Both the position numbers and the translations under genes were made by a program. A stretch of DNA of 63,990 nucleotides, counting the filler, from Basidiobolus ranarum (Eukaryota): the NCBI GenBank assembly GCA_040143965.1. It is 3 parts of 3 records of this genome, joined end to end, with 100 filler letters (N's around TTAATTAATTAA, not from the genome) between each part and the next. Parts side by side here need not be neighbours in the genome. Positions count along the whole stretch, not along the records: positions 1 to 23,347 come from JASJQH010007043.1; positions 23,448 to 46,779 come from JASJQH010007044.1; positions 46,880 to 63,990 come from JASJQH010007190.1. One strand, 5' to 3'. Position 1 is the first letter of the stretch. Each line of letters opens with the position of its first letter. Below the pieces are notes generated by a model, which did not search any database, was not told the origin of the DNA, and worked only from the letters and a program-made list of their open reading frames with translations. This document shows, piece after piece, positions 1-63,990 of this stretch.

Positions 1-170
1 TTTTATGCTGGCATTTCATTTGAATAAATAATAGTAATTGGCAGAATATCAAGGATCATATTTTGGTTGATATATTTATCAATTGATTGAGTTAGTTACA
101 TAATTTATGATCAGGGTTTGCATAGAATTCATAATAATGTATTCATTTACACAACACAAATTAGATCCAG

Positions 171-2333
171 TTAACACTTGTTGATCTTGATGGTAATTTC
201 TTCACCGTTGGCCTTGCTGTTGTAACTCTGATGAGATTCTCCAGTGGTATTGAACTTATATGAGTTCGAATCATGGCATTTTTCGTCACTATGATGTTTC
301 TGAGAATATTGACTTCCGTTGCTGCTAATGCTCTGAGCGTAATGGTTCTCGTTACTGTTGGTGCTTTGAGCGTAATGTTTCTCGCTATTATTACTGCTTT
401 GAGCGTATTGTTGATGATTTTTTGCGTATTGAGTTTCGCTACTGTTGCAACTTTGAGCGTATTGCTGATGGTTTTGAGCAGATTGATTTTGGTGACTGCT
501 ACAGTTTTGGGCCTGGGTACCATTGTATTTCTGGGCCTGGTGACTGTTGTAGTTCTGGGCATGGCTACTATTGTAGTTTTGGGCATGGTTACTATTGTAG
601 TTTTGGGTATGATGGTTCTCTTGAATACCATAAGTATTAGATTGGTGGGACTGTTGCTTAGAGGTATGCATTTGTTGATATTGTTGCTGGCTACTATTCA
701 ATGTCTGGGTATGATTGTGGTGAAATTGTTCTTCTGTGGCACCTACACCCATAGCTGAAGTGGAAGCAGTACCACCAGAGACGAGGCTGATCAATCCATC
801 GTAATAATGAGCACCTGACCATTTTTGATGTTGGAGAGTATCTACCGAGTATTGACGTTCTTTACGTTGAATTCCCTCAACATATGCCAACATGCCACGC
901 TGAGCAAAATCACGTGCGAAAAGATCAGTGCTTAAAGCATCGCAATGAAAACCAGCAACGGTGATGAATTGCCAGCAGTAACCAGTACGACCAAGATCCG
1001 AAATAAATGAACGAATCTGATGATCAGACATACCAGCTGCATCCCAGTTGAAAGAGGGTGAAAGGTTGTAGGCGAGCTTGGCATGGGGGAATTTTCTGTG
1101 TACTCCTTCAGCAAATTGCTTAGCTTCCTGAAGGATTGGTTTCTTAGTTTCCATCCATAAAAGATCAGAGTATGGCGAGTAGGCAATTGCACGACTAATG
1201 CTACTCTTGATACCTCCCAAGTATCTATAAAAACCTTCAATAGTACGTGGCTTCTCCCAATCAAATTCAATAGCAAAGCCAAGAGATTTAGCTAAACGAC
1301 GAGCATCAGAGTTGGAGAGGTTCTCAACTTGACAATACCATTTACTTAAGATCTCATCTTTCTCAACATGGCAAGATCTTCTGATGGCATCAGCAACTGC
1401 TTCAACATAAGTTTGAAGGTTGGCATCTTCGAGCCATTGGATCTCAACACGGTTGATTTCAATTGGGTTCATCCCAGCTACTCTACATTCCTCAAGAACT
1501 TCTGCCAAAGGACGAAGATGCTTGCATGCTGTTCCAAGGATGAAGGGATGATCACGTTTGTCAATTGTGCTGGTGATCAAAGTAGCTGCCTCAGCATCAG
1601 TACGTGAGATGATTAAATTCTCAACTCCCATGATATCAAATTGAGCTCTAACAGCTACCAAACGATTGATTTGCTCAGAAACTGGGACCAAAACTTTCCC
1701 TGCCATATGACCACATTTCTTGGTACCAGGTGCTTGATCCTCTATATGAATGGCGGCTGCTCCACGTTCAACAAACATTTTAGCCAGTTTCATAGTAGCG
1801 GTAATACCTCCATGACCGGTATCAGCATCAGCGATAATTGGACGAAGGTAATCATACTCTGTGACAGAGGATCTGACTCTGGGATCCATGTTGACTCTGT
1901 CTTCACGTTGCTTACGATCGTGGAATTGTTGAGCGAGGAACAGTTGGTGAACCTTGTTGGGGACTGTATCCATAGGATAGTCGGCAAGATCTGGTCCGGG
2001 CTCATTCGAGGTAGAGGCGGTGGAGGAACTTTGCCATCCTGAGACATAAATGGTTTCCAAGTACTTGGACATACAAGTAACTTGAACGGGGTCCAAAGAG
2101 CCAAATGTATGGGATGCGGTGCCATTGCAATAATGTTCATTCAAGATTTTCCAAAGTTTTTTTGCCATTGTATTAGATGGGTATTTGATGTCGAGAGTAC
2201 CTCTTTTCGATACAATAGATTCGGCAGTGTATGGACGGGTAACATTGCTAAAACGGGGATTTTTCCACCAAATGCGAACCAGTTCACATTCATCAGCGAA
2301 AAGACCGCTTTCGTCGAAGTTACGAGTGTGCAT
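171..2333 (-). CDS. ICL1: Isocitrate lyase, intronless, with a ~183-aa Q/N/S/H/Y repeat C-terminal extension
   Basis: Catalytic HIEDQ..KKCGH motif, [29 protein letters not shown] is the isocitrate-type (not methylisocitrate-type) specificity motif. The usual TEEQF terminus is followed by the extension. Confidence 0.97.
273..640. repeat. Coding tandem repeats in the ICL tail (~24-nt HAQNYNSS units; ~33-nt HYAQSxNSxE units)
   Basis: Repeated gggcatggctactattgtagtttt-like and ctttgagcgta(a/t)tg units are visible at about 330-620. Confidence 0.85.
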
Positions 2334-3614
2334 TGTTACTTGCGGAGATCAATGAGTAGTTGGACGTAGACTTCTTTTCAAACGATACTTCAGATGTGAA
2401 GTGGAAGTAGAAGTAGAATAGATGTTCCTTGAATTTTGGCAACCTGAAGCTATTTATATTCAGCCGACAATGGATCCAAAATGTGTCACCAAGAGGTATA
2501 CGTCAACGAGAATAGAGTTCAAGATAAACCAACATGTATGCATCCCACATCCCCAAGTACTGACTCTTAGATTGGGCTGAGATACGAGATCAAACTTCAT
2601 TTGACCGAATTGGTTCAAGCCACCAGAAAATACCAGTAGTTATCGCACAATATACCATGGACTTATACTACTAAGCCATCGTCATGGACACGGTTTTATA
2701 TTCTTTCGATTATTTGTTTATCTCAAGGCCAGGGATCTTTATCACACGGGATTCGATTGAACAGGTTCGGTTTAACTGATGATGTGGCATCATTACACCG
2801 AATACCCGCTATGCGCTAGAAGATTTCAGTTAGCTGGATGTAAGCAACGTTCTCAGTAGATATTGTTACGCAAAAAATGTACAATAAAAGCCCGACTGAA
2901 AGCCAGATTTCTGTTATTTGGTGTAATGCTTTGTATATGTATCATAAATGGTGGCCGTAACTAGAACTATAACCATAATCATAACCGTAGCCATAGCCGT
3001 GACCAGGATTTAATCTACAAACACAGTGCCAAACTTGGTGCCAGCCATCGGTGATTTTTCGAGTGGCTTATCAAAAATCCTGGTAAATAGTGGACGATGT
3101 GGAGATGTAACAGATCAGTGCAGGATATAGCTGATCCAATAGGTTTTACAACAACTGAATAATCAGTACATCCTGAGTGTTTCCTCGAATTAGAAAGAAC
3201 TCCTATGATTACATACACCATCCACCTTACACCACAAACCATATACCACCAAATTGAGCCAAGACCAAGGATCTTGAATGATCCCTTTACTAGCGATCAA
3301 CCGAGTAAGAAATTGCAATGGGAAATGTCCATGAATGGGTATCTCAGACAAAGATTAATTTTGGAATCAGATACGCACTAGCTATACAGAAGTTTAAACC
3401 TTAGAGGTAGATACATTTATACAGTACATGTGAGTGACATAAGAAACATGAGGTTTAGGCCAAATTGGGTGAATGTGAAAGGAGGGCCAAAACAATTGTT
3501 TAGTAATTGGCCATCCTTCCAATGCAAAGTATACGGGAACACATCTCATTCTCAACTTTCTCATTAATAGTAAAACGCATACATATGATGGCTACTTCTA
3601 CAATGTAACTTTTA

Positions 3615-4338
3615 TCAAGAGGATACCAAAAATCCTACAAAACACTGGTCTAGAAGAGTATCTGTGCTCACCCAGGAATGCACATTCACTATGAAAAGGA
3701 AGGAAATATATAGGTTAGTTCTCACAAAAGAACTCAAAGAATCTACTAAACAAATACTAACTGAACAATTTGGTCGCATCTCTACCGGCAGCTCTCATCA
3801 GTTCTTTTTTACCTGGAATTGATAAAACATTTAGCTATTTGCTACTAGGAGAAAATTGTTTCTTCTAGTTACCTCCAGGATGGAAATTTATATACGCTGT
3901 GATATTATATACTTTTCCTTGAATAGCACACCAAGCGTCAGTGTCACTTTTATGCTGTTTAATATCTTCTAATGTGTATTTTCCTATAGAAGAAACTCCC
4001 TAGAGAAATTGCTCATTAATATTACACACTTACGAAATAGAAGGTAACCTCAGTTTTGACTTACTCTCAAATCCGCACCCGAGTTTTTAAGTTTAGCCCA
4101 ATCCAAAGGAGAATGACCAGGTTCGAGGGCAACTTTTACTCGTCTAGGTTTTTTTCTGGTCTGTAAAGGGGCTACCATCTGAGGGCCATTGGGTAGTGGA
4201 AACACAGAGATGTCGTTGTCCTCTACACGCCGAGAAAAAACAGTCAGTAAATAAGGAATAGTCTAGAACATGTTAGAGATTACCTTCTGTAGGTAAGGAA
4301 AACTTGATGCTAGGAGCAGCGAAATTTGACGAGTCCAT
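3615..4338 (-). CDS. Cytochrome b5-like heme-binding protein (IRC21 / CYB5R4 N-terminal type), 5 exons
   Basis: Hand-spliced GT-AG exons give KVALEPGHSPLDWAKLKNSGADLR|GVSSIGKYTLEDIKQHKSDTDAWCAIQGKVYNITAYINFHPGGKKELMRAAGRDATKLF..HSWV, including the HPGG heme motif. Not in the ORF track. Confidence 0.9.
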
Positions 4339-4880
4339 GACTATACTTGGTTTTATCTATTTTTAATATTGACTACCCGTGGTGGTCAATAGCCAACCTA
4401 TAAGTAATTTCTTGCTTGACTGGATTACTAATCTGCGGTGATAATACATTTTTATGGAGTGGAACCAATCTGAGAATATTTGCACATCAAAACTGGTTGA
4501 AACTACATAAAACTGAGTGCACTGGAAGTTGCATAAAGTTAATCATTCTTGAATAAATCTCGATAGAGAATGCATGAACCTAGTTTGTGACTGCTAAATA
4601 TCAGATAGAAAAAAAGAAAAAAAATTCCCAATTTCGATCAGTAGTGAATATCAGGGATTTTTTTTTCCAAACAATCTTCCTAAAGATTGATTTTTTCGTG
4701 AAAGTCAGAAAAGAAAAGACAAGACTAGATAGATTATTCTAATACTGAGTATCTTTCAAAGTTCACTTTTCCATAAACCATACGTTTCTATCTAGACACT
4801 GAGTTTTCCGTTCGTTGAAATCTTGAAAGAGCTCGTATACACTTGATATTATCATAAATTATTTTTCATAATATAAAAAT

Positions 4881-7447
4881 ATGGCTGTCGATTTTGTTAT
4901 GACCATTGATGACGAGGACGTTGTTCCTTTGTTAGATGAAGAGGAAGCCGTAGAGACTCAAGAAGTAAACGATTTTCTCACTATTTTCTTTTGTTGAAGT
5001 AGTTAAATAACCTCGTTTTATCGACCTTTGTTAGACTACAAAAAAGAATAAGAAGAAGCAAAAGAAACAGGAAGAAGCGATTAACCCAGGTTTCAAATTC
5101 GACTTGGAAGGTGATTCTGTTAATAGTCTTACCCACTCACTCGACTTCACCACTGCCAAGGCATCGTTGAAAAAGAGGGACCCAGTATGTGAACTTTAAG
5201 TGACGCGTAAAGTTGTTTTATTTTTTAACTTTATTTACCTTTTCCATAGTCTGCCAATTATACAAGTCTTGATGAGAAAATTGCCAGTAAACGTCTTCAA
5301 ATGAAAGGCAAGAAACAGCCTACTGAAGAAGCTGAAGGTTAGTAACAAGATCCACATTAAATACTTTGTAATATATTTCATTTGTTAATGGTTATATAAT
5401 ATTTACTTTAGATTCCGAAGAGGATGGTATGGATCCTGATAACTCTTTTTTCATGGATGAAGAAGAAGAGGAGGATGATATTGAAGTAAGCGATGATGGT
5501 GATAATGACGAGCAAAATTCGGAATCCGAGGAGGAGGAAGAGGATTCTGAAGAAGAAGTTAATGATGAAGAGGAGGAGGAGGAGGAAGAGGGAGAAGATG
5601 GTAGCGAAAGTGAAACCGAATACGAAAAAAAAGTAAGGCAATATTTGAATTACTTTCTAGGGAAGTGATATACTCACAATTTATAAAATAGCGTAAAGCA
5701 GCTTATTTCGCTACACCTGAGGAATCATCGAGTGAGGTTCCCGAGTCTTTCGCCAGTATGAATCTGTCCAGACCCATTATGAAAGGGTTAAGTAACATTG
5801 GTTTCGTCAAGCCTACCCCCATTCAGGCTAAGACTGTCCCAGTTGCTTTACTTGGTAAAGATATTTGTGGTGGTGCAGTTACTGGTTCAGGTAAGTACTT
5901 TAGCTTTGATGTTAAATCTTAATGTGTACTAATTCGTATTGAATTTAGGTAAAACTGGTGCCTTCATCGTTCCTGTACTCGAGCGTCTTCTTTATCGCCC
6001 TCGTCAAAACGCCGCAATTCGTGTTTTAGTTCTTTGTCCCACTCGTGAGTTGGCTATCCAGTGTCATAGCGTTGCTACCAAGCTCGCACAATTCACTGAC
6101 ATCGACTTCTGCTTGTGTATTGGTGGTCTTTCTCTTAAAGTACAAGAGGCAACTCTCAAACAGCGTCCTGATGTTGTTATTGCCACACCAGGTCGTTTAA
6201 TCGATCACATTCACAATTCACCATCCTTTACTTTGGACCAGATTGAAATCCTTATTATGGATGAAGCCGATAGAATGTTGGAAGATGGTTTCACAGCTGA
6301 ATTGACTGAAATTGTCAACAACTGCCCCAAAGCTAGACAAACCATGCTCTTCTCCGCTACCATGACTGATAACGTTGATGAATTAGTCAGACTGTCACTC
6401 AACAAACCAGTCAGATTGATGATTGATTCACCTAAATCCACAGCCGACAATTTGACTCAAGAATTCGTCAGAGTTAGACAGCACCGTGAAGCTGACCGTT
6501 CAGCCATGCTTGCCTCCCTTTGCAAGAAGTATTTCAAAAAGAGATGTATTGTTTTCTTCAGAAGCAAGGCTTCCGCTCATCAAATGAAGATCATCTTTGG
6601 ATTGTTGGGAATGCGTGCTGCCGAACTTCATGGTAACTTGACACAGGAACAACGTCTCGAAGCGTTGGAACAATTCCGAGATGAGAAGGTGGACTACCTT
6701 CTTGCTACCGACTTGGCGTCTCGTGGTCTTGATATTAAAGGAATCGAAACCGTTATCAATTTCAATATGCCCACTAGCTTTGCACAGTATCAACATCGTG
6801 TTGGTCGTACTGCTCGTGCTGGTCTCAGTGGTAGATCCGTCACATTGGTTGGTGAAGCTGATCGTAAAATGCTTAGAATTGCCATTAAGCACACCTCTAA
6901 AGATAAGATCAAGAATCGTGTGATTGGTCAAGAGATGATTCAGAAATACAAGGAGAAGATCGATGGTCTGACTGAACAAGTGAAAGAAATCATGAAGGAA
7001 GAGAAGGACGAGAAGATGTTCCGTCAAGCTGAAATGGAGGTCACCAAGGCTCAAAATCTCATTGATCATGAAAAAGAGATCTACGGTCGTCCTGCTAGAA
7101 CATGGTTCCAATCGGAAAAAGAACGTCAGAAGTCCAAGGATGTTGCACTTGCTTCACACAATGCTAAATTTGAAGCTAAATCCAAAAAGGTTCCCAATAG
7201 CAAAAAGAGACGTATGAAGACTTCCGAAGACGTTCACGTTGAGAACACCCAAATGAGATCTATCAGAGCTGCTAAGAAAGCACTGTTACCCAAGAAGATT
7301 AATACCGTCATGGAACGTGGCGCCAAGGCTGGACCAGCCAAGAAGAAGCAGAAGAGATACAATAGTTTCTCATCTGATCTTGCTGATGGTAGTAAGCGCA
7401 ATGCCGGTCCTAAACTGACAAGCAAGAACAAGAAAGGGAAGAAATAA
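4881..7447 (+). CDS. DRS1: Nucleolar DEAD-box RNA helicase (Drs1/DDX27), 6 exons
   Basis: ATG 4881 ([13 protein letters not shown]), acidic N-terminus, Q motif [14 protein letters not shown] across the intron 5892-5948, [21 protein letters not shown], and the Drs1-type [10 protein letters not shown] motif. Confidence 0.95.
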
Positions 7448-7720
7448 GCAACTAAATGTTTGCTCTTGAAATCATGTTAATTTCCAATATCCCTAGCCAC
7501 TCTACCTTTACCCCACTCATTATTTTCCTTTCATGTTTTCCTTTACTTTTCTTCTTAGATAGTGTTACATAGACTTGATACATAATTATTAAAAATCCGA
7601 ATAACATTCAAGCTTGGTTACAACGAATATATTCAACTTATTTTATCACTACAAAACAAAGTGCACATCAATATGCTTTAAGGTCTTCAGAGGGGTGGCT
7701 TAGGCACCGTTTGACATGGA

Positions 7721-8609
7721 CTACGCTCTAATTAATACTATGAGCAACTCATGTTGATTATTACAAACAATAATGAAAGCCAAACCTTTCTAGTGCATCT
7801 ATAGCAACCAAGATGTCATGCTTGTTGCTACTTACGATGTTGCCATTAGCCATCATTTCGTTCAATATCAAGTGAACCTTATCTAAATGGATTACTAGGT
7901 AGATTCAAGTCAAGGAGACTTTAAGTAGTGGACCTAGTACAAGAAGAATTCAAAACGATAGAAAGGATATATCGAGCTCACGCTATAATTTGAATCCAAG
8001 AGAGTGGGAAAACAGATTCAGTGCTGTGATATTTGTTAAAATCCTCTACTTGTAACTATAAACTCACCACTTTATCGAAATAAACGTTCAAAATTTCTAT
8101 TTTGCCATAATAATTAGAATTTCAATGTGAAGAGTAGGTCAGGAGAAGCGGTACATACCTACCCAGTTTTGCACGAATTCTATTACTTCGAACTCATTCT
8201 AAATGAAATTGTTATTATATTTTTGGATGGTATATGCTATGCTCTCATTCTATATTTACATCTTCTGGTGATATTCCCAAGATAAAGAAAAGGGATGCGT
8301 ATCTCCGATATACTGGTAATGTGATGTTTAGCTCACCATTGAACAGTAAAAGAATTAATACATTAAGCTCTCCTTACCGAATTTATATTGTTCGTGAAAA
8401 ATAATCGAACACTAAACAATCAACACTATCAGCCTTTATCTACAAACAGATAGCAAAGTACTAACTTGACTCTCAGGCCGTGGTATTATTTTACGTGCTA
8501 ACTCGGCTTCGAATATAGAACGTTGTAAAGGAGACACACCAATTTCAGTAAAATACTTCGAAAACCGTGTTCTCCCTTGCTTATTGATAATTAGAATAAA
8601 GTGTATCAT
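7721..8609 (-). CDS. AP4S1: Adaptor protein complex sigma subunit, AP-4 sigma-like, about 8 exons including a 12-nt microexon and an AT-AC intron
   Basis: Spliced product: MIHFILIINKQGRTRFSKYF..RPESQ|CSIIFHEQYKF|VYRRYASLFFILGISPED|NEFEVIEFVQNWV|EILNVYFDKV|RELD|LVIHLDKVHLILNEMMANGNIVSSNK. NKQGxTR, QCS and LDKVHxILxEMxxNGxIV fit sigma4 best. The last tiny exon is uncertain. Confidence 0.85.
7899..7970 (-). other. U12-type AT-AC intron (72 nt)
   Basis: 5'ss ATATCCTTT, branch TCCTTGAC about 10 nt before the terminal AC. Removal joins RELD|LVIHLDKVH in frame. Confidence 0.9.
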
Positions 8610-9199
8610 AACTGAAGCCGATAAATTATGTCAGAATAGCCTTTAACTCTTTGAACCCTTTATAGATAACAATGATTAATTATATGCAAGATAGTATTAA
8701 CTACAATAATCTCTGTGATACATTTTGAGTGCTTTCTTGATTTTAAACGTACATACATAGTTTATGATTGGACAAATTGATTAGCGTTGGGGCAATAGGC
8801 TATGGGGTGAGGGCTACATTTCAAATACTGGCAAGAAGTATTTTTGGGCCCCACAGATTTGACTAGATAAATGTTGTTTAGGCCCAGTAGTTGTGAAGCC
8901 TATTTGAATTTGTAAACTCTTACTGGAATATAGGTATTTGTATATTATAAGTATTTTGAGAATTGGATATTTTCCCCAGTTGCTCAGGCTGTCAAGTTGA
9001 CTGATAAAATTATCCAAATATTTGCTGTATGAGGTTGGGGTTGGTAAATCGCTCAATATACTATAATAATCATCCCACGTTGCCGAGTCCTACAATACCC
9101 GAAAAAAAATTGGGAGGGGGAATGTACTATGAAATACTCTACCCCAACTTTCTTCCTCTTTAGACTCTGACTTGGCTTGTTGTTTCGTCCCACATCGTC

Positions 9200-10164
9200 A
9201 TGGTTTCTGCTCTTTCAACCAGAATTGCTTCGGCTCTTGCCAACCGCACTCCTATCACTGCTCCTTATGCTGTTTCTGCTTTCAGACAGCTCATTAACAC
9301 TACTTCTAACTCTAGTAACGATAATGTTTCCCAATCCAGCGACATTGGCTCGAAATCTACCCGTCGCTCCGATGGTCAAACCTTCTCTAAAACTCCCATT
9401 ACTGGTAAGTTTGTCTTGAAAGCGCACTTACGGAATTACTAGCTTAGAATCTCAAATATATAAGTTTCAAACTATTTTGTACTTATACCCCAGTTCAATC
9501 GTGTTATGTGGTTGATTTTTCTTGACATTAATAATCTAACGAAATTTATTTTTGTTTAGCACGTTTAAGCTTCAGCGAGCAACAACGCATGTATTCCACA
9601 TATTCTCGTAATTCCACTGTTGTCCCTGACTTCTCTGCTTACAAGAAAGAGAACACTGGCGAAGATGCTAGCCGTGCTTTCTCTTACTTCATGGTTGGAA
9701 CTACTGGTCTTGCAACTGCTGTAACCGCTAAAGCTACTGTGTACGACTTCCTTACCAATCTTAGTGCCTCCGCTGATGTTTTGGCTTTGGCAAAGGTTGA
9801 AGTTGACTTAGCCAATATTCCAGAGGGTAAGAATGTTGTTGTTAAGTGGCGTGGTAAGCCTGTTTTCATTCGTCACAGAACCGCCAGCGAAATCTCGGAA
9901 GCCAACTCTGTTAACGTTGCCGACTTGAGAGATCCTCAAACCGATGGTGAGCGTGTTAAGCAACCCGAATGGATGATTATGTTGGGTATCTGCACTCACT
10001 TGGGTTGTGTGCCTATTGGTGAGGCTGGTGATTATGGTGGTTGGTATTGTCCTTGCCATGGTTCTCACTACGATATTTCCGGCCGTATTAGAAAGGGACC
10101 TGCCCCTCTTAACCTCGAAATCCCCGAATACACAATTGAGGGTGATAGTCTCGTCATTGGTTAA
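9200..10164 (+). CDS. RIP1: Cytochrome bc1 Rieske Fe-S protein, 2 exons (intron ~9405-9559)
   Basis: CTHLGC and CPCHGS Rieske motifs, KWRGKPVFIRHRT, and a mitochondrial presequence in exon 1. Confidence 0.97.
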
Positions 10165-10945
10165 AGGAAATCTTCCTTTTCAATAATCCATTATATTTAA
10201 ATCACCTCACTTGTTAAAATGATTCTGTCACCAAACTCATCAATCTCTTTTCGCACTATTTGTTAGACCCAACTCTTCATTTTCTTTATGCATGTTCTTG
10301 AACGTAATTTGTAAGAATTGGAAACTTAACGAAAAGTATGTATTCATGACTTATCCCATCTTAAATAAACCAATTTCCGTCTGATTTACGTTAGCATAAC
10401 TCGCTCTGCTTGTCATTCCCTTTAGCTAGGGACAAGATGTTCATTAATTAGGCTAAAATTTGGAGCTTGCCAATCATGCAATTGTAACTATTGCGAATGT
10501 GACTAGTTAAGGTGGAACGTTGGAAACATGATTACTGTGGTGAAAAGTTGAGGCCAAGTAGTCTATTTTTTTGTCCTTATACAACTAACAGTATTCAGCG
10601 TGAATGTGAATATTTCGAATATAATGGCATTTACTACTAGCAATTTCTCATGCTATATAATGGTATCAAGGATAGCATGAATCTCGTCAGAACTTTTGTT
10701 ATGATTTCTCAATCTCGTAACTAATAAAATACCTATCCCACGAAGCACAACCGAGTTACAAGGTTATATAGGCATGGTTTTATTGATTTTAGTAAAACAT
10801 GAGGGATGCACTAATATTCTGTTCAAGATAACAGAACTAGCATGGCTTGATAGACTCAAAATTTAGATATTATAAGTGGTTGGAGAAGTGATCGAAGTGT
10901 TTTTGCGTAGTAGGAATTTATTCAAGTGCGAATGATATGAAGGGT

Positions 10946-11450
10946 TTAAGCAATGATGATGTTAGGGGCGACGTAACGCTTTGTATGGTACACTGATTTT
11001 CCAACTTCCCAGCCAGGAACATCCTTCATGATCTCTGCTTCACGCTCTACGGCAGCTCTTTGACGACGATAAGAATCACGATCATATTCAGCTTGAAGCA
11101 TAGGAAGTAAATGTAAACGAGCCCATATTTTTTCGCGTTTGAGTTCTCTATAAAGGTAGACAAAAACAACAAGATATTGTTTACGTTAATATCCAAGGGT
11201 TGAAGAAAAGTCGTTGAGAAAGGTATAAAGGTGAACGGGCAAAATGTATGTATTAATCCTAATATGGATGTATATCTACAAACCTTCTTTCTTTGATTCC
11301 TTCGAAAACTTGGTAAAAACTAAGTCCTGTGATCACAGCTAAACCGCCGAAAAGAGCCAAACCAGAGGGGCCTTTCTTAGGAAGGTGACGCTTATACCTA
11401 ACAGCAGGATAACCACCTTGAGGTGGGAGCTCTTGTGCATATGTAGTCAT
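10946..11450 (-). CDS. NDUFA13: Complex I subunit NDUFA13/GRIM-19, 2 exons
   Basis: QELPPQGGYPAVRYKRHLPKKGPSG; exon 2 ELKREKIWARLHLLPMLQAEYDRD..MKDVPGWEVGKSVYHTKRY. Confidence 0.93.
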
Positions 11451-12304
11451 AGCTAAAAATAGGATAGAAGCGAATACGGGGGGTTTCTATTCGTAAACAG
11501 CCAAACAAACCCTTGACTTCGATAGAAGCCATGTTTCTTGAAGCAACTCATCTGAAAATTTCCACGTGACCCCACACTGTCCCTTTGAACACCCCGCAAG
11601 CTGGACGAAAAATTGGATACCCCTTTTCCCCAAATCGACAATATGCATGTTGAATTGATAGACTAAGTATGATCATATGTTATGAAGAAAGTAAACTTTA
11701 TTTCTTGAAGAGAACGATTCATGAGGCAAAAGAATGGGATATTAAAAAATAGGAGAGATTTCTTTGCTACAGGATCGCTCAAACCCGATGGCCCGATTCG
11801 CTCTGACTGATACGCGTAGATGTAGGCGTTAATATGGACTTTAAAAGTACAATTAGTTAGAAGCAATTCCAAGCTAGAGCTATGTAAGTGGTTAGCGAGT
11901 GTGCATTTTAAATTCATCTATCTAATCTCGCTTAGTGGCCAATAAATGAGTTTACTGCGTCCATGGTGTACATATATTAGGAAATCATCTCCATTGATGC
12001 GACCTCAATATGACCATATTTTAGTGGTTCATCATGCAAAGGTAAAAGTCACCCAAGAGTCAAAATTTTCGTTGAAAATAAGAATAGTGGCTAGAAATCA
12101 ATCATTGGTTAAGTATGTGGGTTAAAGCGGGATGTGCATCCAATAACTGAAAGCTTAGGATAAATACAAGAAGAAAATTTTAAATCACCCCAGTAACAAA
12201 CACAAGTCACCTGATTTTAGTTGATTCAAATACAAAAAATTTCCACTGTAAAGGCAAGTTGCTCACTTCTTCTCAAGTCCAATTTTCCTTCATATTACTT
12301 CACA

Positions 12305-12691
12305 ATGAACGCTCTTGCTGGTCTCACTAGAACTGCTTTCCCTGCTTTGAACCTTGTTCGTGCCTACGGTACCAAGACCTGTTATGTTGGTAACATTCCC
12401 TGGGGAACCAGTGAAGAACAAATCCAAGATCTCTTCACCGAATTCGGAGAAGTTGAGAAGGTTCGTCTTCCTCTTGACGACGCTGGTCGCATCAAGGGTT
12501 TCGGATTCGTTGAATTAGATGAAACTGCTGCTGCCAAGGCCATTGACTCCCTTAACGGTTTCAGCTTCAACGGTCGTGAACTTCGTGTCAACGAGGCTCA
12601 AGAACGTGCCCCTAGAGCTCCCCGTTCCTTCGGCAGCGGTGGTCGTTCTTTCGGTGACCGCCCTAACTTCAACCGCAACCGCGACTTCTAA
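12305..12691 (+). CDS. Small single-RRM RNA-binding protein with a probable mitochondrial presequence, intronless
   Basis: RNP2 CYVGNI, RNP1 KGFGFVEL, LNG..GRELRVNEA. N-terminus MNALAGLTRTAFPALNLVRAY has no acidic residues. G/R/F-rich tail. Confidence 0.9.
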   Translation: MNALAGLTRTAFPALNLVRAYGTKTCYVGNIPWGTSEEQIQDLFTEFGEVEKVRLPLDDAGRIKGFGFVELDETAAAKAIDSLNGFSFNGRELRVNEAQERAPRAPRSFGSGGRSFGDRPNFNRNRDF

Positions 12692-13376
12692 ACATCTCAC
12701 TTTGTGATTTCTCAACAAATCTATAGATCATTTTGCATTTAAGCCATATCTTATTTGTATTGCATAGGACAACAACATCATTTGTACTGTAACTTTTTAT
12801 CTTGTTTTTTCTTAAAGAAATAATCTATTTACTCCGATTTCCATTACACCTATAAAGCTTATGTTATTTACCATGTCACAGTCTTCATTGTCTAAACAAT
12901 AAAAATGAGCAACCTATAGATGTGTAACTGCATTTTATTCTCAAAATCATTCCTTTCTGTTACTGTTTACTCTTTGTCAAATACTTCACCTAACGCCCTA
13001 TTGACAAGCGTTAAAGTCGAACTCCATCTCTATCAGAAATGGAGGGAAGGTCATGTAATGTCGACCATAAGATTCTTTTAACTGTTCTTATTGAGGATTC
13101 TTCACAAAGGGACATGGATGATACATTTTAGAAGAAAAATATTCTGTTGAACAGGGAAGGAGGCTTTTTTATTTATTTTTCTCGATACTTGATTTTCTCC
13201 GATGGGAAAAGCAAATGTGAAGATGAGGGGAGTGGAGGAGAGTAGATTTGTATTGATACAGTTGGTAATTCACGAAGTAGTAGTGTTGGTGGTTACGTCG
13301 TTAGTTAAGCCTTCTAATAAATCATAATGAATGTTGAGCTCAATGGAAAGATGATATTATTTGCAAATTATAAATA

Positions 13377-16190
13377 CTAACCGTTTGACTGTTCGTTAGG
13401 TGTATAAGGTGCCATAGGAGGTTGGTCCATAACAGAGCGTTGAGGAACCATCATTGGTGGCCCAGTGACGTGTGGCATCATTTCAGAAGGGTAACGAACC
13501 ATCATAGGTCCTTGAGGTCCAGGGTATGTATACATTTGTGGAGGCATGTTTGGAACCATGGGGCCTCTACCTTGTGGAGGGTAACCACCGGGTGGAGCAA
13601 AGTGTTGTCCTTCGGAGGGCGGGGCCTGCCCTTTTGGATACATTCTTGGGGCTGAGACTGGTGTCATTTGAGGACTATAAACGGCAGGAGGTGGGCCACC
13701 TGGATGTGGCATTGAGGCAGAAAATGGCATGTTGGGTACAAAGGGAGCTGGCGTCATGTATGGCATAGGAGGTTGTTGCATTCCCATGGCAGGCATACCT
13801 GGAAACTGAGCAGGATATCTATAAGCCACATAAGGCACGAACGCTTGATTCATACCGTTGTGACTATACATATCTTCCTCATACGTGGCTGTATGAGAGA
13901 ATTGGTGACGGAAGGATTTTTGTCCAAATGGCCAAGTAGGTGCAATTGTAGAAGGGTCCTCAGTTTCCATATCTGGTTTTTTTAACATTTCTTTGACCGA
14001 AGTGTGCCCTCTTTTCAAGTTTTTGTTGCCAAAGAAAGGTGACGAAGCTGCATTTGTAGAGGATTTTTTGTCGGAATTTTGGTATGAAGATGGTATAAAG
14101 GGCGCCGCGGTTGGATTGGGTTTAAACTCACTTGCTTTGACATTGAATTTGAAAGTGGAGCTAGGCTTGGCAGCTGGTGTCGAAGTGGTACCGGCGGAGG
14201 TTGGTTCAGCTGCCTTCTTGTCAGTTTTATCGCTAGGTTTGTCTTCACTGACAGTAGGAGGTTTCTGCTTACTCTCTTTCTCATCGGCAGTCTTGGAAAC
14301 TACAACTTGCTTAGGTGATTTTGGGATATCCTCCTGAGGTTCCGGGACACTCTCCTCGTCACTTTTAGAGTCGGTATCGGATTTCTTGGATTTATCTTTA
14401 CCAAGAATAGGGATAAGGTCAGCTGGCATTGGTGTCTTGAGTTTGAAACTTTGACTGAACTTGATTAATTCAGCCACTCTACCATCTTTTTCCATCTTCA
14501 AATAAGCCTGTCTTGTTTGTTGTAAACGTTCCTTCTCATGGTTTACAAAGTTACGGAAAGTTCCTACAATCTCAGCTTCGTTGGGTTTGGAACTATTGCT
14601 TTCATTAGAGGTTTTCTTTGAAGATTTGGATCCAAGAAGGCTGGCGATAGGTTCAGCGATTTTAGACGTTTGGCTATTGGATGTTTTGGCGCTACCAGTC
14701 GATGATGGCTTGGTAATATCCAATGTAGAATCTTTTGATGCAGTTTCCGATTGTTTGGGCTTACTCTTGGGTTCATTTTCAATGGCTACGTTTGATGGGT
14801 TTGGTTGCGCAATGGTTGCAGCAGAATCTGAGCCTTGGCTTTGATTAGCAGGGACTTTAGTACGCATCGCGGGAGGCGTATATTTTCCTTGTCTGTCACT
14901 GCTTCTTAAGCTACTGGTTCGAACAACGGAGCTATATTTATCCTCCTCATCTAATTGGCTATCATCGATGGATTGACCACGTTCTTCTGCAATATGAGGG
15001 TTTGCGGATGACATCTAGATAGGAAAAGTTAGATATTATTATCATAAAAGTGGAGGTTTACCCGCAGTGTACATACTCTAGCAATTTCGTTTGCAATTCT
15101 GATGGCTTGCTTCTCTCTTTCCTTATAATCAGCACTACTACGATCAAGTTTAGTGGTATAGATCTCTTCGTCAAAATCAGTTTGAAGACCGAAAAGATGT
15201 TCATTTGCTGCAAATTGATCCCATTGATTATCGGTTCCAGCTTCAAGTTCTGTAAGAGATGGAAAGAGTTAAGGCTTTTAATGTCTTTCCGTAGCAACAA
15301 ATAGGTGAGGATTTATGAATGTATGGTAAAAAGGATATTCTAAAGTTTGAAATTCGGTATGATCATCAGCATTCCATCTGTGCAATTCACGCTCTCTAAG
15401 TGAGCCAGTATGTCCACTAATAAGGGTATCAATTTTGAATGCTATTCAATGAAATGAATTAATTTTGGTTCATTTAGCTAGTAAGTTTTCATTATGCTCT
15501 TACTATCTTTTTCGGATCCCTTTTCGGATATGGAGAAATCTACACCAACTGCGTTCATTTCCACAAAGTCCTTCGCCAAGATGATAAGAGTAGGAATCAC
15601 TTCGTTGAGATTTTCGGTTTTCTCTTCGGTTTTGATAACACGCGCATACTTCAATACTACTCCTAATTCACCTTCCGTACAAGCTGCGTGAAACAAGCCC
15701 TCGTATTTAGCTCCACTTTTAACAACAACTTGGACGTTTAGACCCTATTTGTATAATAATAGATTGTTAGTTCGTGTTACAAAATACATAAAAGATAAAA
15801 AAAACTATAGATATATACGGTACCACTAAATGCATGAGAAGGTAAAGCATGCGATCGTGCATATGTTTAGCAAAAGAGTCATTCTTCACTTCGACAGAGT
15901 GAGTCATTGGTGAAGTAGTGGGTATGTGGGATTGAGGTGAGGAGTTTTGATGTGAACCCCAAGGCTTCGGACCTCCACCGCGAGGTAGAGTATTAGAGTA
16001 CTGACCCCATTTACCTCTTCCACCCCTAAGTATACAAGTTAGCTTGAGTTGACAATCTATGATCGTGATAAATAAATGATTGGTTGAACATGTCTACCAA
16101 GATTTGACTTGAATTTTACCTTTGGGAAGTTGGTTGAAAAGGAAAATCTTGTCTTCGAGTTTTCTGTTGTCTACCACTCACGGAGGACAT
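13377..16190 (-). CDS. PBP1: Ataxin-2 / Pbp1 (Lsm + LsmAD + PAM2 + P/M-rich tail), multi-exon
   Basis: HDRMLYLLMHLV|GLNVQVVVKSGAKYEGLFH (Lsm), WDQFAANEHLFG..FDEEIYTTKLDRS (LsmAD), NPHIAEERG, and PAM2-like FNVKASEFKPNPTAAPFIP. Confidence 0.93.
15252..15338 (-). other. U12-type AT-AC intron (87 nt) in PBP1
   Basis: 5'ss ATATCCTTT, branch CCTTAAC, terminal AC. AT-AC removal keeps the frame (FQTLE-ELEAGTDNQWDQF); the adjacent AG does not. Confidence 0.9.
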
Positions 16191-17126
16191 GTTTTAGTTG
16201 TTGAAATAAAAATGTGAAACAACAATACAAACAAAAGTTTTTTTAAAAAACAAAAAGCTACTGTTTCAATAGAAAAACCAGATACTCCTTAATATTATGT
16301 TACGATCAAGAAAACCAAACTGAATAAAGGATGGTTCGTAGTGTTAACTTATAAACGAAAGGTAGTATAAAAGACGTACAAAATAAAAGTCACTTCAACA
16401 AATATTCAACTCGAGAAAATAAAAACGTTGATATGAAGGACCGTAAAAGAAATATCGGATCTTGTTTAATCCGTGTACCGCTGCGTTGGCGAATTCGTTA
16501 TTTGCCTCAGGTTTAACCCTTAAAGGTATATGGTTTAGGTGAAATTAGAGTGGCACCTTTTAGAAAAATTGAATAAAGGAGGTTTGCCAAATCTGACCCT
16601 GTTTTTACACTATTTCTTGAGATAGGCATTGTACACGTCGCTCAACTTCGAGCCAATTTCTCGATCAATTTAACCAACCTATTTGCAAAATTATTGCATT
16701 CACGTCATTTGTAATTCAAAGTTTACTCTCCTTAAACCCTTTCAAAAAATAAACAAGTACTTCAATGATCTTGATTGGATAGAGTCCGTACTCGGACAGC
16801 AGAATTTCGGCACCATGGGAAATAAACAATCAGCTACGATAACAATTTATTAAAAGCCATGTGTGATTAAACAAATTACTAAAGGCTGTATTTACCATTC
16901 ATCTTTTACGCCCAACAGGCATGAATCTTTACAAAATTTAATATGTTTGTTATACGTTGATATACTAAAGGGAGGGGTTCCTACGTGATGGCTAGAGCAC
17001 CTTACAAGAGTATTTACTAAACTATCTTACTCAATTAAACACCAAGCGCGGTTTCTTTTAGATGGAAGTGCTCTAATCGGTAACTTGAAGCAGACTCTAG
17101 TGTTGTTTGGAATAACTATCAACATG

Positions 17127-19325
17127 TTACGAGTCGTGAGCCAATCCATTAGCACTGGCTAATCTCTCATCAGAGCGGCAGGCCTCAGCGAAGGAGCGAT
17201 TGATGTTCCAGAGTCTTACTGTGCGATCGTCAGAACAGGAGGCCAACTGATGTACATTTCAAAGATATTAGTTCAGGAAATACAAATTCTATTACTTGTG
17301 ATGATAACATTACATGCTCAATATCGTTGTTGGACCACGACACACTAGTAACTTCATTTTCATGTGCCTTTAATATCAGTGGAGCCTTTTTAGGGGAATC
17401 GACTTCCCATATATAAAGATTCTTATCACTGGATCCACTGACTAAAAATTTAGTATCTGGACTCAGTGCTATTTTAACATAGAAGGATGAGCATTTGTAT
17501 GTAGACGAGTTGAACGTTGCGATCGGGCTTCCGAGGCTAGTTGTAGAATACATGGATATCCTTCAAATACAGAAACCAAGGGATTAGATAAATAGGAATA
17601 TGAACGCTAGATTTGATTGCCACTATGTTGTGGACATATTATACTCACTGATTATTCGTGCTAGCGGCAAATATTCGATGACCCATAGGATCTAAGGCTA
17701 GTGAAGAGATCCCTATGGTAAAAATGAAATGTTAATAGAGCTGATGGCCAATAATACATATGAAAACACCAACCATGTGCTCTTTTTGTTGGGCCTTTAT
17801 GAAGTGACGTCGCAACAGGAGTAATATAGGGCTTCAAAGAATGAGATCCATGTTTTCGTGTATCCCATATTTTCACTAATCTAAATAGCGAACAGATTTT
17901 AGAATCCACAATGACCGTCCTACAAATGCTCAAATGGTGCTTACCCATCAGCTGCACCTGCAGAGCTCAGAAGTGATGGCGCGTGAGTTAGAAATTGAAC
18001 GGCGGTAACGCTGTGTGAGGTGTCATTCTAAATGAGGAAATTTAAGAAAGTCAGGTAAGTGGTGACTTGGCCGCCATTGTTTATCGAGTATTCATACCGT
18101 AAAGTTGGTTCCGACTTTCCTACGCTTCGGAGACGGTGGAACGAAATTCAAAGAGTGGGCATGCTTGATTATGTCAACGGGGCGATGTCTATACTCTATA
18201 AGTAATGTGCGGTTTGTGTTAAATCAAGTAATTTCATCCTTCTGAGTTGGCCAACTTACCACCACTATTTAAGAGAGAACCTGAGCATCGTGTATCCCAT
18301 ATCATAACATTTCCATCACGAGAAGCGGTCGCAAAAATATCTAATTATATCAACTATAAGTTGAATTTCGTTCTAGCATAGGGAGTATGTCAATAAGTAC
18401 TTACGATTGTCAAACGGGTTGATCGTTACCGATTTGACGCTACTGGTGTGTCCGTAAAAGTTACCAAGACACTTCCGTGTTTCCACATCCCAAAGACCAG
18501 CAGTTTGATCCCCTGAAACTGTGATCTAAACAACAAGTAAACAATACTGCTCCATTCAATTCCATAGATATATCTAGTTTACCACTCGCTTATCGTCGTG
18601 GGTCCACTGTACATCGAATACAGCATTATTGTGAGCATGCCAACTAATTCTGGTTCGTTCTGGGTGGTAGAATAGTAGAGTGAGTAATGGAGATACTGTA
18701 AGTGTAGGCGTTAAATGCAGAATTACCATTTTCGATGGAGTTATCAAAGGAGGTATCCAATATATTTACTCTTCCTTCCTCATCAGCTACCGCAAGAAGT
18801 CTCCCATTGGATTCAACTAAGGATAAAAAATCGTTAAGTCGAAGTTGTATATAGTTTCGAGGAGATATATTTCGATAACCTACTGTTGTTAAAAGTACAA
18901 CCAAAGGGTGGTGCTGCGGTATTGTTTTCTGACATGAATTTATATACATCTTTCTCTGTACTAACAAAATCTTTTATATAAAAGCGTTGCGAAACTATAT
19001 ATGTTCTTTTTAGTAAATTGAAAATAAAGGCTGGAAAGGTATTTCGGTTACCCTGTGGCGCTTGAGCGAAGGAATGGCCTTGTATTTGTCTATGAAATAA
19101 AGCAGAAACAGGGGGCATTGTGGATTCTCGTATAAACTTTGGTTTATAACACGTGTCTATTGTGGGTATTAATGAAAATGAGACTTGTGTGGAAGAAGAG
19201 TTGGAAGATAAACAAGAAGAAGTGCGTTTATTAGAAGAGCGAGAGAAAGTAAATGGAGTATTTAAGCATGAGTGCTGGGAAATTCTGGTTGGGTTGTTGG
19301 ATTTTCTTTTTCTCGGTAAAGACAT
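17127..19325 (-). CDS. CDT2: WD40 protein Cdt2/DTL (CRL4 substrate receptor), many exons
   Basis: PPFGCTF, LAVADEEGRV, WHAHNNAVFDVQW, TVSGDQTAGLWDVET, GHTSSVKS, ATASRDGNVMIWDTR, LLSSAGAADG, SSFYVK, SGSSDKNLYIW, ASCSDDRTVRLW. The start codon is uncertain. Confidence 0.88.
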
Positions 19326-19613
19326 CTCGAACGTATTATACCAAGGTGAACAAAGGCTCACCGTTTCTGTTTGTAAGATTATTTTTGTTGACTTTTTACC
19401 AACACGCGATTCAATACACACATAATTAGTTTGTTGATTGGTTTAAAAGAATATTTGAATGATATTCTTTTCTCAGGTTAATATTTTTAATCAATCGATA
19501 AATTTAATCCAATCAAACAGATTATTCTGACGGCTATTTCCTGAGTGTTTACTCAGGTAACAAGATATAGAAATATGAGTTATAAGTTCTGACAAACGAG
19601 ACCCAAGTAGTGT

Positions 19614-20173
19614 TCAACCTTGTAAGCCTGCTTCAAGGTAGTGAAATATGAGGAATCGATAGCCTTGGATCAACTGAGTGATTTCGTTAGTCAAATGACA
19701 AGCAAAGAGCAAGTAGTTCACTGGTCTGACTACTATCGCAAATCTCATGAAAAGAAGGGAGTAAAGACACAAAGCTACATAGTTTAATACACAGTGGAAA
19801 TAGACTTTAAGTGAAGTGTTACTTACCAACAGTCATCTTTCCAGATATTAGGTCTGGTGATTTTCCAATATCCACGATACCCGAAAGAGGGATGAGCCAG
19901 TTTGCTGCAGGCCCCCAGAAATGCTAATGAGAAAGCAAACTGTCAATCATACAATAGTAAAGTGAATTATTTTAACTTCTTACTGTGCTAGTTGAGGTAA
20001 ATCCAAAGTTAAAGGTTCAAAATAATCCATACGAGGAATGACAAATGCGTAAGTGGTAAATGGTTAATTAAATTGGAAAAGAATTTACAGGTTTCATACC
20101 TGCACAAGTAGTTTACGAACTCCCGACTTCGAACACGTTCTAGTAGAGTTGGTTCTTCAAATGGTCTGTTCAT
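19614..20173 (-). CDS. MPC1: Mitochondrial pyruvate carrier 1, 4 exons including a 4-nt microexon (19984-19987)
   Basis: [58 protein letters not shown]. Confidence 0.92.
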
Positions 20174-20450
20174 TAGGTTGATTAACAAGCTCAGGCCAGA
20201 AGGAGCATTCTACAATTGTTAATGAAATAGTTCTGATCAAATAAGTTCTTAGATGAGATTGCTTGCAGATCCTGATAATTGATATGATCGTAACTGCGAT
20301 CAATATTTCCTGAATATTAGTTGAGCTAACGAGGATTGAGAGTTTATTAAGTACTAGGACTACTAGATAAAGATAGGTCTATTGGGTGAATGGTGCTATG
20401 TGTGTGAGAAGGGAATGTGGAGGAGTGTATGGTTGGTACAATCAATCAAT

Positions 20451-21506
20451 CTATGCTTTTTCGGTCTCAGCCTTTCGTTCCTTCGAACGTAAATAATTGT
20501 ACCGGAGTAGTGCTTGAACATTGCTCTTGGTTGATAGTTCCTGTGCTACCCGCGTCCAATCATGGCCATATTTCTTGACTAGATTTAGTAACTGCTCACT
20601 TTCTTCGTCAGTCCAGCGACCTTTGGTAATTTTAGGATTTACATGTGCATCGTATCTTGCTTGTAGTTGAAATGGTGTTCTGCTAGGAATCGATTCAGAG
20701 ATTTTAGTCCAACTTCTACCATATTTTTGGCATCCCTTCAAGAGTAAATCATCTTCTTCCGGAGACCATTTATCACGACTCGTGTTGGGGTTGAGAAATT
20801 TATCGTAACGAAGTAAGGCGTGTCTACTCGATCTCCCAGGAATATCTTTGACAATCCTTTCCCAATCACGACCATATTTCTCTACGCCATCCAGTAGAGA
20901 AAGATCTTCTTCCTCTGTCCACCGACCTGTCTTCACGTCTGGCTTGAATCGAGACTGCCACCGAGAGTAGCAGCAAGCAGAAGAACGACCAAGAACTTCG
21001 GAAATAACCTTCCACTTGCCACGATATTGTTCCATTGAAGTTAGTGATCTCAGAGTTTCGTCTTCGTCAGCAGACCACGGTCCCTTTTTAAAGTTATTCG
21101 TCAAAGTCAAATGCATTTGATAGCAAGAATTCGGAGTTCTACCTGGAAATAGTGTCGAAGCAATGTGGCTCCAACGATTTCCAAACGTTTTTACCGCTGT
21201 CAATAATTTTTGACGATCCTCTTCTGTCCATTTGTATGAAATCCGTTTTCCTTTAGGCAACTTGTTCTTGGGAGTATATTCCCACGCCTCTTTCTCAATT
21301 TCGTTATCCTGCTTTTTTGCGACATTACCAGAACATCGTAGTTGAGATGTGAAGAATGTGGGTTTTAGAAAAGGGAATCTGACGCGCAATACACAATTTT
21401 CTACATGAATAACACAAATCCGACTAACTTAGTATTCAACTGAAGACCACAGCACAAATGATGTCTAACAAATAAACTTACGCGTCTGTGAGTAGAATTT
21501 CAACAT
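20451..21506 (-). CDS. Five-repeat Myb/SANT protein, copy 1 (intron 21401-21481), with a putative mitochondrial presequence
   Basis: Five W-x19-W repeats starting KWTEEDR, PWSADED, RWTEEED, KWSPEED and RWTDEES. A short ATG exon is conserved between the two copies. Confidence 0.9.
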
Positions 21507-21819
21507 ATCAAAAGAAGTCAAGTTATACAGTTAGGAATATTTTAGTGTTATATTCAAAAAAATCTTCTTAAATGGATGGACTTTCAACAGAATAAAATGT
21601 AATTGACTGAATTGACTGAATTCACATCAAATTATTTCATTTATGAGGAAAGTAAATCAGATCGAACAATTGGTGATATTGTGACTTGACATCATATTGA
21701 CAGAAGTTTAAAAACAAAAATTCGTTTTGCGAGAGTAGGAGTTTTCGAAAGAGAGGCCACAGAGATAATACCTGCGGTTTCATATAAAGTATAAGGTAAG
21801 TATGCTTAGTTAGTTCCAC

Positions 21820-21990
21820 AAGTAATGGGTGTATGCGGTTTAATCGGTATATGCGGTTTAATCATGTAAATTCATCTTTCTGAATCGGCTGGCTCAACAC
21901 CACTGTATCGGTGAGCATCGTGTGTCCCATATCATAACATTACTATGCGGTTACGAAAATAGGGCAAGTTGGATTTCGCATTAACAGCCT
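21820..21990 (-). pseudogene. Decayed duplicate fragment of CDT2 (exon plus flanking intron sequence)
   Basis: gagcatcgtgtgtcccatatcataacatt at ~21913 matches gagcatcgtgtatcccatatcataacatt at ~18283; the flanking intron sequence also aligns by eye. Confidence 0.8.
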
Positions 21991-22237
21991 AGCGCAAAGC
22001 GTACGCTAATAAATTATCAAGAACGATTTATTGAACAATATGGTTGCTTGGATATGTCTATGTGGGTGAGGTGTGAGATTCGCACGTTGAATCGATCTAT
22101 GATTTCTCGAACTCGGCCTTTCTTTCTTTCTTACATGCATTATTGTACCGATGTTGTATTTGAACATTGTTCTTGGTTCATATTTCCTGTCCTATTCATA
22201 CTTAATTATGGCCATATTTATTGTCTAGCTTTAGTAA

Positions 22238-23155
22238 TTACTTATTTTCTTCGTTAGTCCATCGACCTGTGCCAACTTTACAATTTAGCCGTGAATCATA
22301 TCTTTTTTGTAGTTGATATCGTGTTCTACCAGGAATCGATTCTGAGATCTTAGTCCAGCTTCTGCCGTATTTTTGATATCCCTTCAGCAGCAAGGCATCC
22401 TCTTCTGGGGTCCATTTACCATGATTGGTGTTAGGGTTAATATATTTATCGTAGCGAGTTAAAGCGTGCTTGCATGTTCTTCCGGGAATATCTTTAACAA
22501 TCTTTACCCAATCACGACCATACTTGTTTACACCTTTCAGAAGAGAAAGATCCTCCTCCTCTGTCCACCGACCTGTCCTCATGTTTGGTTTGAATCGAGA
22601 CTGCCATCGAACGTAGCAGCAAGAAGGGGAGCGATTTAGAGCTTCGGAAATAACCTTCCACCTGCCACGATATTGTTCCATTGACGTCAGTGATCGCAGA
22701 GTTTCGTCTTCGTCAGCAGACCACGGTCCCTTTTTAAAGTTATTTGTCAAAGTCAAATACATGTGATAACAAGATCTCTGAGTTCTATCTGGAAACAAAG
22801 TCGAAGCAATGTAACTCCAACGTGTTCCAAGTGTTTCCACAGCTGTCAATAGTTTTTGACGTTCCTCCTCCGTCCATTTTTGTGTAACCCTTTTCCCTTT
22901 AGGTAGCTGCTTCTTAGTTGTATATTTCAACATTTTTTCCTCTTTTATTACGGTATCATGGGTCTTCGCGACATTTCCAGAACATCTTAGTTGAGAGGTG
23001 AAGAAGGTGGACTTGAGAAAAGGGAATTTGAAACGGATTGCAAAGGGCTCTACATAAATAACACAGATTCGACTAACTTAGTATTTAACTGAAGACCACA
23101 GCACAAATGAAGGTGAAATAATAAACTTACGCGAGTGTAGGTAGAGTTTTAACAT
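22238..23155 (-). CDS. Myb protein copy 2, truncated to four repeats by a premature stop (possible pseudogene)
   Basis: Close paralogue of copy 1 with the same intron. TAA replaces CAG at 22238. The downstream in-frame remnant LLKLDNKYGHN*V*IGQEI*TKNNVQ..KERKAEFEKS* runs to ~22097. Confidence 0.85.
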
Positions 23156-23347
23156 ACTGAAGGATGTCGTTCAGTTATAGAATGTAGAATATTATATTGC
23201 CATATTCAATAGAATCGATAAATCATCATGATCGGGTAAATTTCCCTCGGAATAAAATGCAATTGAATGAATTCACGGCAATTTATTTCATGTAGGAGAA
23301 AGGCAAATCAGATGGAATAATATCAAAAGTCTTTTGTTGTCAGAGTT

Positions 23348-23447
23348 NNNNNNNNNNNNNNNNNNNNNNNNNNNNNNNNNNNNNNNNNNNNTTAATTAAT
23401 TAANNNNNNNNNNNNNNNNNNNNNNNNNNNNNNNNNNNNNNNNNNNN
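23348..23447. other. Assembly gap (N run with an artificial TTAATTAATTAA spacer)
   Basis: 100-nt block of Ns with a central spacer carrying stops in all frames; the same structure occurs at 46780. Confidence 0.97.
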
Positions 23448-24335
23448 TTTGAAAGGTACTGTGGATCTATACTTAAAATACATATATTCTGGATCAAACT
23501 TTGATCTGATGGGATATTCAGATGCAAATTGGGGAAGGGATATTGAAGACAGGAGATCTACAGCAGGATACTTATTTCTTTGCTGTAATGGAGCTATTTC
23601 TTGGAATTCAAAGAAACAACCTCCATAGCACTTTCAACAACAGAAGTTGAATATGTGGCTGCCTGTGAAGCAACAGAAGAAGCAATATGGTTAAGAAAAC
23701 TCTTAACAGATTTAGGTTATTCTCAAAACTCACCAACTACATATTTCAAGACAATAAAAGTTGTATCAAATTAGCTAAAAGTCCCATGTTTCATAATAGA
23801 AGCAAACATGTAGATATTAAGCATTACTTCATTAGAAAGACTATAGAGAATAAGTTTATTGACTTAACTTATTGTTCTACAGAAGATATGATTGCTGATA
23901 TATTAACCAAACCATCAGCTAGACAGAAATTCAAGAAATTTGGACCTTTATTAGGATTAGTTTATATGACTATTTAGTTGAGGGAGAGTGTTGAAATTAG
24001 CATTGTCTAAGCACCTATATAGTCATATATAGCTTAGTACTTAGTTATGTTATAATTTACTAAGATATTATCCATTATTCGCAATTGGAATTTACTTAGA
24101 ATATTTTTGCCAACTTAGAAGTTCTCAGATATGTAGATTTTTCAGACTTGTGCTAGAAGCCCCAACTTTACACACATGCTCCTGGGACCTTCCTTAACAC
24201 ATTCTACATGCTAGTTTGCTTACATCTTTACAAAACTATAAATGATCACTTTCTACTCAATAAATCAATGAGTGAAAACCACCAATTCCTCTAATTCTCC
24301 CAACCACTTCCAACAGGCTCCCAAGTACTTTAACA
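23448..24335 (+). mobile_element. 3' end of a decayed Ty1/copia retrotransposon: RT end/RNase H (frameshifted), PPT and 3' LTR (23989-24335)
   Basis: LKGT..GYSDANWGRDIEDRRSTAGYLF..GAISWNSKKQ / IALSTTEVEY / DNKSCI..FHNRSKHVDIKHYFIR..MIADILTKP. PPT gagggagag. LTR bounded by TGTTGA...TTAACA. Confidence 0.93.
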
Positions 24336-27142
24336 GTTTAGGCAATGCTAATTTTGACAGTATGCAATCTCACAAGCTGTTAGAGATATTATGATGATTC
24401 AAGCCCATTACAGTGCATGAATTTCCAGCTACAAGGGAAACCAAACATTGCCTCTGCAGCTCTGATTTTGAATTCAGACATTTTTTTCACCAACATTAGG
24501 TAAACTAACATAATATTCATTGGTAATATTGTTTCAAAAGATGCTTTTAATACATACAATAGTATTCTTGACAGAGCCAGTGAAAACTTGAAAGCAGATG
24601 TTGCTATGCAAGCAACAGGGTCCCAAACATCATTACAATGGCAACTAATCACCAAGTAAGAAAAATACTTGAAATGTGCTTGGCAAAGCCATTATGCATC
24701 TGAGTATCAGGAACTGCCCTCACAACATGGACCCAATCTTGAAGTTTTATTACCTTAGATAGTGTCATATGCTGCATATAGAATATTGGATCACAGATTC
24801 TAGAAATCACGTGGCAATGTTTGGCAATATCCAATACCCTCCAGCATGATTGGTTTAAATTATGTTTACTCCATTACTTTGAGCTAAGGTCTAATAAACT
24901 CTTGCCTGATGGAATAAGTCTGGTTTATAAAATAGAGGTTACCTGGGGCTTTTTATCCCTTTTCCCTTGGATTCAACATTACTAAGTGACATTTTGATCT
25001 TGACAAACATTGAGTTAAGATATATTTCTTGTTCCAAGCTGCTTGGGATATTCCATTGACAGCAAAATTTTCCATTCTGTTGCAGAATTTGGAGCCATAA
25101 TAGTGTCAATAGCGCTTGATGCAGCAGCTAGAAGTTGCCATAGTGATGTCGGTCATTGCTTTAGAATATATTTCTCGCTAGAATAAGAGCTCAAGTTATT
25201 GTAATATACTTTGCCAATAAGCACCAAATGCTAAGCATAATCAGAATAGTTAAATGAAATTACTCTAGTTCAATATTTGCACGAGACGCTGAGTCAGCTT
25301 AGTCATCATATATGAGCGATCGAGCGTAAACGAGTGGAGTCTCCCTATGATGGCAAAACGAAGATCCAAAAGCAGTTGGAAAGATAAATCACTTGCATCA
25401 GTGTTTTGCAATTAATTTTTCGCGTCAAATAGTTGTTCATTAGTGCACTACTTTTTTGAACCGACATTAGCGGAATAGTAAAAGCCAGTCAGTAGGCATT
25501 GGGCTAGATTTAGCTAGTAAAACTAATGCGCCGACAATACCTCTTTTAACATGCACATTTCGAATTCCAGCGTCTAGTTACCTATTATTGCACGAATATT
25601 TCGGTATTTCATACTTGCTTTTGACTTCCCAATCCAATAACCTTGAAGCTGTATTAACAGCATACACCCTGACACTCTTATAATGCATGCATGATCATCA
25701 AAATAGCTTAGAGTTTATTTAATTTAGTCGTTGACACCCACCGACATATTAATATAGAATTCCCCAGACAGGCCCGAATTGATTAGTACTATAAAAGCAG
25801 CCACACTTGATTGGTTGATGTTTCCACTTAGGGTCTCGGATACGAATGAGCTAGATTGGTGTGATATATAAGCAGTCTCTCAAACCCCACATGATCCGAG
25901 AGATGATTTGATTTAATCTTCGATTCAGCGCGCATAATATGGGGGTAGATTCGCCTGGTAAAGGTAGTAATGAGTCAGTGATCGCTTGTGCATCTATTGC
26001 ATTTAATACTGGTTGCGCCTATGTAGCTGAATTGGGTATATTCAAGCGAAAATCGATTAATGGTCTTGATCGAGTATATGAGACATTCTGATTGTCAACT
26101 GTAACCTGGGGCTATGACTAGGAAAAGATTCTCAGGATTGACCAAAGTAACTACATATCAAGTTTCAGATATTAACACCCAGAGGGCATATTTGTTTTGG
26201 TAAGCAGAGGCACCTGAAGCCAGAGTATAGGCTCTATGCCATACAGAGTGTTTTGTTTCTTCCCAGGTTGCAGCTTTAAGAGTGATCATGTGAAACCGAA
26301 CTATACAGTATCAAGAGAATTCAAATATGGGTGCTTTGTGTCATGTTAAACGAGATACGCTTTCGTATGTGGGTGAGTCGGGAGTCAATCGCACTCGATT
26401 CGTATCATGCGTATTCATTCAAACACTTTTTATCCGTATCTTTGTTAGAGACGTACAACGGCTTATGAAAAGCTAAATGTACATGCAGCATACTTTGTTC
26501 CGAGGTTCACCCCATCCGACCTCTCTTTCTTAGTAACTTTTCTGGTGATTATAAATGGCCTTTCCAGTGTGTGAATTTCCACCGGATAGAATTCCTGAAG
26601 CTTTGGAAGGTTCTTATGTTTCGAAATGATTCTAACCATTGTTTCTTGGATAGTCCGTTTTACAATCTACCAAACAGTCAATACTGGGTAATTTCCATTC
26701 TTAGACCATGCGGAGAGCAAAAGTGGAACTGTAATTGATCACAAACCTCACACTTGAGCCAATCTCTTAACCAGATCTGTGGCAATCATGCTTCGTATAC
26801 TGGCTGCTTATCCCTCCAATCACTCAGCTATCCGAGTTTAGTGTGGTATGCATGACAGAAGTAATATGAAGGTGATCACACGTGGTTTGTTTGGCTAAAT
26901 TATGGTGATCTAAGTATCACAGTTCACACAGCGTTACACTCCATTCTTTATCGAAAACATTGATATAACATTTACAGGATCTTGGCACCATTTTCCTTTT
27001 TTCTTCCTCACGCTCATAAAAGGTAAGAGAGGACAAGAAACCTCCAAGATCAAGGATAAATCTTCACACTATTTAATACCAGCGTCTTACTCACATTGTT
27101 CTCTTGCAGCGATAGTTCTTTATCTTTCCTTCACTATTTCTC

Positions 27143-29832
27143 ATGTTTAACTTTTCGTCCTTTTTATTATCTTCTGCTGTACTAATTTTGAGTGTATATA
27201 CTGATTACTCATTGGCCTATCCTAAATCCAGCAACTTTGCCTTGTCTAATGTCCTCAACTTGGTAGACAATGTCTCTAGTACTGATAGCAGTACTGCACA
27301 GCCTCTCACTTATTTTCATCAAAATTGGGAGGCCAAATATATTGTTATATCGTATTTGGTATCGGTATTGGGGGCTCAAACGGCCCTCGAATTAATCAAT
27401 CGTCGAACCGGATCCACTGGATTACACAACTGGCTTCTGCTAATAGGAGCTTCTTTAGCTATGGGCGGTGTAGGTATTTTCAGTATGCACTTTATTGGGA
27501 TGGTTGCCTTGAATCTTCATCACCCTTTTGAAAAAACCTCCAAAATGTATCCAATTGCTTATCAGTTCGGATTCACCTTTTTATCCATTTGCTCCAGTTG
27601 GATCGGTGTCGGTTTAGCATTTTATTTTGTTGGAACTTCAGAACGCGTAATTCCTTCTCGAATTGTAGCCAGTGGCCTTTTCGCTGCTGCTGGTATTTGT
27701 ACTATGCACTATATCGCTATTGTTTCGATGAATACTCACGTGGTGTACTCGCCTCTAATCGTCGCCGCTTCGGTTGCAATCGCCATCGTAGCAGCGTGTG
27801 CCTCTTTGTTCATTTTTTTCACACTACGCTCCAAGTGGAAGGCTGCATGGTGGAAACGAACCATTTGTGCTATGATTATGGCTGTGGCTGTGTGCGGGAT
27901 GCATTATACTGGTAAGTTAGCCTATCCCAATTATTCGTGTTTTCACTATCATTTCGATTTGCCATAGTATCTCAACAATATTCTCTCGGCGAACTATAAT
28001 TAGGAATGGCCGCTGTCAATTACAAAATACAAATGGATGATATGGGGCCCAGCATGGACAATCACTTACTAAAAGGGCCTTCTGTATCTACTAATCTCCT
28101 CGTCACTCTAGTGGCTTGTATTTCCAGCGTAGTCTGCGTCTTTCTTATAGCTTACTCCTATTTTCGCTATCGAGCACAGGCCCGTGAACTTTCAAAGCGT
28201 ACCAAAATAACCCTTGCTGTGTTCTATGTGGATGACGAGGGAGCGTTGTTGGTGAACAGTGATGGATTTGTTCCTACTGAAGAAATCGTCTCCGAGTACC
28301 AGTACCGCATCAATGAGTTCGAATTCCATGTGTCTCATTCTACATTCCTTTGGGCTTACCGAGCTATGAGGACGCTGTTTGTCAGCTCAGAGGGTAGTGT
28401 TATCAATCGAGTGCTCAATCTTGATGGCTTCACCGCGGAGTACGATACCATTATGTCGGAAAAATCAGGCAAAGAGTTTGAAGTGAATAGATTTGACGAG
28501 AGACGTAACGAGCACAATTTCCAAGTGAAATTCCTGAATAGTGTCAGTAGCCTCTCTAAAACTCTGAAGATATCCCCCACTGAACTAGGTATGTTATATG
28601 ATCGGCCTATTTACCCTGATACTCTCCATACCGTAACACGCTCAAGTGAATTGAGCAACGGTAGTGGTAGCGAAGGGGTTGTCCTTTGCGTGGTACGCCA
28701 CATTTCAAATGATAAGGTTCATCACGAAAGTCATTTCCCCAGTCTGAGTTATCGTTGGGTTCAGCCAAACCTCATTGCTGGTCGTCTGAGAAAGCAGACA
28801 GGAATCAATGCGAGTGAATTGGATCGAATGACCAAGGATATTAAACAATATATTCGACACACAGTTCACGAGCAATATCCAACACATAGTCATCATGCCT
28901 CTGTACTTGTTGTTCGAACTAGCTTAAGTGGATTTCAGATCTTGGTACCCAGTGATCGTCGTGCTACTATACCTACCGTGGATATACCAATCGGAATGAG
29001 TTACGAAAGTATCAATGAATTTTGTAAACAGTATTCGAATGCCGGTGCTATGATAGAAGAACACCAGCAGACCAGTATGCCAGGTTCGAAACCAGAATCG
29101 GATGCATTTATTAGTTCACTTCGCAACCTCTTTCCGGCGAATGATTACATAGGGCATCATCCGTATCTTGATAAAGTGATAATTCAAGAAACACCCTTCC
29201 AAATACCAACATCGTCCGAGCAACGTGCACGATTTTCATCCGATTCTACAATATCTTCGGAGCCTCGAAGTGGTGATTCTTCTGTGACGGTAACAGGCCA
29301 AATGCCTATATCATCTCTATGTTCCACCATCATATTTTATCACATTTTTAGTGCTACTGAAGTCATAGCCCAGCCACCAATAGGTTATGAGTTCATTGAT
29401 TTAAAACTCTTTGAGTTGATGAACGCGTTTTATGTATGGCCCGTAGAAGCTGTTGCCCATTTCTCACGACTGGTTGAACTAGAGTTCATATCGGCACTTT
29501 CCGGCAAACGTCGGTATAGTAGCATGGATAGTCAAGAAATTACTGCCATCACGCAATTCGAAACTGAACCAGATCTACTATTAAGGAACTCTGTATTCGA
29601 AGAAGAATCCGACAAATTTTCTACGTTAAACTCGTGGTTTTCACGTTTACCAAGTGTAAAGAGTGATACAAAGAATTCATATCCTCTCACTGATAAAACA
29701 CTGGTCAACATGCATGAGAGGTCGTGGAATACTAAGCGGTGGTTACCAAAATATCTTGTATCTTCAAACTCAACAAATGTGGACTCCAAACGTCCAGACT
29801 CCGCGACTTTCTCCATCACTGAAAGAGGCTGA
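27143..29832 (+). CDS. MHYT-domain membrane sensor protein with a long cytoplasmic C-terminal region (intron 27912-28003)
   Basis: Three MHYT-type repeats (SMHFIGM, TMHYIAI, GMHYT|GM), multiple TM helices and an N-terminal hydrophobic leader. A probable 5'UTR intron lies at ~27023-27109. Confidence 0.9.
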
Positions 29833-32800
29833 GTAATAGATTCGATCCTTATGAATAGCTACTGTGGATCAGTTAGCATTATTATCAAGTTCATTGAGGA
29901 TCCACGCCTAGGTGTATGTTGGCACAATCTCGCAGTAACTGTACCGTTGTACATATCCTCAACTATAAACACTTTTTAAGCCGGTAAATCAGCCTATTTT
30001 GGCTATATAGATAACACTTGAGCGTCCATTTGGAGGAATATATCGTAAATCCGATGAGTATTATCACTAAATTGCTAGAGGGAGGAAGAGCCCTATTGAA
30101 CCCCAGATGAATTCAAATATAAATAAAAAAATATCCATGAACACAAAAAAGGCGTAACCTGTCACAATTTCTTTTGCCTATTCTTGCGTAACTATGTGGC
30201 ATCGGAGGGACTATATATATACATGCCATTTCAGAAATACTGCTAATTGTCAAGGAAGCCACAGTAGTTGGAAAGCGAAAAGACACAAAGGATCATGTCC
30301 CGAAGAAGCAAAATGCGAAATCTGTTTAAGCCGAAGAAATATCAGTAGTGTCATTTTTACTTTATAGTAAGAAGCGATGTCGTATGCCTACTTGCACAAT
30401 GGCCTACGTAATCAATCGGATGACTAAAACTAATCCAAGATATATGTTAAGATAGGATCCAGTCATAGGAAGTGGATCCTTGGCAAGTTTTATGAGTCAT
30501 TTTCGTACATGTAATTGGTTAAAACTCGAATTCAAACGCCTATTGAGAATACATGAGCACCAAAGCTAAAGTGTAGTCACGGTATTCATTACGGTACCAC
30601 CTAGAAGTGACATGTCAAAGTTGACATCTTTAACATTAGCACAAAACCCTCTCTTGTAGTTGATCATACATATGTTCATTCAGCACGATGCACCAAGGAT
30701 TGCAATGCACACAGCCTGGGGATTGTATCATACTAGCAGCCTTGTTGCTTCACTGAGCTAGACAAATACTTAACAAATTTGATATATACGCTTCCATATT
30801 GCTTATCACTCGAAAGCAGCCAATAGCTACATTGTCACTTTTCTGCTCTTACGCAACGAAGCTTGTCCATTCTCTTTTGCTCTCGTTCATCACCCGATGT
30901 ATTCCAGAGATCCTTGTACACACTCGAATCATACCCCAGTTGGGAATCAAGAGATTATCGGCATGGTTAATATCTTTGACAGATAGACCACTAGTAAGCA
31001 AGCGATATTACTACGTGTCGTATCCACGCGAGCATCAAGGTCTATGGCTGCTGCTAATGGTTTGGAGGTATTGGAAGAGTATCCAGATCAGGTCATATTA
31101 TCCGATTTAGATATACTCAACAGCAAATGGGAAATTACAGCCAAAATAGATCTACTGCACATGTTCAGATTATCGGAAATATCAATATATGAGACATGTA
31201 ATCCTTCACCCCTACAGCCAGCGCAATTGTTGCTTCTCATAGGTGGATGTATGATTATATATACTGGTTTTCTTTGGTCAGTCAAGCTACATCCAAGCCC
31301 ATCACGTTGGAAGCTCAGTTGGGAATCTAGATTGACTTTGTGCATGTTGAAACATGGTGCAAACATCCATCAGTTTAAACGATTGCAACTGATGGAGAAC
31401 GGAATTTATGGAGTATTCAAGAAAGATTAGTTCAGAGTTCGGCATTGTCTGGGAAAATAGGGATGTTTTCAAAGTTACAATAGACGATGCAGACCAATGT
31501 GAGATTCATTAATTGCTTACTCAATTTGCTATCCATCCCGTCCCTTCTTAGTAATATGTACAGTACTGCGACCTCATGCGAGAATGTACCAGCGCCTAAT
31601 GGATTGCACTCTACCAGATTCAACCAAGCAGCCTGTAGGTGATATTTGTAATTCCCATTCTGGATCTACTCTATAATGATAGTAGCCGCGAATCGATCGA
31701 GAAGTTGGCACAAGCCAATCTCTAATGCAGTTTAGCAACTAAATGAAATACAGACTAAGTTGTCCAATTATCTCGATGCCCCAATCTGGCTCGCAGAAAG
31801 ATATGTGCCAATACGGTTAGTACAAATCACTCAGCCAGTGGGCGGTACTACAATACTAGAGAGCATACATGGTGAGTTGTAAAATTGAAAGACCCCAAAT
31901 AATAGCATCTAACTCCCGAATAAGCGTGGCGCTCATCCAGTAGTAGTGGGCTTCTTCTCTACTGTACGTATGGCACTCGTTCTCTGACGATAATGGATTC
32001 CATGATCCGTGTATTGCTCAGATCGCCCCTCTTGTTGTTTTGATTATCGGTTATTGCCCTATTTGTAAGATGTTGTTCTCATTCGCCATCCTGGGTCCAA
32101 TTAACTCATTTTGCTGTCTTAACGAATGATGTTACAACATCAGTGATCCATCATCGTGACCTTGCTCTTATCAAGAGCAAAGTGCTAACACACCGTTCTT
32201 TGCACTTGTCTGTATTAGGAACTGTAGCGACCTGAATTAATTCGCCATCTATCCGGCTATTAGATTGCACAACTAACTTCTACTAATAGGAGCTTCCTTG
32301 ATTTTGGCTGGTGTAAGCCTCTTCAGTATACACTCCATCGGGAAGGTTGCGTTCTATCTTGTCGGATGATTTACCGAGCCTCCAATATTCATCCGATAGT
32401 GTCGATATATCCTAGCCAAGTTGAGCTGGATTAACTTAACAGAGTGTAGACAGTCTGACCAGTTGGAGCCTGAAATTGAATGTATACATTTGTTTTCATG
32501 GTATCTTCTTTTCAGTAGATGTTTAATTGAGCTCTAGTTTGTTTCTTGGCAAAGTGTGATTGAGTGCTAACATTCCAAATACCGGTATTTTCCTAATCAC
32601 ATACTCATTTCTTATTTGTGCTCTTCATGACTTCATATGTGTGTTTTATTCGTAATGCCCTTCAATTGATATGTATCTCTGAACCATCATTTTCTGGTGC
32701 TATTTGGAGCATATGGGTTACAGATTCCTTCTTTTAGTTAGCAATGTTTCAATTAGTATTTTCTATGCACCTTTTTATCTTCACGCTATCATGCGGTCAC

Positions 32801-33332
32801 TACAGTTGCATGAGAATATCGAACTTAGTTGGGTCCACAGTAAAATCAAGATACCATGAAAATTTGTATGATGAATTACAAGTCATACTATATACAGTTG
32901 ATTCTTACGATTATGATTTGTTGTTTTTGCCTTCACAAGTGTGAAAAACTTCTGCAGTACGCTTTTCTTGGGAGGTGAATGGTTATACTTAGGGTTACTT
33001 TACCATCTTTATCATGTATGTTATCCCTAGTTCTATACACTCAACCATATATATCGGATCCAAGTTATTTAATATTGAATAGTTAGTAGTCGGTTCATGA
33101 TTGAAACAGGTATACAAGATACAAGAAAAATTTGTCAAACATATCCAATATGTGATGATTTTCACTTTTCAGATATTAACTAAATAAATAGAAACTATGC
33201 TAAATAAGATGTATGAATAGCTAGGTGCTTACCACTAATGCTTCAACACAAATAAGCCCAGAATGCTTACCCATTTATGTGGAATCCTAGCAACTAATCA
33301 TTATAACTCAGGTTGAATATAGTAGTACTATC

Positions 33333-33671
33333 TGTTAAAGTATTTGGGAGCCTGTTGGAAGTGGTTTGGAGAATTAGAGAAATTGGTGGTTTTCACTTGT
33401 TGATTTATTGACTATTCAATTAACATTAATAGTTTTGTCAAGATGTAAGCAAACTAGCATGTAGAATGTGTTAAGGAAGGTCCCAGGAACATGTGTGCAA
33501 AGTTTGAGGCTTCTTTGAAGAATTTATATATCTGAGAACTTCTAAGTTGGTGTCAATATTCTAAGTAAATTCCAATTGTGAATAATGGAAAATATCTTAG
33601 TGAATTATAAGATAACTAAGTACTAAGCTATATATGACTATATCGGTGTTTAGGCAATCCTAATTTCAACA
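33333..33671 (-). mobile_element. Solo LTR of the same copia family with a perfect 5-bp TSD (CTATC)
   Basis: Reverse complement of the LTR at 23989-24335, with TG...CA ends; ctatc at 33328-33332 and 33672-33676. Confidence 0.92.
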
Positions 33672-33986
33672 CTATCAAAACATGATGTATTCAACTCAAT
33701 TTTAGCATGAGTTGTGTTAGACCCAAAAACATATGAAACTATTGCCAGGACTGGATATAACCCTGTTACTATAAGAACCAAGCATTCTTTTCATTGGACA
33801 AGCTTGTGGTTTGAAAGCAAATATTTGAGAAATGGATATATTGTGAGTTTGAGGGATATTTATTAACTGACCAGTTATAATGTATTTATACTTTTTGGTG
33901 GAAATACAGAAAATCAGCCATGAGATTGTGTTCTGTGAGAGTAAAATGAGTCATACTTATATTTATTTGCCAGACTTCAAAGCTTC

Positions 33987-34314
33987 TGTTAAAGTATTTT
34001 GGGAGCCTGTTGGAATTGGTTTGGAGTACTAGAGAAATTGGTGGTTTCCACTTATTATTTATTGAGTTGAAAGTTAACATTTATAGTCTTGTCATAGTGT
34101 AAGCAGACAAACGTGTAGAATATGTTAAGGAAGGTCACAGGAACATGGGCGCAAAGTTCAGGGCTTCTAGCACAAGTTTGAAAAGAGCTATATATCTTCA
34201 AACCTCTAAGTAAATTCCTCTTGAGAATAGCGGGTGATCATAGTGAGATATAAGATAACTAAATACTAAGCTATATATGACTGTATAGGTGTTTAGGCAA
34301 CGCTAATTTCAATA
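33987..34314 (-). mobile_element. Second, older solo LTR (TSD gcttc/acttc, 1 mismatch)
   Basis: Starts tgttaaagtattttgggagcctgttgg and ends gctaatttcaata; more diverged than the copy at 33333. Confidence 0.88.
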
Positions 34315-35473
34315 ACTTCAAGTTCAGCATGGCTAATTCTTGGATAATTCTTATCTTAGATATATATTCTGATTTTGAACAATGTGCTGATTGACTAATA
34401 AACTTTGCTAACAAAATAGTCAGGCACGCAAAGCTAGGGATAACAACCATAATAAAGATAATAAGCTTCAACATTGCTATGAAGTTTTATTTGCAGTATC
34501 CATTTCCTTGGCATCACATATCATTTTAAGAGTTCAGAGTTGTTTACATCAGCCAACTAACAAGCAAAAACTAGGCTCAATCTCCAACATGACGATTGAT
34601 TTTATACTTTGGTAACTATATAAAGTATCATAGATTGAATACCAAATCCTATTTCCGAGAGCTGCTTCACATATACATTGGAAGCTGTACTTACAAAACC
34701 ACATTGAGGGTGAAAAATAAATGTGTGCGTTCTAGCCACATCAACTAGTTCAGAAATCAAGCACTGTTACGTGTGTTGGGTGCATACATATACCCAGAAA
34801 CTTAATTAGGCAACGATGTGACAGTGAAACGACTCAACATTGGACCTGGCTCAAGGATGATCATATTTCAAATTCGAACCATGTTGTTTGCTACTGTACT
34901 GATTACACAAATATAATGGATAATTTGATGGTAATGTTCACAACAGATCTCCCTCAACTGCGATATGCGAGAGACGCTGCCTAGACAACCATGACTAAAA
35001 TTGGATCTGCTGTTTAAGAGAATGAACAGATCAATTCATCGATAAGTATACTACGATAACGCGATAAGCCTTCAGTAAGCACGTGTTGGTTCCAGAAATT
35101 GCGCCCTATACTGCCTCCTTCGCTACTGGCTCCGATGGTGCTTTGAAGCAAGGATGAATGGCTGAATTTCAAGAATTTATTCGGTATTGAGAAAGTAACG
35201 TTATTGATAGACCTGCCTAAGATAACATCTCTTCACGAACACTCAACATCAGGCCTAGAAGATAGGGGAAGGGGAGCGGTGATTATACCGCAATATATGT
35301 ATAATAATACCATTTTCTGAAGGATAATCATCTATATTGAATAACTTGGTGATCTCATGAAGGAACTGTACATACGAATTCTTATAGAAATCTAACCGTA
35401 TGGTTTGTCAAGTTTAAATATTCCAAATAGTCTAAATACGCAAGGCAACTCAGCGGCAGTGATAGTGACTTTG

Positions 35474-36293
35474 TTACTGACCATGTACGCCTCTTTGATG
35501 CCTCCTCAACCGTGTGCGATCTGCAAAGCTTTTGGTGCATCCGTCCAAACCACAAAAAAAGGTTTTAGGCCCATGAATAACCAAATGCTTCGTGAGGCCA
35601 CTCTGGTCAGCAAAATTGCGATTACACCCTGGGTAGGTGCACTGTACCGGGCGTGAAGAGTCCACAATTGGATGGGGCGAGCTGAATTTTTCAAGCGTGA
35701 TAGGACGTTTAAGTAAAGGTGCTCCATCTAAAGGTACAATTTTCAGTTTCAAGCGAACAGTTTGTTTCGAAGAAAGACGGCATTTACCTGGGCACCACGA
35801 AGAGAAACAAACCTCGCCAGTTAAAGTTCGAATTACTAGCGAACGTTTCCTCCATTTCCTAGGATGTTGCCCCTTCTTGGGTTTGAGTTCAGTTTGGATA
35901 GTAGCAATTGATTCTACTACCATTCATTGTAAGGTGACGAGCTTGTACAATACTCTGAACTTAAGAGTACTTACCTTCTGATAAGGTAGGTGTTTCAACA
36001 ATGCTTGTATTTTCAGAACTAGAAATGTAATGTGAATAGTTATTGGACAAATATGTCGAAAACATCAAGACTTACTTGGTGTCACATGATTTCTTACTGG
36101 GTGTAGTGTCAACATTAAAATTGGATTCTGACACATCTTTAAGCCTATCTTTTAGAGAATTAGGTTGGTCTTCGTTAGTGTCTGGAGAGGATCCTGTCTG
36201 AGGAGTGAGGGTAGGGGAAGGTGATGTTTTAGGTGACAGTCGTAGTTTGAGTCCAGTGTTTGGCAAGGAAGTAGGAGTAGCGAGAGTTGCCAT
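35474..36293 (-). CDS. YY1/Pho-like C2H2 zinc-finger protein with a REPO-like motif and two fingers, 4 exons
   Basis: RKWRKRSLVIRTLTGEVCFSSW resembles YY1 [48 protein letters not shown] resembles YY1 ZF1 [26 protein letters not shown]. Confidence 0.8.
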
Positions 36294-37529
36294 GGTTGCG
36301 AGGTATAGAGCGTCACTAGGCCAAAAAAGATAAAGAAGCTGATATATATAATAGTCTTTTAAAACTACTTTAGTTCTTGAAGTGTTGAAGGATATCTAAA
36401 GGACAGGGTGTGGAAGGAGAGAATAACAGGTGTAAGTGGGATAGTTGGAGTATAAGTTTATTTAACGGTTTGGAAATTTTTATCACTATTCCCGTGAGAG
36501 CTAGGTGGACAAAATAAAATCAATAGAGTGGGTTGAGTGAACATTGATAGCTAAGAAAATCTTGAGAATTGGTGCGAAGTGTGTTGTATAGCTTAGACTG
36601 AAGGGAAAAGCAAGGTCTGACCGAATCTGTTGATACGCCTCTTTGCTTGGACGATTTATAATTTACCCATCAACGATTCCCGATGATTTGATCATCACGT
36701 CAGAGCTCGGGTCTAAATCATTCGCCGTCAAGGGCAATTCCTCACCCTATCTGAGTTGTCTCATTGACATACCACCTCAACAATGTCACCCAATTATCTG
36801 TTTCAACCACCCATTCTACCGATTCTAGATATGACACTATGATATATCCCATTGGCTCTTCACATGCTGGTCTGGATTTAAAATGACAAATTTACATCTT
36901 GATACTTGGAATAGAGTCAAAGATGCACTATTGCCAAAGGTCTGCCAAGTAAGCACGCCGGCACTAGACCGAGGGTCCAAATACCCATGATAAGTCCTGG
37001 AAAGTAAATATATGGAGCAATCGATCCTACGCAAAGAATAACGCAAAATACTTCGTTACGATTGCTCATTCGTAGTAGGTAATCTTTGCTTCGTATGACA
37101 CGTTTCAAATTATGTAAATGGATGCAATTTGGTGATTTGAGAAGGCCGCCCATATATATACAGATCGCTACAAGGGACAACACAGTGAGTTCGTATGATT
37201 AGTTACTTATTTATCGTGTTTCGGAGATTCTTTTCCTCCTTTTCATCATGTCGTGTAGTCGAACATAAACACGACTCGTATAATACTCGAACCTCCATAG
37301 TTTATCTGCAGCTAATATTGAATTTGACTCATGTTACCATCATTTCCATTAAGCCGTAGAATGCAACACAGGGCGGCTAACGTGGCAAATCTCACCTGTT
37401 GACTTTTTTAGAAGATTAATTTGTCTAGAAATTATTCGGATTCCTCTGGCTTAAAACATTTCGTTACTTTTTAAACTGCGAAACCCGCACATTAGTATAC
37501 GTTACAATCCCTCTTTCTTTTACTAAAAT

Positions 37530-38110
37530 ATGAGCTACGCTGAATATATCCCCGAGGGGGCTTTTGCTAAATGGGTTCTATTCATTGCTGTCGTCTCTGT
37601 GTTTAATTCCCTACAATGCTACATTGCACCATTAGGATTGACCCGCCAACTATATGGCCGTAAACCCGAACAAGGTACACTTCAAAACCCATTCTCTGTT
37701 TAATTTCTTGAAACTAATCAACCGTTTTTACATTTCTCGACTTATAGTGACAACTCTAACCTCTCATATGTTTGCTACTTGGACTCTGACTGTTTCGATG
37801 GTGCGTTTTTATGGCGCTTATCACTTGAATGATCCCACGTAAGTTACGTTCTTTTGCTAATTATTTCCTCTCCATCTGTCTTATTCTATTTTCTCTAGCG
37901 TATTTAATATGGTTTGGTATACATTTGTTGTGGCCTTTTTCCATTTCTCCACCGAAGTCTTTGTTTTCCGTAGCGCCAAACTCGATAAGGGCACTATCAA
38001 CCCTATGATTGTTTCTAGTAAGTATACTTACCTTGAAGCGAACTTTCTACTTGAATCCTAACCCTTTTTATGTAGTTGGCTCAATGATTTGGATGTACAA
38101 CCTTCAATAG
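37530..38110 (+). CDS. ERG28: Ergosterol biosynthesis scaffold Erg28, 4 exons
   Basis: KWVLFIAVVSVFNSLQCY..LYGRKPEQ|VTTLTSHMFATWT..VRFYGAYH..FFHFSTEVFVF..PMIVS|IGSMIWM. Confidence 0.92.
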
Positions 38111-38745
38111 ATTCTGTTCAAGTTCAGCTGCCTCAATTAATGGTTTCAGCATATACCCAAACTCTGGTTGTTCAAACGCAGCAACCATTCATTCATAAAA
38201 TTTTGTATTGAACTAGGAAAAAAGCATCTTATTTAATCATTAAATATGATAGAGTGATACATTTAAAGCCAATCTCATATGTAACAGTTAAAGCAATGTT
38301 GCTTCATTCACATTCATGCCAGTGCAGTGTCATCACGTGAAACCGGGAGGAAAATATCGTAATATCCATGAGTATGATAATTGGAGATATCATTTTTAGG
38401 CATATTGTATGGGGAGGAATATCGTGGGGTTTATAAAGAATTTAACTGTTTCAACTTTGCATGTTATCAATAGTCTGAGGTTGGTGAACATGTATTGAAT
38501 ATGTACAAATTTAAGCGCTACGTGCAAGCTTATCGTTTATCAACCTCATAGAGTGTGAATAATTCCCCAAGAAATAGTAACCCCTGCTTATTACCCCAAA
38601 TTTTTATATCATGGTTAAGGTAGTATACTGACATTAAGCAGTCCCTTTAGTTGGATTCAACGTTTTTTTACCCTCGAGAACCTCGTTCCCTTAACTATCA
38701 CCTTTTTAAATACACCTTTAGTTCGTAACTTTACTTAATTTAGCC

Positions 38746-39345
38746 ATGTCCTTTGCTATACTCCGTCGTACTGCTGTATCATCCGTCATTAGAGCTAACG
38801 CTCTATCCAGAACCCAATTCAAGGCTTTCTCTGTCTTTCCCGCACGTTTTGGCGGTAATTGCAACCTACCTCATTTTGACCTTGTTTTTTGATTTTTTTC
38901 GCAGTTTTTGTCCCATTTTCTTAAAATCTTATTATATATTTTTTCAATATTCTCGCTAAATGGTTGTTATTTTATAGCTCATGGCCACGACGATCACCAC
39001 AAGGAAGTTGAACCACTGTTAGGTTCAGGAGCCAAGGCTGGTACTATCCCCACTGATCTCGAACAAGCTACTGGTTTAGAACGTTTCGAAATTTTAGCCA
39101 AGATGGAGGGCAAAGAGTTCTTTGATTTGGAACCCTTGACTTTGACTCATTATGGTACCAAACAAAATCCTATCTTGGTCAAGACTTGTGATGATTTCCG
39201 ATTCATTGGATGTTCCGGGTTTCCCTCCGATACCCACGAAAATATCTGGATTACTGTGGAGAAGGGACATGATATTGATCGATGCCCCGAATGTGGATGT
39301 GTCTATAAGTATGAACATGTTAATGTCGTTAACCCTAACTATTAA
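38746..39345 (+). CDS. COX4: Cytochrome c oxidase subunit Cox4 (COX5B homologue), 2 exons
   Basis: Presequence in exon 1; PTDLEQATGLERFEIL, RFIGCSG, and the Zn-binding RCPECG motif. Confidence 0.95.
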
Positions 39346-39539
39346 ATTGGCACATGTATGCTTTTATCAACCCTTAAATAGTCATATCGCTCCTCTTTTA
39401 TATAAATAAATGATCGCATCTTTTCAACGCCAATGAACTATATTTGTTTGAAGACTGAAATCTCTGATTTAATCTGAACTAGTTTGGTTTAAATTAGTGA
39501 AGTATTTATGCCATGTATGATTGTTCTCTAGACAATATA

Positions 39540-40508
39540 AAGTAATTTCTGTTGATACTCGGAGATGATGCATGTCCCATTTTAGTACCAGGGACGTCTT
39601 TATCTGTAAGCTAGTAGTTGGTCTTTCTTCTCCTGCTCAACTCTTTTAGTTTTCTATTTTGATGCGTGGCCCTAAAGATAGCTACGGAGCATACTCACGT
39701 TCCAAACTAGTACTGCTAGTTGGCAATGGATATTATATTGCTTATGGTGGTAAGTTCCCATACTCTTAATCACCCAGCATACGTGGGAATTTAAGTTACT
39801 TTTTGCCTCAGATATACAGGGAAATATACGTATTTGGAATGCTACTCAAGAGGAGTATATTTTGACGAGTGAATACAAGATTATCAACCGACGTATTAAT
39901 GCTGTTGCCTGAGATTCTGAAAGCAAAAGACTGATCGCAGTTGGTGAAAGGAGAGATTTGGTCACGTGTTTGTTATTGAAACTGGTAGTTTTGTAGGTGA
40001 AATAAGCGGTCACAGTAAACCCATTCATGCGTATGATTTCCGTTCACCGAAGCCTTTCTGTGCTGTGACATGATTAGACGATAAGACAGTTAACTTTTAA
40101 TCTGGAGCCCCATATCAATTTCAAAGCTCGTTCTCGATTTGTACAAGATGTGAAGTTTTCTCCTAAGGGGGAGTATTTCGTTAGTGTTGGTGCCGGTTTT
40201 AAGGTAGGATCAAGATAGTGTGACCTAATAATGGGATGATTTATTTAATGGATATTCCAGGTCTTCTTGTATGATGGTAAGAGTGCGGAGAGATTTGACG
40301 AATGAAGTGAAATAGCAGACGGGCACACTGGGGGTATATTCTTGGAGTCCCAATGGTACGCATATCGTTACCTCATCAGCCTACTTTCGATTGTTAACTC
40401 AACAATTCGAATACTCTTTGTATCATAGCACCATTCAGTTCTCTCAAGATTCGAGCTTAAAAGATCAACAAATCGCTAACTTATGGCAGGGTCAGGTCAT
40501 TATATCAA
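39540..40508 (+). pseudogene. AIP1: AIP1/WDR1 pseudogene, N-terminal part
   Basis: Stop- and frameshift-ridden SEYKIINRRINAVA*DSESKRLIAVGE, DDKTVNF*SGAPYQF, RFVQDVKFSPKGEYFVSVG, LKDQQIANLWQGQVIIS. Intron remnants are present. The start boundary is approximate. Confidence 0.85.
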
Positions 40509-40529
40509 GATGATAATGAATTGATCGCT

Positions 40530-41325
40530 ATGATGCATAAAGTATGCATAAAGTCTTTAAAGATAAATACTATCATAATTGTCGTACTATATATACTGAT
40601 AATAGATACGATGAAGCTGTCAAGTTCGTAGCTTTTCTTTAGAAATAAATATGTTTGCGTAGGTATCCCTAGACGAATAGTCTATATATGTGAGAGATCA
40701 TGGACTAAAACAACTTATTGAGAGTATTACTAACTTCAATCCTGAACTAGCTGGCAAGTATACTATTGGACAACATTTCCTGAATGATGCTATCCTACAT
40801 TTATAACTAGACAAATTCTTAGACTCTATTATAATCATAAAGCTATCCTGATGAATAATAGAGTGTTTGACATCTATACTGGGGAAATGAGAGATGGGTA
40901 TCCTATAGATTATATCACTCTATCTAACATATCTCGCAAGTCAGATCATCGTCAGGAAATAAAGATGTATCATGAGATTTATTGGATCATTATTAGTTCC
41001 AGGCAATAGAGATAGATTACTTGTGGTATGGAGTGGAGCTGGTGACAATGGTAAAAATATACTCATGAAACTAATCGAGTTGGCTTTGGGGGAATACTCA
41101 TTAAAGTACCTACTTCTACAATTACGAGTAAACGTACAGTATCCGAAGCTGCTACTTCTGATATAGCACTTACTGAACGTAAACTCGTAGCTTTCCTTCA
41201 AGAGCCATCTAATACTGAGCGTATTAACGTGGGTATTATTAAAGAGCTTACTGGCAACGATAGTATATATGTTAGAGGTTTATACAGATCAAGTAGAGAT
41301 ATCTCTGTTCTAGCTAAACATTAGC
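40530..41325 (+). mobile_element. Decayed D5-like SF3 primase-helicase fragment (NCLDV/Polinton-like endogenous viral element)
   Basis: D5_N-like NNRVFDIYTGEMRDGYPIDYITLS; Walker A WSGAGDNGK; after a frameshift, KVPTSTITSKR..AATSDIA..FLQEPSNTERINVGIIKELTGNDSIYVRGLY. Intronless. Confidence 0.85.
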
Positions 41326-41800
41326 TATCTACCGAATTCCATGGCCATTAATTCCGATAATAATATCATCTCAGTTGGAGACGATGTTTTGGCATCTTTT
41401 GAGAGAAGCTGACTTCTGTATGTTCTTTAGACGAAGAAGATTTATCTGTACAAGCTGAATGGTGAAGAGTTAAGGTAGGAGGATATGCCAAGTAACACTC
41501 AAGGGCCTGTTTACTCTTCTCGTCGATTGCCGTTGGTGAAGCTCGTGGTAAAATTATGGTGTAGCTGAGGAACTATTATTATGAGATATTTTATGGGTAA
41601 AGCGAAGTTGAACCGAATCAAACCGTTTGGCACCCATATAGGCCAAGATCTTTCGTTGAGTCTTCTATACTGCTCGCGTCAATAGTATTACTTGGTTACC
41701 CGACAGTCTTCACGCAGTTAGTAGTATTCGTAGATAAGGAAACTCTGGCCACTGTAAGCCAAGATGCTGTCCTCAAAAGCTGGTCCTTACAATTCCCTTT
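41325..41800 (+). pseudogene. AIP1: AIP1/WDR1 pseudogene, C-terminal part
   Basis: SYLPNSMAINSDNNIISVGDD, IYLYKLNGEEL, IAVGEARGKIMV, *VFYTARVNSITW, VDKETLATVSQDAVLKSWSL. Confidence 0.75.
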
Positions 41801-42310
41801 GCCAAAAACTAATTCACATTAAGAGGGAACTATGTAGGGCCCCTATTTTTATTGAGATTCTTACACTATTCAAATCCAATTAAGCATTCATTGTTGTTTG
41901 GTCAATCTACGTAAATAAAAGCTCCAATATTTCATGGATCATGTGAATATTCAAGTTTGATGAGTAAAATCGTAACACGAATCATCCTTCGAAATTCAAT
42001 TCTCACCAAGAATAATTCAACACATACATACGTTGATGATAAGCTATAGATCTAAATTTATATAAGCAAATTGCCTCGGTATACATCATCGAAATTACTA
42101 CTATTACCTTCTCTCTTTGCAACCCAATAACTTCCCCTCCAGTTGACGTTTGTACGCCACAAAAGCTTACCATATTCTTTTCAATTACTGCCTCGTATCT
42201 AGTTTATTATAGGTACCTGTAATTACAGTAAATTCTATACTTAACTATTCAACTCTTCTGTCACCTCTCGTGAAAAGAAACCTGGGCATCTGTCGGACTC
42301 ATAAGTGAAG

Positions 42311-43353
42311 ATGAATTCTCTGTATAATAATGCTTTAAAACAGTCTCATGCCATCAAACGTGACTTGACTTTATTTGAGAGTGGAGAGGATAGAACGAAT
42401 GCTCTACAAGGTAACCCGAATATTTTTTTGTAGAAAGAAGTATTGTGTAGGATGAATAGAGTATCTTGATTCACAATGTGTATATTATAGGACAAATTGC
42501 CGCAAGTTTAAGTGCACTCAATAGGTCCATAGATGATTACGAATCTCTATCAAAGAAGGAGCTTATTCCAGCCAAGCGTCTAAAGGCCGAAGAGTAAGTT
42601 TAAAATAATTGTAGGACAAAGTATATTTAGAATCAAGCGTTAACGAGGAAACTTTTACGCACTTTCTTAGACGTGTGACGAAATTCAGAGAAGATTTCAA
42701 ACACTACAAAAGCTCTTTTGAGATAGCTAAACGAAAAGAAGAAAACAAAGTACGTAAAGTCATGAAAATAAACTTTTTAACTCTTCATCTTCAAGTTAAT
42801 GCTAACTAATAATGTTTTCTTTACGTTCTTTAGACAGAACAACAACATAGCCGTCAAGAACTATTTAATGGATTTGACCAATCTGCGGTGAGTGCTCATT
42901 TTCCATCATGAACACTAATTATCGAAATTTCATTTTATTAATCTTTCACTCAAATCTTTATACTAGTATAACCAAAATTCTGGTGCCACTAGCATATCCC
43001 TCGAACAACACACGCATAGAGAACATGACTTTGTCAATTCTACTGAGCAACGCCTAGATGAATTCATAGCACAAGGACAAGCAGCATTACAAAACTTAGT
43101 ACATCAGCGAGGAACACTAAAGGTAACATTTTTACATACTCTGTAACAACGTTCATTTTTACTCATCAATGTATTCATTTTTGTTGCAAAGGGCGCACAC
43201 AAAAAAATATTAGATACTGCCAACACTCTGGGCTTATCCCGTACGGTGATTCAATTCATTGAACGCAGAACATCTCAAGATAAATGGATTTTCTATGTCG
43301 GAGTAGTAGTGTCAATCATTATCATGTGGGCCATCATCCATTACCTCACATGA
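42311..43353 (+). CDS. BOS1: Qb-SNARE Bos1/membrin (GOSR2), 6 exons
   Basis: MNSLYNNALKQ.., REHDFVNSTEQRLDEFIAQG..NLVHQRGTLK|GAHKKILDTANTLGLSRTVIQFIERRTSQDKWIF, followed by a C-terminal TM helix. Confidence 0.93.
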
Positions 43354-45036
43354 GGTGTTCGATTCCAGTTCTGAGAGCATAAACGAAACAGGATGATATT
43401 TTGATATATCCTATAGCATTCCTTGCTTGCATACTCATTCTTTCCTATTTAATTCTTATTTTACCTTTGAAATTTACTTGTAAACATCCAGCCAAGGAGC
43501 AAAGCAATAAAACGATTCACCATTACTCTAAAGTTCCCAAGAACCTTCAAGGAATGTGTCTCTATGTAACATTCAACTGGTTTAGTCTAGGAAATAGTAC
43601 TACTCCTTTGATGGGTTTGTAACGGTCCAATACGAGGGAATTGCAATTCACTGACTTCAGTCATATCTGAGTATACGTGTTAATTATTAAGAATATGTTA
43701 AGTATATGGTTAAATTTCAAGAGAAAATCCAGTCCTGAAAGTAGTGGGTAAGATGTTAACTTATGAAAATATATCTCCAAAACTTCAAACCTGAATTGCT
43801 ATTTGCCTCTTTGTGTTAGCTTATTCACAGAGAACATACACAACTCAATGTTGACATGAAATATTTTTGAAGCGGAACAATTGCAGATGTCTTTTACTCT
43901 TTACCTTTTTGAGAGTTAAAACATGAACTACATATTAAAACAGGATATGCAAGAGATTTCTGGTCTGCGAATAACAAGTAAAGGCAACGAAGAAACCAGT
44001 AATCCTTGTGGTTTAACTTCCAGGAGAATTCTCCATTAAAGTTGAGTTTCGAGATAATTTTATTTGATACATAAATGACGAATGCTTATTTCAACATCAA
44101 CACCAAGTTACTTCGCATTTAGCCTAGAGGGCACCAACTCCTCGAAAGGAATTCAGAGGCTTACTAAAGATGATACGCACGATTTGGCAGCTTCTATACT
44201 CTTGGTTAGTTCAGCATGGTCAAAGTTGGTGAAATTCCCATCACAGCAATGTTATAGGTTCAAAGTAGTTCAATGAAGTTAGTCGCAAAACCACAAGCTA
44301 CTCAACCAACCAATCGTTTTGGAACATTCCTGTCTTTGATTTGACTCTGTACTCTGGCCATCTAGTGATCTTTTTGGGCATGGACAGTGTTCCAGCCAAT
44401 ATAAGTTTGGTTTCCTCATTGTTGATATCGCAAGGTGAACTTAAACTCTAGGTCATTGAAGCTAGATCACTAGCGTTTGCCGCAGCGATCAGATGAATCT
44501 CTCACTGTCTCATAATTAGAGACCATATTGACGTTTCACAAGGCTCACAGATCCGATCCAGGACAATCTGTTAACTTAGCCATTGACCTTTGCTGTCGAG
44601 AACCAAACTGCGAAAAATTGCTCAGGTCTGGATTTTGCTTCAAGCCCATTAAGAGAGACGGTTATGCTATCATGTTGGTGGAATAAATGGAAATTGAAAT
44701 ATTCAGATTTAATATACTGGAATACTGAATTTCTTGGGAAAAAGTGTTCTATACTGAAGTCCCTGGAACTTTAGTGGAAAGAGTGGAATCCAGATTTGGG
44801 AATGTGACGCTGTTTTACATTCGTTCACTCGTGCCACCTGCTATATATTCCACTATGTCTCTGCGCGATCCTCGAGAGTATTTAACTTGGTCTTTACAAC
44901 CAGGTACTCAACTGTACTGTACATAATTTTTGAACCTTCATACGTAGTCTCTGTGTTACCTTTAATTTTTGGGTAACCACAAACCCACTGCTTTGTATAC
45001 TGTCCAACTGACCTTCTTCAATACACTTTTGACCAA

Positions 45037-46744
45037 ATGACCCAGTTGAAATGGACTTTACCTGCCGAAGTTTTACAGATCATTCTTGAGTATCTACCAA
45101 GGCCCGAGGACTTGTTTAACTGCTGTTTAGTTTGTTCTACATGGTGCAATATTGGGGGGAAACTCTTATGGAAATCACCAATACTAACTCGAATGACGAC
45201 TTCAAGAGCATTCCCTGCCCTAGAGCCTATTTTCAAAGCACCCAAAGGTTAGTGTGGTCGCTCATCCAAGTATATGGCAATGTATTTTAAACCAAATTCC
45301 TCTTTTAGACTCTGTATCACCGTTGGTACAGATCATCGACGCATATGATTGTTCGTCGGAAATTCTCGATAAAATCCTTACATGGATTTTGCAACTTCGC
45401 AATCTACGCGTATTAAAACTTCCGCCGGGTCATCTTACATGTTGGCGAATAACCAGTAATTCCTTCGCTTTTCAAAGCCTGCGCGTGCTAAAGCACGTAT
45501 CAATTGAGCAAAATGACCTCGGAAGATACTTTCTTTATCAACTAATTGAGAATTGCCCGTTATTGGAGGACTTGAGCATACAAGTCGAAAGAGGTACTCG
45601 TTCTAGAAAAACCTCCCCAGATACTAAGCTCAGCCACATACCAAAGGCCAGACATCTACGTCGACTGAAATTAATGGAAGAGTTTAGACTTCAGCCCTGT
45701 GGAGAGCTGAAAGAAGATTTCTTAGAGATAATATTATTAGCAATGCCTTCTATTCAGGAGTTCACTTTAGTCACATACAGTATTCCAAATGAACTTGCGG
45801 CAACACTAAGCCGAGTATGCCCAAACATCACCCATCTGAGGATACGAAACCTACATGTCTACGGTAATTCCACACTGGATCGAAGAATCGCGGAAACCAG
45901 TGAGTCAGTAGCATCCTATTTCAAAACCCAGCTGACTAAATTGGAGTTGGATTTTGGAAGGGTAAATCGAAACAGTTTGACTTTGATGTTACCAAATTCA
46001 TGGTATGAGCATTCCTGGACTCACTTGACCAGTCTAAAGCTATCAGGAATACAAATAAGTCCACTACAAATGGTTGCATTATCCAGTAGTATACCTAAAA
46101 CCATGAGCAATCTTGAGATACATCTGCCAAGCGTCGAGACAATTCAATTGCTACCTTTGAGCAGTGAACTGAACCTCGACTCGTGGCTAAGTATGTTCGT
46201 TAAATGCGGTAGTTCACTGACTTCCTTGAAAATCCACTCGGACAGCTTGCCCAAAGGATTTGCCAAGATACTAGGTAAATATTGTAGCAAGCTCAAACAC
46301 CTCCAACTGGAGTCCCCCGCTGTCGATGAATTTTCCGTTAATGATATAGTGAGAGACTTGGGTGGTTCTTTAAGCACATTACATATTCACAGCGTCAATC
46401 TGGGGACACGGACTTTCCACATAATCGCGAAGAAGTGTGTGAGACTAGAAGGACTAAGCCTGAACAGATCTTGCGAAGTACCAAGTCAAAGCCCATATTA
46501 TTCGCAAGAAAATCAAACTCGATTGTACATAGAAGATAGAGTTTCCCATCGATTCTTGCAAAACCTGACCAAACTTAGCCTAGTCCATTGGAAACTGGGT
46601 GTGGAGTTCTTTGATATGCTTAGCAAAACGTCAAACTCCAATTTGACGCAGGTTCACGTATCTGAGCCATACCCATCAGTGGTCGATGGTTCTTTATTCT
46701 CTACCCTGAAGACCAAATTCTCGGAATTCCTCTTTGTGGATTAA
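45037..46744 (+). CDS. F-box + leucine-rich-repeat (RNI-like) protein (intron 45248-45308)
   Basis: F-box LPAEVLQIILEYL..CCLVCSTW..LWKSP, followed by repeated CxxLxxLxL units. Confidence 0.88.
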
Positions 46745-46779
46745 ATTATTCCTGATAATCCTAAAGGCTGGTACTTGAG

Positions 46780-46879
46780 NNNNNNNNNNNNNNNNNNNNN
46801 NNNNNNNNNNNNNNNNNNNNNNNTTAATTAATTAANNNNNNNNNNNNNNNNNNNNNNNNNNNNNNNNNNNNNNNNNNNN
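46780..46879. other. Assembly gap with an artificial spacer
   Basis: N run with a central TTAATTAATTAA. Confidence 0.97.
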
Positions 46880-46918
46880 TTTCTTTTCCTTCTTCTCTTT
46901 CATCTCCTTCTATTCCTT

Positions 46919-49395
<2,477 letters not shown>

Positions 49396-50348
49396 TGCTG
49401 ATTCGAATCACTCTTGACCAAAAGGAGAAATTTGAAAGAGTCAACCTTGAATAGTCAAATAGAACTTTCACTCTTTATGCAACCACTTTTTGTCTCTTTA
49501 GTCCAGCTTTTTTTTCTTTTTTTTTTAAACCAATTTAGATATCGCCAGTTTTTTCCCAATTTTGAACAATATTAAATCTAATGATGGTTTTTTGTTCAAT
49601 TTCTATGTCATTTGTAATGATTTTGTGAATTCAAAAAAATTCTTACTGTTAGCAATATTTTCATCTTATTTCGGGTTAAATTTACTCAAATTTCAACCCA
49701 ATTAAACTTTGATTAAATGCTAATCCATCTACTGGCGATATAAGCTAAGAACGATCGCAGCATTATTGGGATCAGTGGTTGATTGAATGAATGAAATAAC
49801 GCAACAAGTCAAGGAGACGAAAACGATGTTTAACCTCCATGCTGATCATTTCTAGTAAGCCTCTCGCCTTATAGGTCTTTTATAATGGCAAGTAGATGTT
49901 GAAGTAGGTTGGATTAATAATCTGTTGAAGCACGCAGCAGATCCATGGAGTGCCATGTAGGGGTAGGTAGAGAATGTTGCATTAAGCACGTGGAAATATC
50001 AGCGGATCGGGAGAAGTTAATTGCATAAACTAATTATAGAAAATCCCAGATATGAAACAATCCCAAATTTGCACCACCAAGAAGCATTCAGTAACTAGTG
50101 GAAAGAGGGAACTAGACTTGTCGGGTTTTGAATTGATGTTATTCAGTCAATAGGGAATCAATTGGTCATCGTAACACAATGTAGAAGATTAATTCGAAAA
50201 TACCTTTCCATCAATCTTACTGTTTCATCAATGTATAGGGCTCGTTCTTGGTACTTAAGTCCACTGTTTACGGAATTTTCGTTCATTATTCTTACAGTTA
50301 TTTCTACTCTAATCTTGCCATCCTTAACTCCTAATTTCGGTTCTAATC

Positions 50349-51520
50349 ATGAACACTAAACGTAGTCCTTCCAGACTTTCCCCTTCGAGTCAACCAGTAT
50401 CCCCCACTCCACTTTCTAATGAGTCGTTTCAACAGAAATATATCACCAAATGGACACCCAGCGATGTTAGTTCATTCATTCTAGGGATTAACCTAATACC
50501 CCTTGAAGTGGTCAAGGAACTATCCAATTTCGTAATAAAAAAAAATTTAGACGGCAAAGGTTTCTTACGCACGAAACCGGACGATTTAAGGAAGGCTGGA
50601 GTGAATATCAAATGGTGTCGTTCAGTTATAGAGGCTTTAGAAGCAGAGAAGAAAAGAAGAGGTAAGTTTGGATTGGAATTCTTGCACCATAGATTTGGAT
50701 GGTTAACTTGTTTACTTTAGTTGTGGCAAAAGTCACCCGTTCACAGAGTCAGACTGGTACTCACTCTCCTTTGGGTGGTGCTTCGGTTTGTAGTGAAGAC
50801 GAAACTCGTTCCATCTCTCCAGAATTCGATAATGTCACTAGCCCTACAAACGATGAACCCGTGGAGCCTATTTATGTATTAGATATACCAACCATCTCCG
50901 AAGACCCATATCAACAGGAACTAACCGAAATTAACTCAACAATAACCCCAGAAACACCAACTCCGGATGATTTCTTTAAAACGATAGAGGATACCATTCA
51001 AGAAAGATTGGAGCTACAAAGAGTCGAATTTGACAAATTACTGAACGAAGGTCTGATAGAGCAGAAAGCTTCTCTGGAGCATACCCTGCACAAACTTATA
51101 CACAAGGAGCATGACACTTTGCAAGAGAAACTACATCAAAGTTTTGAAGAACATCAACATTGTATGAAAGTGGCGATGCAACAACAGATGTCGGATTACG
51201 ATCAAATCTTACGAGAACAGACGGAAGATACACTGGAATCACAAAAATTCGTACTTGAAAAGATCATAGCTTGTAAAGTGGAAGAACTGAAGGGATTGGT
51301 CAGTAAAGAACGAACCCCTAACGGGATAGATAGATGGGAAGAGGTCCTGATTACTATGGAAAAATGGAAGGTGGAGATACAAGAGTTGAAGAAGAATCTA
51401 CAAGATGAAAATGATCTACCAAATGGCCAAACATTTTGGTCCAAGTATTTTGGTTTCTTTTTAACCGGTTTGGCTACCGGTTCTCTTCTTGGTATGGTTT
51501 TCTTCAGGTATTCTCGGTAG
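50349..51520 (+). CDS. Uncharacterised SAM-like + coiled-coil protein with a C-terminal TM anchor (intron ~50662-50720)
   Basis: WTPSDVSSFI..LDGKGFLR..DLRKAGV (SAM-like), a helical E/Q/K region, and terminal FGFFLTGLATGSLLGMVFFRYSR. Confidence 0.75.
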
Positions 51521-51856
51521 TAAAGAAAGGTACCTGCTCTCCAACAATTCAACCCGATTCAGTCCCCTCTCCCTCGTCCTACACTACTACTTCCAAGTCC
51601 ACTATTCCAACTCATGCCATACCGTTGATTAATTGGTGTGCACATGAATTTGGATAATGTACAAAAATTGAAATGAGATAAATTAATATTACCAAGTCTT
51701 GCCACTTCTTCAGGCATAAATTTATTTTGTCGCTTATTATTTAAAGGAAGTTTATGTTATGGGTTGTGCTGGGATATTAACAATACTTGAGAGGCACCAA
51801 AATGCGAATAATGAGGATGGATATATGACCTGCATAAAATAGACTAAATGTATCAA

Positions 51857-52632
51857 TTATTTAAAATACCATATCAGAGTACCAACTCCAATGATTAAGA
51901 CTATCACCGAGAAGATGGACATCAGTCGATTGTACGAACACCATCGTTGTTGAACTTTAGTACGTGGTCCTCTTGGAAGTATTGCACCAATCCACCAGCA
52001 TGGCATTAATAAAAATCCAAATAGGAATAGTAACGCTCCAAAGGGTATCAGTGAATGCAATGAGTTCGTTTTATCCAAGCTTTCTTCTGAACTATTGTAC
52101 TTTTCATTGTGTAAGTTTGTGGAATCTCTCCAAGTCGTTTCTTCCGTCGTCAAATAGTATTCTTTCGGTAAAGTGGGTCGTTTTATAGACGTTAAAGTAC
52201 GGTCGGCTGTGTTCATTGGTCTACTTATAGGTGTATCAGTGGTGCTTTTTAGAAAGTTAACTGCAATCTCATATTCGATAGAGCCCGGTCCATATTCAGG
52301 TTCTAATAGAGATATGGCCTTTACGTCAAAAGGGGATAATGTCGGATGGAAAGTGGAAATGAGAGTTTCAGTGGAGTTGGTACCAAACTTTTGCGAAAAA
52401 GAATGGCTCATTCCCGATAAAAAAAAACTTTTTGAGTCTCTCGACGTTGACTTAATTGTATGATGGCTGTAGGAAGCCGAGCTAAGGTAAGAAAAGATAA
52501 TTTCAAAAAGTATCAACTTGCTTACTTCACCCGTTGAAACAGGTTTGGAACTAAATGATGACCTGACCCTAAGATACCCGCTCTGGACGAAGTTAAAAAT
52601 TCATCGACTCGAAAAGCCCATCGATTGTACAT
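51857..52632 (-). CDS. Uncharacterised fungal protein with a C-terminal two-TM module (probable 44-nt intron 52482-52525)
   Basis: LLFLFGFLLMPCWWIGA..WCSYNRLMSIFSVIVLIIGVGTLIWYF. An upstream exon with an ATG splices in frame. Confidence 0.7.
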
Positions 52633-52921
52633 TGCTTTTCAATTCCTATTCTCGTCCTTCCATTTTGTGAAACATTGGACTTTAATTTTTGGTAACGAGC
52701 GGTATCACCGACTTAAAAGTAAATAGGGCTACTATTGAATTTCCGACTTGATGGGCCAATTTGTATTAAACCAGAGCAATGCTAAACTCATGCTAAATCA
52801 AATTCATATGCACCTTCAGATTGCTATGAGGTATCCAATCATCTAATGTTCTCATGTGATGCTGGAGTTGATATTGGATGCATTTTGAATTGACTTCCAT
52901 ACACACTATTGCTTACTAGTC

Positions 52922-53748
52922 ATGCCTACGTTAGAGAAGGACTTTCTTACTTTGAATCTTCGCTTACAGCATCTAGAAGAATGTGTGTTACGTACTTCAG
53001 ATAGCAAGAATGTTAAAGCTTTCGATTTAGAAACAGCTTTGGAAGAGAATCCTAGCTCTTTACTTACCAGAGTTGAGGAGTTAGAAGAGAAACTTAGAAA
53101 AGAGTTGAGTCAGAAAAAATACCTGGTAGACTTCTTACAAAAATGTAAATATACTAAGAAGGCCGTGTATACTTTTACTGTATTCGAACTAAACTTACTT
53201 TTTTTAGTTGAAAGTTTAAAAGATCTTTTGGAAGTCAACCAACTGGAACTAGAAAGAAATTTACTTACACCAGCTGCCAAAACTGAAATCATTTTAGGCT
53301 CGGAAAACGAATTAAGCAAACTTGCTAACACTCTAAGTGATATCGAAAGCCTTGAAAAATTCATCAACCCACCAGCCTTTCAAAGTACTGTAAACTTGAG
53401 GATGCTCTTGTTTGGAACTGTATTTATTGAACATTTTTTATCTTTCATAGACGTAAATCAGTTTGAACCTACTTTGAAAGCCCTTGGAAAAGTTCACATT
53501 GAACAGACTGAACTTATAGAACAGTTGAACTCACGAGTTACTAATATGCTAGACGTATACAACAATACCGTATCCTTTAACATTATATCTGGATATATTT
53601 ATTGAATTGAATCGAACTCGTATGAAAGTTTATATCCTTAATTTCTATCCAGGTTAATACTCTGTCAGAGATCTTCATCTCTTGGGATTCTTTACTCTCG
53701 GTACTTGAAGCTAAAGTAAGCTCTTTGGAGCGTATGAAAGCCATGTAA
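52922..53748 (+). CDS. DCTN3: Dynactin p24/p22 subunit (DCTN3), 4 exons
   Basis: LNLRLQHLEECV, AKTEIILGSE, HIEQTE..MLDVYNNT|VNTLSEIFISWDSLLSVLE, comparable to human [22 protein letters not shown]. Confidence 0.85.
53570..53652 (+). other. U12-type GT-AG intron (83 nt) in DCTN3
   Basis: 5'ss GTATCCTTT; branch TCCTTAAT about 10 nt before the AG; in-frame join. Confidence 0.88.
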
Positions 53749-54265
53749 ATTTATCTAGTAATTCCAATGTATTCCAACTCGATGTCATCCTTGATTCGAT
53801 ACTATTTATTTCCTCTTGAGTTCATAGCCAAGTTTGATGAGGTTAGCGAAGCATGTCGCTATGGATATCAATGACATGGGGTAGTCCTATTCGCTAATCT
53901 ATTCCCCTAAATGTATGGTTTCCCCTTTGGCTCAAGAGATATTCAATGAATTCATTTATTATTATATTATAAAGATACATATGAATCTCAGACAACGTTT
54001 CATCACAGTATTATGTTAGCAAAGGTCATCGGATACTGGGAATGAGTGATGTATTAGAAAGTGTTGGTGAGGATGGGGGCGAGGGTTGGAATGAAAGTAA
54101 CTTGACCAGCTAGGGGAAGAAATTCCTGTGGGAAGATTGATCTGCCGAGACGAGACTAGAAATACACAAATTTTATGGTAGAGGAAGAGTCTTGAGCGAT
54201 CAAGATAGATTAGGTAGGATTGGTTGGGAAATATAAAGACAAATCAAACAATATCTCGTCAATCA

Positions 54266-57200
54266 TCAGCTCTCTCTATCGCTCCAAGAAGATTCAAGAT
54301 CCCATGGTGCAGAGGTGACATCAAACGTAGGTGAGTCTACAGGGATCTGAGACTCTTGGCTTTCATCTAAGCTACGAGTCAAAGCTCTGATCTTCTCCAG
54401 TATATCAAAGGATTCATCCAATCTGAGTTGTAGTTGATTACTTGATTCTTCTAGTGCACTCTCTTCTGGCTCAGTCTCGAGCATTCTCAAGATTTCCCGG
54501 CGTTGAGAGTTGAAGCTTGATGGTCCGGCTTCAGGTTCCTCCCTTGGCAAGTAAGTGAGCGGAGACCAAGAGGCGGAGTTCGACGATGGTATTTCTTCTG
54601 ATCGTCGTTGTTTATTCCCCAAATAACGTTTGAATAACTCGGATGCTGAAGGACCTCCGCTGTCCGAAAAGATGCTACTACGATTCATACTATCGCTATG
54701 CGAAGGACGTGTAAGAGGAATGGCTGATAACCGGTGATTTCGAAACTCTTCACTTGGGCTACTGTTGTTCAGACGAGATCCAGACATCTCTCCAAGAGAG
54801 TTTGGCATGGATATGGGTCGTTCTCGGCGCGGCGTTGAACGAGCAGAATCAAATGTAAGTTGCGAAGAGTATTCAGAGGCAACTTCATCTTGAGACAAAG
54901 CTTCATCCGATTGAGTGAACAAACTATCTTCAAGGAACGATAGACCAATGAGTCGTCTTGAAATAGACGCTGTGTTCGGAGACTGATGGAAATGTTCAAT
55001 ATCGCGGGTTAAATAAAATCACAACTAGTAGAAGAATTCATACCTGATCCGAGATGGTTTGGGAGGTTGGGACGAAAGAGTTATCAAGGTCAGTGCTTAT
55101 TTCACATTCAATTTCCGAGTGGACAGTCAAATCAGGACTATTTTGATTGCCATAAAGATCATTCAGAGACAGATTGTCACCATCGACACTGTCTGGACTC
55201 TCTAGAAGGCGTTCATCGACAGGGATGCCATTGGGGATTTCCTCTAAACTGGAGTTGTGATCAGCGTCAAGCTGGTAGAGCTCTCCAAGGCTCTGGTGAT
55301 GTTCAAAAGAAGGGTCTAGCGAAGGCCTTTGACTCTCTGTGTCAATGTCATAATGACACATATTACGTCTCGAAGTGCTAGCACCATCATCAACACTTAA
55401 TGGTAGCGATTCTAGCATTAGAAGATAGCGTTAGAAATCTTGAACTCTAACTATATTCCGGTAATTGAGAAATGGAATACCATAACGGCTGATATTGGTG
55501 GGAGTCTTTCCTTTATCGAGAATTGGTGTATGTGGGGCTTCAGTAGTTGATGGGGTATTTATATTGCCGTCACCATCTGCTGAAGAAGCTTTTCTACAAT
55601 CCAAATGATACAACTAGAAGAAGGAAATGACAGAGTTGAGTACTTGGCCACTAATTAATCTTAGGGTAGTCCTACCTTTTCACTGATTTGAATACTGTTA
55701 GGAATTATCCACTTTTTCAGGGACTTGTCGAACTTTTCAACAAAGGGTTGTTTACATGCAGTACATAGTTTTTCTTGTAAATCTGTCGATAGATAGGATA
55801 TACTGTCAGTGGATGATCGTGAATCCTTTCCAGAATACAGCGAGGTGTTTTTCGAGGGAGATATGAAGGAGCTTCTACTTGACAAGGCTTTCTCCAATTT
55901 TTTGATATATCTGAGATACATTGAAAAATGAGCAAAGTTGCGTTCGAACAAACCTTTAAATGTAAACATTACCTTTTTTGATCCAGGCATCGCTGGTAAT
56001 GGGTTGCAGCTCTAACCATATAACGTACACGTAGAACATCTTTGGGCGAAACAAACCCTTTCTCTTTCTAAGATCATATGAAATTATCATCCCATTCTAT
56101 CACAGAGTCTATGAGAAACATGACCACCTACCAAAAACTTAAGCGTACAGAATTTGTTGTATCCCCAACAATCACCCAACCTAAAGTCCGAAGAGAACTT
56201 GCGCTCAAACCCGCCAAGATTCAGCGGATGTTTCTAACAAGATATAAGGGTTAATATTCAATCCTTCTTGGATATTACGTATCGAGTTTTACTAATGCCA
56301 AAGAATACTGATAGGTAGAGGTCTTGTTAGAGCCCATTAGAAGCTCCAAAAACATGGATAAATACACCTCTCCATCATCCTTCACTGTACAATACGTTTT
56401 AGATTAGAGTTTTGGTCTTTAAAGGGGTCTACTGGAAGAACAGTACTTGTATAAACTTTCAGCCGCCAACTAACACCAGAGGACTTTAACGGTCTACTGT
56501 AATAGACAGTATCGGCTTCTACTAGCTGACTATATCAATGGAGAACTTCATCAATGCGAGAAGAAAAAGAACGTTACGAGGCTTACTACCAACCTAAAAT
56601 TCTTGATCTCTACGATGTCGTAGTCGTATGTAGGAGCAAAATCTCGCTGAAATAAGGTGCTCACTCTTTTTTGTTTAAGTTGTTCTGGAATGGAATTTTG
56701 AATCTTCTCTCAAGGTTAGTCTGGTAGAAATCATTCCAAATAAATAAGTGTAGAATTTATCTACTTTGCTCAGAAAGTCCCCGATCTTTTCTTGCTCTTG
56801 AATTAGCTCTACCCAAGAGCAATTAGAGATGGCATCATCAATCTCTTTCAATGCAGATTTTAAGCATTCTTTATCTTTCGTCAGTACGGCTTTTTGTACT
56901 AAATAAGAGTTCATGTGAAATGAGTTAACTTCCAACTTGAACCTAATACTATTTGGAAATATTTACCAAAGAGAGAAGTTTGTTTCTGTTGCAATTGTGT
57001 GGACAAGAGGTTTTGATAATAACGAGTGAGTGATAATAACTCTTGCTCAGCCTATACACCATTCATATGTGAATATTTTCCTAAAATGGGTTCAACATAA
57101 TTCACTTACTTGTGACTTGGCATCTCTACATAAACGTTCACGTAATTCCACATTTTTAATCATTTCCTCAAATTTGACCAGTCTCTGACGAAGCTCTTTA

Positions 57201-57883
57201 CCTTGCTGATTGAGATTGTCGACATGTTGTTCATAGATGGTTTGTAGACGTTCAAATTCATGATCACGATGCTAATAATTCAAATCTAGTTGATATATCT
57301 GACTTATTAACCGATGACTTGATGTCTTACTTACAGTGTCACCAAACATAGCACAGTCCGAACATAAAGCAACTTTACATGTTTTGCAATAATAGGAGAT
57401 TTTGGTTTCGTGCTTTGGACAGATATCCTTAGTAAGTTTCTTATTTCTAGTGACTTCTTCAAGTTGCTTTAATAACAAAAATTGAAAGTGTCAATAACTG
57501 TTATCTTGAGAAATTTATAAGAAAAATAGGAACCAGTCGAAAACTAAGTGACCTACCTGTTGTAAATCATCAATAAATCGACATGTGACAAGTTGAGAGG
57601 CTGTTAAACGAGCTCTACAATGTGGACACTCGGGACGATGTTCACGTATCCATTTCTAAGGGTTCAGTAGGGTTGGAAAGAAAATGGATTATTATGGAAG
57701 TTTTGAAAACTCATATTTGGTAAGGGTTACTTTGATGCAATGTTCACAACATAACTTCGAACAGGTTGGACATAGTACGGCATTTTGTAAAGCACCAAGA
57801 CATATAAAGCAACGAAATACTTCTTCTAAGGGAGTCGTTGGTCTATCAGACTGTAAAGAATTGGTCGCATTTGTGGTCGTCAT
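54266..57883 (-). CDS. TRIM37: TRIM37-like E3 ligase (RING-Bbox-coiled coil-MATH + Zn finger + acidic/Ser-rich tail), about 14 exons
   Basis: [40 protein letters not shown]-box [27 protein letters not shown]|..[54 protein letters not shown]. Confidence 0.88.
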
Positions 57884-58437
57884 TATTCCATTTCCCTCCA
57901 ACTAGAATATAATCTTCTTTGTAATAATGCAGAGTCTGTAAAATAACTCCAAAGTAAAAAAAGAATACTAAACACTTTAGCACAAAACCGCGTGCACACA
58001 ATAATAAATTGTCTCGACTAAAAAGGGACTGAATAAAAGGATGCGTCCAAGGTACAGAAAGAAAACAAGGTGCAGCTACACAACTCTCAACCAATAAAAC
58101 GAGAAGAATAAGACCCTAGCGGAAGCTGTGTAACAGCTGTTAATTCAGAATCCCTGGTAACGGCCTACAAAAATGATAATTTAAGTGACTTTCCTAAACT
58201 TAAACTCTGGCCAAGAAACAATGATCCTAAAATATCACAAGATCGTTATGGAATTCAGTTTGAATGTAAATTGAGTGGTTTTATTTATATAATCAAGCAT
58301 GCAAAATAATCAAGAGTGATAAATGTATACTGAACATACACATACATATATATATACAATGAGTCAATCCAACCGAAAAGTTCATTGGATCCAAACGGAG
58401 TGTACAACACTGAGAATTGGTTAAAAGCCGTCTTCAA

Positions 58438-59811
58438 TTAGACAACGTTACCGCAACGATTAACAACTTCAGAGGTTGACCAACTCTTAATACTAATGTA
58501 GGTAACAAATATCATGACACCAAATCCGAAAAGTGCCAAAAGGATATCTCCAGTCTTGGTCCAGATGCTCTTGGCACAAGTCTTCAAATGGAACATGGAA
58601 GGGTAGATGAACAACAATGGAATACAACCAAAACCACCAATCAACGAAACAAAGTTATCAAGATTGGAGGCACCACCCCAAGCAATCAAAGCCAGACAAA
58701 CACAGAGCATGGCACGGAAGAGATTTTTCTCCCACTTGACCATGGTTGACTTTCTGCCGGATCTACTGCTGAAAACTGCTCCCTCCAAAATTTTGGTGGC
58801 TGGGAAGATCATCAATGGAAGGGTGAGAAGGATGGCCATAACATAACATAATTGGACAACTTTGGTGGTGGGCTGATTTGCTGGCATGTTTAACAAGATG
58901 ATTGTATCAGTGGAACTGCCAAAGGCAGCATAGGAAATGGCACCAACGCTAACAAAGATCACAGTCACTGTGACGATAACTGAGGCAAGAACTGTGGGGA
59001 AACGTTTTGGCTCCTTCATAGAGTTCACCACTGGTAGAACCAAACCGATACCTTCGAAACTGAACAAAGCGGTTCCGATAAACAGTGGAAAATCCTTAGA
59101 ATTGAATAGCTCGAAATCGCCAGCACCAGCAGTAACAAAGTGATCGATGTCAATGTAAAAGATGTAGATGATACCAAAGAGAATGAAGATGTTGGCAATC
59201 AATGAGCCGTACGAGAATGCCTTGATCTTTCTTACCATGGCAAATGGAACGTAGACGGCAAGTTGCATGAAAATGAAGTATTTAACTGGAATATCCACTT
59301 TACATCCAGATAATGTGTGTGTGAGATCATAAAGATTTTGAGCAACGAAAATGAAGTAAGCACAGCAGAAGCCTAGTTGAGAGACGGTAATGGATGTTCG
59401 GACCAAGATTCGTACTGCTCTTCCGTAAAGGATACCACCAATCTCACCAAATTCACCAGGAACTTGGAGACGTACCTTGACTAAAAGCATCATAGCACAT
59501 GCAGTAAGACATCCGACGAGAACAAGAATAATAATGGAAAAGAGAAGACCACCGTTGTAGAAAGCCTTAGGTAAGAAAAGGACACCAGTACCTACGAAGG
59601 CCTTTATCAGTAAGAGGAAGGCTTTTTTAGCCGAGGTTTTTTCCCCAGGCTCTTCAATGATGATACTTGGCTCATCTTCGTCCTCCTCTACGTATGTGGC
59701 AGGTTGCATAGTCAGAGAGTGTCCACCCTCTTCATCTCTACTCGACAGTGTGACTTCAAAATCGGAGTGTTTTTCATTGAACTTGTAGGATTTGGGCAAA
59801 GGTGTGGTCAT
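58438..59811 (-). CDS. AAAP-family amino acid transporter (Avt3/Avt4-like), intronless
   Basis: AFLLLIKAFVGTGVLFLPKAFYNGG, SQLGFCCAY, FIGTALFSFEGIGLVLP, KWEKNLFR, LDNFVSLIGGFGCIPL. Confidence 0.93.
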   Translation of the reverse strand: MTTPLPKSYKFNEKHSDFEVTLSSRDEEGGHSLTMQPATYVEEDEDEPSIIIEEPGEKTSAKKAFLLLIKAFVGTGVLFLPKAFYNGGLLFSIIILVLVGCLTACAMMLLVKVRLQVPGEFGEIGGILYGRAVRILVRTSITVSQLGFCCAYFIFVAQNLYDLTHTLSGCKVDIPVKYFIFMQLAVYVPFAMVRKIKAFSYGSLIANIFILFGIIYIFYIDIDHFVTAGAGDFELFNSKDFPLFIGTALFSFEGIGLVLPVVNSMKEPKRFPTVLASVIVTVTVIFVSVGAISYAAFGSSTDTIILLNMPANQPTTKVVQLCYVMAILLTLPLMIFPATKILEGAVFSSRSGRKSTMVKWEKNLFRAMLCVCLALIAWGGASNLDNFVSLIGGFGCIPLLFIYPSMFHLKTCAKSIWTKTGDILLALFGFGVMIFVTYISIKSWSTSEVVNRCGNVV

Positions 59812-62800
59812 AATGCTAATAACTGTATGGATATTTTAAGATTGCTGCGATTGTTGATTTCAAGATGAGGTTTGGATCAACAGAGAAATGGCCCGGTCAG
59901 TAAGATGCGTTGAGTGCTGTGAATGATTTGGAAATATTGGTCTGAAGTCCTCCCTATATATACCAACCGCACTACAGTCCAACCCATAAAAATTATATTA
60001 GTCGAACAATAACAAACAATAGTATATCACCCATTAATGATGTCAGACATTCTACGATTTACTGTGCAATTTACAGTACACCTCAAAGTGAGCGAAGAAT
60101 TCCAAAAGAAGTCGGAATTCTCAAAACGTAACTATTCTACAATATGAAATTTCCTTTTTTGCCCAGGTACCAAGTCAACTGGTGGTAAAAACGATCGAGC
60201 TAGGAAATATAGATTTTGATGACTTGCTTAGAGTTTGATTGGTTTTCTATTGACTAGGGAATGAGCTCCATATTCGTAGGATTTCCTCGAACTTTAGGTA
60301 GCTTATCTAACTCCCAACCTAAATTATGGTTTCCCAGAACCAAATCAATATAATACTTGGCCTTAGTTTCTTGAAATCAAATGTAAGGCTTGTTCCATGA
60401 AGATTGGAGTAGAAGGTGCATGTAAATGCTAGTAGGTCGGTGTTTCATATCGACTACTATATACGTTAAATTTCTCACTAGCCTTCTCGTTATGCTTACA
60501 ACCATCGTATGCAAGAATTCCCAAACCTGTTAACCCGATCAGTGTTCCAAACGTTTTGTGGTTACGTAGCCTGATTATAGTAAGAAATCAATGTGCCCTT
60601 TCGTGATTACGGGTTTGTGATCAGATAGGTTAGTGAAGTTGAAAACCAGTTATATTACAGGCTTACTAAATGATATTACATTTGACTCGGTAGCTCACCT
60701 TCATTTGTTAGATTCCAAACATTGCTACCAGAACATACACTAATCAGTACTGCTCAAATTATTTTTACAATCACCCAACAGTATCAAGTAGGTTGCGACC
60801 CTGAGTGGAGAGAGAACCCACATTTCTACCGAATCTATATGGGTTGCTGGGTCCCTCACTTGGGTGGTTATAGATTCTCGAACTAAAACCTGCCCCCTCT
60901 GAATGTGGTTCCATGTCCGAAAGTAGCTGAGAACGAAACAACTTCGGAGCTCATTATATTCAAATTTAGCCGTCTGGTCCGGAATCGGACATACCCCATA
61001 TTAGTCTAAAAGAGTGCCAGTTCTGATATATGATTGGTCAGCCTACTTCATATCCTTATCTTAAACCCATACGATCAATTTGAGAATTCGATGCTGTACT
61101 GAACGAACCACCCCCAAATAGGAAGGGTATAGGAGAGTATTACCAGATTAACAAATCAACTCTCAGAATTTTCCTACAAGGGTAGAGGTGATGTAACTGT
61201 AAGGTTTCTCTTTCATTTCATTCTGCACCATTTGAGGTATGGAACCATCTAAAATCATATATTGTGGAATATTTGAATCTGAGGTCTACGCATACTTGAA
61301 GATAAGTTCTGCGAATTTGAGTGGCTATAATACACTACAAATAGAATGTCAAAGGATCCAGAGCGTGGCTTTGGTTAAGTGCCCAATGTGTTTATCATAG
61401 AGATAGCTAATCCTCACTCGTGGGAAACAATCCACATATGAATTACCACCGTCCACATATTTGGAATTGAGAGCCATCTCAAATCTGATCATTAGACGTC
61501 ATAGTGATCGGTCAACAATTGCCTCGTTGTATGTTCAGTAGCAGCTTGTCTGTGAATGAGCCACCAGCAGAACAAATATAGTATTATTGCTACACCTAAC
61601 TCTAACCCAATAATATTAACTGAGGTGGCTAGTGCAAGAGATTACTAAAGTGAAACTGAATTGTACACAAAGACGTCAGAGCTGCTACAATTTGGATATT
61701 CCAATAATTAGCAAAATACATTATGGAAGAGTGCTTAATTCTTATCTTGTCTGCGCCTTATTAGCAAACATCCATCTTCTATACTTGATTTATCACTCCC
61801 TTATTTGGAAAGATCCCACGCATGTTATACAATCCGTACTGTTTTGTTAGATTGACGCAATCATTACTTGAGATTACCCAGAATTTGGATCTACAGTTAG
61901 ATCGTACGTTATGATAGGTTAATAGCTTTTGAAGTTTTCATTCATATTTTGCGCCATCTCCTAACATGAGTTCGAATATTTGTAGTTGGTTGTATTCTAG
62001 TGTTGACTGGCGTTAAAGATATTAGAATTCGTTGATAAAGTATCTATCTCCTATATCCTTATGAACAGTGGCTAAGTAAAGAACATTCCCTGCTTGACTT
62101 TTGAGGATATAGGAAGGGTATATACAAACGAACATCTTTCGCATCTTTAAACTTGCCCGGTATTTGTATTCAAGATGCATCCCTCTAGAGCCTCTCGGAT
62201 CATCTTTTAGTATATTACTCTGGTATGATGTTGCTCTTAGAATACCTGCTATTGAGCATCACATACGCAACTGAATTCTGGAAGTCTCAGCATTATTCAT
62301 AGCTTGTGATAGTACGACGAAGAGATTCAATAGTACTTTATGAGTCATCTTATGTTGACTTAGGTACTAACTACCTCAGGCTAGTTAGAGCGGAGTATAT
62401 ATATGCAGGGTATACTTCATATGTCTTGGACCTACTGCACGATAACTAGGAGTTTTCAAGCTACGTATTTTTTTTATACACACTGAAGATACGAAACCAA
62501 GTAGATTTCCGTTAGTTTCCGCTTATTTCCCAAGTATTTTCCGATGTGTCTGTCAGAATCAATTTCATCCATTGATTTTGTTTCTTCTCGTAGCAGCCAA
62601 TGATTAATGTTTCAATAAATATTTGCCGCATCAGCTATTGACAGAATATTTAGGACTAGTAGAAGAGCTGTGTAATGTTCACAACATTTATATGATTTAT
62701 CCAAGATACATATTCTGATTTCAACTTTCCAAAGTTAGAAGAGAGCTGAAAGTTTGATCCACTTGTTCTGTATACTTTTAGGTACAGGTTATACAGTTCA

Positions 62801-63233
62801 TGCAATTTTACTCACTTGTATTGATATATTGGAGTTAGGCACCTAAATATATATAAATAGGCATACATGTTGTTTCTTTATTCAATTTTCCAGAAGTTAA
62901 AGTTATTATATACACTTTGATATATCTCTGAATTATTTAGAAATATCAAATTTTTCATGTATTTCTTAAACTCTGTTAACTATTTTCTCAATATACTAAA
63001 TCCTTTAGTAGTATATCCATTGTATTTTTCTTCATTCCACAACAGCATATTATTTTCTACTTAAAAAGGCACCGAGGCAAAATCACATACTTTCTCTACT
63101 AAACTTGATCATTTTTCACTCCAAATGCCCACACTTACTTCTACTCTATATCTTGATCAATATAAAGCATCCTTTCTTCCTGTCTAACTCAGATTTTATT
63201 CACAGTGAAGTAAAATACTTTTGATGTGGTAGC

Positions 63234-63851
63234 TGTAAAAGTATTTTGGGAGCCTTTTGGAAGTGGTTTGGAGAGCTATAGAAGTTAGTAGTGTTCATTT
63301 CTTGATTGATTGAGTATTCAGTTGACATATATAGATTTGTCAAGATGTAAACAAATATATGTGTAGAATTTGTCAAGGAATGTCCCAGGTGTTAAAGTAT
63401 TTGGGAGCCTTTTCGAAGTGGTTTGGAGAATTAGAGGAATTGGTAGTTTTCACTTGTTGATTTATCAAGTAGAAAGTTGACATTTATAGTTTTGTCCAGA
63501 TGTAAGCAAACTAACATGTAGAATGTGTTAAGGCTGATCCCAGGAGCATGTGCCAAAGTGTGGGGCTTCTTTGAAAAATATATATATCTGAGAACTTATA
63601 AGTTGGTAAAAATATTCTAAGTAAGCTCATCATGAGAATAGCGGGTGATATCTCAGTGAAATACAGGATACCTAAATACTAAGCTATATATGACTAGGAC
63701 CATGTGTGCAAAGTTTGGGCTTTTTAAAAAATCTATATATCTTCACACTTCTAATTAAATTTCTCTTGAGGCCATATCTTAGCTCAATATGGAACAACTA
63801 AATACCAAGCCACATATGACTATAAAGGTGTTTTGACAATGCTATTCAAGA
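63234..63851 (-). mobile_element. Nested LTRs of the same copia family: an inner LTR (63390-~63696) inserted in an older LTR
   Basis: The outer copy starts tgtaaaagtattttgggagcc, breaks after gtcccagg and resumes at accatgtgtgcaaagtttggg. The inner copy starts tgttaaagtatttgggagcc. Confidence 0.82.
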
Positions 63852-63990
63852 TGTTTAGGCTATGCTTATTTTGACAGTAGCAGCAGTATCAGCAATTTCA
63901 CTGATGACTATATGCTATCTAACTTTAACGTAGATATTACAATGATCAATTAGTAGGCAAGGTATTGCTGGCAACAAATAGAATGTTGTG

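Follow-up and report, generated by a model that had tools for sequence, protein, structure and literature searches.

The introns of the AP-4 sigma, PBP1/ataxin-2 and DCTN3 genes of Basidiobolus ranarum that a preliminary description had proposed to be of the minor, U12-dependent type are real, each at the position proposed (Table 1), and their excision is almost certainly the work of a minor spliceosome that the same genome encodes in full. The introns themselves belong to a known class. What is new here is the U6atac of that spliceosome, which carries a CC-like GUCGA box in a fungus.

All three introns carry the donor RTATCCTTT, and in all three a CCTTRAY branch motif stops 10, 16 and 10 nt short of the intron end (sigma, PBP1 and DCTN3, respectively), as had been described. 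The sigma and PBP1 introns, both AT-AC, start with ATATCCTTT and end in AC (branch CCTTGAC) and TAC (branch CCTTAAC), and the DCTN3 intron, GT-AG, starts with GTATCCTTT and ends in CAG (branch CCTTAAT). The donor core RTATCCTT taken alone occurred 12 times in the window, the whole 63,990-nt stretch of DNA analysed, against 6.1 expected, and 1 of 100 shuffles reached 12. The claim that each intron must be removed to keep a conserved frame also held: excision restores the frame each time, and retention leads to an early stop, after residue 110 in sigma, after residue 225 in PBP1 and at most about 11 codons from the junction in DCTN3.

Table 1 Features in the window (positions count along the whole stretch).
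Feature	Positions	Strand	Details	Basis
AP-4 sigma gene	7761..8609	-	exons 8466-8609, 8378-8411, 8260-8312, 8159-8198, 8068-8096, 7971-7982, then from 7898	
AP-4 sigma intron	7899..7970	-	U12-type AT-AC, 72 nt, phase 0 after Asp104	frame, deposited model, human alignment
Branch-point motif, AP-4 sigma intron	7909..7915	-	CCTTGAC	
PBP1/ataxin-2 gene, part modelled	13380..16190	-	exons 16120-16190, 15824-16025, 15504-15744, 15339-15441, 15077-15251, 15014-about 13382	
PBP1/ataxin-2 intron	15252..15338	-	U12-type AT-AC, 87 nt, phase 2 after residue 205	frame, spliced contigs
Branch-point motif, PBP1 intron	15268..15274	-	CCTTAAC	
Artificial linker	23348..23447	.	100 nt N/stop codons, between C7043 and C7044	
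Artificial linker	46780..46879	.	100 nt N/stop codons, between C7044 and C7190	
DCTN3 gene	52922..53749	+	exons 52922-53144, 53208-53384, 53451-53569, 53653-53749 (stop within last exon)	
DCTN3 (dynactin subunit 3) intron	53570..53652	+	U12-type GT-AG, 83 nt, phase 0 after Thr173	frame, deposited model
Branch-point motif, DCTN3 intron	53636..53642	+	CCTTAAT	

The spliced forms of AP-4 sigma and DCTN3 agree with deposited models. The sigma protein matched AP-4 sigma-1 best in the PDB (E 1.9e-37; AP-1 sigma, E 1.9e-24), its junction RELD/LVIH is that of the deposited model P0002, and human AP4S1 aligned over the junction without a gap. A 12-nt micro-exon directly precedes this intron, and one more intron is likely toward the 3' end of the gene, because the end of the deposited model differs from the read-through. 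For DCTN3, the deposited protein P0036 equals our spliced model, P0037 of B. meristosporus has the same junction residues, and the alignment was gap-free around the junction in 148 of 151 rows; the unspliced frame gave no meaningful match against the PDB. The expectation that gene callers would mis-model these genes was not borne out for AP4S1 and DCTN3, whose deposited models splice their introns exactly, a second deposited AP4S1 isoform (P0001) being the form that keeps the sigma intron. The PBP1 protein contains the SM-ATX and LsmAD families, the latter matching in frame just downstream of the intron. Contigs from four of four runs of one study, on a relative about 97% alike, skip exactly this intron (joint 15250->15338, 87 nt, one ambiguous letter); the record of these runs carries no RNA label, and we take them to be RNA because their contigs skip canonical introns. 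The same contigs hold an additional joint near 13302, beyond the last modelled PBP1 exon. The sigma joint lies outside the 15 of 47 joints listed for these runs, and DCTN3 lies outside the stretch compared.

The machinery to remove such introns is present. U11, U12, U4atac and U6atac were each found once in the genome, and none of them was found in 14 control genomes. U11 (84.6 bits, Rfam cut-off 39) and U6atac (66.3, cut-off 33) scored high; U12 (49.4, cut-off 53, E 2.9e-7) and U4atac (46.6, cut-off 53, E 2.1e-5) are full-length and fell just below their cut-offs. Upstream of all four genes, at -62 to -67, lies a WCCCAYA element whose background frequency is about 0.5% for a span of 20 nt. 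Pairing of the U4atac 5' end with U6atac reached -28 kcal/mol, equalled by 10 of 500 shuffles, and the 3' pairing between U12 and U6atac (-12.4) was weak against shuffles, 39 of 500 being equally good. Three protein families, PF18036, PF15803 and PF05253, scored above cut-off, between them giving the matches to 25K, 48K and SCNM1. The SCNM1 match was clear (E 3.9e-10 to a PDB chain) and that of 25K to the PDB weak (E 0.011), and for the zf-U11-48K exon GTSF1 (E 6e-8) was a closer match than 48K (E 3e-5). The snRNAs and protein matches together bear out the view that this fungus has kept the minor spliceosome. U12 has GUAAGGAUA at a site where the Rfam consensus is GUAAGGAAA, and in the 78 of 110 candidates whose branch motif is preceded by T, the base next upstream of that T was A in 34 and T in 27 (compared with the intron background, p about 0.05), which is suggestive only of a joint change in U12 and the branch site.

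In the known pathway, donor and branch site are recognised jointly by the U11/U12 di-snRNP, in which U11 pairs with positions +4 to +9 of RTATCCTTT, U12 pairs with TCCTTRAC and the 48K protein reads the first three donor bases, before U6atac, brought by U4atac, takes over from U11 (PMC3584512). The B. ranarum introns would be recognised in the same way, with 48K reading their first three bases and U6atac, delivered by U4atac, then displacing U11 at the donor.

The last of these steps would have to proceed with an unusual RNA. The single B. ranarum U6atac carries GUCGA where AAGGA is usual. A search of the genome, a fragmented assembly, with the U6atac core at up to 2 mismatches gave 1 match (control 0), and no second copy of the AAGGA type was found. 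The box pairs only with donor positions +4, +5, +8 (G-U) and +9 and not with +6/+7, and the B. ranarum donors are canonical despite this mismatch. In mammals, splicing is considered to need base pairing between U6atac and the donor, and the box of several lineages cannot pair. We infer that U11 and proteins, and not U6atac, may be what holds the invariant +6/+7.

A similar RNA, the "CC variant" with the box [GU]CCGA, was described, and left unexplained, in cnidarians, moss and oomycetes (Davila Lopez et al. 2008, PMC2396436). Like the B. ranarum RNA it has C where the human RNA has G14, G at 12 and a downstream CUCG tail, and occurs as one copy per genome with canonical donors that pair poorly with the box. 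GUCGA is one base off and appears in none of the 31 sequences of the 2008 alignment, so that we call the B. ranarum RNA CC-like and not a strict member; all five fungi of that alignment (Mucor, Rhizopus, Phycomyces, Batrachochytrium and Spizellomyces) have AAGGA. By hand count, C37, the base that B. ranarum has within its downstream CUCG, occurs in 9 of 10 CC sequences and 1 of 21 others (Fisher p 5e-6, the lineages not being independent). A metagenome scan gave 14 U6atac loci, all with an AAAG box, but its pattern demanded a near-animal core and is uninformative for fungi. In our literature search the "CC variant" appeared only in the 2008 paper, and no publication on AAGGAGA variants was found.

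The predicted fold of U6atac contains an internal helix of six pairs, GUCGAG/CUCGAU, which appears only when the whole RNA is folded (z -1.74, 11 of 200 shuffles), the first 50 nt alone showing none (z 0.55). We put this helix forward as a hypothesis; in it, U13 of GUCGA would mend a C-A mismatch seen in the internal helix of other CC types. A tentative reading, which we consider somewhat likelier to be wrong than right, is that B. ranarum serves a large, mostly AT-AC set of minor introns with a CC-like U6atac unable to pair with donor +6/+7, the first U6atac of this kind seen in a fungus. Both U6atac types would in that case occur in fungi, as they do in animals and plants, which would favour the CC type as ancestral, AAGGA having evolved several times to match the donor, and the box would be constrained by the helix with CUCGAU in free U6atac and not by the intron. 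The CC type of U6atac has been puzzling since its description in 2008, and a culturable fungus with more than 100 short, strict introns and a box one base away from that type offers a compact system to test what reads donor +6/+7, with a bearing on which U6atac type is ancestral.

Genome-wide, joint donor, branch and acceptor patterns gave 68 matches against 4 in controls and 45 against 1; since controls are so few, a match to the joint pattern is rarely due to chance. Together these are 110 distinct strict candidates against 5 controls in 65 Mb, at least about 105 net, a lower bound that is based on patterns and not on annotation. Patterns allowing longer introns, with a spacer of 66-96, gave 32 matches but also 15 in controls, too noisy a result to enter the count. 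About 60% of the strict candidates are AT-AC, the share among minor introns of animals and plants being 22-25%. If an annotation-based count agrees, this share would bear on lineage differences in the rate of AT-AC to GT-AG conversion. B. ranarum is thus rich in U12-type introns for a fungus, as had been suggested, but this is not surprising, since its genus is the published record holder among fungi (PMC10639083, PMC11347168). The argument from density, three introns in about 22 genes within 46 kb, is not supported. The window consists of three whole contigs joined through 100-nt linkers (23347+100+23332+100+17111 = 63990), and 46 kb is therefore no genomic distance: the sigma and PBP1 introns lie 7.3 kb apart on the first contig, and the DCTN3 intron is on a separate one. 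The strict rate is 0.11-0.18 matches per 64 kb, at which 0.2-0.4 windows with three or more are expected per genome. The three introns are an upper-tail fluctuation of a genome-wide set well over 100.

Several other explanations can be considered. A true local cluster, or a genome with a minor intron in about one gene in seven, would account for three matches in 64 kb, which at the strict rate any one window would show with a probability of 2e-4 to 9e-4, and for the presence of two of them, in different genes, on one 23-kb contig. However, the contigs of this joined window are numbered by falling length, suggesting that they were packed by size, a genome of 450-1000 windows would contain one or more of this kind with a probability of 18-33%, and the strict count is only about 110 in 65 Mb; we regard clustering as very unlikely. 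Slightly less probable still is that introns with U12-like ends are excised by the major or a hybrid spliceosome while the minor snRNA genes have decayed or are no longer used, the odd U6atac box being a sign of decay. The sub-threshold U12 and U4atac scores and a box unable to pair at +6/+7 would fit this, and the possibility of a hybrid spliceosome outside animals has been discussed (PMC11347168). Against it, the minor snRNAs retain their functional motifs and their common upstream element and appear to covary with one another, the box changes are of the known CC type and not random drift, strict donors and branch sites persist in more than 100 introns, and 60% of these end in AT-AC.

The variant U6atac might instead serve a second intron class with the donor ATATCGA, perhaps spread by a mobile element, another U6atac serving the canonical introns. 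G stands at +6 in 5 of 66 rows, four of which begin with ATATCGATT and go on to a perfect branch motif; these four, however, belong to a dispersed repeat of 330-370 nt that reaches about 120 nt past both supposed intron ends, and outside the repeat a hand tally of the 66 found +6 G in 1 row and a fully canonical donor in 23. With one U6atac core found at up to 2 mismatches in this fragmented assembly, we give a second class hardly any weight. The same repeat, with its box-matching donor-like start and perfect branch motif in 15 of the 66 rows (hand tally), was considered as an introner and rejected, because it extends beyond both ends and lies in both orientations. The least probable explanation of all, and one that the data largely refute, is that the motifs match by chance and that splicing of these genes uses GT-AG sites close by. 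Sigma does have two in-frame GT-AG alternatives within +-40 nt, each removing conserved residues, and the patterns have a small background in controls; but PBP1 and DCTN3 have no in-frame GT/GC-AG alternative within +-40 nt, the exact PBP1 joint occurs in contigs of a close relative, and the AP4S1 and DCTN3 junctions are those of the deposited models, with homologues gap-free over both. The preferred reading remains that of genuine U12-type introns and a complete minor spliceosome.

At least two of the introns are probably old. The DCTN3 minor intron of human and mouse has the donor ACT/GTATCCTTT and that of mouse Ap4s1 GAT/GTATCCTTT (supplement of PMC6717393); B. ranarum has ACC/G and GAT/A, likewise in phase 0 after Thr and Asp and followed by RTATCCTTT. 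The vertebrate supplements of PMC6717393 and PMC11347168 class the introns of DCTN3 (human, mouse) and ap4s1 (zebrafish) as minor and as responding when the minor spliceosome is inhibited, and the same two files hold no entry for ATXN2, so that the PBP1 intron is without a counterpart there. Judging from a three-base codon context rather than from aligned gene structures, the AP4S1 and DCTN3 introns are probably common to B. ranarum and animals. The AP4S1 intron is AT-AC and 72 nt long in B. ranarum and GT-AG and 7,653 nt long in mouse, a subtype difference at what would be one old intron site. Our literature search found no publication on introns or the spliceosome of B. ranarum, on minor introns of AP4S1, on ataxin-2 with U12 or AT-AC introns, on the three genes together, or on AP-4 adaptin in Basidiobolus or fungi.

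The closest known system is B. meristosporus, for which the accessible parts of two papers give 249 minor introns, 0.554% (Larue and Roy 2023, PMC10639083), and 237, 0.5% (Olthof et al. 2024, PMC11347168), with neither an AT-AC share nor a U6atac box sequence. It shares with B. ranarum the intron class, the snRNA set and the DCTN3 junction residues, and its U12 and U4atac also score low (PMC11347168 supplement S7, as far as available); B. ranarum is a different species, and its count is a strict-pattern lower bound. The three introns are ordinary examples of a class on record for the genus, to which a second species is added. Rhizophagus irregularis (205 minor introns, 0.272%) and Phycomyces blakesleeanus, like B. 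ranarum, belong to the early-diverging fungi and have all or nearly all of the minor spliceosome, although they represent other lineages. In Phycomyces, ESTs gave 8-9 AT-AC and 8-12 GT-AG minor introns (PMC2846911), an early hint that the AT-AC share of fungi may be high, as in B. ranarum, but its minor introns are far fewer and its U6atac is of the AAGGA type.

The coordinates and the donor and branch signals of the three introns agreed on re-inspection of the sequence with those in the preliminary description, and all three start with RTATCCTTT. The spliced models of the sigma adaptin, PBP1 (an ataxin-2 homologue) and DCTN3 (dynactin subunit 3) genes give open frames, whereas retention of the intron leads to an early stop in each, so that removal is indeed needed for a conserved frame. 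Within 40 nt, the PBP1 and DCTN3 introns have no in-frame GT/GC-AG alternatives; the sigma intron has two, either of which would cost conserved residues.

Positions and signals of the three introns (window) and of the U6atac gene (locus L002; contig C89 of the B. ranarum genome, G000)
Feature	Position	Strand	Description
Sigma intron	7899-7970	minus	72 nt, AT to AC; CCTTRAY ends 10 nt before intron end
PBP1 intron	15252-15338	minus	87 nt, AT to AC; CCTTRAY ends 16 nt before intron end
DCTN3 intron	53570-53652	plus	83 nt, GT to AG; CCTTRAY ends 10 nt before intron end
U6atac gene	L002:1501-1634 (G000:C89:21836-21969)		single; CC-like box GUCGA; TATA-like element at -29

To the region 1000-20900 we aligned contigs of four runs from one study, about 97% alike and of a kind not on record. 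They skip canonical introns throughout this region, from which we infer that they are RNA from a close relative. All four runs join 15250 to 15338, skipping 87 letters with one ambiguous letter, which is exactly the PBP1 AT-AC intron; the sigma joint is not among the 15 of 47 joints listed. Joints with non-canonical ends in highly covered genes (9291-9727, 9881-9949, 11149-11371) are probably paralogous transcripts or assembly chimeras. Deposited proteins agree with the spliced models of sigma (P0002, RELD/LVIH) and DCTN3 (P0036, NNT/VNT), and therefore these two genes are not mis-modelled in public annotation, contrary to what had been expected of gene callers; another deposited protein, P0001, is the intron-retaining form of sigma. 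Homologues span both junctions gap-free, for DCTN3 in 148 of 151 aligned rows (query plus all 150 listed hits).

Sigma exon 1 is identical to a public B. ranarum protein named AP-4 complex subunit sigma-1, and the best solved-structure match is AP-4 sigma (E 1.9e-37; AP-1 sigma, E 1.9e-24). PBP1 matches the Pfam families SM-ATX and LsmAD, and DCTN3 matches Dynactin_p22 and, by one of its exons, a public B. ranarum protein. The sigma adaptin gene (7761-8609, minus strand) is AP-4 sigma, as its deposited record already states. As reported by Barlow et al. 2014 (PMC4022609), among fungi AP-4 is complete in Rhizophagus only; two chytrids have parts of it and the sampled Entomophthoromycotina lack it altogether. 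Judging from the sigma subunit, Basidiobolus may be another fungal lineage retaining it. Elsewhere in the window are an open frame (27116-27967, plus strand) carrying two repeats of MHYT, a bacterial signalling domain possibly acquired horizontally, and two multi-repeat Myb genes in tandem (20451-21428 and 22238-23077, minus strand).

The supplement of PMC6717393 lists minor introns of human and mouse DCTN3 (donor ACT/GTATCCTTT) and mouse Ap4s1 (donor GAT/GTATCCTTT). Their codon context and phase equal those in B. ranarum, but the AP4S1 intron is AT-AC in B. ranarum and GT-AG in mouse. ATXN2 has no entry in the minor-intron supplements of PMC6717393 and PMC11347168.

The three introns described within 46 kb do not form a cluster. 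The three parts of the window are entire contigs with 100-nt linkers between them, and since contigs are numbered by falling size and the three sizes plus linkers make 63,990, they appear to have been packed by size. At the strict genome-wide rate, with contig sizes interpolated, the expectation is 0.11-0.18 hits per 64 kb, and the probability of at least three hits is 2e-4 to 9e-4 per window but 18-33% per genome. That the fungus is U12-rich stands, but its derivation from 3 introns in 22 genes overshoots. According to Larue and Roy, B. meristosporus has 249 minor introns (0.554%), the densest set of any fungus, Rhizophagus has 205 and Dikarya lack them (PMC10639083); Olthof et al. 2024 give 237 in B. 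meristosporus, with a low-confidence U4atac (PMC11347168). The three introns add new members to a known class, and the genus was already noted for such introns.

Strict patterns for short introns, asymmetrical in design (AT-AC, 7-16 nt plus AC; GT-AG, 7-20 nt plus YAG), had 68 AT-AC hits genome-wide, with 4 in the control, and 45 GT-AG hits, with 1 in the control. The 66 and 44 distinct donors make 110 candidates, a lower bound, all of which were re-extracted. Most translate stop-free across the junction, and several probably lie in conserved genes, such as RPB5, HUB1, NF-YB and VAC14. Net of controls, the AT-AC share in this lower-bound count from two asymmetrical patterns is 62/105 (59%), whereas AT-AC makes up 21.8% of the conserved minor introns of animals and 25.3% of those of plants (PMC10639083, supplement Table S1); in Phycomyces the two subtypes are near even (PMC2846911). 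Some candidates lie 360-1430 nt apart, apparently two per gene (loci L016/L017 and L126; L021/L022; L031/L050; L056/L111), and several of these genes are also duplicated, both copies retaining the intron. A likely AT-AC intron at L102:132-202 (G000:C7261) has a non-consensus donor with A at +6; its gene is apparently a paralogue of the L021 gene, whose matching intron has a canonical donor, and the pair may offer a natural experiment on how far changes at +6 are tolerated.

The proposed search for minor snRNAs found single genes for U11 (84.6 bits), U6atac (66.3), U12 (49.4) and U4atac (46.6), the last two full-length but just under the Rfam cut-off of 53; the four models had no match in 14 control genomes. 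All four genes (L001-L004) have WCCCAYA 62-67 nt upstream, a candidate snRNA promoter element of B. ranarum. U12 has GUAAGGAUA in place of consensus GUAAGGAAA (L001:1516-1528), and branch sites opposite this change show a slight A preference (p about 0.05). Three protein families matched above cut-off: the ubiquitin-like domain of 25K, the zinc finger of SCNM1 and a 48K-type zinc finger. On follow-up the SCNM1 match was clear and the 25K match weak, and the third was ambiguous between 48K and GTSF1.

The introns are real and mostly expected, and the one testable oddity in the same genome is the U6atac box facing the donor. Aligned on the AGC triad, U6atac has G12, U13 and C14 where the consensus (AAGGA) has A, A and G, and against a canonical donor the box pairs at +4, +5, +8 (G-U) and +9, with none at +6 and +7. 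A second copy was not found in the genome. Pairing with U4atac was equalled by 10 of 500 shuffles, and the weaker pairing with U12 by 39 of 500. The donors are unchanged despite the variant: with +6 left free, C occurs in 35 of 66 rows and G in 5 (hand tally), four of the five belonging to a repeat whose limits are not those of an intron. This dispersed, MITE-like AT-rich repeat (L086-L100; 330-370 nt, copies 70-89% alike, often in both orientations within a single locus) has, by chance, a perfect U12 branch motif.

In minor splicing the donor and the branch site are recognised jointly by U11/U12, the first three bases being read by 48K, and U11 is replaced by U6atac (PMC3584512). The same course would be followed in B. 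ranarum; we propose that donor +6/+7 would be fixed while U11 is bound, U6atac needing pairing at +4/+5 only. The predicted whole-RNA fold of U6atac pairs GUCGAG with CUCGAU (not significant, z -1.74), and the 2008 alignment (PMC2396436) shows covariation between position 37 and the box, which together suggest an internal helix; shared ancestry could explain this covariation equally well.

The literature searched yielded no CC-like fungal U6atac, although one may stand unremarked in Rfam, figures (PMC10639083 Fig. 9E) or preprint supplements. A 'CC variant' of U6atac, [GU]CCGA, was reported from placozoans, cnidarians, sponges, amoebozoans, moss and oomycetes by Davila Lopez et al. 2008, who found it hard to explain (PMC2396436). 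By hand count, the 31 sequences of their alignment comprise 10 CC, 20 AAGGA, 1 AUGGA and 0 GUCGA, all 5 fungi having AAGGA. An error of assembly is unlikely, because the B. ranarum U6atac differs from the common CC form in one box base and shares its CUCG tail.

Follow-up and report, generated by a model that had tools for sequence, protein, structure and literature searches.

A D5-like helicase fragment inside a dead AIP1 gene of Basidiobolus ranarum, probably captured from a killer-plasmid-like linear element

NUPAVs are said to have been described originally by Frank & Wolfe. In NUMT-type capture, extrachromosomal DNA is taken up at double-strand breaks. Terminal inverted repeats are a hallmark of linear plasmids, and we know of no killer-plasmid-like VLE lineage of Basidiobolus described so far. 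Helicases of the SF3 class share a Walker A motif (GxxxxGK[ST]), a Walker B motif, an asparagine in motif C and an arginine finger; D5-like helicases are known to be carried by Polintons, Polinton-like viruses and virophage-type elements.

In the part of the source used here, a NUPAV is a nuclear sequence of plasmid and viral origin in budding yeasts (PMC11848437). The VLE promoter motif is given as ATNTGA, 20-40 nt ahead of the start codon, in the excerpt used of PMC6211774. According to the sections used of Heneghan, Salzberg & Wolfe 2026 (PMC13348850), VLEs are now known in Zoopagomycota (Coemansia) and Mucoromycota (Cunninghamella, Umbelopsis, Podila), and non-autonomous VLEs that have no polymerase are known. 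Within the portion searched, the main text of PMC13348850 contained none of the terms 'primase', 'D5-like', 'KilA', 'NTPase' or 'Basidiobolus'. Endogenous NCLDV-like 'fundsalphavirus' elements were reported in fungi, including B. meristosporus and B. heterosporus, with shared genes that include D5 and a D6/D11-like SNF2 helicase (Gong, Zhang & Han 2020; PMC7017919, in part); plasmids were not mentioned in that part of the text. Literature searches found no paper on DUF5483 and nothing on Basidiobolus together with Nucleocytoviricota. When killer plasmids were searched for together with D5-like, SF3 or primase-helicase terms, 'killer plasmid' occurred in none among the matches listed.

The window comprises the whole stretch of B. 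ranarum DNA analysed (63,990 nucleotides, 64 kb). It holds an internal fragment of a D5-like SF3 helicase gene, intronless and decayed, embedded in an intron-bearing AIP1/WDR1 pseudogene among host genes (COX5B upstream; ICL, DEAD/DEAH helicases and others in the window). The fragment is disabled nuclear DNA lying between host genes, as in a NUPAV or endogenous viral element. Its closest relative is a 446-aa protein (P0001), and that of the flanks is the AIP1 of Basidiobolus meristosporus (P0210). The features are as follows.

39675..40507, + strand: 5′ part of AIP1, P0210 residues 49-297, 67% identity (158/235).
40497..40509, + strand: left junction zone; the AIP1 match stops at 40507 and secure D5 homology (DDNELI) runs from 40509.
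40509..41318, + strand: D5-like fragment, residues ~17-308 of ~446, with D5_N-like region, Walker A and Walker B.
40533-40543 and 40544-40554, + strand: tandem duplication, atgcataaagt twice, read directly; causes a +2 frameshift.
41314..41320, + strand: right junction zone; D5 homology (…ISVLAK) ends at 41318 and AIP1 (L-N-ISYLPNS) begins at 41314-41320.
41320..41798 (alignment from 41314), + strand: 3′ part of AIP1, residues ~437-601.

P0210 is a full-length AIP1/WDR1 orthologue, matching human WDR1 (2.1e-157), C. elegans AIP1 (6.7e-137) and yeast Aip1 (9.8e-100) end to end. The 5′ part of the pseudogene contains about 5 real frameshifts and 4 stops (39910, 40071, 40098 and 40303) and keeps 2 introns (39754-39811 and 40204-40260). 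AIP1 residues 1-48 probably lie further upstream, at about 39560-39675, from a reading of the sequence by eye. The 3′ part contains 3 frameshifts (near 41512, 41574 and 41662) and 2 stops (41476 and 41562), keeps 1 intron (41386-41430) and has an internal deletion of about 30 codons. The two halves are collinear and in the same orientation, with introns kept. AIP1 codons 298-436 are absent and the D5 fragment stands in their place; the arrangement described in the sequence-only reading, decayed AIP1 halves on either side and the middle of the gene missing, was borne out by the alignments.

Both junctions are sharp and each was located to within about 10 nt. At the left junction the residues 'LY' (40500-40505) are also compatible with P0001, and an overlap of up to 8 nt, as judged against this one relative, may represent microhomology. 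A repeat search around the insert found no TSD, TIR or inverted repeats flanking it. The 11-bp duplication had been reported as lying near the left junction. It is present at 40533-40554 but is not a junction feature, since it sits 24 nt inside the D5 sequence, where it accounts for one of the frameshifts (40554). Its candidacy as a target-site duplication was ruled out, both copies being D5 sequence within the insert. The duplication arose afterwards by slippage within the insert.

Frameshift-aware alignment to P0001 paired window positions 40497-41318 with residues 13-308 and required no intron. Identity was 76.6% (223/291 aligned residues), and amino acid identity to P0001 is put at ~77-80%. 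In a database search P0001 was matched at E 5e-45, which chance cannot account for. Six frameshifts were placed near 40554, 40634, 40689, 40831, 40971 and 41107, and one in-frame stop at 40804. The script listed 9 frameshifts, of which the 3 beyond 41318 were judged spurious. Continuation of the D5 alignment past 41318, with its 3 extra 'frameshifts' in 75 nt, was rejected as overfitting; this stretch fits AIP1 residues 437 onward well. The description of an intronless, frameshifted D5-like stretch of ~0.8 kb held up, and the three peptides quoted with it were all recovered from three-frame translations, in alternating + strand frames. The GC content of the fragment is 34%.

Searches of the window pieces against Pfam, singly and read through, gave nothing significant. 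The same pieces matched D5-type proteins by phmmer (E down to 1.5e-21). A D5_N-type region is followed by an SF3 AAA+ NTPase, which is the arrangement of the D5-like SF3 helicase superfamily. Walker A reads GAGDNGKN, with the lysine retained and the serine changed to asparagine, and Walker B reads AFLQEP. The fragment stops at residue 308, short of the family-invariant N314 and R329, and the start codon, promoter and C-terminal third are missing, so the catalytic motif set is not intact. The window copy is homologous to D5-like SF3 helicases but cannot be active, because the start, promoter, motif C and arginine finger are missing and the frame is broken 7 times. Disabling mutations number 7 in 0.81 kb of insert and about 14 in about 1.3 kb of AIP1 flanks. 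These similar loads fit neutral drift of both for a similar time.

P0001 belongs to a tight family of D5-like proteins of 444-456 aa that have no primase domain and are all encoded on contigs of 14.2 kb or less. When the fragment was used as query, 14 of the 21 matches were proteins of 367-456 aa from contigs within that size limit. An alignment of 13 family members showed a conserved N-terminus that starts about 50 residues ahead of the D5_N region and includes no primase region. No primase family was detected on P0001, and P0001-P0013 carry no precomputed primase domain. The fusion of an N-terminal archaeo-eukaryotic primase to the helicase, as in D5 primase-helicases, is lacking here as judged from the family, the N-terminus of the window copy being cut off. 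P0001 itself scored 19.9 bits for D5_N (PF08706) and 22.2 bits for DUF5906 (PF19263), both just below the Pfam cut-offs; the relatives P0005 and P0014 carry PF08706. The product of the intact gene would be a helicase of ~446 aa in which a D5_N region accompanies an AAA+ SF3 core and no primase domain is present.

Trees were made with 64 rows (quick tree) and 45 rows (careful tree). The window fragment and P0001 were sisters (support 99 in the quick tree, 100/100 in the careful tree), and the family was monophyletic (99 and 100/99, respectively). The branch of the window copy measured 0.22-0.24 and that of P0001 0.015, a contrast to be expected between a pseudogene and a gene under constraint. 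This difference also bears on an assembly chimera or contaminant, in which plasmid or viral DNA was misjoined into a nuclear contig. Free VLEs are high-copy and able to contaminate assemblies, according to the part used of PMC13348850. A misjoin was nevertheless considered highly improbable: the insert lies between collinear, same-orientation halves of one gene, its branch exceeds that of P0001 about 15-fold, and truncation at both ends, 6 frameshifts, a stop and an 11-bp duplication would not be found in a working gene on a free plasmid.

The family nests inside the D5 helicases of eukaryotic viruses (NCLDV-type), far from phage and bacterial primases. Transfer or contamination from a bacterial or phage P4-type primase could be proposed on several grounds: a number of relatives bear the JGI label 'P4 family phage/plasmid primase', the window pieces match PHROG 'DNA primase' families (E 1.4e-6 and 2.1e-5), and 884 phage records match weakly. 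The Protein Atlas clusters obtained for P0001 were all generic D5/DUF5906 ones, from bacteria, phages and NCLDV, and did not help to place it. All 884 phage matches were below 60% identity and none covered 80% or more of the query; the best scored 104 bits, and the best 25 of the 884 were at 21-28% identity. Among prokaryotes just four loci matched, with identities of 23-30%. In the quick tree a branch of length 1.58, with support 100, sets the phage and bacterial rows apart, which already contradicts this origin, and its probability was put close to nil. By tblastn with P0001 as query, phages scored at most 104 bits, giant-virus MAG loci 89-217 bits (43 of 46 at 140 or more) and the family 343-451 bits. 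Best placement with a host helicase or a P4-type phage primase had been named in advance as grounds for rejecting a viral relic; by the tree and the tblastn scores, the fragment is neither.

The family falls within a clade (99/97) holding mid-sized D5 proteins, including L001 and L071, which are its nearest neighbours with DNA context. Both are on NCLDV-like contigs, L001 with a family-B PolB, a split Rpb1, a capping enzyme-methyltransferase and XPG, and L071 with RNR, UDG and XPG. A relic of an NCLDV-like large DNA virus of 'fundsalphavirus' type, either a captured fragment or the remnant of a larger insertion, is in keeping with this placement. In a family-profile search of IMG/VR, 45 of 68 loci were giant-virus MAGs, and among PDB structures the closest to the family profile was ASFV C962R (1.3e-15), followed by vaccinia D5 (3.4e-3) and mpox E5. 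These share with the family a homologous D5_N and SF3 AAA+ helicase core. Fundsalphaviruses, whose shared genes include D5 and whose hosts include two Basidiobolus species in the text used of PMC7017919, resemble the locus as decayed viral genes in fungal nuclear genomes.

Other observations make a direct viral relic less likely than a plasmid source, although it is a serious rival. Family identity to NCLDV-type D5 proteins is only 25-40% (25-37% for giant-virus MAG proteins), against 77-80% between the fragment and P0001. NCLDV D5 primase-helicases are of 785-1000 aa, compared with about 446 aa in the P0001 family, which has no N-terminal AEP primase or zinc-binding part. Fundsalphaviruses are multi-gene regions found with an NCLDV-type PolB probe, whereas the window holds a single 0.8-kb fragment whose nearest relatives are primase-less and on plasmid-like elements. 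When 106 ORFs taken from 9 viral or VLE loci were run by tblastn against the 64-kb window, the D5 fragment was the sole match, and it was again the sole match for 8 L069/L070 proteins. No MCP, PolB, A32, RNA polymerase or integrase gene, nor any second viral or VLE gene, accompanies it in the 64 kb, contrary to what is expected of an endogenous Nucleocytoviricota region; the neighbouring MCP, PolB and A32 genes looked for on the strength of the sequence-only reading are lacking from the window. From the comparison of sequences, all that is left of the giant-virus link is the gene's deeper ancestry, because the family nests within NCLDV-type D5 helicases.

DNA context was available for two family members, L069 and L070, which form one subclade at 51-54% identity to P0001. 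The window copy sits in the P0001-P0003 subclade, in which P0002 is encoded on a contig of 6.6 kb, and the VLE traits are read from relatives and not from the donor. L069 is a complete element of 6.5 kb with terminal inverted repeats of 111 nt (1-111 and 6355-6465, 99% complementary) exactly at its ends; at 51% identity it is a relative that shows the terminal repeats of small linear VLEs. Its genes encode a DUF5483 protein (E 6.8e-85), an SNF2/DEAD helicase, a DUF5482 protein (E 1.2e-37) and the D5-like protein. L070, a partial contig, encodes a D5-like protein, KilA-N and a divergent Rpb2-like RNA polymerase. Both are AT-rich.

All 40 homologues of the L069 DUF5483 protein carry PF17581. Those with names are linear-plasmid ORFs of yeasts (pSKL, Millerozyma acaciae, Pichia etchellsii and Saccharomycopsis), and further homologues are Cunninghamella and Coemansia proteins. 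One homologue is labelled Bartonella sp. by NCBI and named 'Killer toxin protein-like protein' in UniRef. DUF5483, DUF5482, the SNF2 helicase and the Rpb2-like polymerase would correspond to YKP9, YKP5, YKP4 and YKP6. L069 and L070 hold YKP-type housekeeping genes of helper plasmids. Separately, the closest Atlas cluster of the L069 DUF5482 protein was found to be named after pSKL, which was taken as a lead only.

The UCS promoter ATNTGA was found 23-34 nt upstream of ATG in 7 of 9 L069/L070 genes, the D5-like gene included, with the ATG picked among up to 3 candidates per gene and against a background of 1.5-1.9 sites per kb per strand. These positions fall within the VLE range of 20-40 nt before the start codon. 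The motif was missing for the DUF5482 and KilA-N genes. In its home element the intact gene would be transcribed from such a VLE-type promoter, and its product presumably serves as a hexameric replicative helicase for a plasmid with protein-primed replication. No protein-primed family-B DNA polymerase with terminal protein was found on L069 (complete) or L070 (partial); this is compatible with VLE membership because non-autonomous VLEs are known.

The same context weighs against an origin from an SF3-helicase-bearing element of the Polinton, Polinton-like virus or virophage type. Such elements carry D5-like helicases, and many relatives in the tree are unlabelled and have no context. The genes of L069 and L070 are those of yeast-type VLEs, the insert has neither flanking TIR nor TSD, and pPolB, integrase, MCP or other capsid genes and packaging ATPase are absent from the window and from L069/L070. 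This origin was regarded as very unlikely. The earlier claim of a giant-virus or Polinton-type insertion was kept in one part, a dead D5-type SF3 fragment of viral ancestry, and found unsupported as a direct relic. A 'relic of a large dsDNA virus' is not supported as worded, the closest relatives being primase-less proteins of ~446 aa on contigs of 14.2 kb or less. For the two relatives with DNA context, the terminal inverted repeats, the genes shared with yeast plasmids and the VLE promoters are those of small VLE-like elements.

The stretch is probably a NUPAV-type capture of VLE (killer-plasmid-like) DNA in a dead AIP1 gene, now decaying. The donor was most likely a small linear cytoplasmic killer-plasmid-like element and not directly a giant virus. 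Judged from the anatomy of the locus, a double-strand break in AIP1 would have been closed by end joining with a piece of the element that had no promoter and had both its ends inside the D5-like gene. This event may have removed at least 139 AIP1 codons; alternatively, the copy was already dead and the piece filled a gap in it. A random internal fragment, sharp junctions, no TSD and an accompanying deletion are also seen in NUMT-type capture; the donor here would be a plasmid or virus-like element and not an organelle, and the mechanism would be shared only by analogy. As in NUPAVs, a promoterless, decaying piece of a cytoplasmic linear-plasmid gene lies in a chromosome with no transposon features, although the host here is non-Dikarya. 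The VLEs of Zoopagomycota and Mucoromycota are likewise small, linear and AT-rich, end in terminal inverted repeats and bear YKP-type genes. They differ as free elements for which nuclear junctions were not found in the part used of PMC13348850, whereas the window copy is nuclear and dead. A D5-like helicase is not among the described YKP3-YKP11 housekeeping or toxin genes of yeast VLEs. Confidence was evenly divided on the wider proposal, that the fragment is a fossil of a VLE lineage in Basidiobolus and that such non-Dikarya VLEs carry, alongside the known YKP genes, KilA-N and an NCLDV-derived, primase-less D5-type SF3 helicase expressed from the ATNTGA promoter.

The fragment itself is inert and belongs to a kind of sequence already known, the nuclear remains of plasmids and viruses. 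What makes it useful is where it points: a nuclear fossil in Basidiobolus is tied to small linear elements with the hallmarks of yeast VLEs, and therefore suggests that VLEs were once, or still are, present in a further early-diverging fungal lineage. VLE-like elements can carry an NCLDV-type SF3 helicase, which is absent from the portions of the VLE literature examined. If this is true, a replication gene would be added to the set common to VLEs and Nucleocytoviricota, and among viruses the D5 relatives nearest to it would sit on NCLDV-like contigs with a gene set similar to that of the fundsalphaviruses endogenous in the same fungi. Some 'giant-virus' D5 pseudogenes in fungal genomes would then be plasmid-derived NUPAVs. 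For paleovirology, a lone D5 match in a fungal genome is insufficient to infer a past giant-virus infection. The finding bears on how VLEs arose from Nucleocytoviricota and Polisuviricotina ancestors.

The D5-like sequence was examined on the + strand of the window, where all three peptides quoted in the sequence-only reading were found in alternating frames. One frame, read across its stops and searched for homologues, matched 21 of 238 candidate proteins at E ≤ 0.001. The top match was P0001, a 446-aa D5-like protein without a primase domain (E 5e-45), followed by 13 matches of 367-456 aa, every one on a contig of ≤ 14.2 kb. In a frameshift-aware alignment, window positions 40497-41318 covered P0001 residues 13-308 with 223/291 aligned residues identical (76.6%). 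The stretch was intronless and frameshifted, as originally described, with six frameshifts (near 40554, 40634, 40689, 40831, 40971 and 41107), one stop (40804) and a few in-frame deletions. The 11-bp tandem duplication was also confirmed (copies at 40533-40543 and 40544-40554); it sits within D5 sequence and explains the first frameshift. An alignment running slightly beyond 41318 with three extra 'frameshifts' was discarded because the stretch there is AIP1. Among its motifs the fragment retains AFLQEP and a GAGDNGKN that resembles Walker A; it ends short of N314 and R329, which are invariant in the family, and has neither start codon nor promoter.

The AIP1 flanks were mapped by intron-aware alignment and tblastn. 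Read through stops, the upstream flank matched 29 of 455 candidate proteins at E ≤ 0.001; P0210 of Basidiobolus meristosporus scored best (E 3e-32; runner-up 5e-18). Going by this one top hit, the host fungus is probably related to Basidiobolus. P0210 was identified as AIP1 from its end-to-end matches to human WDR1 (2.1e-157), C. elegans AIP1 (6.7e-137) and yeast Aip1 (9.8e-100), and provides the residue numbering used here.

39675-40507: AIP1 5' part, residues 49-297; 67% identity, approximately 5 real frameshifts, 4 stops, 2 retained introns
40509-41318, + strand: D5-like fragment
41314-41798: AIP1 3' part, residues 437-601; 3 frameshifts, 2 stops, 1 retained intron, an internal deletion

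The AIP1 halves thus flank the fragment with the middle of the gene gone, as first proposed: codons 298-436 are absent, and a dead internal piece of a D5-like SF3 helicase gene occupies the place of these 139 pseudogene codons. Each junction was located to approximately 10 nt (left 40497-40509, right 41314-41320), and a search of the insert flanks found no direct or inverted repeats around the insert. The fragment may have been captured via end joining at a chromosome break. Insert and flanks carry similar loads of disabling mutations (7 in 0.81 kb versus approximately 14 in approximately 1.3 kb) and seem to have drifted over comparable time. The insertion either killed AIP1 or entered a copy that was already dead.

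Elsewhere in the window, the DNA is ordinary for a fungal nucleus, with ICL, COX5B, DEAD and DEAH helicase, Myb and amino-acid transporter genes. Several other features were recorded.

171-2348, - strand: isocitrate lyase ORF (Pfam ICL, E 5.8e-242, residues 21-542) with a His/Gln/Asn/Ser-rich tail of approximately 180 aa; tandem repeats of 24/48 nt and 33 nt (TRF arrays 329-407 and 490-611) encode this tail
20451-21428 and 22238-23077, both - strand: adjacent paralogues, each with 4-5 Myb repeats, that are almost the same over their N-terminal stretches; a local tandem duplication
27116-27967, + strand: MHYT-repeat membrane domain (E 1.5e-27), a bacterial signalling repeat according to Pfam
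28000-29832, + strand: 610-aa ORF with no Pfam match, probably forming a single fungal gene with an intron together with the MHYT ORF
63234-63533, close to the window end: 155-bp unit, 1.9 copies, 80% matches

Relatives of the fragment were sought in several collections. Phmmer was run exhaustively against 1.84 billion cluster representatives. Matches numbered 1181 at E ≤ 1e-3 and 147 at ≤ 1e-10, and no match reached ≤ 1e-30; these counts place the fragment in a large D5-like superfamily with few close kin. Profile A1, built from 13 family members, found 68 loci in IMG/VR (45 of them giant-virus MAG contigs, 25-37% identity) and 4 weak loci in prokaryote genomes (23-30%). Among its 34 metagenome loci, the true family comprised L069 and L070 only (51-54% identity; others ≤ 42%). 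With P0001 as query, 884 INPHARED phage records were hit, each at < 60% identity (21-28% among the 25 matches listed), and none covered ≥ 80% of P0001. Tblastn bit scores with the same query were 343-451 for L069/L070, 89-217 for 46 giant-virus MAG loci (43 at ≥ 140) and ≤ 104 for phages. The solved structures nearest to the family profile were ASFV C962R (1.3e-15), vaccinia D5 and mpox E5.

For phylogeny, 271 of 281 family-HMM matches were kept, namely those covering the helicase core. FastTree paired the window fragment with P0001 (support 99), within a four-row clade that also held P0002 and P0003 (99) and, one level further out, within an 18-row family (100). A hand-picked subset of 64 rows was analyzed in IQ-TREE under a PMSF mixture model. 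It comprised 16 of the 18 family rows (without the partial P0006 and L070), 25 'mid-sized' D5 proteins, 17 rows from giant viruses, IMG/VR or metagenomes, and 6 from phages or bacteria. Placements of the pair, clade and family were unchanged (99, 99, 99), and all eukaryotic-virus-type rows split from phage and bacterial rows on a branch of 1.58 (support 100), so the fragment is not a phage or bacterial primase. A careful tree of 45 of the 64 rows gave 100/100, 100/98 and 100/99 for the same three groups. The family and the mid-sized D5 proteins formed one clade (99/97). The fragment is part of a tight family without a primase domain, nested in NCLDV-type (giant-virus) D5 helicases. The terminal branch was 0.22-0.24 for the window copy and 0.015 for P0001, a difference of approximately 15-fold that would be expected between a pseudogene and a gene under constraint.

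Two mid-sized-clade rows had genomic context, and both contigs are NCLDV-like in appearance.

L001: family-B PolB, an apparently split Rpb1, capping enzyme-methyltransferase, XPG, DUF2738
L071: RNR small subunit, UDG, XPG

In L001 (IMG/VR), Rpb1 apparently has a break in domain 5, its two pieces lying far apart as separate ORFs (567-1685 and 18662-20989), the second of which exceeds the fetched stretch. The L001 set (PolB, D5, capping enzyme, XPG and Rpb1) resembles that of the 'fundsalphaviruses', endogenous NCLDV-like viruses described from 14 fungi including B. meristosporus and B. heterosporus (Gong, Zhang & Han 2020, PMC7017919). Common to them are, among other genes, D5, RNA polymerase subunits, a methyltransferase and a D6/D11-like SNF2 helicase. 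That paper nowhere uses the word 'plasmid'. Descent of the window copy from an endogenous virus of this kind, already reported in Basidiobolus, is the main rival explanation, and we give it about a quarter of the probability.

Family members with known DNA context, L069 and L070, lie on a different type of element.

L069 (6465 bp): 148-aa ORF, DUF5483 (E 6.8e-85), 133-aa ORF, 600-aa SNF2/DEAD helicase, DUF5482 (E 1.2e-37), D5-like
L070: D5-like, KilA-N protein, 296-aa ORF, very divergent Rpb2-like polymerase

Their D5 genes share 91% DNA identity. PF17581 was present in 40/40 homologues of the L069 DUF5483 protein. Named homologues were yeast linear-plasmid ORFs (Lachancea kluyveri pSKL, Millerozyma acaciae, Pichia etchellsii, Saccharomycopsis selenospora) and proteins of Cunninghamella echinulata and Coemansia reversa; one further homologue is assigned to Bartonella sp. 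by NCBI and named 'Killer toxin protein-like protein' by UniRef. For the DUF5482 protein, the closest Atlas cluster bears the pSKL name, along with Pox_I3-like matches; both are leads only. L069 begins and ends with inverted repeats of 111 nt that are 99% complementary and lie exactly at its termini; this small linear element is thus complete. In yeast VLEs (killer-plasmid-like cytoplasmic linear elements), the promoter element ATNTGA is described 20-40 nt ahead of each start codon (PMC6211774). It was found 23-34 nt 5' of an ATG in 7 of 9 L069/L070 genes, including the D5-like gene, with up to three ATGs per gene to choose from and the background density being 1.5-1.9 sites per kb per strand; it was missing at this spacing for the DUF5482 and KilA-N genes. 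Gene content, inverted repeats and promoters are hallmarks of VLEs. Neither contig encodes a protein-primed polymerase; non-autonomous VLEs are known (PMC13348850), and L069 (1-6465), without a DNA polymerase, looks like one with housekeeping genes only. On the VLE-like contig L070, the KilA-N domain protein (1053-1781, E 9e-26, with DUF3627) adjoins the D5-like gene.

Heneghan, Salzberg & Wolfe (2026, PMC13348850) describe free VLEs from Coemansia among the Zoopagomycota and from Cunninghamella, Umbelopsis and Podila among the Mucoromycota; these carry YKP3-YKP11 genes together with numerous ORFs without known function. The main text contains no mention of 'primase', 'D5-like', 'KilA', 'NTPase' or 'Basidiobolus', and no publication tying killer plasmids to a D5-like helicase was found among the matches listed. 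We infer that the donor of the window copy was such a VLE, the context coming from L069 and L070, which fall outside the P0001 subclade. The fragment itself is an already-known sort of sequence, either an endogenous viral element or a NUPAV, as recently captured VLE DNA is named (PMC11848437). The D5-bearing VLE family is a by-product of this analysis of greater interest than the fragment.
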